From Bacteriovoracia bacterium (GTDB lineage Bacteria > Bdellovibrionota > UBA1018 > JBFWNL01): a stretch of DNA of 64,000 bases. The stretch is taken from contig JBFWNL010000006.1 in the NCBI GenBank assembly GCA_050251055.1, forward strand, positions 160,001 through 224,000. Direction: 5' to 3'. Shown here one piece after another: positions 1 through 64,000 of the stretch. Both the position numbers and the translations under genes were made by a program. The notes beneath the pieces were generated by a model. The model did not search any database and was not told where the DNA came from. It saw nothing but the letters and a program-made list of their open reading frames with translations. Within the stretch, counting starts at the first letter, position 1. Every line of letters starts with the position of its first letter.

Positions 1-29
1 CTTCCGGCTTTTACGCAAGGGAGAGGGCA

Positions 30-611
30 ATGAGTTTCCATCGAATGAAGTTTTTTGCGGTCGCATGTTTGGTCGGGGGCCTGCTCAGCCCGCCTACTGG
101 TCAGGGAGCGGGATTCACTATTTCTACGGAAGTGGTCACGGGTTCGAACGCTGGTTTCGTTGTTAGCCGAAGTCCCGGTGATTCTTCGGTGAGCGTGGTC
201 GATGTCGATTTGATTGCGTCCGGTCCGGGCGACGTAAATCCATACGAGTGCCCCGATCATAACCCCTATGACGGGTACAGTTGTGAGGCGCTCAAGGCGA
301 AACTCAAGGAGCTGGAGATGAGCCGAGACCGGGTTCGGACGCGTATTGCCCAGCTCGACCGGCAAATCGCCCGGTTGGATCGCGAAATCGCCGAGCAGGA
401 GCGCTTGTTTCGGGAGAGTGGGTGCCGAGAAGACATCAGTTTTTTTGATCTAACCCCCGCATGTCAGGCGATCAGTAGAAAGATCTTTGGTTTGAATATG
501 GAGCGGGACGGGGCGGTTTCTCTTCGTAGCATCATGCAAGAAGTGCTCGATCACTTTCTATGCCGAGTCGGCCTGGTTCAGAAGGCGATGGAAGCAAAGG
601 GCTGTAAGTAG
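30..611 (+). CDS. Secreted hypothetical protein with coiled-coil and several Cys
   Basis: GGAG RBS, N-terminal signal-peptide-like segment, heptad stretch (RIAQLDRQIARLDREIAEQ); followed by terminator-like hairpins. Confidence 0.7.
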   Translation: MSFHRMKFFAVACLVGGLLSPPTGQGAGFTISTEVVTGSNAGFVVSRSPGDSSVSVVDVDLIASGPGDVNPYECPDHNPYDGYSCEALKAKLKELEMSRDRVRTRIAQLDRQIARLDREIAEQERLFRESGCREDISFFDLTPACQAISRKIFGLNMERDGAVSLRSIMQEVLDHFLCRVGLVQKAMEAKGCK

Positions 612-666
612 GATTTGTTTTGCGACACCGTTAATCGGGTCACCCATCCGGCGGTGTCGTCAATCG

Positions 667-728
667 GAGCCGGAAGCGCGTTTGTAGTTCTCCCTTGAAG
701 AAGCAATAAAGCGCTTCCGGCTCTTTTT
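667..728 (+). terminator. Putative intrinsic terminator between convergent genes
   Basis: GAGCCGGAAGCGC (667-679) / GCGCTTCCGGCTC (711-723) followed by T-run; second hairpin CGACACCG/CGGTGTCG at 623-659. Confidence 0.55.
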
Positions 729-729
729 G

Positions 730-2538
730 TCACGAAGGCGGAGCGACGAAAGAGCGTACGCTATCGTCATGCAAAGTCTGCGCGAGCTGGGCCACGCCTT
801 GCTTTGAAACGCTGATCAACGTCTGATCGTCGTCACGCACCTTGAATTGTTCCTGCAGCATGATCTCGTCGTGCTGCCGGAATTTCGTGACAATCAACTG
901 CGCCAGGGCAGGGGCGTATCCCATCGCTTGCAATAGATCGCCAACGAAGTTGACGCTCGAATCAAACGTTTCGCGTTTGATGTATGAAACATTCTCGGCC
1001 ATCAAATCAAAGACGTGCCCGCGGTTGCGGGCCCGGGCAAAGATGGTGAGATTGGGAAAATTCTCTTTTACGGTCTTCGCGGTTTGGATGGACACCTCGA
1101 CGTCATCAATCGCCAGAATGAAAAACTTGGCTTTGCCGGCGCCGGCGGTCTGCAGGAGCTCCAGCCGAGAAGCATCCCCGTAGTAAACCTTGTTTCCGAA
1201 TTTGCGTACTTCCTCGACATGATCGGGGTCGTGATCGATGGCGACGAAGGGAACGCCTTGGGCGCGCAGGACCCGGCCGAAGATCTGACCGAAGCGTCCG
1301 AAGCCCGCGATAATAACCGAAGGGGTTTCGGAGTCGATGATGTCGTATTCCGGCTTTGCCGGCGCCGGCGTGCACGTCAGCCGTTCGACCGCCATCCCCA
1401 CTAGCGGATTGAGAGCCATGGATAGAGTTACGACCACGGTCAAAAGGGTGAGGGTGTGCGTGGGGGCGAGCTGCGATTGGGCGATTAGGCCGAAGATCAC
1501 GAAGGCGAACTCGCCGCCCTGGGCGATGGTGATGGCCATGCGCTTGGCATTTTCGTGGGTGAGGCGGAAAGCCCGGCCGGTGCCGTAGATCACGAACGAC
1601 TTGATGGCGAGATACCCGATCACCATGCCGCCGATTTGAAGGGGCTGGGCGCGGATGAGTTCGAGGCTGACGCTCATGCCGACGGCAATAAAGAACAAAC
1701 CCATCAGTAAGCTTTTGAACGGCTCGAGATCGGTTTCCAGCTCGTGGCGGTATTCGGAGTCGGCGAGCAGCACGCCGGCGATGAAGGTTCCGAGCGCGGC
1801 GGAGAGCCCGATGCTTTGCATGAGCGCGGCCACTCCCAGCACGATCAAGAGCGTAGCGGCGGTAAAAATTTCCCGCGCCCGCGCGGAAGCGATGAGGCGA
1901 AATGCGGGGCGGATCAGATAGCGGGCGCCCACGATTAAGCCGGCGATGATGGCGACGGCGGCTAGCGAAGTTTGCCAGGAAAATCCGGCGCCACCGGAAG
2001 CGGGTAGTCTTCCGTCCACGCCCAAGGCCGGAATCACGGCGAGCGCGGGGATCGCGACCAGATCCTGCATGAGCAACACGGCGAACGCGGCTCGGCCGAA
2101 TTCGGTATTGAATTGATTACGCTCGGTGAGCGATTGCACCGCGAAAGCGGTGGAGGAAAGCGAAAGCCCGAAGCCCACGACGAGCGCGGCGACCGGGGGA
2201 AGCCCTAATTCGCGTCCGATCGCCCACCCGATCGCGGCGAACGCCAGCGTGGTTACCGTCACCTGCAGGCCGCCCAGGCCCACGAGGTGTCGGCGCATCG
2301 ACCAAAGTTTACGGGGTTGGATTTCGAGCCCGATGATAAAAAGCAGCAGCACCACGCCCAGTTCGGAGAAGTGCATGACGCTTTCCGAGTCTTGGATGAG
2401 CTTCATGCCAAAGGGGCCGACGATCATCCCCGCGATGAGGTAACCCAAGATAGAGCCGAAACCCAGGCGTTTGAAAATGGGGACCAGAATCACCGCCGAG
2501 GCGATGAAGACCAGGGACTGACCGATAAAGGAGTTCAT
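730..2538 (-). CDS. KefB/KefC-type CPA2 K+/H+ antiporter with C-terminal KTN (RCK) domain
   Basis: Multi-TM domain with HFSELGVVLLLFIIGLE, YRHELETDLEPFK, QGGEFAFV; KTN motifs IIAGFGRFGQ, YYGDA, RARNR. Confidence 0.92.
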   Translation of the reverse strand: MNSFIGQSLVFIASAVILVPIFKRLGFGSILGYLIAGMIVGPFGMKLIQDSESVMHFSELGVVLLLFIIGLEIQPRKLWSMRRHLVGLGGLQVTVTTLAFAAIGWAIGRELGLPPVAALVVGFGLSLSSTAFAVQSLTERNQFNTEFGRAAFAVLLMQDLVAIPALAVIPALGVDGRLPASGGAGFSWQTSLAAVAIIAGLIVGARYLIRPAFRLIASARAREIFTAATLLIVLGVAALMQSIGLSAALGTFIAGVLLADSEYRHELETDLEPFKSLLMGLFFIAVGMSVSLELIRAQPLQIGGMVIGYLAIKSFVIYGTGRAFRLTHENAKRMAITIAQGGEFAFVIFGLIAQSQLAPTHTLTLLTVVVTLSMALNPLVGMAVERLTCTPAPAKPEYDIIDSETPSVIIAGFGRFGQIFGRVLRAQGVPFVAIDHDPDHVEEVRKFGNKVYYGDASRLELLQTAGAGKAKFFILAIDDVEVSIQTAKTVKENFPNLTIFARARNRGHVFDLMAENVSYIKRETFDSSVNFVGDLLQAMGYAPALAQLIVTKFRQHDEIMLQEQFKVRDDDQTLISVSKQGVAQLAQTLHDDSVRSFVAPPS

Positions 2539-2620
2539 AGCGGGATTCTAATCCGACGCGGGAAGTAAACCCAACTAAAGAATTTTCGTTTAATACCGAT
2601 ATCGATAGACGGAGGGGATT

Positions 2621-3244
2621 ATGGCGAAACTACGTCTTCTGAAGAATCGGAAGGAAGCCGGTACGACTCACGGCCCGGCCCGCGAAGGTGAACATTCCAC
2701 CGCGAATTTGCGCGGTTTTGGCGATCCAGCGCTGTTTCATCAAAGCTGTTTCGTGGTGCATCTGCTGGTGAAAGGTCAAATATCTGACGCTACCTTGAAC
2801 CGTTTGGTGCCCGCCTACAACCTGCACGTGGAACGACACCCGACGCAGGCGAACGCCTTTCAAGTACGCACGCATTGGGTGGCTCCGGAGCAGCATAAGC
2901 TGCAGGCGATTCGTCTTTTCGCGGCGGCGATGGACATACACCGCGCGCATCCCGGTATTTCTCTCCGCATTTGCCAAAGCAACGGGCTGCATGAACTGAT
3001 GCAATCGCGAATGCCCGGCCGCAAGCACGAAAATGTCTTCACGACGCATGCCGATTTCTTTCAAAGCGAGATTCATTCCTTCGCGATGGATCAATCGGTG
3101 CGCATGTATCTCCAGCAGGCTGGGTTGCCCATTGGGGGGACCACCTCCGGCATGCACGAATGCACCCATGCGGAGCTGGACCAAATGCACGACTTCATGA
3201 TGGGCCAGACGCACGCGCCGGCCTCGAAGCGGAAGGCGGGTTGA
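2621..3244 (+). CDS. Hypothetical protein, first gene of a three-gene operon
   Basis: GGAGGGG RBS before ATG; stop 1 nt from next start. Confidence 0.7.
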   Translation: MAKLRLLKNRKEAGTTHGPAREGEHSTANLRGFGDPALFHQSCFVVHLLVKGQISDATLNRLVPAYNLHVERHPTQANAFQVRTHWVAPEQHKLQAIRLFAAAMDIHRAHPGISLRICQSNGLHELMQSRMPGRKHENVFTTHADFFQSEIHSFAMDQSVRMYLQQAGLPIGGTTSGMHECTHAELDQMHDFMMGQTHAPASKRKAG

Positions 3245-3245
3245 T

Positions 3246-4184
3246 ATGGAAAACTCAGAAATGCAGAAAACCCCGCTCCCGGTCGACTTGTTGGTACCCA
3301 TCTACTTGGCCTTGATGGCGGGGCTGCCCACGGCGGCCACCGCGGCGATGTTTGCCGCCGCGCCGACGGTTTGGGGTAAAGTCGCGGCCGCATTCTTTGC
3401 GCCGGCCGTGTTCTCCATCGTGCTGGTGACCACGGCGGTGATCTTGAGCCTGCCGTTTCATGCGGCGATCATTCCGGGCCGCTTCCCGCGCAACACCAAG
3501 CACGTGGTTTACGGCCCGCGGCGGCTGTACGGACTTTGCTGGGGCGCTGTATTTTACTGCACGCCGGTTTATTATCTCTGCATGAGCTTCGGGCCCCTGA
3601 AGCGCTTCCTGCTAAAGGGGTTTGGTTACCGCGGGAGCCCGGATGTGAACTTCGCGCCCGATGCTTGGATTCGCGACCTGCCGGTGATGAAGGTCGGTCG
3701 CGGCGTATACGTGGCCAATAAATCCACGGTCGGTACGAACATGTGCCTTTCCGACGGCACGATCATGGTGGACCACGTCACCTTGAAAGACGGCGCCATG
3801 ATCGGCCACCTGAGTATGATCGCCCCGGGCTGCTCGATCGGTGCTAAGGCCGAGGTGAGCGTTGGCTGCGCCATCGGCATACGCGCCCAGTTTGGTGATG
3901 GCGCCCGCGTGGGTCCGATGTCCCTGGTGAATCACGGCGCGATCATTGGCGATAACGTGGATATCGGCGCGAGCGCCTACATCGGCGTAAAGACCCGTAT
4001 CGCGCCGGGTTTGAAGATCCCGGGCGGGGCGAATTTCCCCGAAGGCACAGAAATCGCGACCCAGGCCGACGTCGAGAATCATCTTACTTCCGAAACGCAG
4101 GTGATGAAGAACGAACTGCGGCGAATGGCGTTGGTTTACAGCGCCGGAGCGGATCCGAAAGCCACGGAGACGCACGCCGGGTAA
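3246..4184 (+). CDS. Membrane-anchored hexapeptide-repeat (left-handed beta-helix) acyltransferase-like protein
   Basis: N-terminal hydrophobic helices then [LIV]G hexapeptide repeats (SIGAKA, AIGIRA, QFGDGA, IIGDNV). Confidence 0.8.
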   Translation: MENSEMQKTPLPVDLLVPIYLALMAGLPTAATAAMFAAAPTVWGKVAAAFFAPAVFSIVLVTTAVILSLPFHAAIIPGRFPRNTKHVVYGPRRLYGLCWGAVFYCTPVYYLCMSFGPLKRFLLKGFGYRGSPDVNFAPDAWIRDLPVMKVGRGVYVANKSTVGTNMCLSDGTIMVDHVTLKDGAMIGHLSMIAPGCSIGAKAEVSVGCAIGIRAQFGDGARVGPMSLVNHGAIIGDNVDIGASAYIGVKTRIAPGLKIPGGANFPEGTEIATQADVENHLTSETQVMKNELRRMALVYSAGADPKATETHAG

Positions 4185-4193
4185 TGGAGGAAC

Positions 4194-5597
4194 GTGGAGG
4201 GCGGTCCATCCGTTGATCGCAAGCCGGATTTAGCGGGAAAGGTATTGGAGCTTTCCCTGCGGGACGCCGCGGAGCGTGCGGGCACCCTTTCGTTGATCTT
4301 CGCCCTGCTCTTCGGCAGTTACGGCTTTACTAGCCTTGATTTCATCAACCGCTTCGACCCCAGCGTTACTCTTTGGCAGAACGTGGTGCCCCGGCTGTTT
4401 TTCTGCGCGCTGCCTTTTTTCCTGCTCGGGCTCTTCATTAAGAAATCAAATGCTTCCGACCTCACGAAGTTCAACGCCTGGGTTTTTGGCTTTCCGGTGA
4501 TCTTGCACGTCACGGCCTGGATCCACATCTGGCCGATTGCGCTTTGGAAGTCCGCGAACATTCTGACTTACGTTAACGAGGCGAATTTGTTCCTTTATGG
4601 CGCCGTCTTCGCGGGCGTCGGCCCGCCCCGCCGTTATCTCGTGCGATTTTGCGCGGGGTTGGTCGCGATTTTCATCCTGCCGCTTTTCGTGGTCGCTTTT
4701 TTGACCTGGGACAAGGTCATCCTGAATCTTTTGATTGGCGACACGTTCCTATCGCTCAGCACGAGCATCTTTGTCTCCCACATGATCGATAAACTGCGTG
4801 CGGAAGTGGCTTACTATAAGTTGGAAAAAGAGATGGCGGCCAGCCAGTTCCTGGGACCCGTACTTTCGAAGGCGATCTTCGAGAACCAGCAGAACCGGCT
4901 CGAGCGCGTCCGGTGCCGCGGCTACATTGTCTGCATCGACATCCGCGACTCCACCACGCTGCAATCCGAGTTCGGCGAGCGTTGGCTGGAGTTCCGTAAA
5001 CGGTACTTCGCCCTGGTCAGTCAGTGCGTCTCAAGAAACCACGGTTATATCCAAAAAACCGTGGGCGATTGCCACGTCATTAATTTTGGCGTCATGGACT
5101 ACGGCGTGGATCTTTCGGATATACCGGGACTGGAGAGTGAGTTGGAGCGGGCGGATGATCGCCGTTTAAAGCGCGCGAGCGACAGCGTTTTCCGTTTCTT
5201 CGACGAGCTGTTCACGGCCTTCGAAGGGCTCGATCGTTCGCAGATTGAAGACCGCCCGATCTCCTTGGGCGCCGGCGTTGATAAGGGCTGGGTGGAGCGC
5301 GGCGTGCAGGGTGACGCCGCCACGAACAGTCTCGAGCTGGACGTGAACGGAGATCCCGTGAATTGCGCCAATCGCCTGCAGGAGTATTCCAAGTACCTCA
5401 AGCGCGACATGGAATGGGGAGGATCCCTGCTCGTTATCTCTCCGTTCGCCGCCGATTACATCTCCGACTTCAGTTCTTTCTTGAAGCACTCGACGACCGA
5501 CAACCCGGTTCGCAACTATAACGGCATCAAATGGGTGCTCTCGCGCAAGTACGGGGGCGCGCAGCGCCAGCGCCCGCCTCTGAAATTAGCCGCCTAA
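4194..5597 (+). CDS. Membrane-bound class III adenylate/guanylate cyclase
   Basis: About 6 TM helices; catalytic motifs CIDIRDST, KTVGDC, GDPVNCANRLQ; GGAGG RBS. Confidence 0.8.
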   Translation: MEGGPSVDRKPDLAGKVLELSLRDAAERAGTLSLIFALLFGSYGFTSLDFINRFDPSVTLWQNVVPRLFFCALPFFLLGLFIKKSNASDLTKFNAWVFGFPVILHVTAWIHIWPIALWKSANILTYVNEANLFLYGAVFAGVGPPRRYLVRFCAGLVAIFILPLFVVAFLTWDKVILNLLIGDTFLSLSTSIFVSHMIDKLRAEVAYYKLEKEMAASQFLGPVLSKAIFENQQNRLERVRCRGYIVCIDIRDSTTLQSEFGERWLEFRKRYFALVSQCVSRNHGYIQKTVGDCHVINFGVMDYGVDLSDIPGLESELERADDRRLKRASDSVFRFFDELFTAFEGLDRSQIEDRPISLGAGVDKGWVERGVQGDAATNSLELDVNGDPVNCANRLQEYSKYLKRDMEWGGSLLVISPFAADYISDFSSFLKHSTTDNPVRNYNGIKWVLSRKYGGAQRQRPPLKLAA

Positions 5598-5667
5598 GCG
5601 TTGGTCAGTGACTAATTCGTGTACGGATTAGTTACGGTAATTATTGGCTATTTTCGTAACTTAAATC

Positions 5668-5683
5668 TGGCCCCGTGTATGCA
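5668..5683 (+). promoter_or_regulatory. Putative sigma54 -24/-12 promoter
   Basis: TGGCCC-CGTGT-ATGCA, GG-N10-GC spacing, upstream of ORF 5725. Confidence 0.45.
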
Positions 5684-5724
5684 TCCTCAAGCTTAGGGGA
5701 AGTAACGGGCTTTGAGGTTCGGAT

Positions 5725-6297
5725 ATGACTTTGGGAAGGTTCGTATCGGGTTCGGGTTTTACCGCCACATTTTTTATCGGTCTATTGGTCGGGAGCGTTG
5801 GCTTTGCCGGCGAGTGCCGCGGTCCTGCTTACGCTAGCGAAGGATTATTTGAAAAGGATCACCCCCAGGTGAGGCGCGTGTCCGACGCGGTGGAGCGCGG
5901 ACGGGTGCACGGCCAAGATGTCGTTTTGAGCAACGGCATCGAGGTTCACTACACATGGGCGGGATGCCGATCCGAGGTGACGCCGGAATTTAAAGAAGAG
6001 TTAGTAGTGGAGACGATGGATCAACGGACCGCGAAGACCGCGGCCGAATACCTTCGCCTCGCTTACACCGTATTCAAGTCGCTTCCCATCCGTGACGACG
6101 CGATTTCAGAATTTGATCACTTCGAGATCGCATTCGAGCAGGCCATGGTTCGCGCCAATAGCTACGCAGGAAAACCGCTCTCCGAGCGCGCCGAAATCGA
6201 CATTGCCACCAGCGAGGCGGGCACCTACCGCGTGAAGTTCATGCGCGAAAAAGGCAAACGGCTGAAAATTAGATTTCAGTTCGTGCGCCCAGCTTAG
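5725..6297 (+). CDS. Secreted hypothetical protein
   Basis: Signal peptide ending GFA; fills the gap between neighbours. Confidence 0.65.
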   Translation: MTLGRFVSGSGFTATFFIGLLVGSVGFAGECRGPAYASEGLFEKDHPQVRRVSDAVERGRVHGQDVVLSNGIEVHYTWAGCRSEVTPEFKEELVVETMDQRTAKTAAEYLRLAYTVFKSLPIRDDAISEFDHFEIAFEQAMVRANSYAGKPLSERAEIDIATSEAGTYRVKFMREKGKRLKIRFQFVRPA

Positions 6298-7448
6298 CCG
6301 AGGTTTTTCAGGTAGGCGAACGGATCGGCCCAGGCGCTCGTCCAGTTCATCTTCATCTCGACGTCATTCAGTAGCGCGCTTTCCATCCGGCGTATCCAGT
6401 CGATTGGCGCAGATTGATCGCAGATGAAAACGACTTCGCTGTGGCGGTCGCCGTGCCGCTTATCCCAGTGGCGGGCAAGCTCCGGATGGGCTTCCTGCGC
6501 CGCCATTGCGTCCTCCGAATCCATGCTCGCGAGCCACGGTCCGTCGTCGGTGAGATGAATGGAATTAGGGCCGATCTGGCTGAAATTGACGGCCACCTCG
6601 TTGTGATTCGCGATCCAGATCGTCCCAAAGGTGCGGAAAATATCGGTTGGCCATTTCTCGATGAGCTTGGCCAGGCGCTCGGGATGAAACGGCCGCGTGG
6701 CCCGGAAGTGGATGCTGGGGACCAGGGCTTCGGGATCTTCCAGGGTGTGCCGCCAGGTCGATCCCCGCTCGGTTTGTTCGGCATCAAATAAGTGCTGACC
6801 CAACAGATCGTCGGGGAGGGTTTTAGTGGAGGCCGAGAAATGGATTCGCGCGCGCGGTTGCAGGCGGCGCAAGCCGCGCTCGATCCCAAGCAGCTCCCAG
6901 TCCAGCATGCGGGAAGCTTGGTTCAAGAGGATTTGATCGCAGTATTCGATTTGTTCGACCAAAAGCTCGTTGACGTCGTCTTTCATCCCGCCTTCCTCGA
7001 GCACTTCCTGCGAATAGACATCATTCCAAAACTGACGGGAGTCGATGACGGTAATGATGGAGTCGATGCGGTATCCGGCGTCGAGAATGTCTTCGACGAC
7101 GTGGCGAGTATCGATCAGGGCGGGGAGGTCGATGATCGCGGCACGCGCGTCTTTCGCGTCGGTCTCAATCTTGCGGAGAAACTCGAAAACCTTGTCAGCA
7201 CAAGCGCAGTCGGGACAGTCTTCCTCGTCGGGAGGATCGTCTTGCCCAGTGCCTCGCGTGGCGCGCGGAACGTGCGGCTTCTTGGGCCTTCGGGGCGGGA
7301 GCAAGCTGCGGGCGTCGATGTGGAGGACGCCCGTGCGATCTGCTAGCGCGCTGGCGACCTCCGAGCGGTCATGGTCGGTGAGGCCTTGCACCAAGGTCAA
7401 CTCCAGCACCGGTTTCTTATATTGATAAAGCGAAATAATCTGGGACAT
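6294..7448 (-). CDS. COG0523/CobW-family protein with degenerate GTPase domain and CobW C-terminal domain
   Basis: LLVEQIEYCDQILLN, FRATRPFHPERL, WDKRHGDRHSEVVFI match YciC/ZigA-type proteins; no GxxGxGKT Walker A. Confidence 0.8.
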   Translation of the reverse strand: MSQIISLYQYKKPVLELTLVQGLTDHDRSEVASALADRTGVLHIDARSLLPPRRPKKPHVPRATRGTGQDDPPDEEDCPDCACADKVFEFLRKIETDAKDARAAIIDLPALIDTRHVVEDILDAGYRIDSIITVIDSRQFWNDVYSQEVLEEGGMKDDVNELLVEQIEYCDQILLNQASRMLDWELLGIERGLRRLQPRARIHFSASTKTLPDDLLGQHLFDAEQTERGSTWRHTLEDPEALVPSIHFRATRPFHPERLAKLIEKWPTDIFRTFGTIWIANHNEVAVNFSQIGPNSIHLTDDGPWLASMDSEDAMAAQEAHPELARHWDKRHGDRHSEVVFICDQSAPIDWIRRMESALLNDVEMKMNWTSAWADPFAYLKNLG

Positions 7449-7510
7449 GGCGGTCGCCCAAGCTCATATCATAACCGGGGCCCGTACGCCAAATCGTGCC
7501 GGGTTTTCGG

Positions 7511-10462
7511 TTATTTTCCAAATAACTCGCGGCGTAGCGTCGGGTATCCCCAACCTTTGGGTTGCTGCTCGGTGGAAAGATCCGTCAGATACTCAAAGAT
7601 CGTCACGGGTACCGAACCGTTGACGGCGGCGGGAATTCGTCGCGTCGCCCGTACCGGGTTGCCCCAGAAGCCGACAAAAGCATCTTTCTCGTGGAAGAGC
7701 TCGCCCGCGTGGCGTCCGGGAACGCTCGTGTTGTAACCCACGCCCTGCTTGGGAAAAAGGTTAATCGTGCCCGGAAGGTCGGAGTCGTAAAGATGCGCGA
7801 TCTGCACGACCGAATCGGGGCGCTCGGTGAACGACGAAAGTAGGCGCCATTCCCCGTCCGTACACCAGGTATTTGGATCTTCCTCTTTGGCGGCGGTCAC
7901 GCACTTGCTCAGAAGGCCCTGGTACTGATCGAGCGATCGGCCCACGAGTGGTGGATCGTACGGCGACGGCTTATGAAGTGAGAGTAAGCTGTTTCCCGTC
8001 GAAAATTTATAGTGGATGCGGTTACCCACGCGCCTGACGTATTCATCCACGCGTTTGCCGTCGCGCGTGCCGACCAGGTGGTAGGTTCCGCCTTGCGTGT
8101 CGCAGGCGGTTTCGCGCGTCACCAAGTAATCCAAGGATTCACTTAGGCGCGTGGCAAGCGTATCGATGACGTCGATCGTACGGCCGTCCAGCGTGCGTAG
8201 ATGCGTGAGATCCGCGTGCAAGGGTTGCTGGATCCAGCCGGCGCCGTGGTCCTTGAAGAAATCCATCATGTAATTGCCGCCGGCCGTGGAGGCGACGATC
8301 ACGTCGTAACCGCGGTTAGTGGGCGGGTGATCCGGGTTGGTCAAGATCGGCGCACCGCCTTCATCCGCGGAAATTTTTCGAATCTTGAGATTCAGCTCTC
8401 CGAGCGCTTCCACTTCGGGATTGAGCATATGAAACACAGGGGCCAGGCCGTGATCGCCGGCCATGCCGAAGAGGGTGCGCGAGAGCAGGCCGGCGCTTTG
8501 GTAAGTGGACTCCATTCGCGACAGCCAGTAATCTAGGCGGTTCAGCTCGCCGGAAGGAGCGAGAATCTCGTCGGCGAACGGGCCGGTGAAGTGGGCGAAG
8601 TGATCGGGGAACGGGTTGTAGTACTGGACGTACTGGGGCATGCCGTCGTCCTCCATCTCCGCCAACTCCGCGATCAGCTGGATAGCGCGCCGATAGGTCA
8701 TGAGCGGATTGTCGATGGGGTTGAGCTTGCCCATGAATCCGCCGAATCCCTTGGCCCCGTACTTCGCCAAGGTCGCGCGCTTGGCGAGCAAATCTCGGCG
8801 CTTTTTCTGCAACTCCAGCTCTACTTTTGCGCGTCGTTCGAGCTCATTCGCGCAAAGTACGTCGCCGAAGTCGCGTACTTTTTCACCCAAGATCAGGTTC
8901 AAAAGGCCGTCGAATGTGCCCTTGGCGCCGCGTTCGTGGGCCGAGTTGCAGTTGAAGGTATTGAGCGAGCTTAGGCGCTCGAACATGGTTTGGGCGCCAT
9001 TTTTCGCCGTTATTTTTTCCATCAGCAGCGCGTCGTTTCCGTAAAAATAGTAGGCGCGATCTTCGGGCCGGTCGACGAAGTGGAAGTTCGGGAGGCCGAT
9101 CGAAGCCTCGCCCAGTACGGGTGCGCCCATCATGGCCACGGGCAGGTTACGTACGCTGATCGTAGGCGTGGTGGATATTCCTCCGCGGGCGAAACCGCCG
9201 GGTTGGTTCGCGAACTTTCGGCGCAGGTAAGCAAGGTAGTTCGCGTTCGCGTACCCTTTGCTGGCGAAGTGTTCGAGAAATGCGGTGCTTTGCTTAGGCG
9301 CCGGAGTTGAATTCTGCGTGGCGGGCTTGGTTTGGTCGGCCTGCCGGTATTCGCGCAAGGTTTCTTGAATGAATGGGGAATTGGCATTTCCTTCGGCGAG
9401 GGCTCTTACCAAGTGTCCCTGCAGGCCATCGACGACGATATGAAACCCGTAACGCCGATCGTTCTGGGCGTGCTCGAGGTACTCCCAGAATCGAGGCGAG
9501 TTTTTCTGCGGATTTTTGAGCCAGGCGTCGAGCTGAGTCGTGAGCCAGTTTTTCAGGGCTTCGGATCGCGCGAGCTTACGCGCGAAAACGGAATAGTGTT
9601 TGAAGACCTCCATTTCGACGAAATCGACGACGGACAAAGTTAGGGTCTCCATCATCGCGTCGTCGTCGATCCACTTCTTCAGGCCCTTGGCGTTGTCGCT
9701 CGATTGATCCATGGAGGCTTGCAACCGGTTAAGCACTGACTTGAAGATGGGCTTCACGCGAGAGATCGTGGCCCGGTTCCGCTGGGGAGCGGCGTCGATG
9801 CGATAGTTCGGATCTTGTAAGAAAAGCGCGTCGTAGATGGCGACGATATCGGCCGTGATTTTCGGATCCAGGTGGAAGCCGCTCTTTTGTCCTGCGGGCG
9901 TCTCTTTCGGAAGGTCCCATTTGAACAGCGAGTGCTCGGTGCCCGGGGGAGATCCCGCGCGGTTGAACTTGCTTCGGAAGTAGCGATCGAAGTTGTTTTG
10001 GGTGGCTTCCTTGGGCGCCATATAGTGATCCTTCACGGCAAGCAGGAACGGAAAGGTCTTGTCCATGAATTCACCGGTCTCGATCCGCCGTAGAATGCGT
10101 TTGCGCACAGCTTCGTCGATCGGGAGATCGGCTAGGAATTCCTTCACTTTGGATTTGAGCACGATCGGAGCGATGAGATCCATCTTGATGGCTTCGACGG
10201 CGCCGCCGGTGCCTTTGAAGATGTCATGTGCGAGCGCTTCGACGCCACCGATGAGGACGTCGTCGCCCGTGGGTACGCGCGCGGGAACTCCCGTGCCGGT
10301 GCCGCCACCGGGCGCGGCGATTCCGTACATGTCCGCGTAGGGCGATCGCGCGGGTGGACGGGCGCCGCCGCCGGCGAAACCCAGATTAAGACTCAGGCCG
10401 AAAAGGACTCCCACCCCGGCGAATCCTAGAAGGAAGCGCCCCCGCGTTTGCATTTGGACCAT
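7511..10462 (-). CDS. Large secreted alkaline-phosphatase-superfamily (NPP/type I phosphodiesterase-like) protein
   Basis: Metal-site motifs VVDGL, TPTIS (Thr nucleophile), PDHFAH, GDHG, GRHAG; signal peptide; start uncertain (10462 or 10453). Confidence 0.78.
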   Translation of the reverse strand: MVQMQTRGRFLLGFAGVGVLFGLSLNLGFAGGGARPPARSPYADMYGIAAPGGGTGTGVPARVPTGDDVLIGGVEALAHDIFKGTGGAVEAIKMDLIAPIVLKSKVKEFLADLPIDEAVRKRILRRIETGEFMDKTFPFLLAVKDHYMAPKEATQNNFDRYFRSKFNRAGSPPGTEHSLFKWDLPKETPAGQKSGFHLDPKITADIVAIYDALFLQDPNYRIDAAPQRNRATISRVKPIFKSVLNRLQASMDQSSDNAKGLKKWIDDDAMMETLTLSVVDFVEMEVFKHYSVFARKLARSEALKNWLTTQLDAWLKNPQKNSPRFWEYLEHAQNDRRYGFHIVVDGLQGHLVRALAEGNANSPFIQETLREYRQADQTKPATQNSTPAPKQSTAFLEHFASKGYANANYLAYLRRKFANQPGGFARGGISTTPTISVRNLPVAMMGAPVLGEASIGLPNFHFVDRPEDRAYYFYGNDALLMEKITAKNGAQTMFERLSSLNTFNCNSAHERGAKGTFDGLLNLILGEKVRDFGDVLCANELERRAKVELELQKKRRDLLAKRATLAKYGAKGFGGFMGKLNPIDNPLMTYRRAIQLIAELAEMEDDGMPQYVQYYNPFPDHFAHFTGPFADEILAPSGELNRLDYWLSRMESTYQSAGLLSRTLFGMAGDHGLAPVFHMLNPEVEALGELNLKIRKISADEGGAPILTNPDHPPTNRGYDVIVASTAGGNYMMDFFKDHGAGWIQQPLHADLTHLRTLDGRTIDVIDTLATRLSESLDYLVTRETACDTQGGTYHLVGTRDGKRVDEYVRRVGNRIHYKFSTGNSLLSLHKPSPYDPPLVGRSLDQYQGLLSKCVTAAKEEDPNTWCTDGEWRLLSSFTERPDSVVQIAHLYDSDLPGTINLFPKQGVGYNTSVPGRHAGELFHEKDAFVGFWGNPVRATRRIPAAVNGSVPVTIFEYLTDLSTEQQPKGWGYPTLRRELFGK

Positions 10463-10553
10463 GCATTCTTTTCGGAATTTAGGCGCAAGGCCATAAGGCA
10501 CTACGAGCCCGGGCCGAACCCGTCAGGGAATTGGCGCCTTTTAAAATCGCGAG

Positions 10554-12389
<1,836 letters not shown>

Positions 12390-12522
12390 GATGCCCTTCC
12401 TGTACCAGTATTCGATCGAATCCTTCAAGTGTTAAAACGGGTTTGGACGCAGGGCGAATTGACATAAAAACCTAATATTTCTAAATTCTTAAGCACTAGA
12501 TGGAACTTAACCAGGGGGTACA

Positions 12523-13152
12523 GTGGTGAAACGGTATGTAACGCACGGATGGATACTAGGATTGGGGTGTTTGGTTGTGGTCGTGGGCGCTTCGGCATGC
12601 GGGGAACCCGTCCCGGGGACGCCGATAGTTACACCAAAAAAAGAGCCCGATCTTTCCGCGCAACGCCGGGCCGTTCTGGAAAAACTTCCGGCGCGCGCGC
12701 GCCTTTGGGTTTCGACTTTGGAGATCGAACCTGATTTTGAGTTAGGTCAGTTTCCGAATCGGGAAAGTGTCGAAGCGCAGGTCGTGGCAAAAAATGCTCG
12801 GCGCATCGACGTCGACCAAGTGCTAGTCGTAGAGGACGGCCAAAAGGTGAATGCCACTCTCTCACTGCAAGGGATGGGGGAGCAGCTATTCACCCTCGAC
12901 TACGGGATCACGACGGGAACGACCACCGTGTCCTCGGACTTGAACGTGGTCACGGCGGATCCGCGCTATACGTTTCAGGTGCTCGATCCCAGCGGCAAAG
13001 CCGTCTTGAGTACACAAAAACCGGTAACTTCCGGCTTCTTCGTACGCATACTCACGAGCGAAGGTCGTCGCTTGCTCATTACCGTGGAAGCGGTGATGCC
13101 GATGGTCGTGAAGGGCACGGTTTATCCGGCCGACTTAGTTTCCCAAATATAA
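12523..13152 (+). CDS. Hypothetical lipoprotein
   Basis: Lipobox ASAC after hydrophobic segment; AGGGGG RBS. Confidence 0.7.
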   Translation: MVKRYVTHGWILGLGCLVVVVGASACGEPVPGTPIVTPKKEPDLSAQRRAVLEKLPARARLWVSTLEIEPDFELGQFPNRESVEAQVVAKNARRIDVDQVLVVEDGQKVNATLSLQGMGEQLFTLDYGITTGTTTVSSDLNVVTADPRYTFQVLDPSGKAVLSTQKPVTSGFFVRILTSEGRRLLITVEAVMPMVVKGTVYPADLVSQI

Positions 13153-14829
13153 ACGAAAACCACCGACGTCTTTCAGGGCCTGAAGCCGGAGTTTTCGCCC
13201 GTTGATCTGGATCGATCCATCCGGATCTCTTCGCCGTTTTCCGCTCAGTAAGACGCCCACCGAGGGCTCGGCGTGCCGAAACTTCCAATGCGGCGGCTCG
13301 GGCCACGGGATTTCCTCAGAGCCGAAAATCGGGTTTTCGCGCGAAGCGAGCGAGTAGGTGACGCTTTCCCAAAAGTCGTCGGTCCAAACGTACTTTACCC
13401 CGGAGCGGCGAAAGGTGTCGATTACCTCCCACATCTGCGCGGACTTGGCGACGACTCGCGGTTGCGTCGCCCATGCGTATCGTTGGTGTAACTGGTAAAA
13501 GAGCGAAAGCGAAAGCAGCACCAACAGCACTGAGCGGACCGCCGGGCGTGCGAGAGGCCCTACGCTTTGAAAGAGTAAAGCCATCGCTAGAATGAGAGTC
13601 GGGAAGATCGGGAAAAGGTAGCGGGCAGCTCCGGGCGAAGTCATGGTGATGCCTAAGAAAGCGGCGAAATTCAGCGCCACCACCATCACCGGCGCGGTGA
13701 GCTGGGTTTGGCGATGCTTGATCCAAGCAAGCAGTAGGTAGGCCATCGCGATGACCACGATCAAAACCGGCTCCCACCGAAATGGCGCCGAATCCACGAT
13801 CTGATTCGGTAAACCGGTCAGTAACTCATAGGTGCCCGTAAATAAGCGGCTCACGCCCAGGGAGTCCATGCCCATTTTGGTCCAAGAAGAATTAGAACCG
13901 TGCCGTAACGAATAGATGACCTGCGGGAGGAAACCCAAAGCCAGTCCGCCTAAGGTGATCGCGCCTCGGGCATAGGGTATTTCACGCCAGCGGGTCCGTC
14001 CCCGGATCGCGACCCACGCGGCAAAGATCAAAATCGCGAAATCCAGGTTTGGACCCGGGTCGAGCTTAATCGCTTTGCCCCTGAGGTGCCCGAGCTCGCG
14101 ACCGATCAAAAGGCCCGCCGCGAAAAGCGTGAGCGCGCCCACGAAAAGAAAGGTCGTGATCCGTGCGCCGACAGAGCGACCGCGGACGAGGGCGAGGAAT
14201 TCATCCCACGCGTACCGCCATGGAAATAGGACGGCGACGACGTAAATCAGGAATGGCCGGAAATTGTAGGCGCAAAAGCCGCCGAGCACCGAGAACCAGA
14301 AGAGGCGGCCGCGGGGCATGTCCATGAGCGGCGCGCGAAACCCGGCGCCCAGCCCCAAAAGCAATGCCCCGCCGATGGGCAGCATCATATATATGTCGAT
14401 TCCCGCGAGGTGCGACCAAAACACAAATCCAATCGACGCGACGATCGCGCCCACCCAGCGGGCCCGCTGCCAGCCAGCCTTATCCCAAGCAAATCGCGAG
14501 ACCATCCAGGTGTTCGCCCAGGCGATCAAGGTCGGCGTTACCCAATAGGAAAAAAGCCAATGCGCGCGCAGGAAATCCACGCCCAGCCGCTCAAGACCGC
14601 CCACCCACAGCGCGCGTAGCCATGTGTAAGCGGTGCCGCCGTAAGTTTGCGTGAACGGAAAGAAGCTCCATTCCCCGAAACGGTAAAAATGCTCCGCCGC
14701 GAGTGGATAAAATGCCTGGTCGGAGTCATGGAGGGCCAACCCCTTGGGAACGAGAAAGAAGTTCGATAGCCAAGTGAAGATCGGAATCAGGAGATAAGGA
14801 AGTAATGAGCGAACGCGCGTGGCGTCCAT
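13135..14829 (-). CDS. Polytopic membrane protein, probable GT-C glycosyltransferase
   Basis: DSDQA acidic motif after first TM, many TMs, RYLFP motif; coupled to GT2 gene. Confidence 0.7.
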   Translation of the reverse strand: MDATRVRSLLPYLLIPIFTWLSNFFLVPKGLALHDSDQAFYPLAAEHFYRFGEWSFFPFTQTYGGTAYTWLRALWVGGLERLGVDFLRAHWLFSYWVTPTLIAWANTWMVSRFAWDKAGWQRARWVGAIVASIGFVFWSHLAGIDIYMMLPIGGALLLGLGAGFRAPLMDMPRGRLFWFSVLGGFCAYNFRPFLIYVVAVLFPWRYAWDEFLALVRGRSVGARITTFLFVGALTLFAAGLLIGRELGHLRGKAIKLDPGPNLDFAILIFAAWVAIRGRTRWREIPYARGAITLGGLALGFLPQVIYSLRHGSNSSWTKMGMDSLGVSRLFTGTYELLTGLPNQIVDSAPFRWEPVLIVVIAMAYLLLAWIKHRQTQLTAPVMVVALNFAAFLGITMTSPGAARYLFPIFPTLILAMALLFQSVGPLARPAVRSVLLVLLSLSLFYQLHQRYAWATQPRVVAKSAQMWEVIDTFRRSGVKYVWTDDFWESVTYSLASRENPIFGSEEIPWPEPPHWKFRHAEPSVGVLLSGKRRRDPDGSIQINGRKLRLQALKDVGGFRLYLGN

Positions 14830-15569
14830 TAGAAGCCCAGGCGCCGCCGCACGAGCAGGCTTAATGAATCGAGGATGGTCTGCAGCACCTTCATCTTGGA
14901 GAGGCCGGGCTTGAGGTCGTAGCGTAGAATGAGCGGAACTTCGGCGAAGATGAGATCGGACTGGCGAAGCTTCAGGAGGATGTCGACCATGCAGGAGAAG
15001 CCGCGCTCGGAAATGAACTCGTTTTTATACTTGTGAATCAACCCACCGATGACTTTCGCGCGGTAGGCACGATACCCGCACGTGTAATCGCGCACGCCCC
15101 GGATGGGGAAGAGGAGCTTGAAGAGGACGGCGGCGCCCCAGCTCAGCACGAGCCGATTCAAGGGCACGCCCACCACGCGACTGCCGGCGCGGTACCGGCT
15201 GGCGATGACGACGTCGTTGCCCTCGCGGATGAGGCGAATCATGCGCAGCGCGAGCCCGGCCGGGTGCGTGTTATCCGCGTCCATCGTGATAATGATGTCG
15301 TTCTCTCCCGCGCGTTGCACGGCTTCGAAGAGTCCCCGGCGGATGGTTTCGGCCAAGCCCCGGTTGGGATCGTTGCGTAGCGATGTCACTTCGGGGCAGC
15401 GTTTTGCGTAATCTTCGAGCAGCTGGGGGGTGCCGTCGGCGCTGCCGTCATCGACCACGATGATGGAGAAATCGCGCTGTTCTTCCTTCAGTGATTCGAC
15501 GAGTGAATCGAGGAGCGGCGTGAGGGCTTTCTCCTCATTATAGGCTGGCAATACCACCCAAGTTTTCAT
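14829..15569 (-). CDS. GT2 polyprenol-phosphate glycosyltransferase (DPM1-like)
   Basis: VVLPAYNE, VVDDGSADGT, MDADNTH, VIASRY, DYTCGYRAY. Confidence 0.92.
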   Translation of the reverse strand: MKTWVVLPAYNEEKALTPLLDSLVESLKEEQRDFSIIVVDDGSADGTPQLLEDYAKRCPEVTSLRNDPNRGLAETIRRGLFEAVQRAGENDIIITMDADNTHPAGLALRMIRLIREGNDVVIASRYRAGSRVVGVPLNRLVLSWGAAVLFKLLFPIRGVRDYTCGYRAYRAKVIGGLIHKYKNEFISERGFSCMVDILLKLRQSDLIFAEVPLILRYDLKPGLSKMKVLQTILDSLSLLVRRRLGF

Positions 15570-15584
15570 AGGTTTGACTTTTAC

Positions 15585-17255
15585 ATGACTACCCAGGGCT
15601 TTCCTAGCGCAAACCGGCCGTCCTCAGACGGGGTAAAAGACGGGGTGAAACTCGCGATTTTGGTCGCTTTCCTGGCGGCCGTAGCCATGCGCATCGGCGG
15701 TCCCGCCATCGCGGACGAAGTCGATTTCCTGCTCCCGATTCAAGCGTGGGTTCAAGGCGGGCCGCAGCCGGCCGGGCTTTGGCATACGCCGTTCTATCCT
15801 TGGTTTCTCTCCCTCTTGGGAAAAGTATTCGGTCTGACTCCCGCCGTGGCGCGAAGCATTGGCGTGGTTTGCATGCTGGCGACGGCGGTCTTGATCTACC
15901 GCACGGCGTGCTTGCTTTGGCCGCGTTTGGATACCGAGTCGGACGCGTGGATCTCGCGCGCGGTTTGGGCGGCGGCCCTTGGCCAGCCCTTGCTCTACGC
16001 TTCCGCGCTATTGCTCGATTACGACAACACCCTGATGACGCTCGCGACGGCGTATTATTTCTACTTGCTGGTGAAATATGCGCTCGAGCCCGCACGGTCT
16101 TCGTGGAAGATGATCGCGCACCTGGGGATCGCGATGGGATTTTGCCTGATGGGCAAGGAGACGACCCCGTGGTGCTACCCCATCGGCGCGCTCGTTTTGT
16201 TCGGGCAGCTGGCGATTCGTCGCGGTGCTTCGAACGCACAAGCGGCTTTGCGCGCGGCCGGACAGTCGATCGCGGTAGCGTGCTTGGGCGCCGCGGTTTT
16301 TTTCGGCGCGATCGGGATCTGGTGTGCATCGTTTGGTATTTCGCCATTTAAAGTATTCGAGATGGCGGTGCTAGGCCTGAAGGTACATGGAGGGACATCG
16401 CTGCTCGAATCGCGCGGCGTCGCCACGTTCGTCTGGGTAAAGGTATTCCCGTTGTTTTGGTTAGGGTTGCCGGTGCTGGGTTTGTTGATAAGCGGAGGTC
16501 GTAAGCTCGGGAAGACCACGGCGCTATATCCGGTTTTCGCGGTGATGGCCGTCGTCTTCTTCACTTATACGTTTTTGATCAACCAGATGACGTATCAGTT
16601 TCCGAAGTACATGCTTTCGATGCTCGTGTGGCTTGCCCCCTTGGGGGTAGCGACCGTGGATGCACCCACTTGGTCTCGGATGCAAAATCGCGTTTGGCTC
16701 GGCCTGTCCGCCACCTTGGGGTTATTCGGACCTTGGGTGATGGCGCCGCTTTATTATCGGATGCCGATCAGTTTCCTGGCGCCCGCGCAGCCTGTGGCTT
16801 TCGTGCTGGCCGTGACGTGGTTTCTGCGGAAACGTTTCCCAGACGCGTGGCGAATGGCTTGGGTGCTGGCGAGCCTGGCGTTCGCGGTTTCCTACTTTCA
16901 TGCCTTGATCCCGGGCAACCGTTCGCCCGCCTATTGGCCGGGAGAGCAGGCGATGGCGGAGGCCCACCAGGCCCTAGCGCCCTACTTGACGGGAGAGTAC
17001 GCGCTTTTTTCTCCCATCAAGGATCTGGCTTACGAGTTTCGTTCGGCGGGCATGACCCACCTTAAGTTATCCGAGCTGCCAGAGATGATGGCCGAGCGTT
17101 GCGCGTCGGGTGCGCCCGCGGTGGTGGTGAGCCGAATCCGGGAAGCCGAGACCGTGCTCGCGGCGGAAGAATCCATTTCGCTGGCCCTCAAGGATCGACC
17201 CTGCCGCTTCACGACGAATCGGGGTCAAGATATCGTGATCGGCGTACTTCGTTAA
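15585..17255 (+). CDS. ArnT/PMT-like GT-C glycosyltransferase
   Basis: DE motif after TM1, HTPFY, multiple TMs, KE motif, PKYML. Confidence 0.75.
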   Translation: MTTQGFPSANRPSSDGVKDGVKLAILVAFLAAVAMRIGGPAIADEVDFLLPIQAWVQGGPQPAGLWHTPFYPWFLSLLGKVFGLTPAVARSIGVVCMLATAVLIYRTACLLWPRLDTESDAWISRAVWAAALGQPLLYASALLLDYDNTLMTLATAYYFYLLVKYALEPARSSWKMIAHLGIAMGFCLMGKETTPWCYPIGALVLFGQLAIRRGASNAQAALRAAGQSIAVACLGAAVFFGAIGIWCASFGISPFKVFEMAVLGLKVHGGTSLLESRGVATFVWVKVFPLFWLGLPVLGLLISGGRKLGKTTALYPVFAVMAVVFFTYTFLINQMTYQFPKYMLSMLVWLAPLGVATVDAPTWSRMQNRVWLGLSATLGLFGPWVMAPLYYRMPISFLAPAQPVAFVLAVTWFLRKRFPDAWRMAWVLASLAFAVSYFHALIPGNRSPAYWPGEQAMAEAHQALAPYLTGEYALFSPIKDLAYEFRSAGMTHLKLSELPEMMAERCASGAPAVVVSRIREAETVLAAEESISLALKDRPCRFTTNRGQDIVIGVLR

Positions 17256-17258
17256 AAA

Positions 17259-18371
17259 TTATCTCAACGCTCTTAAGATCTTTTGGGCGGAGTTACCGTC
17301 ACCGTAGGGGTTGGGCGCATTCACGCGGCAACCTTGAGTAAGCGCCTTCTCGGTTTCGGCGCGGATGCGCGCGGGATCGGTGCCGACGAGGACGGCGAAT
17401 CCCGCTTGCACGCCTTCGGGCCGTTCGGTTTGCTCGCGCATGACCACGATCGGCTTGCGCAAGGTGGGGCCTTCTTCCTGGATGCCCCCCGAGTCGGTCA
17501 ATAGTACTTTCGCCAAGTCCATCAACTCCACGAAGGCCACATAAGGCAAGGGCTCGATCAGGCGTATCCTCGCGTGTCCGCCGAGTTTCTGGGTTACGAT
17601 TTCCTTCACGTTCGGGTTCGGGTGCACCGGATAGATGATGCGGACATTCTGGGCTGAGTTAGCAATATCCAGGAGGCCTCGGCAGATATCCGCGAAGCCC
17701 TCACCGAAGCTTTCGCGCCGATGCGCCGTGACGAGCACGAGATCGCCCGCCCGCGCGAACTCGCGTACGTCGGCGGGCAGTCCCCACTTCGCGACGACCG
17801 CGGGATCGGTCAGGCGCTCGCGCGTCCAGAGCAGGGAGTCGATCGCGGGATTGCCCACGTTAAAAATCGTCTTTTCGGCGACGCCTTCGCGGCGCAGGTT
17901 TTCTGCCGCGATCGCCGTGGGCGCGAAGTGCACGCTCGCGATGCGGCCGATGAGCTGGCGGTTCATTTCCTCCGGAAACGGCGCGGAAAGGTCGTAGGTA
18001 CGCAGGCCCGCTTCGACGTGGGCTATCTTCACTCCGCGCCCCCGGTGCAATGCCGCCCAGTAGGCGCCGATCCAGGCGCTGGTCGTGTCCCCTTGGACGA
18101 TCATCCAATCGGAGGGCAGTAACCGGTCCGCGTGGCGCTCGAGCTGATGAAGCGTCTCCGCGCTGAACTGCGGTAGCGATTGATTAGGCCGCGCGACTGC
18201 GAGGTCGACGTCGATCGGGAAATCAAAGAACTCCGTGAGTGGGCGAACGAGATGTTCGTGCTGGCCCGTGAAGACGACTTGGGTGGAGACGCCGGCGGCC
18301 CGGGCTTCGCGGATGACCGGCGCGAGTTTGATCGCTTCGGGTCGCGTTCCCAGTAAAACCGTCAGCTTCAT
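17259..18371 (-). CDS. wecB: UDP-N-acetylglucosamine 2-epimerase (non-hydrolysing)
   Basis: GTRPEAIKLAP, TGQH, QGDTTS, HVEAGLR, PFPEEMNR, TDSGGIQEE, NPYGDG. Confidence 0.96.
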   Translation of the reverse strand: MKLTVLLGTRPEAIKLAPVIREARAAGVSTQVVFTGQHEHLVRPLTEFFDFPIDVDLAVARPNQSLPQFSAETLHQLERHADRLLPSDWMIVQGDTTSAWIGAYWAALHRGRGVKIAHVEAGLRTYDLSAPFPEEMNRQLIGRIASVHFAPTAIAAENLRREGVAEKTIFNVGNPAIDSLLWTRERLTDPAVVAKWGLPADVREFARAGDLVLVTAHRRESFGEGFADICRGLLDIANSAQNVRIIYPVHPNPNVKEIVTQKLGGHARIRLIEPLPYVAFVELMDLAKVLLTDSGGIQEEGPTLRKPIVVMREQTERPEGVQAGFAVLVGTDPARIRAETEKALTQGCRVNAPNPYGDGNSAQKILRALR

Positions 18372-18372
18372 C

Positions 18373-19890
18373 TTAGAAATAGCTCTTGATCTTGGGCCGG
18401 AAATAGTGCGTCGGCGAGTAATGCAGAAGGTTCGAGACCTTCGACGTGTAAATGCACGCGAAGCGCTCGACGGTCATGCCGAACTGGCTCTGATCGTTGC
18501 CGGCCCACAGCAGCTCTCCCCAGTGCGGGTTGAAATGCGAATTGTACGCCTCGATGTGCCCACCCAGCTTTTCGTCGAGCGCGACGATCTGCTGGCGGTA
18601 TTTCCCCTGTAGTTCTTTCAGGTCGGACTTCGAGAGGGAGTCGATATCCACGATCGAATAGGTGATGCCGTTGAGTTTCTTCACCACCTGATCCAGCTGG
18701 AGCTCGAGCTCTTCTTTTTCTTTCATTAACTCGCGAATACTAGATAGATTTTTGTAACCCTGCATGGCGGCGCGGAGCTCGCCCTCGAGCTCGGAGATGA
18801 CGAGCATCGTGCGCCACTGGCGGATCTTCTTCGACTGGTGCACGTCGCTGTAGACGTGATCGCCGACGAATAGGATCTCTCCCGGGCTGACGTTGAAGAG
18901 CGTTTCCACGCCTTGGGAGTTTCCACCCTGGTAGATCTTCCCGGTTTGGATTCCGCCCGAGACGTTCTTCAGGAAGCCGGTGGTAGGGTCCACCTCGAAA
19001 TAGGAATTCGGACTGATAAAGAATGAAGGTTTGGAGGAGGAAACGATGATGACCTCGAAAAGATCGCGCCAGGTCTGCCCCTTTTCCAGGAAGCGATCGT
19101 AACAGAAGCTCATCATGGCGTCGCAGAATTTCCATTCGGAATTCGTGATCAGCACGAGCTTCTTGCCGAAGTGCTTCAACTGCTTCAAGGTCTCCGCGTA
19201 CAGGGGGTCCGGCACGACGAACTCGCTGGGGTTCGCCATCATCTTGTCTTTCAGCCAGCCGTTGCGGTGGATCAGGTCGACGGCGTTCGTGCAGTCGACG
19301 AAAAGATCCTCATAGGTTTCCTTGTTCTCGGGCCCGTGGAAACGGTCAACCATCTGGCAGTAAAGCGAGCAAACCGCGAGCGAGAACATGGTGTGGACCA
19401 TTTCGTAGCGGGGGTTGCTGAAGGTGACGATCTCGTTGCCGTAGACCTTCTTTTGCTCTTCCAAAGTTAAGAAGTGGTCTCCATGCAGGGCGGCTTTGAT
19501 GTAGCCGAAGCGGTTGATCTTGATGAGGTTGCCGAGCTTTTTATCGATAACCAGTCCGCGGATGATGCGCTCGCCCGAGAACTTGAGTTTCCGGATTTCT
19601 TGCGGGTAGTTCAAATGGTCGACGAGGTAGTCGATGGCGCCTTGGAAGGCGAGCTCCTCGACGTGCGTCTCGTTGTACATTACGAGCGTGTAATCCTGGT
19701 CGAAGCCGATGACTTTCACGCTGTTGAGATTCAGGGTGCGGTTCACGAACACGCGTTCGTTGAGCTGCAGATGGTAATCGGCGATCGGGATTTTCTTGGC
19801 GGTGGCGGTCGCGCGCGTAGGGGCCTTCGCCGATTTCAGGGCTGGTTTCGGCGCGGTTTTCCCGCCGTTCTTATCTAGATTAGTTTTCAT
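18373..19890 (-). CDS. HAD-IG family 5'-nucleotidase (cN-II-like)
   Basis: VFVNRTL, GFDQDYTL, LITNS, KPSFF, VGDHVYSD, WRTMLV, FACIYTSKVSN. Confidence 0.9.
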   Translation of the reverse strand: MKTNLDKNGGKTAPKPALKSAKAPTRATATAKKIPIADYHLQLNERVFVNRTLNLNSVKVIGFDQDYTLVMYNETHVEELAFQGAIDYLVDHLNYPQEIRKLKFSGERIIRGLVIDKKLGNLIKINRFGYIKAALHGDHFLTLEEQKKVYGNEIVTFSNPRYEMVHTMFSLAVCSLYCQMVDRFHGPENKETYEDLFVDCTNAVDLIHRNGWLKDKMMANPSEFVVPDPLYAETLKQLKHFGKKLVLITNSEWKFCDAMMSFCYDRFLEKGQTWRDLFEVIIVSSSKPSFFISPNSYFEVDPTTGFLKNVSGGIQTGKIYQGGNSQGVETLFNVSPGEILFVGDHVYSDVHQSKKIRQWRTMLVISELEGELRAAMQGYKNLSSIRELMKEKEELELQLDQVVKKLNGITYSIVDIDSLSKSDLKELQGKYRQQIVALDEKLGGHIEAYNSHFNPHWGELLWAGNDQSQFGMTVERFACIYTSKVSNLLHYSPTHYFRPKIKSYF

Positions 19891-19913
19891 GTAGGATGTT
19901 AGTTTTACGTGGT

Positions 19914-20795
19914 TTACTCGAACAAAGTCAATTGACTTGGGTGGCCGATTTGGCGTTCCACCCGATCCACGAACACTTCCTGGCGGATGATGGGATCGGA
20001 ATGCGAGGTGAAGACGAAGAACGAGTTTTGCTCGTAGCGGCGCTTCAATTCTTTCATGGCTTCCAGAATGAGTTCAATGTTGTGGGGATCGTCATCCGAC
20101 ATCCCGAAGCGGTGGTGGGGATTGTCCCCGTAAATGCGCATCGCGGCTTCGACCGATTGGATGATGGCGGCTTGCTTGAGCTTCGCCGTGCTCCAGTCTC
20201 CCACGTGGTCGCCCAGCTCCTTGCGAATTTCAGGATTGCTCACGGGGAAAACGCTCATGTAATTAGGCGTATGGGTGAGGTGGCCCTCGGCGCGGAGAAG
20301 CTCGATGCCTCCCTTCAGGGTATCGGGCCCGTGGCCGCGTGCCGTGATGAGAGCCATGGGACGCTGGTTGAAAACGGCGTGGTGGAAGAAAGTCCACGAC
20401 GGGCCTTTCCAGGTGAAATCGGGTTGGCGGATGGCTTCGCGGATGTCGTCGTAAAACGGTTGGTTTGCGCCAGGGAAGTCGCGAAAGCGGCGAAAGCTAC
20501 CGCGATCCTGATCGAGCCAGACTTTATAGCGAGCGAATTTTCCCTGCTTGCCGATGTTCTTGTTGTGAATGGCGAAGTCGCGGGTGGAAAGCGCCACTTC
20601 TTCGCCGGTCTCTTGGTGGAAGATATAGATGGGCGTGGAGAGGAAGAATACGTTGTCGTCGAGATCGAAAAAATAGAAGCTGCGCCCGCCCTTGGCGAAG
20701 TTTCGATCAGGTTCAGGTACCCGACCAAAGCCCAGGTCGAGCTGGGAGGTAGTAGGTGGCACGGTCGCAGTCATGGCCGCAGCACTATGCGTCAA
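19914..20795 (-). CDS. HAD-like hypothetical protein
   Basis: FDLDDN (motif I), ITARG (motif II), GMSDDD (motif IV); start uncertain. Confidence 0.7.
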   Translation of the reverse strand: MTHSAAAMTATVPPTTSQLDLGFGRVPEPDRNFAKGGRSFYFFDLDDNVFFLSTPIYIFHQETGEEVALSTRDFAIHNKNIGKQGKFARYKVWLDQDRGSFRRFRDFPGANQPFYDDIREAIRQPDFTWKGPSWTFFHHAVFNQRPMALITARGHGPDTLKGGIELLRAEGHLTHTPNYMSVFPVSNPEIRKELGDHVGDWSTAKLKQAAIIQSVEAAMRIYGDNPHHRFGMSDDDPHNIELILEAMKELKRRYEQNSFFVFTSHSDPIIRQEVFVDRVERQIGHPSQLTLFE

Positions 20796-20907
20796 AATGA
20801 GCTAAAAATCAAGAGTTTCAATAGGTTAAATAAATCCAAATAAAAACAGAAACCTAAACCCGCTGCTCAGCTTTCTTGATATAACTTCCGGCGTCGAAAG
20901 AAAGAAA

Positions 20908-23043
20908 ATGCGCTCCGAGTACCTCATACCCACTCTGAGCACGCTGTTGAAGACGCCGGGTCAGCCGATCATCCATCGGGACCTGTCCTGGCTCCAGTTC
21001 AACGAGCGCGTGCTCGCCGAAGCCCGGACCTCGGCCAACCCGTTGTTGGAGCGGCTGAAGTTCCTCGCCATTACGGCCTCCAATCTCGACGAGTTCTTCA
21101 TGATCCGCTACGCATCGCTGAGCCAGGAGATCTCGGTGCAGCTCAAACGCAATCGCTCCGGCGCTCGTCACCTTTTTCGGGTGCGAAACTCCATTCTGGA
21201 CACGGTAGCGAGCTTTACCGCTAAGCAGTCCGAAACCTTCGATTTGATCGCGGCCGAGCTCGCGAAATCGGGTATCCAGCTCATCCTGAAGCCGTCGCCG
21301 GGCGACCCGGCTTTCGTGCTGGGAAAGAAGGTCTTCGATCAGCACGTCCTGCCTAATCTGTCGCCGCCCGAAACTTTCGCGCCGCCGCTGCTCTCCACGG
21401 TGGAAAACCTTCAGTTCGTGGCGGTTTTCCGTAACGGCGTCTGGTTTCGGATTCCCAAATCCCTGCCAAACGTTTTCATGGAGGTGTCGGAAGCGACGAA
21501 CGAGATCTTTGTGTTCTTCCTGGATGACCTGCTGTCGTCGCACATGTCGGCCGCGTTTCGCTTGAACGACGCGCCCGGATTCCTGCGCATCACCCGAGAC
21601 GGAGATTTGGCGATCGATCTGGGGGAAGAAGATTCCGAGTCGATTCCGAATATCGTGCGCAAATCGATCGGATCGCGTGAGCGTGGCAAGATCGTACGCA
21701 TTCAATACGCGGGCGAGATGACGAACGACCTGCTCAATCAAACGATCAACAAGCTTAAGATCGCCCCGCGCCAGATGATTTTTGCGCCCACGACCCTGAT
21801 GCTGCAAGGCCTGTGGACGGTGATCAAGCGGATGCCCGAGAAGTTCACCCAGCAGCCGGGGTTGAGCCTGCCCGTGTTTAAACCCCGCGTTCCGCAGGTT
21901 CTGCAGAACGGTAAGACCATCTTCGACGAGTTAAAGCAGCACGATGTGTTGCTGCATCACCCTTACGATTCATTCGACGCCTACGTCGCGTTCATCGAGC
22001 TTGCCTGCCGTGATTCGCACGTGACTTCCATTCGTCAGACCGTTTACCGCATGGACGCGCTTTCTCCGATCATTAAGTCACTCAAAAAAGCGGCCAAGCA
22101 AAAGAAGATCCACATCGTCATCGAGCTGCGTGCTCGTTTCGACGAGCTCAATAACCTGAAGCTGGCCGAAGAGCTGCGCCAGGCCGGCATCGAGGTGAGC
22201 TTTGGGTTCGGGAAGTTGAAGCTGCACGCCAAGGTCGCGCTGATTACGCGCACGGAGAACGGCGTGGAAAAGAAGTACACCCACCTTTCGACTGGAAACT
22301 ACAACGCCGCCACTGCGCGCGAGTACGAAGATCTGGCGATTTTGACCGCTAACGAAGATTTAGGTGAGGACGCGAGGCAGTTTTTCGAAGCCGTGATCAA
22401 TGAGACGATCCCTTCCAGCTTCAAACAACTGGTACCGGCGCCGCTGCAGCTGCATAAAAAGCTGGTGGCGCTCATCAAGCAAGAGACCGCCGCCGCCAAA
22501 CGCAAGGAAGTGGCCCGCATCGTGGCTAAGGTCAACGCGCTCGTGGATGAGGCAATTATTCAGGAGTTGTACCTGGCCTCGCAGGCGGGCGTCGAGGTCG
22601 ACCTGATCGTCCGCGGTGCTTGCTCGCTCATTCCGGGCGTTAAAAACTTAAGTGAAAATATCCGCGTCTATAGCGTGGTGGATCGTTTCCTGGAGCATAG
22701 TCGGATTTATTATTTCGAGAATTCCAAACAGATGTTTCTTTCAAGCGCCGACTGGATGCCGAGGAACTTTTTCTCGCGCATGGAGCTGGCGTTTCCGGTG
22801 CTAGATAAAGCGATCTATCAGTTCGTCGAGGAAGTGATCATTCCGGCCTATCTGCTCGACACATTGAAGGCAAGGGAGCTTACTCCCCAAGGCACCTGGA
22901 AAAAACGCACGTTGCGTTCGATCCGGGCCACCACCCGAAAGAAGGCTTCCCCGATTTTGCGGGATAAGTCCGTGCGCGCGCAGTTCCTTTTCCAGGATTT
23001 GGGCGCCAGCGATTACAAAGATACGTCGCTTTGGCGGACTTGA
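20908..23043 (+). CDS. ppk1: Polyphosphate kinase 1
   Basis: RDLSWLQFNERVL, SNLDEFFMIR, LLHHPYDSF, ELRARFDE, KLHAK, STGNYN, RFLEHSR, SSADWMPRN. Confidence 0.97.
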   Translation: MRSEYLIPTLSTLLKTPGQPIIHRDLSWLQFNERVLAEARTSANPLLERLKFLAITASNLDEFFMIRYASLSQEISVQLKRNRSGARHLFRVRNSILDTVASFTAKQSETFDLIAAELAKSGIQLILKPSPGDPAFVLGKKVFDQHVLPNLSPPETFAPPLLSTVENLQFVAVFRNGVWFRIPKSLPNVFMEVSEATNEIFVFFLDDLLSSHMSAAFRLNDAPGFLRITRDGDLAIDLGEEDSESIPNIVRKSIGSRERGKIVRIQYAGEMTNDLLNQTINKLKIAPRQMIFAPTTLMLQGLWTVIKRMPEKFTQQPGLSLPVFKPRVPQVLQNGKTIFDELKQHDVLLHHPYDSFDAYVAFIELACRDSHVTSIRQTVYRMDALSPIIKSLKKAAKQKKIHIVIELRARFDELNNLKLAEELRQAGIEVSFGFGKLKLHAKVALITRTENGVEKKYTHLSTGNYNAATAREYEDLAILTANEDLGEDARQFFEAVINETIPSSFKQLVPAPLQLHKKLVALIKQETAAAKRKEVARIVAKVNALVDEAIIQELYLASQAGVEVDLIVRGACSLIPGVKNLSENIRVYSVVDRFLEHSRIYYFENSKQMFLSSADWMPRNFFSRMELAFPVLDKAIYQFVEEVIIPAYLLDTLKARELTPQGTWKKRTLRSIRATTRKKASPILRDKSVRAQFLFQDLGASDYKDTSLWRT

Positions 23044-23046
23044 GGC

Positions 23047-24570
23047 CTACTCGGAGACCCGCGCCACCGAGACTTCTTTTCGGAACACCTTTTCAAAGAT
23101 CGACCTCTTTTGCTCTACGCGTAGAATTTCCAGATTCACCGCGGTCTTCCCCGAAACGAAAATAACGATCTTTCCCCGCTCGAACTTGATGCGCTTGATG
23201 GTAACGAGTGACTGGTGATTGCGATCGAGGGCGTCGGCCAGCTGAAAGATCGCCAGGATCTTGAGAAAGGCGTTTCGGCGCGCGGGGTGGGAGCGAAACG
23301 GAACGTCGGCCGAGTCGATTTTTTCGGCGTTGTGATAAAGGCAAAGCGTCGCGATGAACTCACGCTCCCAGGTTTCCATTACCGGGAGGTCGGCGTTCAT
23401 CACCGTGTAGTAGGAATGTGCTTCGTGAAAAGACGGGTTAATGGCGTCGCCAACGTCGTGCAGATACGCCGCCGCCGTGAGGTAGGCGCGCCATTCGGGA
23501 CGCAGTCCGTGCACCTTCTGTAGTTTCTTGAAGAGTCCTTCGGCGAGCGCGGCGACCTGCCGCATGTGGCCGGGCCGGGAGCCCAGTCGAGTGGCGATCC
23601 GGAAGAGGTCTTCCAGATGGAAGGCGAGCTGCGTGACTTTTTTCTGTTGTACGACCCGGGTTTCCTCGTCGAGGATGCCGTCGCGCAAGGCATAGGTGGT
23701 GGTGCGCGCGGACTTCGCGCCCAGGTAATCCATGACTTCGTCGAGTAATACGGCTCCCGCCAGAATCATGTCCACGCGCTTGGCCTCCATGCCGGGAATT
23801 CCCAGGAGCTGACTCGTGGTGAGCGTGCTCATGTGGCGGGTGAGGTGTCCCAGCGCTTTTGCCGTGAGATCGGACTTGGATTTGGTTGATTTTTGGAGAA
23901 TCTTGGTCAGGGCGCGGATGGTCCCGGAGGATCCGACTACCTTGCGCGCGTCACGCTTGAGCTTGTTCTTCAGTACGGCGTCGAGCTCGTCCCAGATGTA
24001 CTGGCGAAGCTGGCTGACGGGATGAGGATCGGTCGACTTGCTTCGCCGGGGCGGACTGCTCTTGAGAAAAATCTGCTGCAGGCGGGCCGTGCCCAGGTCG
24101 AAACTGTGCGCGAAGAGCACCTTGCTGCCTTCGCAGATGCTGATTTCGGTGCTCCCGCCGCCGATATCCACCAAGGCGAAGCGTCCCTTTAACTTGGTCT
24201 CGTTGGCCAAGATTCCGCGCGCGATGAGGCGCGCTTCTTCGTGTCCGGATATCACGCGCACGTCGATGCCGGTGGCCTGGCGGATTCGAGAAAGCAGCAC
24301 CTCGCCGTCGGCGGCTTCGCGCAGCGCGCTCGTCGCGAACGCCGTAATGCGGTCCGTGCCGATTTGGCTAGCCGTGCGCTTAAAGCTCGTGAAGGCGTGC
24401 AGCGTGCGGGCGATGGCGTTCTTGTCGAGGCGGCCGTCGGTGAAAAGGCCTTGCCCCAGACGCACCATCAGTTTTTCCCGATGCAGGCGCTTCACCTGCT
24501 TGCCGGGACCGATCTGATGGATGTCGAAGCGCACCGAGTTGGTGCCGAGGTCGATGATGCCGAGACGCAT
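23047..24570 (-). CDS. ppx: Ppx/GppA exopolyphosphatase with C-terminal HD domain
   Basis: IDLGTNS, ATSALREA, EEARL, DIGGGSTE, GSSGT, LRDG, LHDVG. Confidence 0.92.
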   Translation of the reverse strand: MRLGIIDLGTNSVRFDIHQIGPGKQVKRLHREKLMVRLGQGLFTDGRLDKNAIARTLHAFTSFKRTASQIGTDRITAFATSALREAADGEVLLSRIRQATGIDVRVISGHEEARLIARGILANETKLKGRFALVDIGGGSTEISICEGSKVLFAHSFDLGTARLQQIFLKSSPPRRSKSTDPHPVSQLRQYIWDELDAVLKNKLKRDARKVVGSSGTIRALTKILQKSTKSKSDLTAKALGHLTRHMSTLTTSQLLGIPGMEAKRVDMILAGAVLLDEVMDYLGAKSARTTTYALRDGILDEETRVVQQKKVTQLAFHLEDLFRIATRLGSRPGHMRQVAALAEGLFKKLQKVHGLRPEWRAYLTAAAYLHDVGDAINPSFHEAHSYYTVMNADLPVMETWEREFIATLCLYHNAEKIDSADVPFRSHPARRNAFLKILAIFQLADALDRNHQSLVTIKRIKFERGKIVIFVSGKTAVNLEILRVEQKRSIFEKVFRKEVSVARVSE

Positions 24571-24618
24571 GCCGGTATCGTAGATGACCGGCTGGGCAAA
24601 GTCTACTAGGGCGTATCG

Positions 24619-25653
24619 TTACACCGCCAAGTCTTCGAGCCCGGGCGGGATCGCTTCGGGCTCCCGTCCGCGGCGGTCTTGATCGTCGGCTTCGGAGTCG
24701 CGCTTGGCGTGAAGTAGCCACACGGGGCAGGGCGCCTGGCGTAGCACTTGTCGACAGACGCTGCCCAGCAGGACGCTGGCTAAGAGCTCGCTTTCGGAGG
24801 CCATCGCCACTAGGTCGAATTTTTCCCGCTTGATCAGTCCCAGGATGGCGTCGCCGATCGTAAGCCTGGATTCTTCCACGCGGATTTCGCAGTTCACGTC
24901 GCTAGCGCGGGCCATTACCGCCCATTCGGCCGCGGTTTGGCGCGCGCGTTCGAGCTCTTGCTCATGGTAAAGGCGCGCCGTCGCCCAGGTGCCGCCGATC
25001 ATTTCAATGCTGGTCGACAGCAAGGGTTCCACGAAGGGGTTAATGCGGTAGTAAAGCGTGAGATCAGCCCGGAGGTCTTTGGCCATCGCCACCGCCCGCA
25101 GGAAGACCGGCAGCGCCGAGGCGTTGAGGTTCGAGGGGAAGAGCACCTTGCCTAACTTTCGCGGGGCATGGGTGTTCGGATTGATGGAAAAAACTGGAAT
25201 TTTGGTTGAAAGCAGTAGGGTCTCGGAGAAGCTTCCCATGATCGCCCGCGATATGCCCTTACGGCCGTGAGTGCTAACGACGATCATCTCCGCTCCGGCT
25301 TCCTCGGCATGGTTCACAAGGGTCTTCACGCACGCCTTCGTATTGGTCTCCCGCTGGAGCAGCACCTTCGAGGGCACCAGGTTGGGAAGGCGCAGGCGTT
25401 TCACCGTCCCGTCCACCACGCGTACGGCGGTCGAGCGGTATAGATCCAAGTAATCCTCCATGCGATCCGCGTACAGGTTCAGCTCGTCGGGGCTGAGGAC
25501 GTACACCGGCTCGATCGGCGCGCCCGTGTGCTCCGTGAGTCGGCGCAAGGTCTGGCCCGCGTGCCGGATCAGGGAGCGATCCTCGATGAACGGATCGAGG
25601 GCCCAGACGATGGGTTTCAAGGTACCGTCAACCGCTTGCTTGTGAGTCGCCAT
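24619..25653 (-). CDS. Tandem-domain universal stress protein
   Basis: THGRKGISRAIMGSFSE and LLGSVCRQVLRQAPCPV; start at MATHK (GGAGG RBS), not 25908. Confidence 0.88.
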   Translation of the reverse strand: MATHKQAVDGTLKPIVWALDPFIEDRSLIRHAGQTLRRLTEHTGAPIEPVYVLSPDELNLYADRMEDYLDLYRSTAVRVVDGTVKRLRLPNLVPSKVLLQRETNTKACVKTLVNHAEEAGAEMIVVSTHGRKGISRAIMGSFSETLLLSTKIPVFSINPNTHAPRKLGKVLFPSNLNASALPVFLRAVAMAKDLRADLTLYYRINPFVEPLLSTSIEMIGGTWATARLYHEQELERARQTAAEWAVMARASDVNCEIRVEESRLTIGDAILGLIKREKFDLVAMASESELLASVLLGSVCRQVLRQAPCPVWLLHAKRDSEADDQDRRGREPEAIPPGLEDLAV

Positions 25654-26389
25654 TTTGCTTTTCCTCCCGGGTTTTGAATTCGGTGAACAACGCCAAGTGA
25701 TCGGACAGCCCGCGCCAGGGGTGATGGGTGAAGCATTGGGCCTGGGAAGCGTGCAGTCCACGAAAGTAAATGCGGTCGAGATGGAGCCAAGGAAAAAAAG
25801 AGGGAAACGTGCGAGCATGCTTACCTTGGACCTCGCGGAAAGCCTCGCGGATCCCGAGCGAGTCTGCGAGGACCCGCGAAACACGTTGGTTCCAGTCATT
25901 AAAGTCACCGGCCACGATCAACGGTTCGTCCGCTTCCACCTCGTTTTCGATTCGGCGGGCCAACTGTTGCACCTGCTTTTCGCGCCCGAACGCGGTTAGC
26001 CCCAGGTGGATGCAAATCAGGTGAAGCGGTAAGCCCGTCGGTTCCGGCTTTACTACGGCGTGTAGCATGCCGCGGTTTTCGTAGGCATGGGCGGAGATGT
26101 TGATGTTCTCCCAGCGGATGATTGGGTAGCGGCTGAGGATCGCGTTGCCATGGTGGCCGTTCGTGTAAACCGCGTTTTTTCCGTAACTCATGTGGGGCCA
26201 TACCTGATCGGCGAGAAACTCGAGTTGGTTTCCTGGGTGACGGCCGTGCGCCCCGGATACCTCCTGGAGGAAAACCAGGTCGGCGTTGACCATGCGGATC
26301 TCGTCGCGGATCTCGGAGAGGACGTATCTACGATTCGACGCCGTGAAGCCTTTGTGAATGTTGTAGGATAGCACGCGTAAATTCGTCAT
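25628..26389 (-). CDS. Endonuclease/exonuclease/phosphatase (YbhP-like)
   Basis: SYNIHKG, FLQEV, HGNAILS, AGDFNDW, LDRIY, SDH; follows clsB as in the ybhP-clsB context. Confidence 0.92.
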   Translation of the reverse strand: MTNLRVLSYNIHKGFTASNRRYVLSEIRDEIRMVNADLVFLQEVSGAHGRHPGNQLEFLADQVWPHMSYGKNAVYTNGHHGNAILSRYPIIRWENINISAHAYENRGMLHAVVKPEPTGLPLHLICIHLGLTAFGREKQVQQLARRIENEVEADEPLIVAGDFNDWNQRVSRVLADSLGIREAFREVQGKHARTFPSFFPWLHLDRIYFRGLHASQAQCFTHHPWRGLSDHLALFTEFKTREEKQNGDSQASG

Positions 26390-26393
26390 CAAT

Positions 26394-27476
26394 CTACATC
26401 CAATATCTCCACCGGTGCAGCAGATGCCCAATCCAGGCCGTCCAGGTGGTGGAAACGAGGCGAACCTCCTGGGTTTGCTCGAGATCCTCGAGAAACTGTT
26501 GGCTCAGCCTTTCGCGGTTTTCTGGATGCGTGACCACGACGTCGACCTCCAGGTCATGGAGAAAACTACGGTAATTTAGATTGCTCGATCCTACGACCGC
26601 CCAGTCGTCGATGATCAGGCTCTTCGCGTGGATGAAACGGGGTCCGTACTCGTAGATACGGACACCTGAACGCAAGAGAGTTCGGTAGAAGATGCGGCTG
26701 ATCCAAGGAATAAAGAACACATCCGACGTGCGTGGCAGCAGCAATCGGACATCTACCCCGTTCGACGCCGCGAACTTGAGCGCCTTGATTAAGGAAAGCG
26801 TCGGGACGAAGTAGGCGGTGGTCGCCCAGATTCGGCGTTCGGCGGAAACTATTTTTCCGAAAACATCGAGGTGAGTTCGTCGGCGGAGAGCGGGGCTGTC
26901 CTTTAGTAAGAGGAGATTTTCACGGTGGACTTCGACGGCTTTGCGCTGGGACGCGTACATCCAGCGCCATCGCCGCCGGTTCCACGCCCGTAGAAAACTG
27001 ACGTTCAAGGTGTTTACGCCCTCGCCCGCGACGCGGATGCCAGTGTCGCGCCAACAAAGCGTGCCCTGACTCATCGTAAGATGCTTTTCCGACACATTCA
27101 AACTACCCACCCACGCGATACGGCCGTCGATGATGCAGACTTTTTTGTGATCGCGGTGATTCAGCTTGTGAAAAGCCCTGGGCAGGGAACGGAAGAGGGG
27201 GTGGTAAACCTTGAACCTTACGCCCGCGTCTATGAGCCGTTGGCCATAGTGGGATTCCCACTTAGGGGAGCCAAAGCCGTCCACGATGACCCGCACGCGC
27301 ACGCCTCGGCGCGCGAGATCTATCAGAAGGCAAGCGAGCCTTTCCCCGAGGTGGCAGGCCTCGTAAATGTAGGTTTCGAAATCGACGCTACGCCTGGCCT
27401 TCGCCAGATCCACGAACATCTTTTCGAAGTATTCGTCCCCGGAAAAATACAGGGTCTCTTCATACCAGCGTTGCAT
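26394..27476 (-). CDS. clsB: Cardiolipin synthase ClsB-like phospholipase D
   Basis: Two HKD motifs (HKKVCIID, HAKSLIID), WRDT, GSSNL; no N-terminal TM. Confidence 0.85.
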   Translation of the reverse strand: MQRWYEETLYFSGDEYFEKMFVDLAKARRSVDFETYIYEACHLGERLACLLIDLARRGVRVRVIVDGFGSPKWESHYGQRLIDAGVRFKVYHPLFRSLPRAFHKLNHRDHKKVCIIDGRIAWVGSLNVSEKHLTMSQGTLCWRDTGIRVAGEGVNTLNVSFLRAWNRRRWRWMYASQRKAVEVHRENLLLLKDSPALRRRTHLDVFGKIVSAERRIWATTAYFVPTLSLIKALKFAASNGVDVRLLLPRTSDVFFIPWISRIFYRTLLRSGVRIYEYGPRFIHAKSLIIDDWAVVGSSNLNYRSFLHDLEVDVVVTHPENRERLSQQFLEDLEQTQEVRLVSTTWTAWIGHLLHRWRYWM

Positions 27477-27629
27477 ACTTTAGTTTTTGGCTTCGGTGCA
27501 AACCTCCCCACTCATTCACTTCAAGATGGGTGCCACCACGAATTCCCGCCAGCGGCCGCTGATCGGGCGTCATTGGCTAAGTCGGGAAAATATGTCCCAC
27601 GCATGAGCGGTTAAGGGACGTGGCTATTT

Positions 27630-27645
27630 TGGAATAACGATTGCA
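27630..27645 (+). promoter_or_regulatory. Putative sigma54 promoter
   Basis: TGGAAT-AACGA-TTGCA, GG-N10-GC, 25 nt before ATG 27670. Confidence 0.5.
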
Positions 27646-27669
27646 CCACAAGTGGTGATGGGAGGCGAA

Positions 27670-28419
27670 ATGGAACGGACGCGCAGAGCAAAAGCTTATT
27701 GGGGCGGAATTTTCTTGAGCATGTTTTTTTGGATTGAATCGGCGCATGGGTTTCGCGCGGGTCCGCAGCCGGAGCTCGTCAATCATCTTCCACGTGAGAT
27801 TTTCGTGCCTACTAGTTTTGACGACAATGATTTCGTTCAGATCGTGGTGGCGGGCGAGTACGCCAACACCTGCTTCAAAGTGGCCGCGAGCGAAGTCACG
27901 GTGGATCCAGATCGTCATCGAATACTGATACGCGACCAAGCATACTTCTTTCAAAACTGCTTTTGCTTGTTCGTGCTGGTTCCATACGACAAAGTGATCC
28001 CCATTGGCTTGCTCGCGAAAGGAAACCATGATCTTTTTTTCGACGACGGCCGTGGCAACGAAGTGAGAATGGGTTCCATTCAGGTAGCGGCGGCCCGAAA
28101 GAGCACCGATCCAGACGAGCACTTATACGCTCCGGTGGAAGGGCTTACGGTTTTGAAGCGTCGCAAGACCCATCAGGTGGAGTTAAGGGGGCACTACCCC
28201 AACACGTGCTTGGCGATCCAAGAGACGCGGGTTGTCCATAGGAACCCCAAGGTGGTCGAGATTCTGCCGATCATGAAGATGGCGGTCCGTGACGATTGCG
28301 AGGCCGCGCGCGTTCCTTTCGTCGTGAAGGCAGCTTTGCCGGAGGGACTAGAGGGGCGTACCTTAATTCATGTACGGGCACTGAATGGCAAATCGATCGA
28401 CCAGCTGCACGAGTTCTAG
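27670..28419 (+). CDS. Secreted hypothetical protein with two repeated Cys-containing beta domains
   Basis: GGAGG RBS, signal peptide (AHG), internal repeat GEYANTC / GHYPNTC. Confidence 0.75.
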   Translation: MERTRRAKAYWGGIFLSMFFWIESAHGFRAGPQPELVNHLPREIFVPTSFDDNDFVQIVVAGEYANTCFKVAASEVTVDPDRHRILIRDQAYFFQNCFCLFVLVPYDKVIPIGLLAKGNHDLFFDDGRGNEVRMGSIQVAAARKSTDPDEHLYAPVEGLTVLKRRKTHQVELRGHYPNTCLAIQETRVVHRNPKVVEILPIMKMAVRDDCEAARVPFVVKAALPEGLEGRTLIHVRALNGKSIDQLHEF

Positions 28420-29021
28420 GCGACCGCAAGTTTCTTCATTTCGAAATCGGCCTTGGCGTCACGAAAATCCACGGCCAGCGCGATGCGCTCCTTCATGCTC
28501 AAAACGTCGCGCATTTGACGAAAAAGCTGGCGCTCCTCATGTCGGATATGCTGGAGCAGGCGGGCTTTGAAAACGCGGAAGATCGGCAGCCACTCTTGAT
28601 CTTGGAGAGGGAGTTGATCCAGCTTGTCAAGCAGGTCGGAGATCGTGCGGTGATCCTCCGCGGATTCGGCCGCGATTTTGAGGGTTTCCGGATTGGCGTA
28701 AAGCCGCGCGTAGACGGTTTTCTCCTCGGCGTGAGTATGGCGGCGAACGTCCTCCGCTAACCAGTTGAAGAAGTTTCGGCGTAGGTGCTGATCGCGGTGG
28801 GCGGTGGCGTCAACCCGGGCTAAGAGTTCCTTGAACTGCTGGTGGTCTCGCTTGAGAAGTGTCTCCACGCTTTTTTCCGATTCCGGACGTCGGCTCGACC
28901 CGACCATGCCCACGATCGCGGTCGCTACCGCCAAGATCAGGAAAAGCCCCATCCAGGCGCGGTCGCCCACGGCGGCGAAGAACAAGGTTAGGATTACGAA
29001 TATAATGAGTGGTTTCAGCAT
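28416..29021 (-). CDS. Membrane-anchored hemerythrin (HHE) domain protein
   Basis: Two N-terminal TMs; DH, HTHAEE, EDH, HIRHEE motifs. Confidence 0.85.
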   Translation of the reverse strand: MLKPLIIFVILTLFFAAVGDRAWMGLFLILAVATAIVGMVGSSRRPESEKSVETLLKRDHQQFKELLARVDATAHRDQHLRRNFFNWLAEDVRRHTHAEEKTVYARLYANPETLKIAAESAEDHRTISDLLDKLDQLPLQDQEWLPIFRVFKARLLQHIRHEERQLFRQMRDVLSMKERIALAVDFRDAKADFEMKKLAVA

Positions 29022-29038
29022 ATCTTCCTCCTCGATTC

Positions 29039-29434
29039 TTAGGCGTGTTTGTGCTTTTTGCTGGCGCGCCGGCGGACGCGCTTGACCAGGTGGTGGCGTC
29101 GTCCCCGGGGCTTGACCGCCGGCGCCAGCGGAGAGGGTAACGGGGATCCACGGGGGCTTTCATATTCCCCTTCGTGGTGCGCGATGCGATCGTATCCGTA
29201 GTCGTCGTCATAATTGTCGTAACCGTGTCGATCGTTCGCCCGCGAAGTTTCGCGCTCTTCCTCGAAGTCGTTTAGCGAGTAATCTGACCCGTTTCCGTGG
29301 AAGGTCGAACGTCCGCCAATCCTCGGTACCTCCCGCGTGCGCATGTAGTCGCCGTCTTCCAGCTCCCGGTCGTCGCTGCGAACGTCTTCCGTCAGATCCG
29401 TCAAATCGATGGGCTCGAATTTTTCTCGTTCCAT
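29039..29434 (-). CDS. Hypothetical low-complexity protein (acidic body, basic tail)
   Basis: Start MEREKF just after a sigma54 consensus; co-oriented with hemerythrin gene. Confidence 0.6.
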   Translation of the reverse strand: MEREKFEPIDLTDLTEDVRSDDRELEDGDYMRTREVPRIGGRSTFHGNGSDYSLNDFEEERETSRANDRHGYDNYDDDYGYDRIAHHEGEYESPRGSPLPSPLAPAVKPRGRRHHLVKRVRRRASKKHKHA

Positions 29435-29449
29435 AGTGAGGATTAGGGA

Positions 29450-29465
29450 AGCAATTGGAATGCCA
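29450..29465 (-). promoter_or_regulatory. sigma54 promoter (leftward)
   Basis: Minus strand TGGCAT-TCCAA-TTGCT, near-perfect consensus. Confidence 0.65.
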
Positions 29466-29611
29466 CGAAAGATCTGACGGTGAGCGGTGCGTGAGCCGAT
29501 CAAGAGGAAAAGAATTTTTATCGGCTAACCAAATTGACCCGATTCGGCGGGCCGATTCTTCCCAATTGAAGTCAGAGGAGAGAGTTCGCGCAACGGGAGA
29601 GTCCGCGAGCG

Positions 29612-29627
29612 TGGCATAGCGAATGCA
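29612..29627 (+). promoter_or_regulatory. sigma54 promoter (rightward)
   Basis: TGGCAT-AGCGA-ATGCA upstream of small ORF 29661. Confidence 0.55.
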
Positions 29628-29660
29628 GTTCTTGCTTTCACGTAAACAAGGAGAAATGAA

Positions 29661-29825
29661 ATGACGAACCAAATGGGGAACCAGGATAGAAACAACGAAA
29701 AGAATCAGAAACAGGGTCAGAAGAATCAAAGCGGAGCTCAGCCGAATTCCCAGAGTTCTTCGACCGGAAATCGCCAAGGCCAGGCCGGCCAGCAGTCGAA
29801 TCAGAGCCAGAAACGGTCGAGCTAG
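29661..29825 (+). CDS. 54-aa Gln/Asn/Ser/Gly-rich hydrophilic small protein (absent from the ORF track)
   Basis: AAGGAG RBS, MTNQMGNQDRNNEKNQKQGQKNQSG...QKRSS*, own promoter and terminator. Confidence 0.7.
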   Translation: MTNQMGNQDRNNEKNQKQGQKNQSGAQPNSQSSSTGNRQGQAGQQSNQSQKRSS

Positions 29826-29861
29826 TCACTTGACGAAGGAGTGAGGGAGTAGCGACCCAAG

Positions 29862-29907
29862 AAGGCGAAAAAAGGGGATCCCCACGTCCCCTTTTTTCGC
29901 CTTTTTT
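29862..29907 (+). terminator. Intrinsic terminator
   Basis: 17-bp stem AAGGCGAAAAAAGGGGA / TCCCCTTTTTTCGCCTT plus T-run. Confidence 0.8.
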
Positions 29908-29995
29908 GCGCGGCGGCACGTGATTTTTGAAGGGCCTAGACGTGGATTTGCCGATGTGCTAACCACTCGGAATCAGCCTCCAATTCCAATCATGC

Positions 29996-30085
29996 GGAGA
30001 GATGTCCGAGTGGCTGAAGGAGCACGCTTGGAAAGCGTGTGTAGTGTAACAACTACCGTGAGTTCGAATCTCACTCTCTCCGCCA
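29996..30085 (+). tRNA. tRNA-Ser (GGA)
   Basis: Acceptor GGAGAGA/TCTCTCC, discriminator G, encoded CCA, anticodon arm CACGC-TTGGAAA-GCGTG, long variable arm, GTTCGAATC T-loop. Confidence 0.97.
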
Positions 30086-30228
30086 TGCATTCTTTTTATC
30101 TTTTATAAAGCATCGGCAACCAGGGGTACGCCACCACACGGGCCCGACCGTTCAGGGCCTTCGTGGCCCACGGGTGTCCTCGCCTGACGATCCCTTATAA
30201 AAGATAAAAAGAATGCATGGCGGAGAGA
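30075..30228. repeat. Perfect 34-bp inverted repeat overlapping the tRNA 3' end
   Basis: TCTCTCCGCCATGCATTCTTTTTATCTTTTATAA (30075-30108) and its exact reverse complement (30195-30228). Confidence 0.9.
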
Positions 30229-30373
30229 CGTAGGATGAGGAGGGCAGGAGGCCCGACTTCCTTAGAGATGTCTCGGAGCGCTGGAGGCGCGGAGAGAAAT
30301 CGAACGACTCCACCTGAGCGCAGTCGGGCGATTTCGGAAGTTGAAGACTCCGGTTATGAAACGGAGCGAATTG

Positions 30374-30661
30374 ATGTTCACGTTGAGCGTGTCTGTCTTG
30401 GAGTTAGTCTTCCGATCCGTCGTGATTTACTTCGCTCTTTTATTTGCCTTTCGGCTGACGGGAAAGAAAAGAAGCGGGGAGATGTCGGCGTTCGATTTGA
30501 TGTTCTTGCTCATCATCAGTGAGTCCGTGCAAGGCGCGATGAACGCCGACGATCGGTCCGTTACGGGAGGGGTGGTTGTGGCCGCGACCCTAATCGCCGT
30601 GAATTATTTTGTCAGCTGGCTGGGCGGTCTTGGAAACCAACGGCAAGATTACGATTATTAA
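30374..30661 (+). pseudogene. Truncated DUF421/YetF-family membrane protein
   Basis: RLTGKKRSGEMSAFDLMFLLIISESVQGAM N-terminal half present; stops after TM3 without the soluble C-terminal domain. Confidence 0.65.
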
Positions 30662-30676
30662 GCGCCGTTCAGTCGC

Positions 30677-32125
30677 CTAACGGGGTGAAAATAACAGCGA
30701 GGCCTGGTTTGTCGCGAAGCGCACGTGCAGTCCACTGCCGTCGAGAACGAAAGGCGCTGCTTGTGCTTGGTCCACCATCGGCAGGCGGATCACGCCGGTA
30801 TTGGGACGGGTAAAATCCATCCGCGCGATCGTATTTCCCAGCCGTACGAAGTAGCCATGGTTCGGGTCTTGCCGGATTTCCCAAGTTCCGTAGATTTCGT
30901 TTTCATAAGTGCCGAAGAGGACACTGCCGTCGATTTGGTGGGGGTACTGTACTAACCCCGGCGAATCTTCGGTGCTGTTTGCATAGAGCGAACGGAAAGC
31001 CGTTGCCAGAGACGGCGAAGCGACGAGGAACCGGGTGGCGATGGCTTGGGCGAGTTTTTCGACCAGGACCCGTCCCCCGTCATTCGTTAGGATCACAAAC
31101 CCGGAACGGGATTCGGGCAGCACCGCGAGCATGCTCTTGAACCCCGGCAAAGTACCGCTGTGGAAGGCCAGTTTCCGTCCAGCGTCATTCAGTACGAACC
31201 AACCCGGAGCGTAGCCTATGGACGCGTCTGCAGCCTGGCCAATCATGATCGTCGGCTCTACTAAGGTGCGCCGATAGGATTCGAACGCCGCGGCGGGCTC
31301 AAATGCTCTAGCTGGTTGCACGAAAGTGCGTAGCCACTGGGTCATATCCGCGATCGAGGATTGTATACAGCCAGCCGGACAAACGGTTTCGGAGGGAGCA
31401 TCGGCGATGGGGGCCGAGAGAAAGTGACCTTCGGCATGGTCCGCGTCGGCCGCGCACTGGCCCTTTACGCAGGTGCGGGTCATCTGCAGCGGTTCCGTAA
31501 TTGCTTCGCGAATTTGATCCGACCAGGCTCGGCCGACTTTCTGGGCTTGATAGTGAGCGGCCATCGCGAATCCAATGTTGTTGTAGTTAAAGTGTCCGCG
31601 GCCATCGGTCGAAAGATTAAATGCTGGAAAACGGGTGGCTATTTGATTGGCGTCGATACCCGTCAGCAGCCAAAGCGGGTCATGGGAGGCGATGCCGGAG
31701 CTCATCGTAAGCAGTTGCCGAAACGTTAAACTGGATTCAATGGCTGGGTCATCGAAGTGGAAGCCAGGTACTTGGTCCCGAAGGGGGGCGTCGAGTACGA
31801 TCTCTTCGGCATCGGCGGAGCGGTACAAAAGCGCGGAGGTGAGGGTTTTACTAAGAGAGCCGATCGCAAAGCGCGTCTCCAGGGTGACGGGCGCGGCGGG
31901 AAGCCGGCGCGCCTGTCCGAACACCGTTTGCGCCACTACCTGGCCACCTTCGATCACGGCCACCGCCACCCCCGTGTTCCGGTCCTGGTCCAGCTCTAGG
32001 TATTTTTGAGTCAACATCTCCTGCCAGCTCAGTGGTTGTGCGGGCAAGCTGGCGGAAAAGGATGACGTGCAAGCGATGAGCGCGCAAAGTCCACCGACGA
32101 CTAGAATACGTACTGAACGATACAT
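30677..32125 (-). CDS. Secreted serine hydrolase, beta-lactamase class C-like family
   Basis: FAIGSLSK (SxxK), FNYNN (YxN), HSG; signal peptide. Confidence 0.9.
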   Translation of the reverse strand: MYRSVRILVVGGLCALIACTSSFSASLPAQPLSWQEMLTQKYLELDQDRNTGVAVAVIEGGQVVAQTVFGQARRLPAAPVTLETRFAIGSLSKTLTSALLYRSADAEEIVLDAPLRDQVPGFHFDDPAIESSLTFRQLLTMSSGIASHDPLWLLTGIDANQIATRFPAFNLSTDGRGHFNYNNIGFAMAAHYQAQKVGRAWSDQIREAITEPLQMTRTCVKGQCAADADHAEGHFLSAPIADAPSETVCPAGCIQSSIADMTQWLRTFVQPARAFEPAAAFESYRRTLVEPTIMIGQAADASIGYAPGWFVLNDAGRKLAFHSGTLPGFKSMLAVLPESRSGFVILTNDGGRVLVEKLAQAIATRFLVASPSLATAFRSLYANSTEDSPGLVQYPHQIDGSVLFGTYENEIYGTWEIRQDPNHGYFVRLGNTIARMDFTRPNTGVIRLPMVDQAQAAPFVLDGSGLHVRFATNQASLLFSPR

Positions 32126-32150
32126 TTTTTCCCCCTCCGTTCCATTCAAG

Positions 32151-33764
32151 CTACCGCGGGCACTGCGCCATTCCGAGTAGGACCTGATTCAGATCGCCAA
32201 TGTCGATGCGGCCGTTGTGATCGAGATCAAGAAAGCTTAGGGTTGGGTTCGACGACGGCGCATATGCGTTCCAGTTGCTGACGATAGCATTGAGGTCGGC
32301 GATATCTACGTACCCATCAAGCTTTCCGATCGCGCCCGCGACGTTCGCTACGTCGCCCGGACAGTGACCTTTCTTTAGGAGCCCGATTTCAATCAGCGTC
32401 GTGGTCGACAGGATGGGGATGCCCCCCCAGGCGTAGACCTTGCCTAAGGTATCCGCGAATTCCGACATCGTATAGCCGCTTTGGTCGATCAGGACATAGA
32501 TGGTGCAAGCGGGACATAGAAATTTTCCGGCGTCGATTTCTGGCTTCCACTGGTCGATCGTTCGCCAGAAGCTTTGTCCCCCCAGCTCGGCCACGCGCGC
32601 TTGGGAGAGCGCCACGGTCATGATCGGCGCCTGGCGACGAGCTACTCCGCGAGTAATGCTTTCGACCCCTAAGCTGACCCCAGCGAACGCGGGATCCGAC
32701 CGGTAGCGATCGAAAAAACCCGCGATGATTTGATTGAAATTATATTTAGGTAATCCATCCGATCCAGTTCCCCAATAGGGACAACCCTCGCCGGCATGGG
32801 GCGGGCACATGTAGCTCGACATTGCGCCGGTGAAGTTATCCAAATAGAGGTTTCCCCGAAAGCCGTAGGCGCGGGCTGTTTTGAGAGTTTCGATTACGTA
32901 GCTGAACGTCTCAGGGCGGAAAGCCGTGTGCACGGCCGCGCTGAGGCTAGCGTTCACGTAAGGCGCCACGCCCGAAGCAGACGCAATATTCGGCTCCGAC
33001 ACGGTGCCGAGGTAGAATCCCGCCTGTACGTTCTTCGTGGTGAGCTCATTCACCCAGTTCGCCCAAGTTCCCAGCATGGCGGGCGTTTGGCGTTCGAGAC
33101 CAAACCAGGCGAACGTTCCCTCGAGGTCGGCGCTGAATGTGCGGCCTGCCCAGTTCCAGTAGATCAATTCGATGGGCAGGTAAGACGGCTGCCGAGGGTC
33201 GCCGCCCATGAGCGACAGGACTTGGCTTAAGAGGTATCGATAGGCGGCCGTGTATCCGTGCTGAGTGAGAGCGAAGTGATTATCCGCGAAGTTCCAGTTG
33301 AAATTCCAGGCGGTGTCGGGGTTTGCGCTCGATTGGTATGCTTGATGGACAGCGAAGTGCATTTTCGAAAACGGGCTCACTGGCGTGTAGGCGGGCGTCA
33401 TGCCTGGGAACCCGTCCGCACAGCCCTTGCCATTAATTACTTGGTTGTGAGGTGGGGGGAGCCAATAGGCGTCGGCAGCGTCGATCGGATGCTGGCAGGT
33501 GGCGACGGCCGCCGCCACGGGGGCGCCGGGAGCGGAGCAATCGCTGGATCCACACAGGAGTTTGTTTCGCTCGCCGGGCGCCATCGTGGCCAAGCTACCG
33601 TCGCCCACGGCGCGCAGAATGGCCTTCAGCTTCGCTTCTCCCTTGAGTGACGCGGTAGAGAGCGCTTCCGCCCGGGCTTGTCGTTGACCGTGGAGTCCGG
33701 GCGCGCAGGCGGAGGTCGCCGAGACGAATACCAGGGCATAAGCTATCTTCGTCAGATACTTCAT
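32151..33764 (-). CDS. Lipoprotein with aromatic-rich core and C-terminal dockerin-like Ca-binding repeat
   Basis: Lipobox-like SACA; GD...DGYVDIADL and DLDHNGRIDIGDL. Confidence 0.7.
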   Translation of the reverse strand: MKYLTKIAYALVFVSATSACAPGLHGQRQARAEALSTASLKGEAKLKAILRAVGDGSLATMAPGERNKLLCGSSDCSAPGAPVAAAVATCQHPIDAADAYWLPPPHNQVINGKGCADGFPGMTPAYTPVSPFSKMHFAVHQAYQSSANPDTAWNFNWNFADNHFALTQHGYTAAYRYLLSQVLSLMGGDPRQPSYLPIELIYWNWAGRTFSADLEGTFAWFGLERQTPAMLGTWANWVNELTTKNVQAGFYLGTVSEPNIASASGVAPYVNASLSAAVHTAFRPETFSYVIETLKTARAYGFRGNLYLDNFTGAMSSYMCPPHAGEGCPYWGTGSDGLPKYNFNQIIAGFFDRYRSDPAFAGVSLGVESITRGVARRQAPIMTVALSQARVAELGGQSFWRTIDQWKPEIDAGKFLCPACTIYVLIDQSGYTMSEFADTLGKVYAWGGIPILSTTTLIEIGLLKKGHCPGDVANVAGAIGKLDGYVDIADLNAIVSNWNAYAPSSNPTLSFLDLDHNGRIDIGDLNQVLLGMAQCPR

Positions 33765-33794
33765 AGAACGTTCCCCCTAAAGAAATCCTAGAAA

Positions 33795-35300
33795 CTATTC
33801 GAGTTTCATACAGATCGCGTATACGGTGCAGGTGCCATGGCCGTTGCCATCGCCGTCATTCGCGGCTTCCTGCATCGTGCAGCCGCGAGTACCGCTCGGC
33901 CAGACGTTGGTGTCGTCTTCACCCGCGCCGCACTGGTGCCCGCAACCCACGCGCACGCGGTCGCTAGCGCAGTCCACGCTGAGCGGAGTCGTGCCGAAGT
34001 TGTGACCAGCCGTGGAGGTAACGCTGGCCACCGTCACATTGGCGGTAGCGGGAGCTCCGCCGCCTGAACCATTGGCGACGCAAACCGGGTTACCGTTGTT
34101 GATGCCTTGCAGGACTTGCCCAGCCGGGCACATCGCGGTGACGGAACCACTGCCACCGCCGCTGGTACCCACGTCCACGCAGCTAAAACCCGCGTCGCTG
34201 ATGCGCTGAATGGCCTTTCCGCTCCCGCAGCCGGCGTAGCTTGCCGGGTTCGACCACTTCAGGCGCGCGGTCGGCTGCGGGGCATCGGCGTCGATGATGA
34301 GTCGGGATGTGTCCGCCGTGCCGATTTCCACTACTTTCCGGGTTTGTCCGGAGATGTTCTTGTCTTGAACGCGAAAGTAACCACCCACGAAAAGACTTTG
34401 TCCGGAAGAAAGCGATCCGCCTGCGCTGACGGATTGACCGGCGATGATTCGGTTGCTGGCATACAGAGAGAACGCGTCGTTGCCTGCCTGTCCGAAGTAA
34501 TCGGCGGCGGAAGGCGCGAGCGCGATCCGGGAGCGCAGACACATGCTTTTTTGCGGGCTCCCGTCCGTGCCGTTCACCGGGTTGCCGTTCGCGTCGGTGA
34601 CCTCCGCGACCCAGGTGCCGCCTTCGTCTTCGCAGAATTTCTGCGCCGTTTGGGATTCCGTTTCCCCGGATCCCACGCAGCTATCAATGAGGTAGCTCAC
34701 CGGCTCGTTCTTGGGCGCGATGACCGGGCCATGGCCTCCTCCGCCGGGACCGGCCGCGGGGTTGGTGACGTCCGCGAGGTGGTACACGACCGGTTTGAGC
34801 GCGACGGGGAAATCGTACACGCTGTCGCCACCGATGGAGTGATGCACGGTCATTTCCAGCTTGGCCGTGAGCAGCGGTTCCAGGCTCGCGGTCCCGGGCC
34901 GGAATTGCAGGGCCGACAGGCGCGCCTTGCGCAGCGAAGAATTCAGCCCGAGCTCCCGGCGGAACGCGGATTGCGCGGTCGAGCCTTGGGGAGGTTTTTC
35001 CACGCATCCGCTTTCTCCGGGCAGACAATAACGGGCGAAGACATACTTGTCCGGATCCGTGGAGCCCCCGGGGTGTTTATAAATCCAACCGTATTCCTGC
35101 ACGATCTCTGAGCAGAGCTTGCGGTTGGAGAGGATGGCGTGCGCGTAGTTCTTTTGCTCTTGGGCGTTGGTGAGTGAAGCGAGGCGATGGGATGCGCGCG
35201 TGGTATTGAGCATGCCCGTCTGCAGGGCATACAGCGAGATCAAGCCGACGGACATGGCGACCATCGCGGATAGCAGGCTCATGCCTTGTTCGCTTTTCAT
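33795..35300 (-). CDS. Large prepilin-like protein (no Glu5), Cys-rich C-terminus
   Basis: MKSEQG|MSLLSAMVAMSVG class III-like signal; AGGGGGAG RBS; CPAGQVLQGI...PVC repeat. Confidence 0.75.
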   Translation of the reverse strand: MKSEQGMSLLSAMVAMSVGLISLYALQTGMLNTTRASHRLASLTNAQEQKNYAHAILSNRKLCSEIVQEYGWIYKHPGGSTDPDKYVFARYCLPGESGCVEKPPQGSTAQSAFRRELGLNSSLRKARLSALQFRPGTASLEPLLTAKLEMTVHHSIGGDSVYDFPVALKPVVYHLADVTNPAAGPGGGGHGPVIAPKNEPVSYLIDSCVGSGETESQTAQKFCEDEGGTWVAEVTDANGNPVNGTDGSPQKSMCLRSRIALAPSAADYFGQAGNDAFSLYASNRIIAGQSVSAGGSLSSGQSLFVGGYFRVQDKNISGQTRKVVEIGTADTSRLIIDADAPQPTARLKWSNPASYAGCGSGKAIQRISDAGFSCVDVGTSGGGSGSVTAMCPAGQVLQGINNGNPVCVANGSGGGAPATANVTVASVTSTAGHNFGTTPLSVDCASDRVRVGCGHQCGAGEDDTNVWPSGTRGCTMQEAANDGDGNGHGTCTVYAICMKLE

Positions 35301-35335
35301 TTTACTCCCCCTCTAAAAACCGACTAACACAATCA

Positions 35336-35364
35336 ACTATAACTGGAGGCTGAGGAGATTTCAA
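35336..35364 (-). promoter_or_regulatory. sigma70-like promoter for the pilin-like operon
   Basis: TTGAAA-N17-TATAGT; AT-rich upstream region with IHF-like TATCATATATTTA (35405-35417) and motif TGTAGCCAA (35451-35459). Confidence 0.6.
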
Positions 35365-35610
35365 ATAAAAATTTGAAGTTAAATTTTAATATTAATCATA
35401 ATAATATCATATATTTAAATTATTTAAATTTATATAAATAATAAATTAAATGTAGCCAATTTAAAATGAAAGCTTGGGCTGGAGTTAAAGGGAAATGAGA
35501 TGGAGGAGTGTGATTCAGTAGGACGCCGTTGGGTAGCGCTGGGTGGACGAGCGATCACGCGAGGCGTGCCGCCGGTCAGAGAAGTAGGGATTGGATGAGT
35601 CCTGGCTGGA

Positions 35611-36267
35611 TTATTCGGCTTGGGCGGGCGCGATGATGCCGGTGATGGTTTCGAGTACGGCGTCTCCCTGACCGCGTGAGATCAAGCGGATGGCCTCGGC
35701 GAAATGAGCCGTCGCGAATACGACTTGGGATGCCGAGCCGGTGCCCCCGAGTTGCGTCGGCGAGGCGAACGAAAAGCGCAGCTCGAATGCCGCCGTCGTT
35801 TGGTAACCCTGTGGCACATGGTGAAGATTGGCTAGCCCGACGTTGGCGGGATTGGTTTTGGGCGCGGTGGGAAAAGTCGCCAGGCCTTCCGCCCACTGGG
35901 CTATGCTCAGCGAGCCGTTGGCTTCCACGCACTTGGCGCCGAACGTGAGGGCGACTTCGGTATAGGATCCGGGCTGGATCCACGCCTCGGCGAATCCTAC
36001 GCGTTCGGACGAGAGCCGAACTCCCGCCCCTTGGTCCGACCCGAGTCGATAGCGCGTGCTTTCACCGGAGTCGTTCGCGAATTTCACCTCGTGGGCGCAA
36101 GCGGCGATTTCCCAGCCTTGGGCGCCTTCGAAGCCGGCGAATGCTAGCTTCACCACGTCCCGTAGTCCATCTGCGGTGATCGTGCCCTTGCCGGAACGCG
36201 CGGGCTCGGAGCACGCGCTGATGAGGATCAGGAGACCCGCCAAGCACCATCGTTTTTTTCCGGCCAT
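35611..36267 (-). CDS. TIGR02147-associated lipoprotein (paralogue 1)
   Basis: Lipobox LISAC, GGAGG RBS; PGSYTEVALTFGAKC resembles 49004 and 58656 products. Confidence 0.75.
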   Translation of the reverse strand: MAGKKRWCLAGLLILISACSEPARSGKGTITADGLRDVVKLAFAGFEGAQGWEIAACAHEVKFANDSGESTRYRLGSDQGAGVRLSSERVGFAEAWIQPGSYTEVALTFGAKCVEANGSLSIAQWAEGLATFPTAPKTNPANVGLANLHHVPQGYQTTAAFELRFSFASPTQLGGTGSASQVVFATAHFAEAIRLISRGQGDAVLETITGIIAPAQAE

Positions 36268-36287
36268 ACTTCCTCCCGAAAATGAAC

Positions 36288-37211
36288 TCATGACGATTTT
36301 TCCTCGGATCCCTTTTTATCGGCCAGGGCCGGGGAATCCAGGGTTTCCGTGCCCCCGAGCGCGAATCCGCCTAAGGTGAATTGGCAAAGCAGATCCGGAC
36401 GGGAGCCCTTCGCCAGCGCCGTGAGTTCCTCCACGGCTTTCGTGATGATTTTTTTCGCCTCGGGAAACTTCGCGCGCTCCATGGAAATGGTGGCGGTGCG
36501 GGTAATGCGGAGGTCTCGCGGCAGTTGCTCGGAGGCGCGCGCGGCGAGCGAGAAGATCTGCCGTTGGAATCCTTGCAGGGCCATGTGATAAACCAGATCG
36601 TCGCATTCGAGCGGGCGTCCTCCCGAAGGGAACGTGAATCGTCCGTCGCGCACGGTGAGGAAGCCAGCGCCGACTAGGAAGTCGAGAGTCTCGCGCACGT
36701 TGGCCAGTTTGGCGGGAAAATATAGGTGCTGCTTGATCCACTCGGCGGTGGGTTCGAAGCCTTGTAGATCGACCATCTCGCGGATCGCCACGTTCAACCA
36801 GTCGGCCAGGTATTGATAGACCTCGCGTTCTTGGCGATGCTGGTGGCGGTAAATTTCTTCGTTTTGGATTTTCGACAGGGCGGTTTCCTTCGCCTCCGCC
36901 GTTTTGCCGTCGCCCAGCTGCACGAGGTTGTGAAAATACGCGCGCTCCCAAGTGTTGAGCTCCATATAATGAGCGAGCTTTTCGGCGGCGTCCGGCGTGA
37001 GTTTGCGGCAGTGGGAAACGACTTGGGTCAAAAAGCCGCGCGAGAAGCCGACTTCCTCCCCGAATTGCCGCAGGCTGAATTTGCGGAGGGTGGCTTTCTT
37101 GAACTGGGTCCAGTCGCGCAGGAAGGTGCGATAGTCGTGGTAGTCAAAGATGCGCGGCCGAGTGCTGGATCTCGTTGAATTGGCCGCGGCTGGTTTGGTA
37201 GCTTTATCCAA
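36288..37211 (-). CDS. TIGR02147-family protein (HTH + DUF4423), paralogue 1
   Basis: IFDYHDYRTFLRDW, FSLRQF HTH, WLNVAIREM, C-terminal QFTLGGFAL. Confidence 0.88.
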   Translation of the reverse strand: MDKATKPAAANSTRSSTRPRIFDYHDYRTFLRDWTQFKKATLRKFSLRQFGEEVGFSRGFLTQVVSHCRKLTPDAAEKLAHYMELNTWERAYFHNLVQLGDGKTAEAKETALSKIQNEEIYRHQHRQEREVYQYLADWLNVAIREMVDLQGFEPTAEWIKQHLYFPAKLANVRETLDFLVGAGFLTVRDGRFTFPSGGRPLECDDLVYHMALQGFQRQIFSLAARASEQLPRDLRITRTATISMERAKFPEAKKIITKAVEELTALAKGSRPDLLCQFTLGGFALGGTETLDSPALADKKGSEEKSS

Positions 37212-37230
37212 GTTCTTACCCCTATAACTA

Positions 37231-37511
37231 ATCCTAACTAAAATAATCGGATATTAGAAGCAAAATCTTAATAATGAAAAGAAATATTTCCTAAAAATAT
37301 AATTAATATCAATTAGTTATATTTTAATAAACTAAATAACTTTATTGAATCAAGATAAATTGAGTAGCTAAGTTGGCTGAAAAACAAGCTAGGCTTCAAA
37401 AAAAGATATAAAAAAATCATTTAATTTAGTTTAATTTAATTAATATCAAATAGTTATAAATTATTCTTGGCTACAAAATATCTTGATTATTTTAGTCCGA
37501 ACGTCTACAGT
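37231..37511. promoter_or_regulatory. AT-rich divergent control region with two IHF-consensus sites and repeated operator-like motifs
   Basis: TATCAATTAGTTA (37307-37319), TATCAAATAGTTA (37444-37456); TTGGCTnnAAAA at 37373 and 37467; rightward TTGATT-N17-TACAGT (37483-37511); weaker leftward TTCTAA-N17-TAGGAT (37259-37231). Confidence 0.7.
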
Positions 37512-37524
37512 CAATCTTAGCCCC

Positions 37525-37588
37525 GCCCACGCATGGAGCATTCACCTTCGGCCCCAACAGATTTCTCCATGCGTGGGCCCCCTTTTTT
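37525..37588 (+). terminator. Terminator-like leader hairpin (attenuator or short RNA end)
   Basis: GCCCACGCATGGAG / CTCCATGCGTGGGC 14-bp stem, then CCCC-TTTTTT, between promoter and ORF 37637. Confidence 0.5.
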
Positions 37589-37636
37589 GCTGCGTGAAAA
37601 CGGTGTGTTGAACCGCTAAGGTGGAAAGCGGTCTTT

Positions 37637-38692
37637 ATGAGATCTTCATGGCTCCTCAGCTTGGGTCTGATCCTGGCGTCGGCCTGTGGAACCCAATTCC
37701 ATCGCCCCACCTTGAGTTCGGACTATTTTCTCGCGCTTACGAACAGCGGCATCGAGGTATTTGAACTCGACGTGGCCGGAATCACGTTGGTGAAGAAAGG
37801 AAGCATCGCGGTCGAGAACGCGGGCACCCTGAACACGGTCATGGCCGTCGGGACGCCTTCGCGGTTGCTGTTGGGCAAACAGGAGTTGACCTGGTCGAGC
37901 TTCCAGCCCCTGTCGCCGTCGATGACCGCGTTGACCACGTTGAATCTGGCGCTCTCTCCATCGGCTTTGTTCTATCAGCCAGACCGAAATCTCCTTTTCG
38001 TCACGATCGCCGGCACGACGGACACCATTCAGGTGATTTCTGTCGAGGGTGATTCCTTACGATCGCTCGGTTCTTTTTCTCCCGGAGACAACCCACGCTC
38101 GGTGGTGGCGATGTCGGGCAGTGATTTCATTTACACGAGCGTCGGAAATAGCAAAACCCTGAAAGGCTACCGCATCGATGGTGCTTCGGGTGCCGGCGTC
38201 GCCGTGGATTCGAAAACTATCACGGGCACGCCTGGTTTTCTGCGGATTGGAGTAGACGATCACGTGCTGATCACCCACGCTTCTACCCCCCACGAACTTC
38301 TGGCGTATTCGATCGAGGCGAACTCGGGCGCGTTTTCCCTCGCCGACTCCGTGAGCCTATCGGCCGCGCCCGTCGCGATTGACTATCACGCCGCCACCCG
38401 AAGGGTGGCCGTGCAGGCGTTGTCGGGTGAGATTCAGTTGTATCGATTCAACGCCACTACCCGGCGCCTGGAGTTAGTTGGAAGCGATCACTCGACGTCG
38501 GGCTACGTGGCTTTTAAGGACAATATGCTCGCCTTCGATGCCAGCGGGAGCTACTTGGCCGCTTACGAACAGGTCAGCCGGGAGCTCGTGGTGTTCCGCG
38601 TGATAGATACGGGGTTGGCCCCGGTGCTACGCCAAGCGGCGGACTCTGGAATCACGGGAATTTCCTTTACGCGCTTCTTGTCGGACATTTAG
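37637..38692 (+). CDS. Lipoprotein, beta-propeller (lactonase-like fold)
   Basis: Lipobox LASAC; repeated blades (YRIDGASG, YSIEANSG, YRFNATT, AFDASGSYL). Confidence 0.75.
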   Translation: MRSSWLLSLGLILASACGTQFHRPTLSSDYFLALTNSGIEVFELDVAGITLVKKGSIAVENAGTLNTVMAVGTPSRLLLGKQELTWSSFQPLSPSMTALTTLNLALSPSALFYQPDRNLLFVTIAGTTDTIQVISVEGDSLRSLGSFSPGDNPRSVVAMSGSDFIYTSVGNSKTLKGYRIDGASGAGVAVDSKTITGTPGFLRIGVDDHVLITHASTPHELLAYSIEANSGAFSLADSVSLSAAPVAIDYHAATRRVAVQALSGEIQLYRFNATTRRLELVGSDHSTSGYVAFKDNMLAFDASGSYLAAYEQVSRELVVFRVIDTGLAPVLRQAADSGITGISFTRFLSDI

Positions 38693-40743
38693 GGAGCGAT
38701 CCACAGGTAGCGCATATCTTCAAACAAGGTGTGATCGCAGTTCGCGTTCGCGCCTGATCGGACCGTGAGGCGCACTTCCACGTCGGGGCTTCCGTTCACC
38801 CCTTGTCCGCTCATTTCGCCGAAGTAACTTTTTTTGCCGGCCCCGCGACCCAAGGCCCCGGAAAATGCCTCTCCCCCGCGTCCGCGGGTGTGGCCCCAGA
38901 AGCCGCTATTGATCTCGACGCCTTCGCCGCATTCCGCATAAGCCGACATGCCCGCTTGCAGGAAGAGAAAGGTCCGCAGGTGCGTGGGCACTGCTCGAAA
39001 CGGGAAGTATCCGCTGACCGTGGAGGGCGCCGCGTACGGCGGGTGGACGAAAAAGCCAGTCGAGACCGAGCCTCCTCCTGAGAGGGGGTAGCCGTTTCCG
39101 CTCCTCACGTAGCCTTGCGCGGGCGTCGAATTTTGTCCGTACCACAGCTGACGGCCGGAAGGATTCGTGGGGTCGGTCGCCCACCAAAAGGTGTTTGGGT
39201 TCGTGACGCGATCATGGAGCGGCCGCGCGACGACGCGCGCGTTTCCTAATATAACGTGGTCGCAACCAGAATTCCCCTGGCTGTCGGCGACCACCCGGAT
39301 CGTAAGCGTGCGTCCGCGCAGGTCGCGAAGTGAAGCCAAGAAGGAGACACGCCCGGCATTGCGCGGGATCGTGACTTGATGAAGCAGCGTGAGGGGCACG
39401 CCCGTGCCGTGCGCGTAAACGCTCAGGCGCGCGCCATTGCCGCAGGTAGATGCGGCCGATAGCCCTACGTCCGCGTAAAGATAATAAGCGCGGTCCGCAG
39501 CCAGCAAAAGTCCGGGGAAATCCCCGGTAATCGACGAGTTGTTTCGGCCCGGCAGGATCATCCGGGTTCCCGAGACCGTCCCCCCTCCCGAGAGCGCATG
39601 GTTATTCACGGGTTCGACGGCGCCGAGCGGATTCGTCCAGGGCTGATCGATTGGGACGCTAGTGCCCTGGTCGTTTGTCCAGCTGGCGCGCGCGTGGTTG
39701 AAGCGGTTGTCCGACCTCGGCCCTTCGTAAACCAGGTGCTGGGTCGTGGCGTCGAAGAGCTGGGGGCAGGCGTCGATATTATATTCGAACCACGGATGGC
39801 TTGGCGCCCAATCCGGTCCGAGCTGAAAGATGTGGTAGTAGCTGAATCCCGCGATTTGGTTTTCGCGGCCGATGCTTCGTAGCGCGGTTCGGACGTCGTT
39901 GCCGTTGGCGATTGTGTTGCGCCAGCCGCAACCCTGTTCGCGCCCCGCCGAAGTGTAAAGGACCGGCACGAGGGGTTTATTTAGCATGCCCAGCCGATTC
40001 AGGTCGGCGACGTAAATTTCCTGATGCCCGTCGCGGTAGTCGTAATCATCGATCCAGAGGGCGTCGTAGCTATGCGGGGTGAAGTAATGTTGGTAGCGCT
40101 CTTCGATGTCCGCTGCGGTGAGCGGGCGGCGATCAGCGGGCGCACGGTCTTGCTGCGCGTAGTACGGCGCCCAAGTTTGCGTGATGGCCACGGGGCGCGC
40201 CTGGATGTTCGGATCCAGCTGGCGAAGTCGATTGTAGATGCGGATCTGCGCGGCATTCGGGATGCTCCATTGTCCTGGCTCGTCGTGCGTGTAGTAACCC
40301 ACGAATAGATCCGCGTTTTGGAGTACGGTTTGTACCGCCGCCGTGAGCGGCGCCCAGTCGGCCGCGGTGGGGTGCTCGGGGCAGTAGCCCGGATACATTT
40401 GATTCGTGTTCGAGTTCCAGATGGGCGGGTTGCAGATCGCCCAGACGGGCGTACCGACGTTGGCGATCCACTTGAATTTCCTGAGCGTGGCGTGGCCGCG
40501 GATGATTTGAATCGTGTTCGCGTCTTGCACGGAGTTTCCGGTGATATTAACCAGGAGCGCGTTCAGTCCGAACGCGTTGAGATCATCGAGCAGCTTGAGG
40601 TTTTCGACGGTGAGATTCGCCGGATCCCGTTGGGGATAGGCGACGCGAAAATTCGGCGGATAGAGCTCCGTGGCCCCGGCGCTCGACGCAGCCATGCCGA
40701 GCATCCCTAGGGCTCTGAGAAGCGACCCGATTTTAATGCGCAC
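38689..40743 (-). CDS. Secreted protein: putative glycoside-hydrolase-like N-domain plus two NPCBM-like beta-sandwich repeats
   Basis: Signal peptide; GYYTHDEPG; duplicated LSGGG...VG(L/M)SA..CG.G...CDH modules. Confidence 0.65.
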   Translation of the reverse strand: MRIKIGSLLRALGMLGMAASSAGATELYPPNFRVAYPQRDPANLTVENLKLLDDLNAFGLNALLVNITGNSVQDANTIQIIRGHATLRKFKWIANVGTPVWAICNPPIWNSNTNQMYPGYCPEHPTAADWAPLTAAVQTVLQNADLFVGYYTHDEPGQWSIPNAAQIRIYNRLRQLDPNIQARPVAITQTWAPYYAQQDRAPADRRPLTAADIEERYQHYFTPHSYDALWIDDYDYRDGHQEIYVADLNRLGMLNKPLVPVLYTSAGREQGCGWRNTIANGNDVRTALRSIGRENQIAGFSYYHIFQLGPDWAPSHPWFEYNIDACPQLFDATTQHLVYEGPRSDNRFNHARASWTNDQGTSVPIDQPWTNPLGAVEPVNNHALSGGGTVSGTRMILPGRNNSSITGDFPGLLLAADRAYYLYADVGLSAASTCGNGARLSVYAHGTGVPLTLLHQVTIPRNAGRVSFLASLRDLRGRTLTIRVVADSQGNSGCDHVILGNARVVARPLHDRVTNPNTFWWATDPTNPSGRQLWYGQNSTPAQGYVRSGNGYPLSGGGSVSTGFFVHPPYAAPSTVSGYFPFRAVPTHLRTFLFLQAGMSAYAECGEGVEINSGFWGHTRGRGGEAFSGALGRGAGKKSYFGEMSGQGVNGSPDVEVRLTVRSGANANCDHTLFEDMRYLWIAP

Positions 40744-40883
40744 GAAAATGCCCCCTCGGAAAGTAGGTTCCCGGCCAAGTTCGGGGGCAGAGACAGGCTT
40801 GGCCTTGTCTTTAGCCTACCAGCGCCGGGGCGCGGAAAAAATGTGTCCTTATTGTCCTAGGGGGCTTTTTCGCCGAGGGTCGC

Positions 40884-41354
40884 CTAAATTCGCTTATAAA
40901 CGCACGCCTCGGAGGCCTTATCTTTGGCTTTGTAGCTTACCGTGAGTTGGTTCTTTTTCCTCGTGGTCGAAGTACGGCTCTGTTCCGTCTCGAATAGGAA
41001 TAAAGTGTTCTTGTGAATGTATTTGGAGACCAGGGAAGACGTGTTTCCGCTGTCGCGATAGCATTGATTGATCAAGGGGTTTCCCTTGTTCACGCAATCG
41101 TAGGCTTTCTGGTTCATGTGTTGGATCAGGTACGAGTACATTTGATTGAATTCTTTCTCTTCGCTGGTCGCGTTGAGATCGCCTTTCTCATCCACGGCGT
41201 ACTCAAAAGTGGCCGGGCACTTTCCGTCCAGAATGGTCTCGCCGGAAACCTTCTCGTACTTTCCTACGTAAGCGGGAAAGGGACTGGCCGCGAAAGCGTT
41301 GGTGGAAGACGTCAAAGCGAGAGAAAACGCGAGAAACAAAAATGCTTTCTGCAT
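40884..41354 (-). CDS. Secreted hypothetical protein
   Basis: AAGGAG RBS, signal peptide AFA, four Cys. Confidence 0.7.
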   Translation of the reverse strand: MQKAFLFLAFSLALTSSTNAFAASPFPAYVGKYEKVSGETILDGKCPATFEYAVDEKGDLNATSEEKEFNQMYSYLIQHMNQKAYDCVNKGNPLINQCYRDSGNTSSLVSKYIHKNTLFLFETEQSRTSTTRKKNQLTVSYKAKDKASEACVYKRI

Positions 41355-41517
41355 GGATTACTCCTTATTTTGTTCGCCCGCAGGATCTTTCCCGTCGCTT
41401 CCTATAGATGAATTAACTCGGTGTGTCAATTCAAAAGAATCTGGCTCCTATATCTGTTTTTAAAGTGCCTGATCTCCGAGAGGCGGATATTTTCCATGTG
41501 TTCCAGAAGGAGGCCCC

Positions 41518-42501
41518 GTGCTGAAGCAAGACCCCGTCTCTTGGCTTTATCCTGAAACCGCCCCGTACCGCACGGGCCGGCTTGCCGTAGGCGATGGCCA
41601 TGAAATTTATTACGAGGAGTGCGGTAATCCGGCGGGTAAGCCCGCGGTTTTTCTCCATGGTGGTCCGGGGAGCGGAATTTTCCCCCGGCATCGGCGTGTG
41701 TTTGATCCCGAACGTTACCGGATCGTGCTTTTCGACCAACGTGGCTGCGGCCAGAGCACGCCTCGGGGATCTATCGAACACAACACGACCTGGCACCTGG
41801 TTTCGGACATTGAAAAGCTGCGCGAGCATCTCGGCATTGAGCGTTGGCTGGTGTTCGGCGGGTCGTGGGGATCCACGTTGGCGCTTGCCTACGCGCAGAC
41901 CCATCCTTCTTCGGTGACGGAGATGGTGATGCTAGGGATTTTCCTGCTTCGTAAACGCGAGATCGCTTGGTTTTATCAGGATGGTGCTTCCTTTCTTTTT
42001 CCCGACGCCTATGAAGAATACGTGAAACCCATTCCGCCGGCGGAGCGAGGCGATCTACTCGCGGCTTTTCACCGGCGATTGGGTTCGGCGGATGCGCGCG
42101 AACGAATGGAGGCCGCCAAAGCGTGGACGTTGTGGGAAGGAAAGACCATCACGCTCTTGCCGAATCCGGATCTCGTGAAGGCATTTAGCGCAGATGAGTT
42201 CGCGGCGACGTTCGCCCGCATGGAAACGCACTACTTCATGAACCAGGGTTTCTTTGAATCGGAAGACCAGCTACTCCGGGGCGTGGATAAAATTCGGCAT
42301 GTGCCCGCCACCATTATACATGGGCGGTACGATGCCTGTTGCCCGCTCGAGACCGCCTGGCTTCTGCACAAAGCTTGGCCGGAAGCGGATTTCACGATCG
42401 TCCCGGACGCGGGTCACGCGTTTGCGGACGCCGCGAACGCGCGTGCGGTGATCAAGGCGACCGACCTTTACGCCCGTCTATGGCGGAAAATCGACAAATG
42501 A
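41518..42501 (+). CDS. pip: Proline iminopeptidase
   Basis: HGGPG, FDQRGCGQS, NTTWHLVSDIE, GGSWGSTL, HGRYD, DAGH. Confidence 0.95.
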   Translation: MLKQDPVSWLYPETAPYRTGRLAVGDGHEIYYEECGNPAGKPAVFLHGGPGSGIFPRHRRVFDPERYRIVLFDQRGCGQSTPRGSIEHNTTWHLVSDIEKLREHLGIERWLVFGGSWGSTLALAYAQTHPSSVTEMVMLGIFLLRKREIAWFYQDGASFLFPDAYEEYVKPIPPAERGDLLAAFHRRLGSADARERMEAAKAWTLWEGKTITLLPNPDLVKAFSADEFAATFARMETHYFMNQGFFESEDQLLRGVDKIRHVPATIIHGRYDACCPLETAWLLHKAWPEADFTIVPDAGHAFADAANARAVIKATDLYARLWRKIDK

Positions 42502-42747
42502 CGCCTTAAGAATTTGGCTTAGATCTCGCGCAAACTTCCGCAGAGTTAATTTTCAAAAACGAGAGCGAACTGTTTTTCTTCCACAATCGAACTAGTTTTG
42601 ACTCGTTGCGTATTGATTTTACGCGTCGCAGTACATCTTGAATACTTTTAGTTTCTTAAGCCAATTTCAATTTGTGAAAACTAAAGTTCTGGATATCATT
42701 ATGTCAAAGTATCAACAGTAAACGAAAAGGAAGAGGAATAAGAAGGT

Positions 42748-43677
42748 ATGAAATTAACACGTTTATGGACGATCTGTGCGGTAGCTGGACTCCTGAGCCA
42801 AAGCGTTTGGGCTGATACGAAATTCAGCGGATTCGCGGATGCACAACTTGGCTGGGCAAAACAAAATTCTCGCGGATTTACGATTTACGATGGCGCGGTC
42901 TACGTAGACTCCTCCATGGACTCCGCGAGCTTTAAGCTCGATCTTCCGTTTTCGGGCGGCGGCGCGAACAACAACTTCGCGTTCGCGACCGGCAAAGCGC
43001 AAGCTTACTTCAACCACAAGATGGGCAGCCTTTCGTGGCAGATGGGTCAATTCGACCATAGCTACGGCTACGCCGGCAACGACAGCGTGGGCTACTTCCA
43101 CGCTCGCCAAGGCGCCTTGCACACGGCGGCTTATAACTCGATCATGACCCACACGGGCCTGAAGCTCGCTTACATGTTCAGCGACGCTTTCTCGTTCAAC
43201 GTGGTTGTGTCCGATCCGAACGCCTCCGGCACCATCGGCACCAACAACTTCGAATACGGCGGCCAGCTCGTTTACAACTCGAGCGGCACCATGTTCAAGG
43301 CCGGTTACCTGTTCAATAAGGGCGCGCTCAAGAACAACACGCTCTTGAACGTCGGCGCGGGCACCAAGATGGGCGCCTGGGACTTGAACCTCGATTTCGC
43401 TTTGAAGGACACCACCGCTCAAGTGGATAGCTCGCTCGGCTTCGCCGGCGATTTCATCTACAACATGACGGACAGCTACGGCTTGGGTCTTCGCGCGGAA
43501 TACCTCTCGAAGTTCACCAACTATAGCCAAATCGACCTGACCCTGGGCTCCAAGCACAAGCTGACCCAGAACCTGACTTTCAAGGCCGGTTTCAACTACC
43601 AGAGCGCCACCGCCGTCTCCGGCGGCACCTCGGCTTCGTCCTACGGACTGGACTTGGCCGGCGTCTACGGATTCTAG
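42748..43677 (+). CDS. Outer-membrane beta-barrel porin
   Basis: Signal peptide, amphipathic strands, LGLRAEY, terminal Phe; strongly biased codon use suggests high expression. Confidence 0.85.
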   Translation: MKLTRLWTICAVAGLLSQSVWADTKFSGFADAQLGWAKQNSRGFTIYDGAVYVDSSMDSASFKLDLPFSGGGANNNFAFATGKAQAYFNHKMGSLSWQMGQFDHSYGYAGNDSVGYFHARQGALHTAAYNSIMTHTGLKLAYMFSDAFSFNVVVSDPNASGTIGTNNFEYGGQLVYNSSGTMFKAGYLFNKGALKNNTLLNVGAGTKMGAWDLNLDFALKDTTAQVDSSLGFAGDFIYNMTDSYGLGLRAEYLSKFTNYSQIDLTLGSKHKLTQNLTFKAGFNYQSATAVSGGTSASSYGLDLAGVYGF

Positions 43678-43694
43678 TTCGAACCGTATAGGCT

Positions 43695-43737
43695 AAAAAA
43701 TTACGGCGTAGCTCGAAAGGGCTACGCCGTTTTTTTT
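43695..43737. terminator. Bidirectional intrinsic terminator
   Basis: A-run, ACGGCGTAGC-TCGAAAGG-GCTACGCCGT, T-run between convergent genes. Confidence 0.85.
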
Positions 43738-43750
43738 GCCTAGTTTGCGT

Positions 43751-45415
43751 CTATTGGAGGGCGCGAGCGGCTTGGTTTCCCGACTGCACGGCGCCGTTCA
43801 TGTAGCCCTGATAGTGCTCGCTGACGTGCTCGCCGGCGAAAAGGAGCCGTCCCCCGAGCTCCGGCGTTTTTGCCGCTCCCATGATCGTCGTGTACTGGCC
43901 TACCCGAGGGCAAGCGTAGCTGCCCCGGGCGTACCCATACTGGCTCCAGTTGAACAAAACTTTGTTTCCGTCCGACGCTTGGCCTATGCCCGGGTGGATT
44001 TTCTCCAGGTGGGCGAGCAGCGCGGCCATGCCGCCGGCGATCCCCTTGCGGCCCGTGCTTCCGCCCGTGAAGTTCGTCATGATCCCGCTCGCGCCTTTCT
44101 GGGCGACGCTGCTGTCCCAAAAGCATTGCGAGGGCTGATCGGTGAATACGTAGCCCAGCGAAGCGGGAGTGTCGCCGTGGGGCTGACGCCAATACCTTTC
44201 TTTGAATCCCTGCATGTACTTTGAGTTGGTTCCGTATCCCAGCTCGCGGATGCACTGAAGCTTGGTGGGGCTGAGGCCGAGCTGATCGATGCCCTCGATC
44301 TCGCGGACCATGGTGAACGGCACCGCACAGATGACCTGCTTGGCCTTGCGCGTGACGACGGTGCCCGCCTTGAGAAACGTGAGCTCGAGGTCCGCGCCGG
44401 ACCCGCGGATCGCTCGCCAGCGGTGCTCGAGGTGCACTTTCACGCGCGGCTCGATCGCGCGCCCTAATGCTTCGATCAGGCGGGTGTTCCCGCCGCGGAT
44501 GCGCTTGGACTCGTCGCTTTCCCCGAAAATCCGGAACTCGGGATTTCCATCCGGCCCCCGGGGCATTTCGGGGCTTAGAAGTACAAGCAGATTGATGGAG
44601 GATTGTTCGGCGGCGTCGAGCCCGAATTCCCCGACGTAGGCCGCGTGAATGGCGTCGAGGACCCAGCCCGCGACGTCATTGCGCTTGGATTGCAGGTATT
44701 GCTCGAGGCTGATGCGATCGAATCGCTTCGCCTCCGGTCCGTGGCGATCGTACGTCACGATCGGTGAGCTTCCGTCCAGGAAAACCTTGGCGGCGTCTCG
44801 CTTCAAGTGCTCCGCCATGGGCGCGAATTCGCGTAGAATATCGGCCTCCCGATAAATTTTTCCGCCGAAGTGAAAGAGGTGGGGCGGGAGCGCGCGCATC
44901 TCGGGCAGGAAGTCATCGATGGGTACGCCGAGTTCAGCGGCGAGCTCAAGAATCTCTTTTTGAGTGGTGTCGATGAACTCACCGCCCAACTCGCAAAACA
45001 TCCCCTCGGCGTTGAATTGATCTTTCGTGAAAACCCGCCCCCCCAGGCGCGCCGCCGCTTCGTACACCTCGCAGGGAATTCCCGCCTGGCTCAAACGATA
45101 GGCGGCCGTGAGGCCCGCGAGCCCTCCGCCTAGGATCACCACCGGTTCGCCGCCTTGCATCGGCGCGGGGCCCTTCGCGGGTGAGCTCTTTCCGGTTGCG
45201 CATCCCGTGCTCGCTAGCAGGTAGGGAAGGGACGCCGTCGCGCCCGCGGCCAAGAGGGATTGCCGCGCGGCCTGGCGTAAAAATTCGCGACGGTCTTCTA
45301 AATAGGGATGACGCTGAATGAGATGAGCGTGGTTTAGCCACCGCTTCACGGACCGGAAAAATGGGGTTTTTGCCATAGGAACGGTTAAGTCTAGCGGCTG
45401 GATCCGGCTTGTCAA
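43751..45415 (-). CDS. Flavin-containing amine oxidase (MAO/LAAO family), Tat-exported
   Basis: RREFL Tat motif, GGGLAGL, RLGGRV, ELGGEFI, FAGEH, GYMNGAVQSG; true start probably downstream. Confidence 0.9.
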   Translation of the reverse strand: MTSRIQPLDLTVPMAKTPFFRSVKRWLNHAHLIQRHPYLEDRREFLRQAARQSLLAAGATASLPYLLASTGCATGKSSPAKGPAPMQGGEPVVILGGGLAGLTAAYRLSQAGIPCEVYEAAARLGGRVFTKDQFNAEGMFCELGGEFIDTTQKEILELAAELGVPIDDFLPEMRALPPHLFHFGGKIYREADILREFAPMAEHLKRDAAKVFLDGSSPIVTYDRHGPEAKRFDRISLEQYLQSKRNDVAGWVLDAIHAAYVGEFGLDAAEQSSINLLVLLSPEMPRGPDGNPEFRIFGESDESKRIRGGNTRLIEALGRAIEPRVKVHLEHRWRAIRGSGADLELTFLKAGTVVTRKAKQVICAVPFTMVREIEGIDQLGLSPTKLQCIRELGYGTNSKYMQGFKERYWRQPHGDTPASLGYVFTDQPSQCFWDSSVAQKGASGIMTNFTGGSTGRKGIAGGMAALLAHLEKIHPGIGQASDGNKVLFNWSQYGYARGSYACPRVGQYTTIMGAAKTPELGGRLLFAGEHVSEHYQGYMNGAVQSGNQAARALQ

Positions 45416-45457
45416 AAACGAAGTGGCGAATGCGGATTGCTCGGGTATGATTTCGCG

Positions 45458-46903
45458 ATGGCGAAACTCTGGATCGATGGCAAATGGCAGGGTGGGGGTA
45501 GTCGACGGGACCTAATCGCGCCGTTCGATGGTCGAAAGCTGGGGCAAGTGGAGCAAGCCGATGCCGCGCAAGTGGAATCCGCCATCCAAGCCGCGGTGGC
45601 GGCTTTTCCCCGCCTGCGGGAAACGAGTCGTTATCTGCGGAGCCGGTTGCTCTCGGAGATCGCGGCGGGAATTCAGGCGCGGAAGTCGGATCTCGTCTCC
45701 GTGATGGTCGGCGAAGCCGGAAAGCCCCGTCAGCTCGCCGAAGGAGAGATCGGCCGCGCCGTCAATACCTTCACGATCGCCGCGGAAGAAGCCAAGCGTT
45801 TCGGCGGACAACAAATCCCGATCGACATCGAACCCGCCGGACGGGCGTATTGGCCGGTGATTACCCAGCCGACGCCGCGCGGGCCGATACTAGCGATCGC
45901 GCCGTTTAATTTCCCCCTGAATTTGGTGGCCCATAAGGTAGCGCCCGCGCTGGCCGTGGGTGCCCCCGTGGTAGTGAAACCGCCGCCCCAGGCGCCCGGC
46001 GCGGCCTGCATCCTCGCCGAAGTTTTCGAAGCGGCGCTAGGAAGGGTCGGCGACGATCGGGAGAAGATCCCACCCGCCGCGCTGCAAATCATCCACGCGG
46101 CCAACGACGTCATTGCCCCGGCCGTGACGGACCCGCGTCTACCGATCCTAAGCTTCACCGGCAGCGACCGGGTGGGCTGGATGCTCGCCGAGAAGGCGTA
46201 CCGCAAGAAGGTTTGCCTGGAGCTGGGCGGGAACGCTGCCGTGATCGTGCACGCGGACGCCGATCTCGCGCGCGCCGCCGCTCGTTGCGCATATGGGGCT
46301 TTCGCCTACGCCGGCCAGATCTGCATCTCCGTACAGCGCGTTTTCGTGCACCAAAGCGTGGCTCGGGAATTCCAGGATCTCTTTCTCTCGGAAATCGCTC
46401 AGCTCCCAACGGGCGATCCGGCGCAATCCGATACGCTAGTGGGTCCCATGATCGATGCGGCGGTCGCGGATCGTACGCTCGCGTGGATCGACGAGGCAAA
46501 GCGTGCGGGCGCGAAGGTGCTGGCGGGCGGCACCCGGCAAGGCAATGTGCTGGCCCCCACGGTGCTGACGCAGGTGAAGCCCGATCAAAAAGTCTGCACG
46601 GAGGAGGTATTCGCCCCACTCGCGGTCCTGGTGCCTTATGCTGATTTAGAGGACGCCATCCAGGGCGTAAATGACTCCCGATTTGGCCTCCAGGCGGGTA
46701 TTTTCACCGAAAGCATGAAAGATTCCCGCCGTGCGATGGAAGGCATGAATGTCGGCGGCGTGATCATCAACGAGGTGCCAACTTACCGGGCCGATAACAT
46801 GCCGTATGGAGGCGTGAAGGACTCCGGCAACTGCAGGGAAGGCGTGGCATTTGCCATGCAGGAATACTGCGACCTTAAGACGATTGTGCAGTGGCGAGGC
46901 TGA
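45458..46903 (+). CDS. Aldehyde dehydrogenase family protein
   Basis: PFNFPLNL, FTGS, LELGGN, GQICIS, EEVFAP, PYGGVKDSG. Confidence 0.93.
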   Translation: MAKLWIDGKWQGGGSRRDLIAPFDGRKLGQVEQADAAQVESAIQAAVAAFPRLRETSRYLRSRLLSEIAAGIQARKSDLVSVMVGEAGKPRQLAEGEIGRAVNTFTIAAEEAKRFGGQQIPIDIEPAGRAYWPVITQPTPRGPILAIAPFNFPLNLVAHKVAPALAVGAPVVVKPPPQAPGAACILAEVFEAALGRVGDDREKIPPAALQIIHAANDVIAPAVTDPRLPILSFTGSDRVGWMLAEKAYRKKVCLELGGNAAVIVHADADLARAAARCAYGAFAYAGQICISVQRVFVHQSVAREFQDLFLSEIAQLPTGDPAQSDTLVGPMIDAAVADRTLAWIDEAKRAGAKVLAGGTRQGNVLAPTVLTQVKPDQKVCTEEVFAPLAVLVPYADLEDAIQGVNDSRFGLQAGIFTESMKDSRRAMEGMNVGGVIINEVPTYRADNMPYGGVKDSGNCREGVAFAMQEYCDLKTIVQWRG

Positions 46904-48919
46904 TTAGAGGGAGCTCGCTTCTTGGATTTTTCCGTTCTTGACCGTGAGCACGCGCAGCTGGCGGTTGAGTTGCCCGTCGCCGTAGGTGATCTTTCCCGTT
47001 ACGCCGGAGAAATTCTTGATCCTCATGAGGCGATTCTTGATTTCTGAACGATCTACGTTGTCGCCGGTGAGCATGATGGTTTCGAGTAGCGTCGCGGCAT
47101 CGTAAGCCGTAGCTTCGAGCGCGGTAGGGCGCGTGCCGTAAGTTTCCACGTAGCGGCTGACGAACGTTTGGTTTTCCGGGGAGGTGTTTTCGGGCGCGTA
47201 AGTGTCGACGAAATAAATCGGCTCGCTCGAGTTCTTGCCGCGCTCCAGTAGGTTTTCCGAATTCCACGTCGAAATTCCGAAAAATTTGAGATTTTCCACG
47301 TCGCGGTAAGCGAAGGTCGGCACGGCCTGGCGGGCGGCGCGCGCTTCATCCGGCATGAACACGGCATCGAAGTCGACGATCGGCGGCAGGCTGAAGAACT
47401 CGTCGTTACGCCGGGTGTGCTTGGTGATCTTGTTTTTTTCGCGGATGGCCGCCATCTCGTCGCTTTCGCGCTTGCGCGCGTCTTGGTAATGCAAGCCCAC
47501 GAGCTTGTCGACGACCTGGCGGAAGTCCGTTTCGCCCGGCCGGTAGGACTCAAACGCCCGCACCTCGCCGCCCATTTCCTCGATCGCGTCCCAGAAATAC
47601 CGCGAGCCGCGGATGCCGATGTTTTCTTCCGGGTAGATGACGGCGAATTTTTTCAGCTTCATCGCCTGTACGGCGTAGCGGGCGATCTCGTAGACCTGGT
47701 TCTTGCCGGTGATCGCGGCCTGGAAGACGTAGTCGCCGTCGATGCCCTTCTTTTGGGCGAGCGAGATCAGCGGTACGCCGAGGGACTGGGCGCGCTGGCT
47801 GGCTTCTTCGACTTTTTCGTTGCGGATGGGGCCGATAATCGCCACCACGTGATGTTTGAAGTAGAGCCGGTTGATCGCCTCCACCGGATCTCCATTTTCT
47901 CCCATGTCTTCGACGATGATGTGGATGCGACTGTCGGGCTCGTTGGGGTTGAAGGTGCGGAAAGCCAGCGCGATGCCCTGGAGGGTGAGCGCTCCCATCT
48001 TGGCGAACCGACCGGTCATCGGGAGCAGCACGCCCACGGCCTTGGCATCGACAATGTTCTGGTTCTGCAGCGACTTCAGCAGCTCCATGGCGTTGGGATA
48101 ATAAGTCGTGTCCGGATAGCGATTGATGAGCGTGCGCAGGTAGTTTTCCGCGGCCGTACGCTGACCCGCGACCATCGCCGCGTTCGCCAAGCGAAAGAGC
48201 ACGAAGTCGGCGAAAGGGCCTTCCTCGGAGTCCCGCAGTAAGCGCTCCAGGGTCGCCGGGTCCGTAATTTTTTCGATCGTGGGTTTGAACTCGTTCTCGA
48301 AGCGGCGGGCGTTCTCGTCGTCTTTGGCGAGCGGCATGTCGTTCGACGGGCGGATGAGCAGGCTCCATGCGAGGGCGTCCCGCGCGGCTTCCGTCGGCAT
48401 ATCGAGCTTCTGATAGACGAGCGCGCGCGTGAGTAGGAGCTTGCGGGCGGTGTCGAGGTTGACCTGGCGGGCATCGATCGTCTCGAGGCTTTTTCGGGCG
48501 TCGGAAAACTTGTTCGACTCGTACTGGGCGATGCCTAGGTTGTAGAGCAGGTATTGCGATTGCACGGCGTCGCCGCTCGCGGCGAGGGACTTTTCGAAGT
48601 GATCGATGGCCGCGCGGTAGTTTTTCTTGCGCAGCTGGATCAGGCCCATCAAGTTCTGGATCGACATCCTCTTCGTCGTATGGGGGTACTTCTTCTCGAA
48701 GGCGCGAGCGCGCTTCATCGCGGTATCGGCTTGGTTCTTTAGGTAGGCATCCTGAATGAGCTGAAAGTCTTTCGCTTCGGTGCCGCTCAGGGAGCTGGTA
48801 TCGCCATCAAAGCCGGGCAGGTCGACCTGCCGGTCGTTCGGCCGTTTGGAGGCCGAAGAACAGGCGAAAAGGAGGTAGACCAAGCTAGTAGCCACGATGC
48901 CGCGGATGAGTTGGGACAT
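46904..48919 (-). CDS. LpoA-like lipoprotein (TPR + periplasmic-binding-fold), putative PBP activator
   Basis: Lipobox LFAC, TPRs, VGVLLPMTG, IIGP, AYDAA, FSGVTG. Confidence 0.82.
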   Translation of the reverse strand: MSQLIRGIVATSLVYLLFACSSASKRPNDRQVDLPGFDGDTSSLSGTEAKDFQLIQDAYLKNQADTAMKRARAFEKKYPHTTKRMSIQNLMGLIQLRKKNYRAAIDHFEKSLAASGDAVQSQYLLYNLGIAQYESNKFSDARKSLETIDARQVNLDTARKLLLTRALVYQKLDMPTEAARDALAWSLLIRPSNDMPLAKDDENARRFENEFKPTIEKITDPATLERLLRDSEEGPFADFVLFRLANAAMVAGQRTAAENYLRTLINRYPDTTYYPNAMELLKSLQNQNIVDAKAVGVLLPMTGRFAKMGALTLQGIALAFRTFNPNEPDSRIHIIVEDMGENGDPVEAINRLYFKHHVVAIIGPIRNEKVEEASQRAQSLGVPLISLAQKKGIDGDYVFQAAITGKNQVYEIARYAVQAMKLKKFAVIYPEENIGIRGSRYFWDAIEEMGGEVRAFESYRPGETDFRQVVDKLVGLHYQDARKRESDEMAAIREKNKITKHTRRNDEFFSLPPIVDFDAVFMPDEARAARQAVPTFAYRDVENLKFFGISTWNSENLLERGKNSSEPIYFVDTYAPENTSPENQTFVSRYVETYGTRPTALEATAYDAATLLETIMLTGDNVDRSEIKNRLMRIKNFSGVTGKITYGDGQLNRQLRVLTVKNGKIQEASSL

Positions 48920-49003
48920 GAGGCTTTTATCCTAACAACATTTTACCGGGCATATAAGGACAAAAGCGGGCGCGGGCGCGAAAGCCTTCCGGCTCGGTCA
49001 GGC

Positions 49004-49813
49004 TTATGGGCCGCCCATCGGTTGACGCCCGCCGGGACCGTCGTCCAGCGGGACGCCCGGTCCCGCGCGGCGCACGGTAAACGAACCCGGGATGGCGGTC
49101 ACCCGTGTGAAATGACTCGCCGACGTCAGCGTGTACATGCCATTAATCATCCCGGGGTTAGCCAGAGTGATCGCTTGTCCTTGGGAGAGAACTTCGACGT
49201 AGCCGGAGAAGCGGATGGTGTACCGCAGTCCGCTCGTGAATTCGCCGCGATCGTTGGCGACGCGAAGGCTGCCGCGGAATTCCGGGCAAAGCCCGCTATC
49301 AAGCGTGAGCGTGAGCTGATCGTAGGCGCCCACTGGCGCTTGGCCCGTCGCTACCCGCGTTCCCGCTGGATCCAGGTGGGTGACGGATTGGACGCGGTCA
49401 TTCGTATAAATCGGGACCATTTCTTCGGCTTCTTCGGTGCCGGATTCTGGAGAATCGTCTTCTTCCTGTACGATGCTGTCGATGGCGGTGAAATGGCCGC
49501 TATCCGCGTCGAGCCGAGGAAGCGCGCTTGGCCGCGCCGGCCGCAGGGAAATTCCCGAAATGCAAAGGGACGCGTCCAGGCGTCGAGGTGAAGATCCGTC
49601 GGCGGGGGTGGCTGACCCGTCGGCAAGATGGATGGCTTGATCCATGCGCACGGCCCCCGTGTAAGTGAACGGCGCAAAGCGAATGGGCATGGGCACGGAA
49701 ACCACAGGATTTCCGGTCGAGCTCCCGCCTCCCGTTTTAACCACGGGCGCGCATCCGCTCACAATGAGCGCGCAAGCCAAGGCGAGTGTGAGTAATGCTT
49801 TTAGTTTTTTCAA
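49004..49813 (-). CDS. TIGR02147-associated lipoprotein (paralogue 2)
   Basis: TTG start MKKLKALL..LIVSGC lipobox; GGGSSTGNP, GAYDQLTLTLDSGLC. Confidence 0.78.
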   Translation of the reverse strand: MKKLKALLTLALACALIVSGCAPVVKTGGGSSTGNPVVSVPMPIRFAPFTYTGAVRMDQAIHLADGSATPADGSSPRRLDASLCISGISLRPARPSALPRLDADSGHFTAIDSIVQEEDDSPESGTEEAEEMVPIYTNDRVQSVTHLDPAGTRVATGQAPVGAYDQLTLTLDSGLCPEFRGSLRVANDRGEFTSGLRYTIRFSGYVEVLSQGQAITLANPGMINGMYTLTSASHFTRVTAIPGSFTVRRAGPGVPLDDGPGGRQPMGGP

Positions 49814-49844
49814 GGAGGCCCCAAACAACAGACTTATATAGTCA

Positions 49845-49873
49845 ATTATGAGGTTGAGGCTCTGAATTGTCAA
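49845..49873 (-). promoter_or_regulatory. sigma70 promoter for lipoprotein 2
   Basis: TTGACA-N17-CATAAT. Confidence 0.65.
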
Positions 49874-49893
49874 TGCTTCCAAAGACTTTTGGT

Positions 49894-50757
49894 TCATATT
49901 TTCCCTTGTGATTTCTTTGGGTTATCGGATTCTACCACGGGGAAAGCGACGAAGCTGACGTGATAGACGGAGGAGCGCCCCTCTTGGGCCTGGGTGATTC
50001 CGCGGATTTCGTTCATGGCGCGTTCCATGACTTCCTTCACGGCGCCGAACGTGTCCGGATGCATTCCGATGGTGAAGCCAAGGATGTTACGGTCGTCGCG
50101 TGGCGTGCTGTGAATGGATTCGACCGCCATGCCCAGCATGGTTTTGTGGAATTCCGAAAGCGCCAGGCGATAAATCTGGCCGTCGCAGTCGACGGACTTG
50201 CCTTCGGGGAATCCGGCATCGGATTTTCCCATGCGGGCGACGAAGCCGTGCTTTAGCAGGAAGTCGATCGCATGCTGGATTTCACGCAGGCTCACTTTCG
50301 CCTTGAGGCGCGCTTGAATCCAGCGCGCTTCCAGCTGAAAATGCGCGAATCCCGCCATCTCGCGAATCACGACGTAATACCAACGGCTGAGGTATCGGTA
50401 GGCTTCGAATTCCTTCGGATTGTGCCGGCGATAGATTCCGAAGCGCTGCAGTTTTCGGTAGGCGCGTTGACGATCTTCGGTGGGGTTTTTTTCCGAAAGC
50501 TGTCGCAGCGACTGGAAGAACGAAGTCTCGGACTCGTTCAAGTCCATGTGCCGAAGCAGTTGCCGGGCGACGTCGTCGGTGAGCGCGCGCTTTCCGTTCA
50601 TCACGAGCGGCAGGAAACCCTCGGAGAATTTCGCGCGGCGGGCGAACTCCCGGACCGATGTTCCATCCTGCGTTTTTTTAAACGCGAACCAGTCACGCAG
50701 GAAAGCGCGGTGGTCGTGGTACTGGTGGATGTCGGGGCGCCCCCCGGTGCCTTTCAT
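49894..50757 (-). CDS. TIGR02147-family protein, paralogue 2
   Basis: RPDIHQYHDHRAFLRDW, SVREFARRA HTH, WYYVVIREM, VYHVSFVAFP. Confidence 0.9.
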   Translation of the reverse strand: MKGTGGRPDIHQYHDHRAFLRDWFAFKKTQDGTSVREFARRAKFSEGFLPLVMNGKRALTDDVARQLLRHMDLNESETSFFQSLRQLSEKNPTEDRQRAYRKLQRFGIYRRHNPKEFEAYRYLSRWYYVVIREMAGFAHFQLEARWIQARLKAKVSLREIQHAIDFLLKHGFVARMGKSDAGFPEGKSVDCDGQIYRLALSEFHKTMLGMAVESIHSTPRDDRNILGFTIGMHPDTFGAVKEVMERAMNEIRGITQAQEGRSSVYHVSFVAFPVVESDNPKKSQGKI

Positions 50758-50763
50758 GTTTTG

Positions 50764-51059
50764 ATGATATCACCTCGGAAAATACCGCGTCAAATAATGC
50801 ATTCATAAATAGAGATTAAATACAAAAGGCACCCCTAGATATTTATATAAACATTTGAATTTTATATTTTTTTTAAAAAAATAAATTAAATCGCATTCAT
50901 ATTTTAAGAAATTATTTCTACCAATCTGCAATTTGCATTCAAATAATAAGATTCAATTAGTATAAATATGTATAAATATTTGTTTTTATTTAATTATTTA
51001 AAAAAACGCATTCAAATCCAAAGTTATTATTTGACAAAAACACTCCAGAATCGTATGTT
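50764..51059. promoter_or_regulatory. AT-rich divergent control region with four phased GCATTCA repeats
   Basis: Leftward TTGACG-N18-TATCAT with extended TG (50793-50764); rightward TTGACA-N17-TATGTT (51031-51059); GCATTCA at 50799, 50893, 50935, 51008. Confidence 0.72.
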
Positions 51060-51081
51060 GTTCCTGTACTCGTGAAACACG

Positions 51082-51159
51082 CCCCCGAAGCACGAGACCA
51101 TCCGCCTCCAGGATTTCCGATTGGCGGAAGTTCTGGAGGTGGGCTCGGTCGTTCGGGGG
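51082..51159 (+). ncRNA. Structured 5' leader RNA (long G-U-containing hairpin)
   Basis: CCCCCGAA/TTCGGGGG, CGAG/CTCG and 18-bp inner stem CCGCCTCCAGGATTTCCG/CGGAAGTTCTGGAGGTGG with three G-U pairs. Confidence 0.45.
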
Positions 51160-51190
51160 AAATTGCCAGGGGCAATGAAGGGAGAGGGAG

Positions 51191-52984
51191 ATGGGGAAGG
51201 CTTTTAATCTTGGTTGGAAGGTGGCGATGGTCGCGGTCGGCTCGGGAGCGTGGAGTGGTTACGCTTTCGCCGAGGGCGAGAGCTTGAAGATCACGACCCC
51301 CGCGCGTCCCGCCTACATCAACGCCGCCACGGATCGGGTTCGGTATCCCGTTACGGGGACCTGCGAAGACCGAGGTGGCGTAGTGCGGATGACGAGTCCG
51401 CTCGCGTTGGATCTCCCCTGCGTAAAGGGCCGCTTTTCCGCCCAGATCGACGTGTCCGGCCGCCGAAGCGGCGCATTTTCCTTGCGGGTAGAGCAGGATG
51501 TCGCCGGCGATACGAAGTTCGGTGGTCATCTCCCGACCATCCACTTGCAAGACGACGTGACGGTGAACGTGGATTTAGTTCCGCCGACGATCACCTTTAA
51601 TACGCAAAATATTGATCTCTACACGGTGAATCGCCATTCCATGCAGATTCGTTGCTCCGATGTGGCGCAACCCATCGAAGTCACCGCCGGTGGCGCGGTG
51701 GTTTACCGTGGGCGTTGCGCCTTGGCGAATCAGTTCTACGAGGTGAACTTGGATCTCGGAGAGATCGCGGATGGAAATCTGCAGATCCAGGTTCGCCACG
51801 AAGACGCCGCGGGAAACCCCCAGACCGCGAGCCAGCAGCGGAATAAATCCATGCGGTTTACCCCGTGGACTCAAGCGCATTCCGTCGATCGAGCCGGGCA
51901 TCGTTATCTCTTGGGGAATTCCTCGGTCCGCAATCTCGTCGTCTGCGAGCAGCCGACGGGAGAGCGCGTGGGCATGATTCCACAGACCGTCGGTTCCGGA
52001 GCAAGGTCTGCGGTTTCCAAGAACGGGCAGTTCTTGCTGGTTTTCGGCGCGGGGGGATTTCAACGGATTGCCCCTGACTGCTCGGAATCACTGGGTGGCT
52101 TTGCCCTGCCGTCCGAGATGACTTCGGCGGATTTCGTCAAGGTTTCGGACCAAGGTCAAATCTATGCGTTTCGAAGTGGCGCGCACATGGGCAGCTCGGA
52201 CACGGGTCCCGCGCACCTATTGCGATACAATCTACAAGGTGCCCTGATTTCCCAAGCGAGCTACGCGCCAGATCTCTGCGACTCGCTTTCGAGTTCTTGG
52301 GTCGCGGAGATCGCGAGTTTTCAGGTGAATCCGGACTCGGGCAAGGCGTTCCTGATGTGCTCTTCGACCCGCATGGACCCCGCTGGAAACAGCACTCAGT
52401 TCATCAACGTGGCCGAAGTGGGCGAAGGTTTCCAGATCGGTGCGTGGCAGGCGGTCGATACGCTCCAGTTCATATACGGAAACGGAGCGGAGTCTGCGCG
52501 CATGGAGATTAACGGCGTGGGTGACCTCATGGTTTACTACGGACTCAACTGGCAGGGCGCCCACTACATCCAAGCCCGTACGCTTCGCGGCGCGATCTGG
52601 AGCGCACGTACGAACTTGATGGTCGGGTCCACGAACCAGCTGGTGATCCCCGACGACGAAAGCTTCGTGATCGTCGCCGAGTCGCTCACCCAGACGGCAC
52701 AAAATTGCGGTCGCCCGGCTAATTTCCGCGCGGCTCTGTTGAGCTACGTGCGGGCGGGAGCCGCGTTGAGTCCCGGCTCATCCGCACGCACCCTTGCCAC
52801 GGCGGCGGAAACGGTGCCGGCGGGCGGTTGCCGCTTGGAGCTCGATCGCTCGACGTTGCGGCTCGACGACGCTGGTCACAGTTACGGGTTCGCGAATATC
52901 TATGACGGCACCTACTGGGCGCCGGTGCTGATGCAAGATCCCAACGCGAATGCCTCGATCCTGCAGCTTCTAGGGATGGATTGA
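51191..52984 (+). CDS. Secreted protein with two Ig-like repeats and a C-terminal beta-rich domain
   Basis: Signal peptide AFA; YPVTGTCE, VEQDVAGD, DLVPPTITF, HEDAAGN. Confidence 0.75.
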   Translation: MGKAFNLGWKVAMVAVGSGAWSGYAFAEGESLKITTPARPAYINAATDRVRYPVTGTCEDRGGVVRMTSPLALDLPCVKGRFSAQIDVSGRRSGAFSLRVEQDVAGDTKFGGHLPTIHLQDDVTVNVDLVPPTITFNTQNIDLYTVNRHSMQIRCSDVAQPIEVTAGGAVVYRGRCALANQFYEVNLDLGEIADGNLQIQVRHEDAAGNPQTASQQRNKSMRFTPWTQAHSVDRAGHRYLLGNSSVRNLVVCEQPTGERVGMIPQTVGSGARSAVSKNGQFLLVFGAGGFQRIAPDCSESLGGFALPSEMTSADFVKVSDQGQIYAFRSGAHMGSSDTGPAHLLRYNLQGALISQASYAPDLCDSLSSSWVAEIASFQVNPDSGKAFLMCSSTRMDPAGNSTQFINVAEVGEGFQIGAWQAVDTLQFIYGNGAESARMEINGVGDLMVYYGLNWQGAHYIQARTLRGAIWSARTNLMVGSTNQLVIPDDESFVIVAESLTQTAQNCGRPANFRAALLSYVRAGAALSPGSSARTLATAAETVPAGGCRLELDRSTLRLDDAGHSYGFANIYDGTYWAPVLMQDPNANASILQLLGMD

Positions 52985-52999
52985 TCTCTCTCTAACCTC

Positions 53000-53028
53000 G
53001 TGGCCGGGGCGATGATCGCCCCGGCCAC
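53000..53028 (+). repeat. Intergenic GC-rich perfect hairpin without U-tract
   Basis: GTGGCCGGGGCGA-TGA-TCGCCCCGGCCAC. Confidence 0.7.
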
Positions 53029-53039
53029 ACCCCCGCTTA

Positions 53040-54032
53040 ATGGAGGTAGGAGTTATGCTTCAAGTCCTTTTCGCCATGGGTTTACTCGCTTTACTCGCGC
53101 TCAATACGACTTCGGTGATCTTCCAAGGCCAAATTGGTGGTGTGCAAAATCGAACGATCGGTGAGGTCAATAGTCTGCATAATCTCCTGAACCAAATCAC
53201 CACTCATGCGGAAGCCTGTCGGCAGCTTTTTGGAAGTATCGATCTTTCAGGTTTGGTGGGCCGAGATGCTCCGGTAGAAATACCAGTCGCCCTCGAGCTG
53301 CCCGGGGTAATCAGTCTGCGCGCGGGGACCGAGCTCCCCGGATCGTTGATTCGACTGCAGAGCGTGGGGATTCGCGAAGCCGTGCGCGTGTCGCCATTTC
53401 GTCCGGTGTACCAGGTTCGCCTGCGCGTCGGTCTGGGTCTCCGGGACCTGACGGAGCGTTTGCGTCTCAATCGTCCGGATATATCGATCCCCGTACAGCT
53501 CATTGCTGATGAAAGGGGCATCGTACGTGATTGCGGGGGAATTCCCACCGACGCCGATCCACCCCGATACTCCGTCATTCGCTGCGCGAAAACGTTCACC
53601 CGCCAGTTTGTTTCAGAGTGGTTCGACCGTAACACCTACCGCAACTCTCGGCCGGGGCAACGGATCGCGGGCTGGAATTATATGAATTTCGCCAAGTTCC
53701 TTCCGTCCGAATGCGATGGCGGGCAGTTGCCGGACGAAAGCTACGAAGGCCAAGTGCAGTCGTCCGTGGTTTGTGGTGCTTCCGGAGTGATGGCAGTCCT
53801 AAATGCGGGGGATCTGCCGTTTCGTCCCGAGGTTCTTTTCGGTGGGATCGAGCCCGCTTATCTGCGCGGTCCCGGCGTCGTTTGGTACTACTCGAGCTGG
53901 AGCTCGGGCGCCTGCGAGCGCGACATGGGGTACGGTGACCAGGGAGTGATCGCCGTCACCTATGTTCGGCGTCAAGGCCCGGGGCGGGTCATGGGGGTCC
54001 CCTTGGCCCAGGTCGGCGAGCTGATTCACTAG
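53040..54032 (+). CDS. Pilin-like protein with degenerate prepilin leader
   Basis: N-terminal hydrophobic helix, ACRQLF and DERGIVRDCGG match the other two pilin-like proteins; start may be 53055 (GGAGG/AGGAG RBS). Confidence 0.65.
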   Translation: MEVGVMLQVLFAMGLLALLALNTTSVIFQGQIGGVQNRTIGEVNSLHNLLNQITTHAEACRQLFGSIDLSGLVGRDAPVEIPVALELPGVISLRAGTELPGSLIRLQSVGIREAVRVSPFRPVYQVRLRVGLGLRDLTERLRLNRPDISIPVQLIADERGIVRDCGGIPTDADPPRYSVIRCAKTFTRQFVSEWFDRNTYRNSRPGQRIAGWNYMNFAKFLPSECDGGQLPDESYEGQVQSSVVCGASGVMAVLNAGDLPFRPEVLFGGIEPAYLRGPGVVWYYSSWSSGACERDMGYGDQGVIAVTYVRRQGPGRVMGVPLAQVGELIH

Positions 54033-54063
54033 TGCATATCGACGAAGATCGGCGCCCCGGTTT

Positions 54064-54507
54064 TCAACCCTCCACTAATGTGGCCACTAGTAAAACCAAG
54101 CCGGTTTTCGGGTCCAGGTAAGTGATGCTGCCGCCGTTGAGGTGATTTTCGAACTTTATTTTCCAGACTTCTCCTGCCGCCGGTAGATTTTCCAATCGAC
54201 CATACCGAATGGCGTGAGCGTTGTTCTTCAATAGCGACTGGACGAAGTTGATTGCGTCGTTAGCTTTTGATCGTTGCACCACGGGAGATCCCACTTTTGG
54301 TTCGTTCAGCTTGGGTGGCAGGTTGACGTGAAAGTGCCGGCGGACGGATTTTTCCGGCTGAGTCTTTATCCATTCTACATAGACGGAAAATGCGGCCTCG
54401 GGCGTGCGGATTTCTTTATTCACGGGCTTACCCCCTCCCGCCGCCCAGGTTTCCATGAAAACCAGCATTGAGACCACGGCGACAAAGTAAAAATCGATAC
54501 GGCTCAT
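54064..54507 (-). CDS. Secreted hypothetical protein
   Basis: Signal peptide; AAGGAA RBS directly after the prepilin gene. Confidence 0.65.
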   Translation of the reverse strand: MSRIDFYFVAVVSMLVFMETWAAGGGKPVNKEIRTPEAAFSVYVEWIKTQPEKSVRRHFHVNLPPKLNEPKVGSPVVQRSKANDAINFVQSLLKNNAHAIRYGRLENLPAAGEVWKIKFENHLNGGSITYLDPKTGLVLLVATLVEG

Positions 54508-54516
54508 AAAACTTCC

Positions 54517-56658
54517 TTACTCGGTGAACTTGAGTTTGAAGCATTTGAACTCGCAGCGGATACCCATGTTTCGCTTACGCGCGACGTGGTAGCGCCACTC
54601 CGTGATTTTTCCGGTGGCGTCGAGGATGGGTGCGATGTGACAGAGCCCGCCCTTGAGCTGTTCGGCGTCGCTCGCGCTCCCGGAGTTTCCGAACCGGCTT
54701 TCGTTGTAGAATTTGATATCGCACCAGTCGTAGGGCGTGCCGTCGCTCGAATTGGGAATGGGCCGGCATCGCTCCGGGGTCCCGCTCGGGCTAAAGCAGC
54801 TGTTGCCGGTGGGCTGAGTTCCGCCCGCCCATCCTTCCACGCGCTCGTAGTCGCCGCCGGATTTGTCCCCGCAGTTTCCGAGCGCGTCGATGTCGCCGGA
54901 GGGGCACATATCGGATCGCATCGCTTCAAAGCCCGTCGGTTCGAGTCCCGCGCCGAGCTGGGCGGGCAGCACCACGCGCTGGGAGAGGAATACTTCCATG
55001 CGGGGCGCCGCCCACTTCGCTTGCCCATTGGCGCTAACCGCGGCTAGAACCTTATTCGGGGCCGGCGTACCCATGTCCGCGGCGTCCAGGCGAAACGCCG
55101 TTTGGGCACCCGTCGAAGTCGCCTGCGAAAGAATGATGCGGCCCCGGCCATCCATCGCCGCGAGCACTTGTCCGCCGTTTCCTCCGCTGCAGCTGCCGGC
55201 GAGTGTACAGTTGCGTAGCTCCAGGCGGCCGGCTCCTTCGTCGCCCGGGGCGGCCGAGTTAATGGTTTCCGAAAGGCGGGCCACCCAATTCGCGTTGGCG
55301 TACGCACCGGGCTGCTCCGGATCGGCGTGAAAAATGGCGAACCCGTTGTTTTTTCCGGGCAAAGAATTCGGCCCGATCGAGCGATACTCCTTGGCGCGAA
55401 CGTCGAGGTGCGCGCCAAGCGCTCGATTCACGAAGGCGACGCGTTTGGGGGAGTTGCCGACGGTGGGAGAGCTCCATACGCCGAGCTCGAGCTGATTATT
55501 GCCGGAAGGATCTTTGCCGAAACCCGCGTAGGCTTCGCCCATGTAATCCGTGCCGCCGGCGGTGCTGGGCACGCGCGTGCCGAACTTGAAGAGTCCCGAA
55601 ATCCCAAAGGCGCCGGGCTCGGCGGGGCCTACTCCCGGGGGAAGGAATTCCGCCACGGCTCGAGGCGCCGCCCCGCGCGCTTTGTGCATGAGGCTGAATC
55701 CGTTCGCATCGCCCCCAAAAATCAGGGCGGGACGCTTAATCGCTCCGGTTTCTTCGATCATCCCAAATGCGGCGGTATTGGTCTGCCATTGGAGGTTCAG
55801 CCCACGGAAACCGCGCAGGTTCCAATCGCTGTTATTCGCGGCCTGAGTGACGGCGTTGAGTTCCGCGCGAGCGGGCGCCGTGCCTTGAATCCAGCGGCCT
55901 TTGGTCCAAAGCGACGAGGTCGCGGGACTGTCGATATCTCTGCCCACCCCTTTGTGCAGGGGGATGTCGGTGCCCGGGGTGTCGGTCAAGAGCATGCTAT
56001 CGCCGACGCAACGAAGCAGCCCAGTCGTCGGGTCGGGTACGAGCTCGCCCCCCATGGCCGAGCACTGCATGCCGGCGTCGTTGCCGCTGCCGTAGCAAGC
56101 CACGATTCGACCGGCGGGATCGGTTTCGAAGTAGATATTGGAAAACGTGCGGGAAAGCTGGCGCGATCCGTAACCCGCGTCCGCGGGCGTGCGGCCCATT
56201 TTCTCGGCATTGATCGTGATGCGGCCGAGATAGCGCCGGCAGTTTCCGCCGGCTCCGCACGTGAAATTTTCGACGAAGTTCGTTTCCCTTACGCGGATCT
56301 CATTCACCCGAATGCTCGAGGAAGGAAGGGTGGAATCGGCTAGCACGGAGATGTTCGGGCTTATACCTACGGCTAGCCGATTCCACTTCTTGTCGTAACC
56401 GCTCGTCCAGGTTTGCCAGCCCGGATCACCATCTGGGTTATTGGCGATGAGGGAAGAGCAGACCCGCTGATTCATGACGGCGGTTTCGACAGAATTTTGT
56501 ATGGATACCCATTCGGAGGAGAGCTGCGTGCCGCGGTTCGAGCGCGCGCCTTGCACCACCAGCGTGCTGGACAGGTACGCCGCGCCGCTGATCAGCCCCA
56601 GCACCAGCATCATTTCGATCAAGGAAAAACCGTTTTGATTTTTCGATGAAAGAGACAT
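54517..56658 (-). CDS. Large prepilin-type N-terminal cleavage/methylation domain protein
   Basis: NQNG|FSLIEMMLVLG canonical class III signal; GGAGG RBS before MSLSS; Cys-rich C-terminal domain. Confidence 0.85.
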   Translation of the reverse strand: MSLSSKNQNGFSLIEMMLVLGLISGAAYLSSTLVVQGARSNRGTQLSSEWVSIQNSVETAVMNQRVCSSLIANNPDGDPGWQTWTSGYDKKWNRLAVGISPNISVLADSTLPSSSIRVNEIRVRETNFVENFTCGAGGNCRRYLGRITINAEKMGRTPADAGYGSRQLSRTFSNIYFETDPAGRIVACYGSGNDAGMQCSAMGGELVPDPTTGLLRCVGDSMLLTDTPGTDIPLHKGVGRDIDSPATSSLWTKGRWIQGTAPARAELNAVTQAANNSDWNLRGFRGLNLQWQTNTAAFGMIEETGAIKRPALIFGGDANGFSLMHKARGAAPRAVAEFLPPGVGPAEPGAFGISGLFKFGTRVPSTAGGTDYMGEAYAGFGKDPSGNNQLELGVWSSPTVGNSPKRVAFVNRALGAHLDVRAKEYRSIGPNSLPGKNNGFAIFHADPEQPGAYANANWVARLSETINSAAPGDEGAGRLELRNCTLAGSCSGGNGGQVLAAMDGRGRIILSQATSTGAQTAFRLDAADMGTPAPNKVLAAVSANGQAKWAAPRMEVFLSQRVVLPAQLGAGLEPTGFEAMRSDMCPSGDIDALGNCGDKSGGDYERVEGWAGGTQPTGNSCFSPSGTPERCRPIPNSSDGTPYDWCDIKFYNESRFGNSGSASDAEQLKGGLCHIAPILDATGKITEWRYHVARKRNMGIRCEFKCFKLKFTE

Positions 56659-56683
56659 GACTTCCTCCCGCGTTTCCATCGGA

Positions 56684-56995
56684 TTAGAGACTTTGAACGC
56701 AGCTCGCCAAGCAGCTGGCTAATTCGGCCTCGAGTTGCTTCTTTTTGTCGCAGTTTGCCTGCGAGGTCATGAATAGGGTGGGTGGGCAAAAAATCGAGAA
56801 CAGTCCCACCAAGCCGCCGGCGTCTTCGTACTCACGAACCTTAGTGCCGAAGTCGTCGAAGCATTGCTGCGCGCATTCCAGGTCGGAATAGGTCGCTGGC
56901 GAAGGATTTTGTTTGGAGGCGGCGCCTTGGGCCACCTCAGTGCTTATGGAAACGAAAATTATTATCGCGAAGAGTTTTGTAAGAACCAGTTTCAT
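56684..56995 (-). CDS. Small secreted Cys-rich protein
   Basis: Signal peptide; CAQQC...C...C...CLASC; AAGGA RBS. Confidence 0.65.
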   Translation of the reverse strand: MKLVLTKLFAIIIFVSISTEVAQGAASKQNPSPATYSDLECAQQCFDDFGTKVREYEDAGGLVGLFSIFCPPTLFMTSQANCDKKKQLEAELASCLASCVQSL

Positions 56996-57133
56996 ATACG
57001 TCCTTTTTGTACGTTACTTGGGGGTGGAACCGGCCGCCGGGGCAAATATGGGAAACTTTCGGCGGCCGGTTCCTCGCTGGGCAAACGAATCAAAGTTCGG
57101 GTGACGCAATCCTATTTTGGGTTGCGACCTCGG

Positions 57134-57448
57134 TTATCGTTCGACTGAATTCGAGCTACCCACTGGGCGGGTGGCCTCGGGGACTAGGTACACCCGACAT
57201 CCGTAAATTTTGTAAGTACCCACGTATTCATCTTGGTAGGCGGCACAGAATTCCCACGTAGGCTTTGAGCCATCGGAAGGCCCGCAGAACGTGAACGCTT
57301 GGTTGCTGTTGTTGCCGTCGTCATGGCCTGCGCAGCGGCACCGCCACGAGCCTTCGCATTGGGCGGGCGCGGCTGCAAGCGCGTCGATAGTGACGCCTAA
57401 GTTCGAAACCGCCAGCCCCAATAAAAACATGAATTTTACGCCTCTCAT
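57134..57448 (-). CDS. Small secreted Cys-rich protein
   Basis: GGAGGGG RBS, signal peptide ALA, six Cys. Confidence 0.65.
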   Translation of the reverse strand: MRGVKFMFLLGLAVSNLGVTIDALAAAPAQCEGSWRCRCAGHDDGNNSNQAFTFCGPSDGSKPTWEFCAAYQDEYVGTYKIYGCRVYLVPEATRPVGSSNSVER

Positions 57449-57487
57449 CTACTTCCCCTCCCAGGTGCTTTGTTTTGGTACCTGTTC

Positions 57488-57669
57488 AGTATGTGGTGCA
57501 TTGCGTTATTAATCAATTTTTAGTAAGCAGTAACTAATAAAATTAATAAAAATTCTTTTATTTTAATATAGTTATAAATATAAACTTAATTAATTTAATT
57601 TATTAATAAATTTATAGTAAGCATTTAGGGTTGATTTTACTCGACGCAGCACGGGCTCCACGTCACAAT
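57488..57669. promoter_or_regulatory. AT-rich divergent control region with a TAGTAAGCA direct-repeat pair
   Basis: Leftward TTGATT-N17-CATACT (57516-57488); rightward TCGACG-N17-CACAAT (57641-57669); TAGTAAGCA at 57521 and 57615. Confidence 0.7.
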
Positions 57670-57684
57670 CATTTATAAGGAGAA

Positions 57685-58545
57685 ATGACGATGCGTCCGG
57701 AGATTCGCGAGTACCACGACTACCGAGCGTTTCTAAAAGATTGGCTGGCCTATAAACGGAATTCGGGCCCGCGCTTTAGCTACCGCGCGGTCTCCAAGCG
57801 CGCCAAGCTTTCTTCGGGTTACCTGACGTTGGTTTTGAAGGGGCAGCGACGCATCAGCGAAGAGGCGCTCGAGCAGCTCATGCCTCATCTAGGCTTGGTC
57901 GAAGGCCAAGTTTCTTATCTCCGAAATCTACGAAACATGGCGGAAGCCAACGATCTGGAACATAAGACGAATGCCTTGCAGAAGCTTCGTCGGTATCGGG
58001 TGTACCAAGAGCTGAATCCGAAAGAGTACGAAACCTTCCATTATTTCAGCCATTGGCATCTGATCGTCATTCGCGAAATGGTCACGATGCCTGAATTTAG
58101 GCTGGATCCGGAGTGGATTCGCCAGCGCCTTCGCCGCAAGGTCAGCTTGCAGGTCATTCGCCAAGCCCTGCAGTGGCTGCGCGATCATCAATTCATCGTC
58201 GTCGCCTCCGACGGCAAGGCCAGCTTCCCTGAAAGTCAGCAGATTACCTGCTCGGACACCGTGTTCCGTATCGCGCTTTCGGAATATCATCGGCAAATGC
58301 TGGGTATGTCGGTCGACGCCATCGAAGAGGTGCCGCGTGAGCAGCGAAACGTGCTGGGCTACACCATCGGCATGAATCAAGAGACGTTCTTGAAGGTGAA
58401 GGAACTGATGGACCGCACGATGAAGGAAGTCTGGGATCTGGCGCGGGCGGGCGCGGGACGGGATTCGGTTTATCACGTGGGGTTCGTGGCTTTTCCGCTG
58501 CTGGAGGCCCCGGCGTCGCCTGAGGAAAGTGACGAGTCTTCATAG
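57685..58545 (+). CDS. TIGR02147-family protein, paralogue 3
   Basis: RPEIREYHDYRAFLKDW, FSYRAVSKRA HTH, WHLIVIREM, VYHVGFVAFP; AAGGAG RBS. Confidence 0.9.
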   Translation: MTMRPEIREYHDYRAFLKDWLAYKRNSGPRFSYRAVSKRAKLSSGYLTLVLKGQRRISEEALEQLMPHLGLVEGQVSYLRNLRNMAEANDLEHKTNALQKLRRYRVYQELNPKEYETFHYFSHWHLIVIREMVTMPEFRLDPEWIRQRLRRKVSLQVIRQALQWLRDHQFIVVASDGKASFPESQQITCSDTVFRIALSEYHRQMLGMSVDAIEEVPREQRNVLGYTIGMNQETFLKVKELMDRTMKEVWDLARAGAGRDSVYHVGFVAFPLLEAPASPEESDESS

Positions 58546-58551
58546 TTTCTA

Positions 58552-58622
58552 TAAGTAATTGATATTATTATTAAAAAAGTGCTTACTGGTGCATTGCTAC
58601 GGGTTTTTCTTATTAGTATACT
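58552..58622 (+). promoter_or_regulatory. sigma70 promoter for lipoprotein 3 with IHF site and operator copy
   Basis: IHF consensus on minus strand TATCAATTACTTA (58552-58564); TGCTTACT (58580-58587); TTGCTA-N17-TATACT (58594-58622). Confidence 0.65.
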
Positions 58623-58655
58623 AATATTATCAACAATTAAGGGTAGGGGCTTTCC

Positions 58656-59270
58656 ATGCAAATGAAGTTTTTAGCGATCCTTGCGCTCGCGCTGGCGTTT
58701 TCAGGCTGCAGCCAAGTGAGCATCAGTGGAGGTTCGGGCGGCGGAACCGCGGGCGGCAATCCCCTCACGAAGGATGTCGATCTGCGCTTTGATCCGTACT
58801 CTTCGGGAGCGGGTCCTCTCGGGTTTTCGTTTTGCGTGGAGGGCGTCGCCTTAATCGAAAGTGTGGACGAAGCCTTGCTGGTCGAGTCCGCGCTGGCGGA
58901 GCCGGCCTGGGTGAACTTCAATTCATCCGGCACGCAGATCGCGCGCTTCGAGCTTCGCTACGGTTTCTACTCCGGTCTACTGCTAAAGGTGAATCCCATC
59001 TGTGGCGAGACCGCCTTGTCGGCGTCGATTAAGAACCGCCGTGCATCGATTGAAACGCGTGACGAGCTAGTGTTCTCCTTTCGTGGCGATTTTGAAATCA
59101 ACGCCGACTCGGCCACTTTGGATCTCGCGCACAAAGATATGTTGGAGAGATTCCGCCAGGCAAACAGTGCCAAGGTTTTCCAGGAGGTCTCCGCGCTTTC
59201 CGGGAGTGTCGTCGTCAATCGGCAGCACGGTGACACCCCCGCTTCTAACGTCGAGGCTTCTGGCATCTGA
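58656..59270 (+). CDS. TIGR02147-associated lipoprotein (paralogue 3)
   Basis: Lipobox AFSGC; GGGTAGGNP, LRFDPY, FCVEGV, GFYSGLLLKVNPIC. Confidence 0.8.
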   Translation: MQMKFLAILALALAFSGCSQVSISGGSGGGTAGGNPLTKDVDLRFDPYSSGAGPLGFSFCVEGVALIESVDEALLVESALAEPAWVNFNSSGTQIARFELRYGFYSGLLLKVNPICGETALSASIKNRRASIETRDELVFSFRGDFEINADSATLDLAHKDMLERFRQANSAKVFQEVSALSGSVVVNRQHGDTPASNVEASGI

Positions 59271-59273
59271 CCG

Positions 59274-60209
59274 TCAGTCGGCTTTGGTCGCCGCCGTGCC
59301 CGGAGAAACTCCGATTTCGTTCGATACCAATTCATCGCGCCCTTCCAGGGTGAGACGGCGATTTTTTGATACTTGGTCCGCGACCTTTGCATCTACCATG
59401 CTCGTGCCCCCAAGGGTGGCTTCTATGTTGCGGAGGTACGGAGCTGGATTCGGTAGCAGAATTTTCGTTTGCATGAACTTCTCCTGTTCGGCCTGGATAA
59501 AGGCTAAGATTTCCTCCTGGGATGCGACAATGCATTTATTCTTGCTTAAGAATGGAACCACGCGGAAGGTGCCGTCACCCTCGATGATCAGCATGGACGC
59601 GGGAATGGCTGCCACGGCCGCGACTTCGTCGCGGCGATCGGCCACGGTAACGGCAATCTCCTTGATTTTTAATGTATCAAATAAGAATTCCCGTTGGGAT
59701 GGCGCATCTTTTAGTGCACTAAGCGCGGTATCCAGGGCTTGCCACTGCCGAGTTGCGCAAGGTACGGAGGCTTCTTGGTCCAAATACGATTCTACCCGTA
59801 AGGTACCGACCGGCTCATAAAGGTTAACTGGCCAAACCCGACCGCTAAGCCGGGGAGGGGAGATCGACTTCCTTAAGGCAGCGTTGAACTTAACGTTTGC
59901 GGCTGCGCGCTTTGCGTCTGCTTCTGTTTGGAAATAAAAATTTTCGTCGCGTACGAGTTCCCCTTCTACTTTTATCCCGTAGTAATTCACGTACAGCTTT
60001 ACCCGAGATGTCTGCAGCGAGATTTCTCGTCCGTCGTAACGAGCCGTTCCGCCCAGCTCGCTTACGGGTATTGGATTCGGGTACTTCCATCGTCGGATCG
60101 CTTCCTGAAATGGTTGACTATGATTTTCCGTATGCGGTGGTAGGTCGTCCGCGGCCACCCAGGGGGCGACCAAAAGTACAGGGATGGCTAGAAGATGGGT
60201 AAATCGCAT
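59274..60209 (-). CDS. Secreted hypothetical protein, tandem paralogue A
   Basis: GGAGG RBS before MRFTH; signal peptide; homologous to next gene. Confidence 0.75.
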   Translation of the reverse strand: MRFTHLLAIPVLLVAPWVAADDLPPHTENHSQPFQEAIRRWKYPNPIPVSELGGTARYDGREISLQTSRVKLYVNYYGIKVEGELVRDENFYFQTEADAKRAAANVKFNAALRKSISPPRLSGRVWPVNLYEPVGTLRVESYLDQEASVPCATRQWQALDTALSALKDAPSQREFLFDTLKIKEIAVTVADRRDEVAAVAAIPASMLIIEGDGTFRVVPFLSKNKCIVASQEEILAFIQAEQEKFMQTKILLPNPAPYLRNIEATLGGTSMVDAKVADQVSKNRRLTLEGRDELVSNEIGVSPGTAATKAD

Positions 60210-60266
60210 TTTTCCTCCAATATTTTGGGTAGGTTTTAGATGACGTGACAAATGACTCTTGGGTTA

Positions 60267-61223
60267 TTAATCCGCCGAAGCGGCTTGTTTGAATCGGGGG
60301 TTTGGCTTGCTTGACCGACGGGCACGATCGTCACCATCGGACGGCTCCGAACTACCCGCCTTCGTCTGTTGGTCCGCGACCCGTGGTTTAAGCGACCTGG
60401 ATTCGCCGAGCATATCTTCGATGTTGCGCAGGCAATCCAGCGTGCCCAACAGGGAATCGTTGGGGTTACAGAGTTCGGCTTCTTCCTGGATGAGGAAAGT
60501 CAGGAGATCTTCCTTGCTCACGACGGCGCAGCCGTCTTCATTCAAATAGGGCGAGAAATGAAGCGTTCTCAGCATATCGGTAACTAGGGAAGGCCTCGGT
60601 TTCAGGCGGGAGCGAGGGTCGACATTTCGTTCGTCGACGACGGTTACTTCGATCTTTTCGATCGCCATCGTGTCGAACAGCAGCGCCTGCTGGCGGGGCA
60701 TGCTTTTGATGTCCGATAGCGCCGCTTCCACTACCTTCCACTGTTTGGTCGCACAGGGAAGCACTTCTTCTTGATTCAAGTATTGGCGGTAGACAGCTGT
60801 CTTCTGTGGTGTAGGCAATCTATAGACTTCGAGTGCGTAACCTTCCGGAACCGACCGAGGATGCAGATCGCGCAGGCTAAGATTTGCCTCCGCTTCCGTT
60901 CGGTATAATGGTGCGTTAGGCAACGGAAGAGTTTCATCTACATAGAAACGCGGATGGCCCAGGTAGCTAACCACGCGCTTCCGACTAAATTGAAGCGAGT
61001 AGCTTTTGTACTCGAAATCTAAGTGACTTGTCTTGAGTTCGATGCTGCGGTTTCCGTAAGGAATCGTTCGGTCGAGCTCATAAGTGGGAATGTCCCGATT
61101 TTTTGACCGGAGCTTTTCTAAAAAAATATCGTTCGTGTTGGCCATTCGAGTTGTGAATGGATTGGCGAAACCAAGACTGCTTACCAGCAGGATAGAAGGC
61201 GCAGCAAAGTAGGGAAAACGCAT
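60267..61223 (-). CDS. Secreted hypothetical protein, tandem paralogue B
   Basis: AAGGAG RBS before MRFPY; YLNQEEVLPCATKQW vs YLDQEASVPCATRQW. Confidence 0.75.
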   Translation of the reverse strand: MRFPYFAAPSILLVSSLGFANPFTTRMANTNDIFLEKLRSKNRDIPTYELDRTIPYGNRSIELKTSHLDFEYKSYSLQFSRKRVVSYLGHPRFYVDETLPLPNAPLYRTEAEANLSLRDLHPRSVPEGYALEVYRLPTPQKTAVYRQYLNQEEVLPCATKQWKVVEAALSDIKSMPRQQALLFDTMAIEKIEVTVVDERNVDPRSRLKPRPSLVTDMLRTLHFSPYLNEDGCAVVSKEDLLTFLIQEEAELCNPNDSLLGTLDCLRNIEDMLGESRSLKPRVADQQTKAGSSEPSDGDDRARRSSKPNPRFKQAASAD

Positions 61224-61271
61224 AACTTCTCCTTGGGAAGACGTTTCCATATTTGCCGTACGACTAAGAAA

Positions 61272-61287
61272 TGCAATTCCTTGGCCA
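61272..61287 (-). promoter_or_regulatory. sigma54 promoter
   Basis: TGGCCA-AGGAA-TTGCA on minus strand. Confidence 0.6.
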
Positions 61288-61408
61288 CTGTCGGAGAAAG
61301 AGATATCGCGTGCTGGCGCCCTGGGTCCCTGGATTTGGGCGTGGAGGCATGATCAGCTGTCGATTTGTTCGACGCGCGCTTACTGCAAAATCCAAGTAAG
61401 CAGCGGAC

Positions 61409-62560
61409 TCAGCCGAATAGATTTTTCATGCGCTCGAAAAAGCCATGATGTTTCGGATGCGTGGCCTGCGCCTGGATCGCGTCGAAACGCTTGAGCAGGT
61501 CTTTCTGCTCGGCGTTCATCCGTGCCGGGGTTTCGATCACGACCTGTACGAGCTGATCGCCGCGGCCGTACGAACCCAAGCGAGGCAGGCCCTTGCCCTT
61601 GAGGCGGAAAACCTTGTGGGATTGCGTACCGGAGGGCACCGTCATCTCCACTTTGCCCTGCAGGGTGGGGACTTCGAGCTCGGTGCCCAAGGCCGCTTGC
61701 GCGAAGGTGATGGGAATTTCGCAAATGACGTCGAAGTCCTCGCGTCGGAAAAATTCATGCTCTAAAACATTGATGACGACGTAAAGGTCGCCCGGAGGTC
61801 CGCCGCGCTCGCCCGCTTCGCCTTCGCCGGTGAGCTTCAGGCGCTGGCCGGTGTCAACGCCGGCGGGAATCTTCACTTCGATCTGGCTCTTTTTCTTCTT
61901 GTGACCCGTGCCCGCGCAGCTTCCGCACGGATTTTTGATCACCTGGCCTTCGCCCTTACAAGCGGGACAAGGCCGGCTGATGGCGAAGAAGCCTTGCTGG
62001 AAAGTGACTTCGCCGCGTCCGCCGCACTGGCCGCAATCTTCCGGCGACGTTCCGGCCTTCGCGCCCGAGCCGTGGCAGGTGTCGCAAGGCACGGATTTTT
62101 GAATGGAGATAACCTTGTCGACGCCAAAGGCGGCTTCGTTGAAGGTGATGTCGGCCGAGGTGCGTAGATCCGCGCCCGGTCGGCCCACGCTGCGCCGGCG
62201 TCCGCCACGTCCGCGCGCTTGTCCGCCTCCGAAAATATCGCCAAAGATGTCGCCAAAAATATCGTTGAAGTTCGCTCCGCCGAACCCGCCGCCGAAGTCG
62301 AACCCGCCCGGCCCGCCGCCCGCCGCCCCCGCCATGCCGGCGTGCCCGAACTGATCATACATCTGCCGTTTCTTGGGGTCGGTGAGAACGTCGTAGGCCT
62401 CGGAGGCCTCCTTGAACTTCTCTTCGGCCGCCTTGTTGCCCGGGTTTTTGTCGGGATGGAATTGGATGGCGAGCTTCCGGTAAGCTTTCTTGAGCTCGTC
62501 TTCCCCGGCGCCTTTGGCGACGCCGAGGACTTCGTAATAGTCCCGTTTACCGGAAGCCAT
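61409..62560 (-). CDS. dnaJ: Chaperone DnaJ
   Basis: J domain with HPD, G/F region, four CxxCxGxG repeats. Confidence 0.98.
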
Positions 62561-62572
62561 GCACTTCCTTTA

Positions 62573-64000
62573 TTAGACTTCTTTGTAGTCGGCGTCGATC
62601 ACGTCGTCGCCCGCTTTACCCGACTTGCCGCCCGCGGCTTCCTGTTGGGTTTCTCCGGAGCCGGAAGCCCCGTTGCCGTGCGCGTGGCCGTTCGTGTCCG
62701 GACCACCCGCCGCGCCATTCGCGCCCGCGGTCTTGTAGATCTGCTCGGCCATCTTGTTCGAAGCCTTGGAGAGCTCTTCCGTGGCTTTCTTCAGCTCTTC
62801 CACGTCCTTGCTTTCCAGGTGCTTCTTCGCTTCGACCAGGGCGGCTTCGATCTGCGTCTTGTCTTCCGCCGAGATCTTGTCGCCGTTGTCCTTGATGGTC
62901 TTCTCGATCGTGTAGATCAGGCCGTCGAGCGTATTGCGGGCATCGACCACTTTCTTGCGGTTCTCGTCTTCCGACTTGTGCTCTTCCGCTTCACGCTGCA
63001 TGCGCTTGATCTCTTCTTCCGAAAGACCGCCCGCCGCGGTGATGCGGATGGATTGCTCCTTGCCCGTACCCATGTCTTTCGCGCCGACGTTCACGAGCCC
63101 GTTCGCGTCGATGTCGAAGGTCACTTCCACTTGCGGCACGCCACGGGGGGCGGGCGGCAGGCCGACGAGGTCGAAGCGGCCAAGCGACTTGTTGTGCTCG
63201 GCGAACTCGCGCTCGCCCTGCAGTACGTGGATGGTCACGGCCGTTTGGTTATCGGCCGCGGTGGAGAACACCTGCGACTTTTTGGTCGGGATGGTGGTGT
63301 TCTTTTCGATGAGCTTGGTGAACACGCCGCCCAGGGTTTCGATACCCAACGACAGCGGGGTAACGTCCAGCAGCAGCACGTCTTTCACGTCGCCTTGGAG
63401 CACGCCGCCTTGGATGGCCGCGCCGACCGCGACGACTTCGTCGGGGTTCACGCCCTTGTGGGGTTCCTTGCCGAAGATTTCCTTCACCTTGGCTTGCACG
63501 CGAGGCATGCGGGTCATGCCGCCGACCAAGATGACTTCGTCGATCTGGTCCTTGCGGATGCCGGCGTCCTTCAGCGCGGTTTCGCACGGAGGAACGAGCT
63601 TGTCGATGAGGTCAGCGACGATGGCTTCCAGCTTCGCGCGGGTGAGCCGCAGGTTCAGGTGCTTGGGGCCCGAGGCGTCGGCGGTGATGAACGGGAGGTT
63701 GATCTCCGTTTCGTTCAAGGTCGACAGCTCGTGCTTGGCTTTTTCGGCGGCTTCTTTCAGGCGCTGCAAAGCCATTTTGTCTTTACGGAGGTCGATGCTG
63801 TTCTCTTTTTTGAACTCGTCGGCGATCCAATCCATAATGCGCTGGTCGAAGTTACCACCGCCCAGGAACGTGTCGCCGTTAGTGGCTTTTACTTCGAATA
63901 CGCCGTCGCCCATCTCGAGCACGGAGACGTCGAAGGTACCGCCGCCCAAGTCGAAGACCGCGATCTTCGCGTCTTTGCCTTTTTTATCCAGGCCGTAAGC
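62573..64000 (-). CDS. dnaK: Chaperone DnaK (5' part outside the window)
   Basis: [53 protein letters not shown]. Confidence 0.98.

Follow-up and report, generated by a model that had tools for sequence, protein, structure and literature searches.

Paired 8-bp words spaced 94–96 bp apart are candidate operators of TIGR02147 regulators in a predatory-lineage bacterium

Within the 64,000-nucleotide stretch analysed here (the window), three genes encode paralogous proteins that score 147.7, 163.1, and 174.6 bits against the NCBIfam model TIGR02147 (cut-off 50) and 76.4, 90.2, and 103.6 bits against Pfam DUF4423 (PF14394; gathering score 30). Each is accompanied by a divergent candidate target gene, and the features of the three control regions are collected in Table 1. 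The whole genome contains 33 TIGR02147 matches above the cut-off, and the TIGR02147/DUF4423 family is widespread and heavily duplicated, occurring also in MAGs of Bdellovibrionota, Fibrobacterota, and Myxococcota. Our search for functional literature on the family (TIGR02147, DUF4423, PF14394, Fsuc_second) found none, with the DUF4423 protein Bd3700 appearing merely in one proteome table.

Table 1. Genes, candidate sites, and promoter-like elements of the three control regions (window coordinates).
Feature	Position	Strand	Remarks
Extra single copy of region 1 word TGTAGCCAA	35451..35459	+	next AT island, upstream of gene 33795–35300(-)
TIGR02147 paralogue 1	36288..37211	-	307 aa; helix FSRGFL; TIGR02147 and DUF4423 matches
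AT-rich island 1, divergent control region	37212..37500	.	GC 0.21 in 37201–37500
Region 1 distal copy TTGGCTGAAAAA	37373..37384	-	weak; scaffold broken
Region 1 third related copy TAGGCTTCAAAA	37390..37401	-	77 bp from S1; d=77, 14.7 bits
Region 1 site S1 TTGGCTACAAAA	37467..37478	-	scaffold TGGCTACA at 37468–37475; 7 nt upstream of -35-like box
Promoter-like TTGATT-17-TACAGT	37483..37511	+	faces gene 37637–38692; 8/12, under scan tool's threshold
Divergent candidate target gene 1	37637..38692	+	lipoprotein-like N-terminus; weak lactonase beta-propeller match
TIGR02147 paralogue 2	49894..50757	-	287 aa; helix FSEGFL; 163.1 bits
Promoter-like TTGACG-18-(TG)TATCAT	50764..50793	-	10/12; -10 ends 6 nt before ATG at 50757; leaderless-like
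Region 2 site TGAATGCA	50798..50805	-	4 nt upstream of regulator's own -35-like box
Region 2 site TGAATGCG	50892..50899	-	94 bp from 50798–50805 copy
Region 2 site TGAATGCA	50934..50941	-	42 bp beyond 50892–50899 copy
Region 2 site S1 TGAATGCG	51007..51014	-	73 bp beyond 50934–50941 copy; 16 nt upstream of -35
Promoter-like TTGACA-17-TATGTT	51031..51059	+	faces gene 51191–52984; 10/12
Divergent candidate target gene 2	51191..52984	+	597 aa; signal-peptide-like N-terminus; weak adhesin-repeat match
Divergent candidate target gene 3	57134..57448	-	104 aa; signal-peptide-like N-terminus
Promoter-like TTGATT-17-CATACT	57488..57516	-	faces gene 57134–57448; 8/12
Region 3 site S1, 24-nt unit ending in AGTAAGCA (57522–57529)	57506..57529	+	5 nt from -35-like box
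Region 3 site S2, second 24-nt unit, 22/24 identical	57600..57623	+	AGTAAGCA at 57616–57623; 61 nt before ATG
TIGR02147 paralogue 3	57685..58545	+	286 aa; helix LSSGYL; model pLDDT 94, homodimer modelled
Third copy of region 3 word TGCTTACT	58580..58587	-	6 nt upstream of TTGCTA-17-TATACT (58594–58622), before lipoprotein-like gene 58656–59270(+)

The TIGR02147 proteins comprise a probable XRE-type helix-turn-helix (HTH) at the N-terminus, a central winged-helix-like portion, and the C-terminal DUF4423 part, through which the modelled protein dimerises. By profile, the N-terminal domain matches HigA (2icp_A, E 5.8e-06), C.BclI (E 0.0012), and ClgR (E 0.0023); Pfam HTH_31 reaches 20.5 bits, under its cut-off of 27, in one paralogue only. 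Fold comparison matched this domain weakly to XRE/Cro-type regulators, with Foldseek at E 0.16–0.8 and nothing in the PDB at E ≤ 0.001, and with VIA at Z 6.6–7.9 (top 3pxp_A, Z 7.9, rmsd 3.2 over 81 aligned residues; DdrO, 6.8), below that tool's clear level and with no Z of 8 or above. Profile search found no solved relative of the winged-helix-like and helical part. Modelling supports a homodimer of paralogue 3, which scored 0.84 compared with 0.00 for the best of three controls, with at least 95% of contacts agreeing between runs and a partner pLDDT of at least 82. Among proteins of solved structure, 20 of 30 pairs and 1 of 23 single chains attain this mark, counts that hold only roughly because our own alignment was used.

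An earlier note on this DNA had proposed that each control region carries its own direct-repeat pair spaced exactly 94 bp, and both positions and spacing are exact for all three pairs: TTGGCTGAAAAA at 37373 with TTGGCTACAAAA at 37467, GCATTCATA at 50799 and 50893, and TAGTAAGCA at 57521 and 57615. The strongest is the third, part of a 24-nt repeat with 22 of 24 positions identical that scores 28.5 bits (shuffle mean 14.2, sd 2.1, max 20.2). The second is not significant on its own, because its 17.3 bits exceed the shuffle mean of 15.1 by only about 1 sd. Its island holds four copies of TGAATGC, a number reached by 2 of 2000 shuffles, and thereby offers spacings of 94, 42, and 73 bp, from which the earlier reader picked 94. 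The first pair, which the note had called the weakest match, is identical at 10 of 12 positions, a level reached by 88 of 200 shuffles, and is not above chance alone.

The 94-bp observation holds as a class beyond the window. In held-out islands upstream of other TIGR02147 genes of the same genome, the best self-match fell at 92–96 bp in 5 of 17, a count reached by none of 100 shuffles (mean 0.50, max 4). Among 46 AT islands of at least 130 bp, the best shift was 94–96 bp in 6 of the 15 that precede a TIGR02147 gene and in 1 of the 30 at other locations. This lone non-regulator island (C10:82220/82316) has a 96-bp pair built from the word of paralogue C9:103933 in the layout S1-16-TTGAGT-17-TAATCT, where S1 denotes the copy nearest the divergent gene, 5–16 nt upstream of a -35-like box, and S2 the copy near the regulator's own start. 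Here no regulator gene lies beside S2, so the pair is retained as a unit even where there is no autoregulated promoter. Across the genome, 18 same-core scaffold pairs enclose an AT-rich spacer, and 8 of them are 94–96 bp apart, on a scaffold derived from the very pairs it counts; C1:211444 has a 96-bp repeat without the scaffold.

The rule of exactly 94 bp, true of the window, widens to 94–96 bp overall and is confined to one clade of 16 paralogues in this genome, as read from a quick tree in which C4, C1:552266, and C9 form a subclade and C6:158869 and C2:202074 are sisters. Five of the 16 have no detectable pair, one has a pair at 23 bp, and one at 83 bp. The 94–96-bp spacing evolved once, so the paralogues do not count as independent cases. 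Their protein branches are deep (0.3–1.7 changes per site) and the spacers are unalignable and saturated with substitutions, yet spacer length is kept; in seven paralogues S1 and S2 stay 94–96 bp apart, while S2 lies anywhere from 3 to 61 nt from the start codon.

A spacing of 94–96 bp corresponds to about 9.0 helical turns and so places the two sites on the same face of the helix. The other spacings (22, 42, 52, 73, 83, and 115 bp) also fall near whole turns, those of 22, 42, 52, 73, and 83 bp within 0.1 turn, and for 16 spacings together the resultant at 10.5 bp is 0.91 with a phase of -0.02, as a pattern in the sequence only. The clade's islands, which lie between back-to-back genes, contain 5–21% GC. 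The earlier description of the spacer as bent fared less well, as no phased A-tracts were found in nine spacers; AA, TT, and AA/TT power at periods of 7–15 bp in these spacers, compared with 300 shuffles, peaked at z 2.1 at 11.5 bp, with nothing at 10–10.5 bp.

Read towards the regulator gene, the words share an 8-bp scaffold, TGTAnnCR, the reverse complement of the TGnnTwC scaffold recognised before. Each word is specific to its paralogue, its own island being the only one that contains two or more copies, and both copies within an island change together. The putative recognition helices SRGFL, SEGFL, and SSGYL are present in the three window paralogues, and helices of the form S.GY go with GTAAGC in three paralogues. 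This apparent protein–DNA 'code' is so far a correlation, for which shared descent may also account.

The proximal copy had been placed 5–7 or 16 nt upstream of a -35 box. Distances of 5, 7, and 15–16 nt do occur before -35-like hexamers, but the 16-nt case belongs to the fourth GCATTCA copy (51007–51014, with TTGACA at 51031), which is neither member of the 94-bp pair. In the three regions, scans for promoters and terminators returned no more matches than shuffled sequence would, so the hexamers named here are readings by eye or by a simple scoring script, and several promoter-like pairs match at only 8 of 12 positions. An Rfam search found nothing in the islands, its sole match in the window being a tRNA. 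The divergent genes mostly encode proteins with a signal-peptide-like N-terminus.

We asked how far the pattern extends by examining sequence upstream of TIGR02147 genes in other genomes. The peak seen in the source genome is not family-wide: the best shift fell at 92–96 bp in 0 of 80 relatives (shuffle mean 2.17), and a 22/23-bp direct repeat was enriched instead, giving the best shift in 10 of the 80 (shuffle mean 1.5, max 5). In 113 upstream regions of other genomes, identical scaffold 8-mer pairs occurred in six forward and in six reverse, compared with 0.10 and 0.14 in shuffles; thus, outside the source genome the scaffold has no fixed orientation with respect to the gene. The spacings of these pairs (15, 22, 30, 69, 69, 91, 98, 123, and 152 bp) show no phasing. 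TGTTCAC at 22 bp recurs with the helix PS[LH]LS in four genomes. A metagenome scan with paralogue 3 found no orthologous islands, and an alignment-based scan returned one 38%-identical locus (L081), whose upstream sequence looks coding and contains no repeat of interest.

We favour, with some reserve, the reading that the words are cognate operator pairs of the adjacent TIGR02147 regulator, bound cooperatively and probably by looping. That the neighbouring protein binds the words is quite likely; whether S1 and S2 are bridged is an evenly balanced question. In the layout of the 16-member clade, each regulator gene stands back to back with a gene mostly for a protein with a signal-peptide-like N-terminus, across an AT-rich island with two direct 8-bp sites 94–96 bp apart; S1 precedes the -35-like box of the divergent gene, whereas S2 is near the regulator's start. 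One oligomer, a dimer or larger, would grip both sites simultaneously, looping or wrapping the very AT-rich and easily deformed spacer, and the loop would couple control of the neighbouring gene to autoregulation. The state modelled is a dimer, symmetric via its C-terminal part and so no obvious match to direct repeats; a fit to these would require folding back of the DNA or loose tethering of the HTH domains. The position of S1, centred at about -45 to -56, weakly suggests activation of the divergent gene, and that of S2, over or adjoining the regulator's own core promoter, weakly suggests autorepression in some paralogues.

The same pairs could instead be two independent operators without bridging, S1 serving the divergent promoter and S2 the regulator's, with 94–96 bp simply the geometry handed down from an ancestral divergent-promoter cassette. 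We consider this unlikely but worth weighing, as the spacing arose once in one clade, S2 lies at or beside the regulator's own promoter-like elements in several paralogues, and relatives manage with 22/23-bp pairs and no long spacing. An inherited cassette sits poorly, however, with an S1–S2 distance that varies by only 2 bp while the distance from S2 to the start codon drifts, with its retention across substitution-saturated spacers and at the C10 locus, where S2 has no regulator gene, and with extra copies and an 83-bp variant that differ by whole turns.

Binding by some other factor, such as a global regulator, an alternative sigma factor, or a nucleoid protein, is improbable. One common protein could read the shared scaffold, and some copies overlap -10-like hexamers (TGTAAT, TAGCAT); yet the word differs by island, is paired only beside its own paralogue, and changes in both copies at once, and like helices go with like words both within this genome (S.GY with GTAAGC) and across four genomes (PS[LH]LS with TGTTCAC). 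That the repeats are chance matches picked by eye from low-complexity AT-rich DNA would suit the first two window pairs taken singly, given their shuffle results, but is contradicted by the held-out test, the control islands, the 28.5-bit 24-nt repeat, and the fourfold TGAATGC, and we give it hardly any credence.

Returning to cognate, cooperatively bound operator pairs, a bolder version, which we regard as doubtful, is that the genome holds about ten mutually insulated regulator–operator pairs on the single scaffold TGTAnnCR, in which the start of the recognition helix would read two or three variable bases that give each paralogue a private address. Each pair would close a microloop of nine turns, about as tight as DNA on a nucleosome, over a 5–21% GC spacer without phased bends; the resulting natural, readable set of orthogonal switches would individually gate lineage-specific secreted proteins, and this clade would have lengthened the family's ancestral 22-bp two-site operator by exactly seven turns.

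Short-loop repressors such as LacI at O1–O3 (92 bp), NagC at nagE–nagB, and GalR at OE–OI use operators about 9–11 turns apart on the same face of the helix, some of them in divergent promoter regions, and these operators are palindromes bound by dimers within a tetramer. The TIGR02147 proteins belong to an unrelated family, and their sites are direct 8-mer repeats. Phased operators in a divergent promoter region are a well-known general mechanism, and the value of the present case therefore lies in opening a new family and not in a new principle. For about ten paralogues it provides testable candidate binding words and points to a likely target gene, and it adds a spacing rule that is simple to check. 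Should the central bases and helix residues co-vary, these pairs would offer a compact natural model of how cross-talk between paralogous regulators is avoided.

Closer in design is Rco of the Bacillus plasmid pLS20, described as an Xre-family regulator with an N-terminal HTH whose gene is divergent from its target (PMC4207663). It is reported to act as a tetramer through two operators, each with several motif copies, separated by a short A/T-rich spacer of 75 bp that has a demonstrated static bend and in which a 5-bp insertion abolishes regulation (PMC4207663). The likeness extends to the N-terminal HTH, the divergent gene, the two operators, and the AT-rich spacer, with Rco both autoregulating and controlling its neighbour (PMC4207663). 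The TIGR02147 system differs in having one 8-bp word per site, an 86-bp spacer without A-tract phasing, and a DUF4423 C-terminal domain; it is a dimer by model only, and its roughly ten paralogous pairs in one genome are known from sequence alone. XRE/Cro-type local regulators (C.AhdI, C.Esp1396I, C.BclI, ClgR, and HigA) resemble the N-terminal domain by profile and weakly by fold, but the C proteins, ClgR, and HigA comprise about 70–140 aa and use adjacent inverted boxes, whereas the TIGR02147 proteins are about 285 aa long and add a winged-helix-like and helical part.

The three repeat pairs that the earlier note had described in the window lie where it placed them, each with a spacing of 94 bp. 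They occupy AT-rich islands (regions 1–3; ~20–30% GC versus 57.8% for the genome), and each island adjoins a gene that scores far over the TIGR02147 cut-off and also carries Pfam DUF4423. In all three regions the regulator gene and its neighbour are divergent: regions 1 and 2 have the regulator on the minus strand and the neighbour on the plus strand, and region 3 has a plus-strand regulator and a small minus-strand neighbour. We scored pairs as ungapped, information-weighted self-matches against dinucleotide shuffles. The region 3 pair stands out from the shuffles, with a 24-nt repeat (22/24 identical) at 28.5 bits; the shuffles averaged 14.2 bits and none exceeded 20.2. By itself, the 94-bp pair of region 2 is ordinary (17.3 bits; shuffle mean 15.1); this region holds four copies of TGAATGC on a single strand, at consecutive spacings of 94, 42 and 73 bp, and at least four copies arose in just 2 of 2000 shuffles. 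The region 1 pair is, as noted earlier, the weakest of the three, its 10/12 identity being equalled in 88 of 200 shuffles.

Repeat pairs, control islands and neighbouring features; C labels give contig:position of other TIGR02147 paralogues or loci of the same genome
Feature	Position	Strand	Spacing	Remark
Region 1 pair	37373/37467		94 bp	
Region 2 pair	50799/50893		94 bp	
Region 3 pair	57521/57615		94 bp	
Held-out island	C9:103933		95 bp	best self-match
Held-out island	C4:329003		96 bp	best self-match
Held-out island	C1:552266		94 bp	best self-match
Held-out island	C1:211444		96 bp	best self-match
Held-out island	C6:158869		94 bp	best self-match
Island	C2:202074		94 bp	second-best shift
Island	C1:789782		83 bp	about one turn shorter
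Island	C17:4864		23 bp	TGTTCACA/TGTTGACA
Regulator-less island (C10:82189-82350)	C10:82220 + 82316		96 bp	TTTTGTTAGC, word of C9:103933
Single word copy	58580-58587			TGCTTACT, 6 nt upstream of TTGCTA-17-TATACT
Lipoprotein-like gene	58656-59270			follows that promoter-like match
Single word copy	35451			TGTAGCCAA, in the next island
26-nt direct repeat	37296-37321 + 37433-37458		137 bp (~13 turns)	word differs from operator
Hairpin, 14-bp stem, then CCCCCUUUUUU	37525-37590	+		between TTGATT-17-TACAGT (promoter-like) and start of gene 37637
720-aa protein	54517-56679	-		prepilin-type N-terminal cleavage/methylation motif
tRNA gene	29996-30082	+		

Of the 36 TIGR02147 matches in the genome, 33 exceed the cut-off. 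Upstream DNA is ordinary for the 12 top-scoring copies, and an AT-rich island lies immediately upstream of 20 of the 21 remaining above-cut-off genes. With 94 bp set as the hypothesis in advance, the three window islands were excluded, which left 17 islands as a held-out set; in five of these the best self-match fell at 92–96 bp, against a shuffle mean of 0.50 and a maximum of 4 (0 of 100 shuffles reached 5). The repeat pairs are thus real and the pattern reaches past the window, with the spacing described as exactly 94 bp holding for the three window pairs and relaxing to a class of 94–96 bp elsewhere in the genome. In a set of 46 AT islands measuring 130 bp or longer, best shifts of 94–96 bp occurred in 6 of 15 upstream of a TIGR02147 gene versus 1 of 30 elsewhere; island counts overstate independence because the paralogues are related. 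A quick maximum-likelihood tree groups the island-bearing paralogues in one clade of 16 members (99% support), in which C6:158869 is sister to C2:202074 and a subclade unites C9, C4 and C1:552266. The TIGR02147 genes of this genome fall into two classes, 12 high-scoring copies (E below 1e-69) with ordinary upstream DNA versus the 16-member clade with islands of 10–25% GC; 16 of the 46 largest AT islands of the genome adjoin TIGR02147 genes.

Pairs of 94–96 bp are spread over this clade, across protein branches of 0.3–1.7 changes per site; no pair was detectable in five members. The spacers of paralogous islands cannot be aligned, yet their length is kept within 2 bp or changed by about one turn, which argues for selection on distance. 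We also collected same-strand copies with at most one mismatch, giving 16 mutually non-independent spacings (22, 42, 52, 73, 83, 94 (five times), 95, 96, 115, 136, 148 and 209 bp). Their resultant length was 0.91 at 10.5 bp (phase -0.02), compared with 0.50 and 0.56 at 10.0 and 11.0 bp, respectively; the five spacings independent of the 94–96 class (22, 42, 52, 73 and 83 bp) each deviate from a whole number of turns by less than 0.1 turn. At 5–21% GC, the spacers had no A/T-tract periodicity of 10–11 bp (largest z 2.1); the bend proposed for them remains unproven.

Read towards the regulator gene, the repeated words are AGTAAGCA, TGAATGCR, TGTAGCCA, TGTTAGCA, TGTAATCR, TGTATTCR, WGTAAGCG and TGTAGWCA, with a common scaffold TGTAnnCR, the reverse complement of the TGnnTwC proposed before. 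A search of 860 AT-rich segments found each word in two or more copies solely in its own island and as single copies elsewhere, bearing out the claim that the words are paralogue-specific; two single copies in the window adjoin the cognate regulator. Same-core scaffold pairs with an AT-rich spacer fell at 94–96 bp in 8 of 18 cases genome-wide; of the remaining ten, six come from region 2, and five of these six are that region's other spacings. Because these pairs were themselves the source of the scaffold, the main value of the count is to indicate that no further spacing class lies hidden elsewhere. In silico, the words are well supported as putative operators. In four of eight pairs, the copy at the divergent promoter (S1) ends in G and the copy near the regulator's own start (S2) in A (TGTATTCG/A, TGAATGCG/A, TGTAATCG/A and, at C10, TGTTAGCG/A); the two GTAAGCG pairs differ in their first base (A/T). 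The C4:329003 and C1:552266 islands hold a third, inverted copy 24–25 bp upstream of S2 (CGATTACA...TGTAATCA; TGAATACA...TGTATTCA), so that a palindromic pair surrounds the promoter region of the regulator itself. The 96-bp repeat of C1:211444 (21 nt, 27.8 bits) is its own and lacks the scaffold; this island also holds one AAATGTAATCA, the word of C4:329003, so cross-regulation is possible.

S1, the site nearest to the divergent gene, precedes a -35-like hexamer that faces this gene. Region 3 has 5 nt between the two and region 1 has 7 nt; the gap is 16 nt in region 2, C9, C4 and C1:789782, and 15 nt in C1:552266. A 17-nt spacer and a -10-like hexamer follow. Only the two region 2 promoters reached the scan threshold (10/12), and we treat these hexamers as readings, not findings, because promoter-like matches in the three regions were not enriched over shuffles. 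In seven paralogues, between 3 and 61 nt separate S2 from the regulator start codon downstream of it; the S1–S2 distance is therefore held within 2 bp and the S2-to-gene gap is not. The region 2 S2 precedes TTGACG-18-TATCAT by 4 nt, and 6 nt separate the end of that -10 from the ATG. Several regulator genes (C9:103933, C4:329003, C1:552266 and window 50757-50793) lack a Shine-Dalgarno sequence and have a -10-like hexamer ending 6–7 nt before the start codon (TGTAAT-CACTTT-ATG; TATCAT-6 nt-ATG), which suggests that their mRNAs may be leaderless, with the -10 overlapping or adjoining S2.

The best evidence that the spaced pair would work as a unit on the divergent promoter comes from C10, the sole control island with a best shift of 96 bp. 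It has the same layout, S1-16-TTGAGT-17-TAATCT, directed at a small ORF whose N-terminus is hydrophobic (read by eye), and it is likely a second target of regulator C9:103933. S1 and S2 might instead be two operators, each serving its own promoter, a reading with less support: C10 keeps the 96-bp pair with no TIGR02147 gene beside S2, where the 3' end of a same-strand gene lies. We regard bridging or looping between the sites as plausible, with more support than the independent-operator reading.

Of the named relatives, Bdellovibrionales MAGs come nearest, at 40% identity, with farther ones labelled Myxococcota and Fibrobacteres. The expected peak near 94 bp and the 10.5-bp periodicity hold in this genome, whereas 0 of 80 upstream regions of other genomes had a best shift at 92–96 bp (shuffle mean 2.17). 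A best shift of 22 or 23 bp was found in ten of those 80, against a mean of 1.5 and a maximum of 5 over 40 shuffles, frequently with TGTTCAC-like words 50–110 nt upstream of the gene. Of 113 regions, six held a pair of identical scaffold 8-mers in forward orientation and six in reverse (expected, 0.10 and 0.14). The helix PS[LH]LS accompanies the TGTTCAC/22-bp arrangement in four different genomes, and S.GY accompanies GTAAGC in three paralogues of the present one. This association fits a neighbouring protein that reads the word; shared descent would explain it equally well, leaving the proposed protein–DNA code unproven.

The TIGR02147 protein of region 3 was modelled confidently, with a pLDDT of 94 and a pTM of 0.85. 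Residues 10–95 resemble XRE-type HTH proteins (profile match to HigA, E 5.8e-06; VIA Z 7.9 to 3pxp_A, rmsd 3.2, 81 aligned residues), and residues 112–190 are winged-helix-like at Z 6–7.6, values at which a shared arrangement alone could account for the match; profile and structure searches found no solved relative for the remainder. Modelling supports a homodimer through residues 195–277 and 127–151 (score 0.84 versus 0.00 for the best of three controls; at least 95% contact agreement between runs; partner pLDDT at least 82). The mark used was reached by 20 of 30 proteins solved as pairs and 1 of 23 solved as single chains, counts that are approximate here because the alignment was our own. 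For such a symmetric dimer to suit direct repeats, the DNA would have to fold back on itself or the tethers of the HTH domains would have to be loose.

The mechanism is of a known kind, with LacI O1-O3, NagC and GalR as analogues. The TIGR02147/DUF4423 family is uncharacterised; literature searches found one paper, in which the DUF4423 protein Bd3700 is listed with others that are up-regulated during growth inside prey. Among known systems, Rco of pLS20 comes closest: it is a tetrameric Xre-family regulator whose gene is divergent from its target and whose two operators are separated by a bent, A/T-rich spacer of 75 bp, a 5-bp insertion abolishing regulation (PMC4207663). That the regulator here is an activator, as proposed, is unproven.

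Most genes neighbouring the islands had no Pfam match. The region 1 hairpin (fold energy -41.3 kcal/mol, z -1.78) was absent from the terminator scan output and had no Rfam match; it resembles a terminator, an attenuator or the end of an RNA of about 70 nt. The 26-nt direct repeat has a raw score of 29.9 bits, and both of its copies contain TATCAAnnnnTTA, which fits the IHF consensus, WATCAANNNNTTR.
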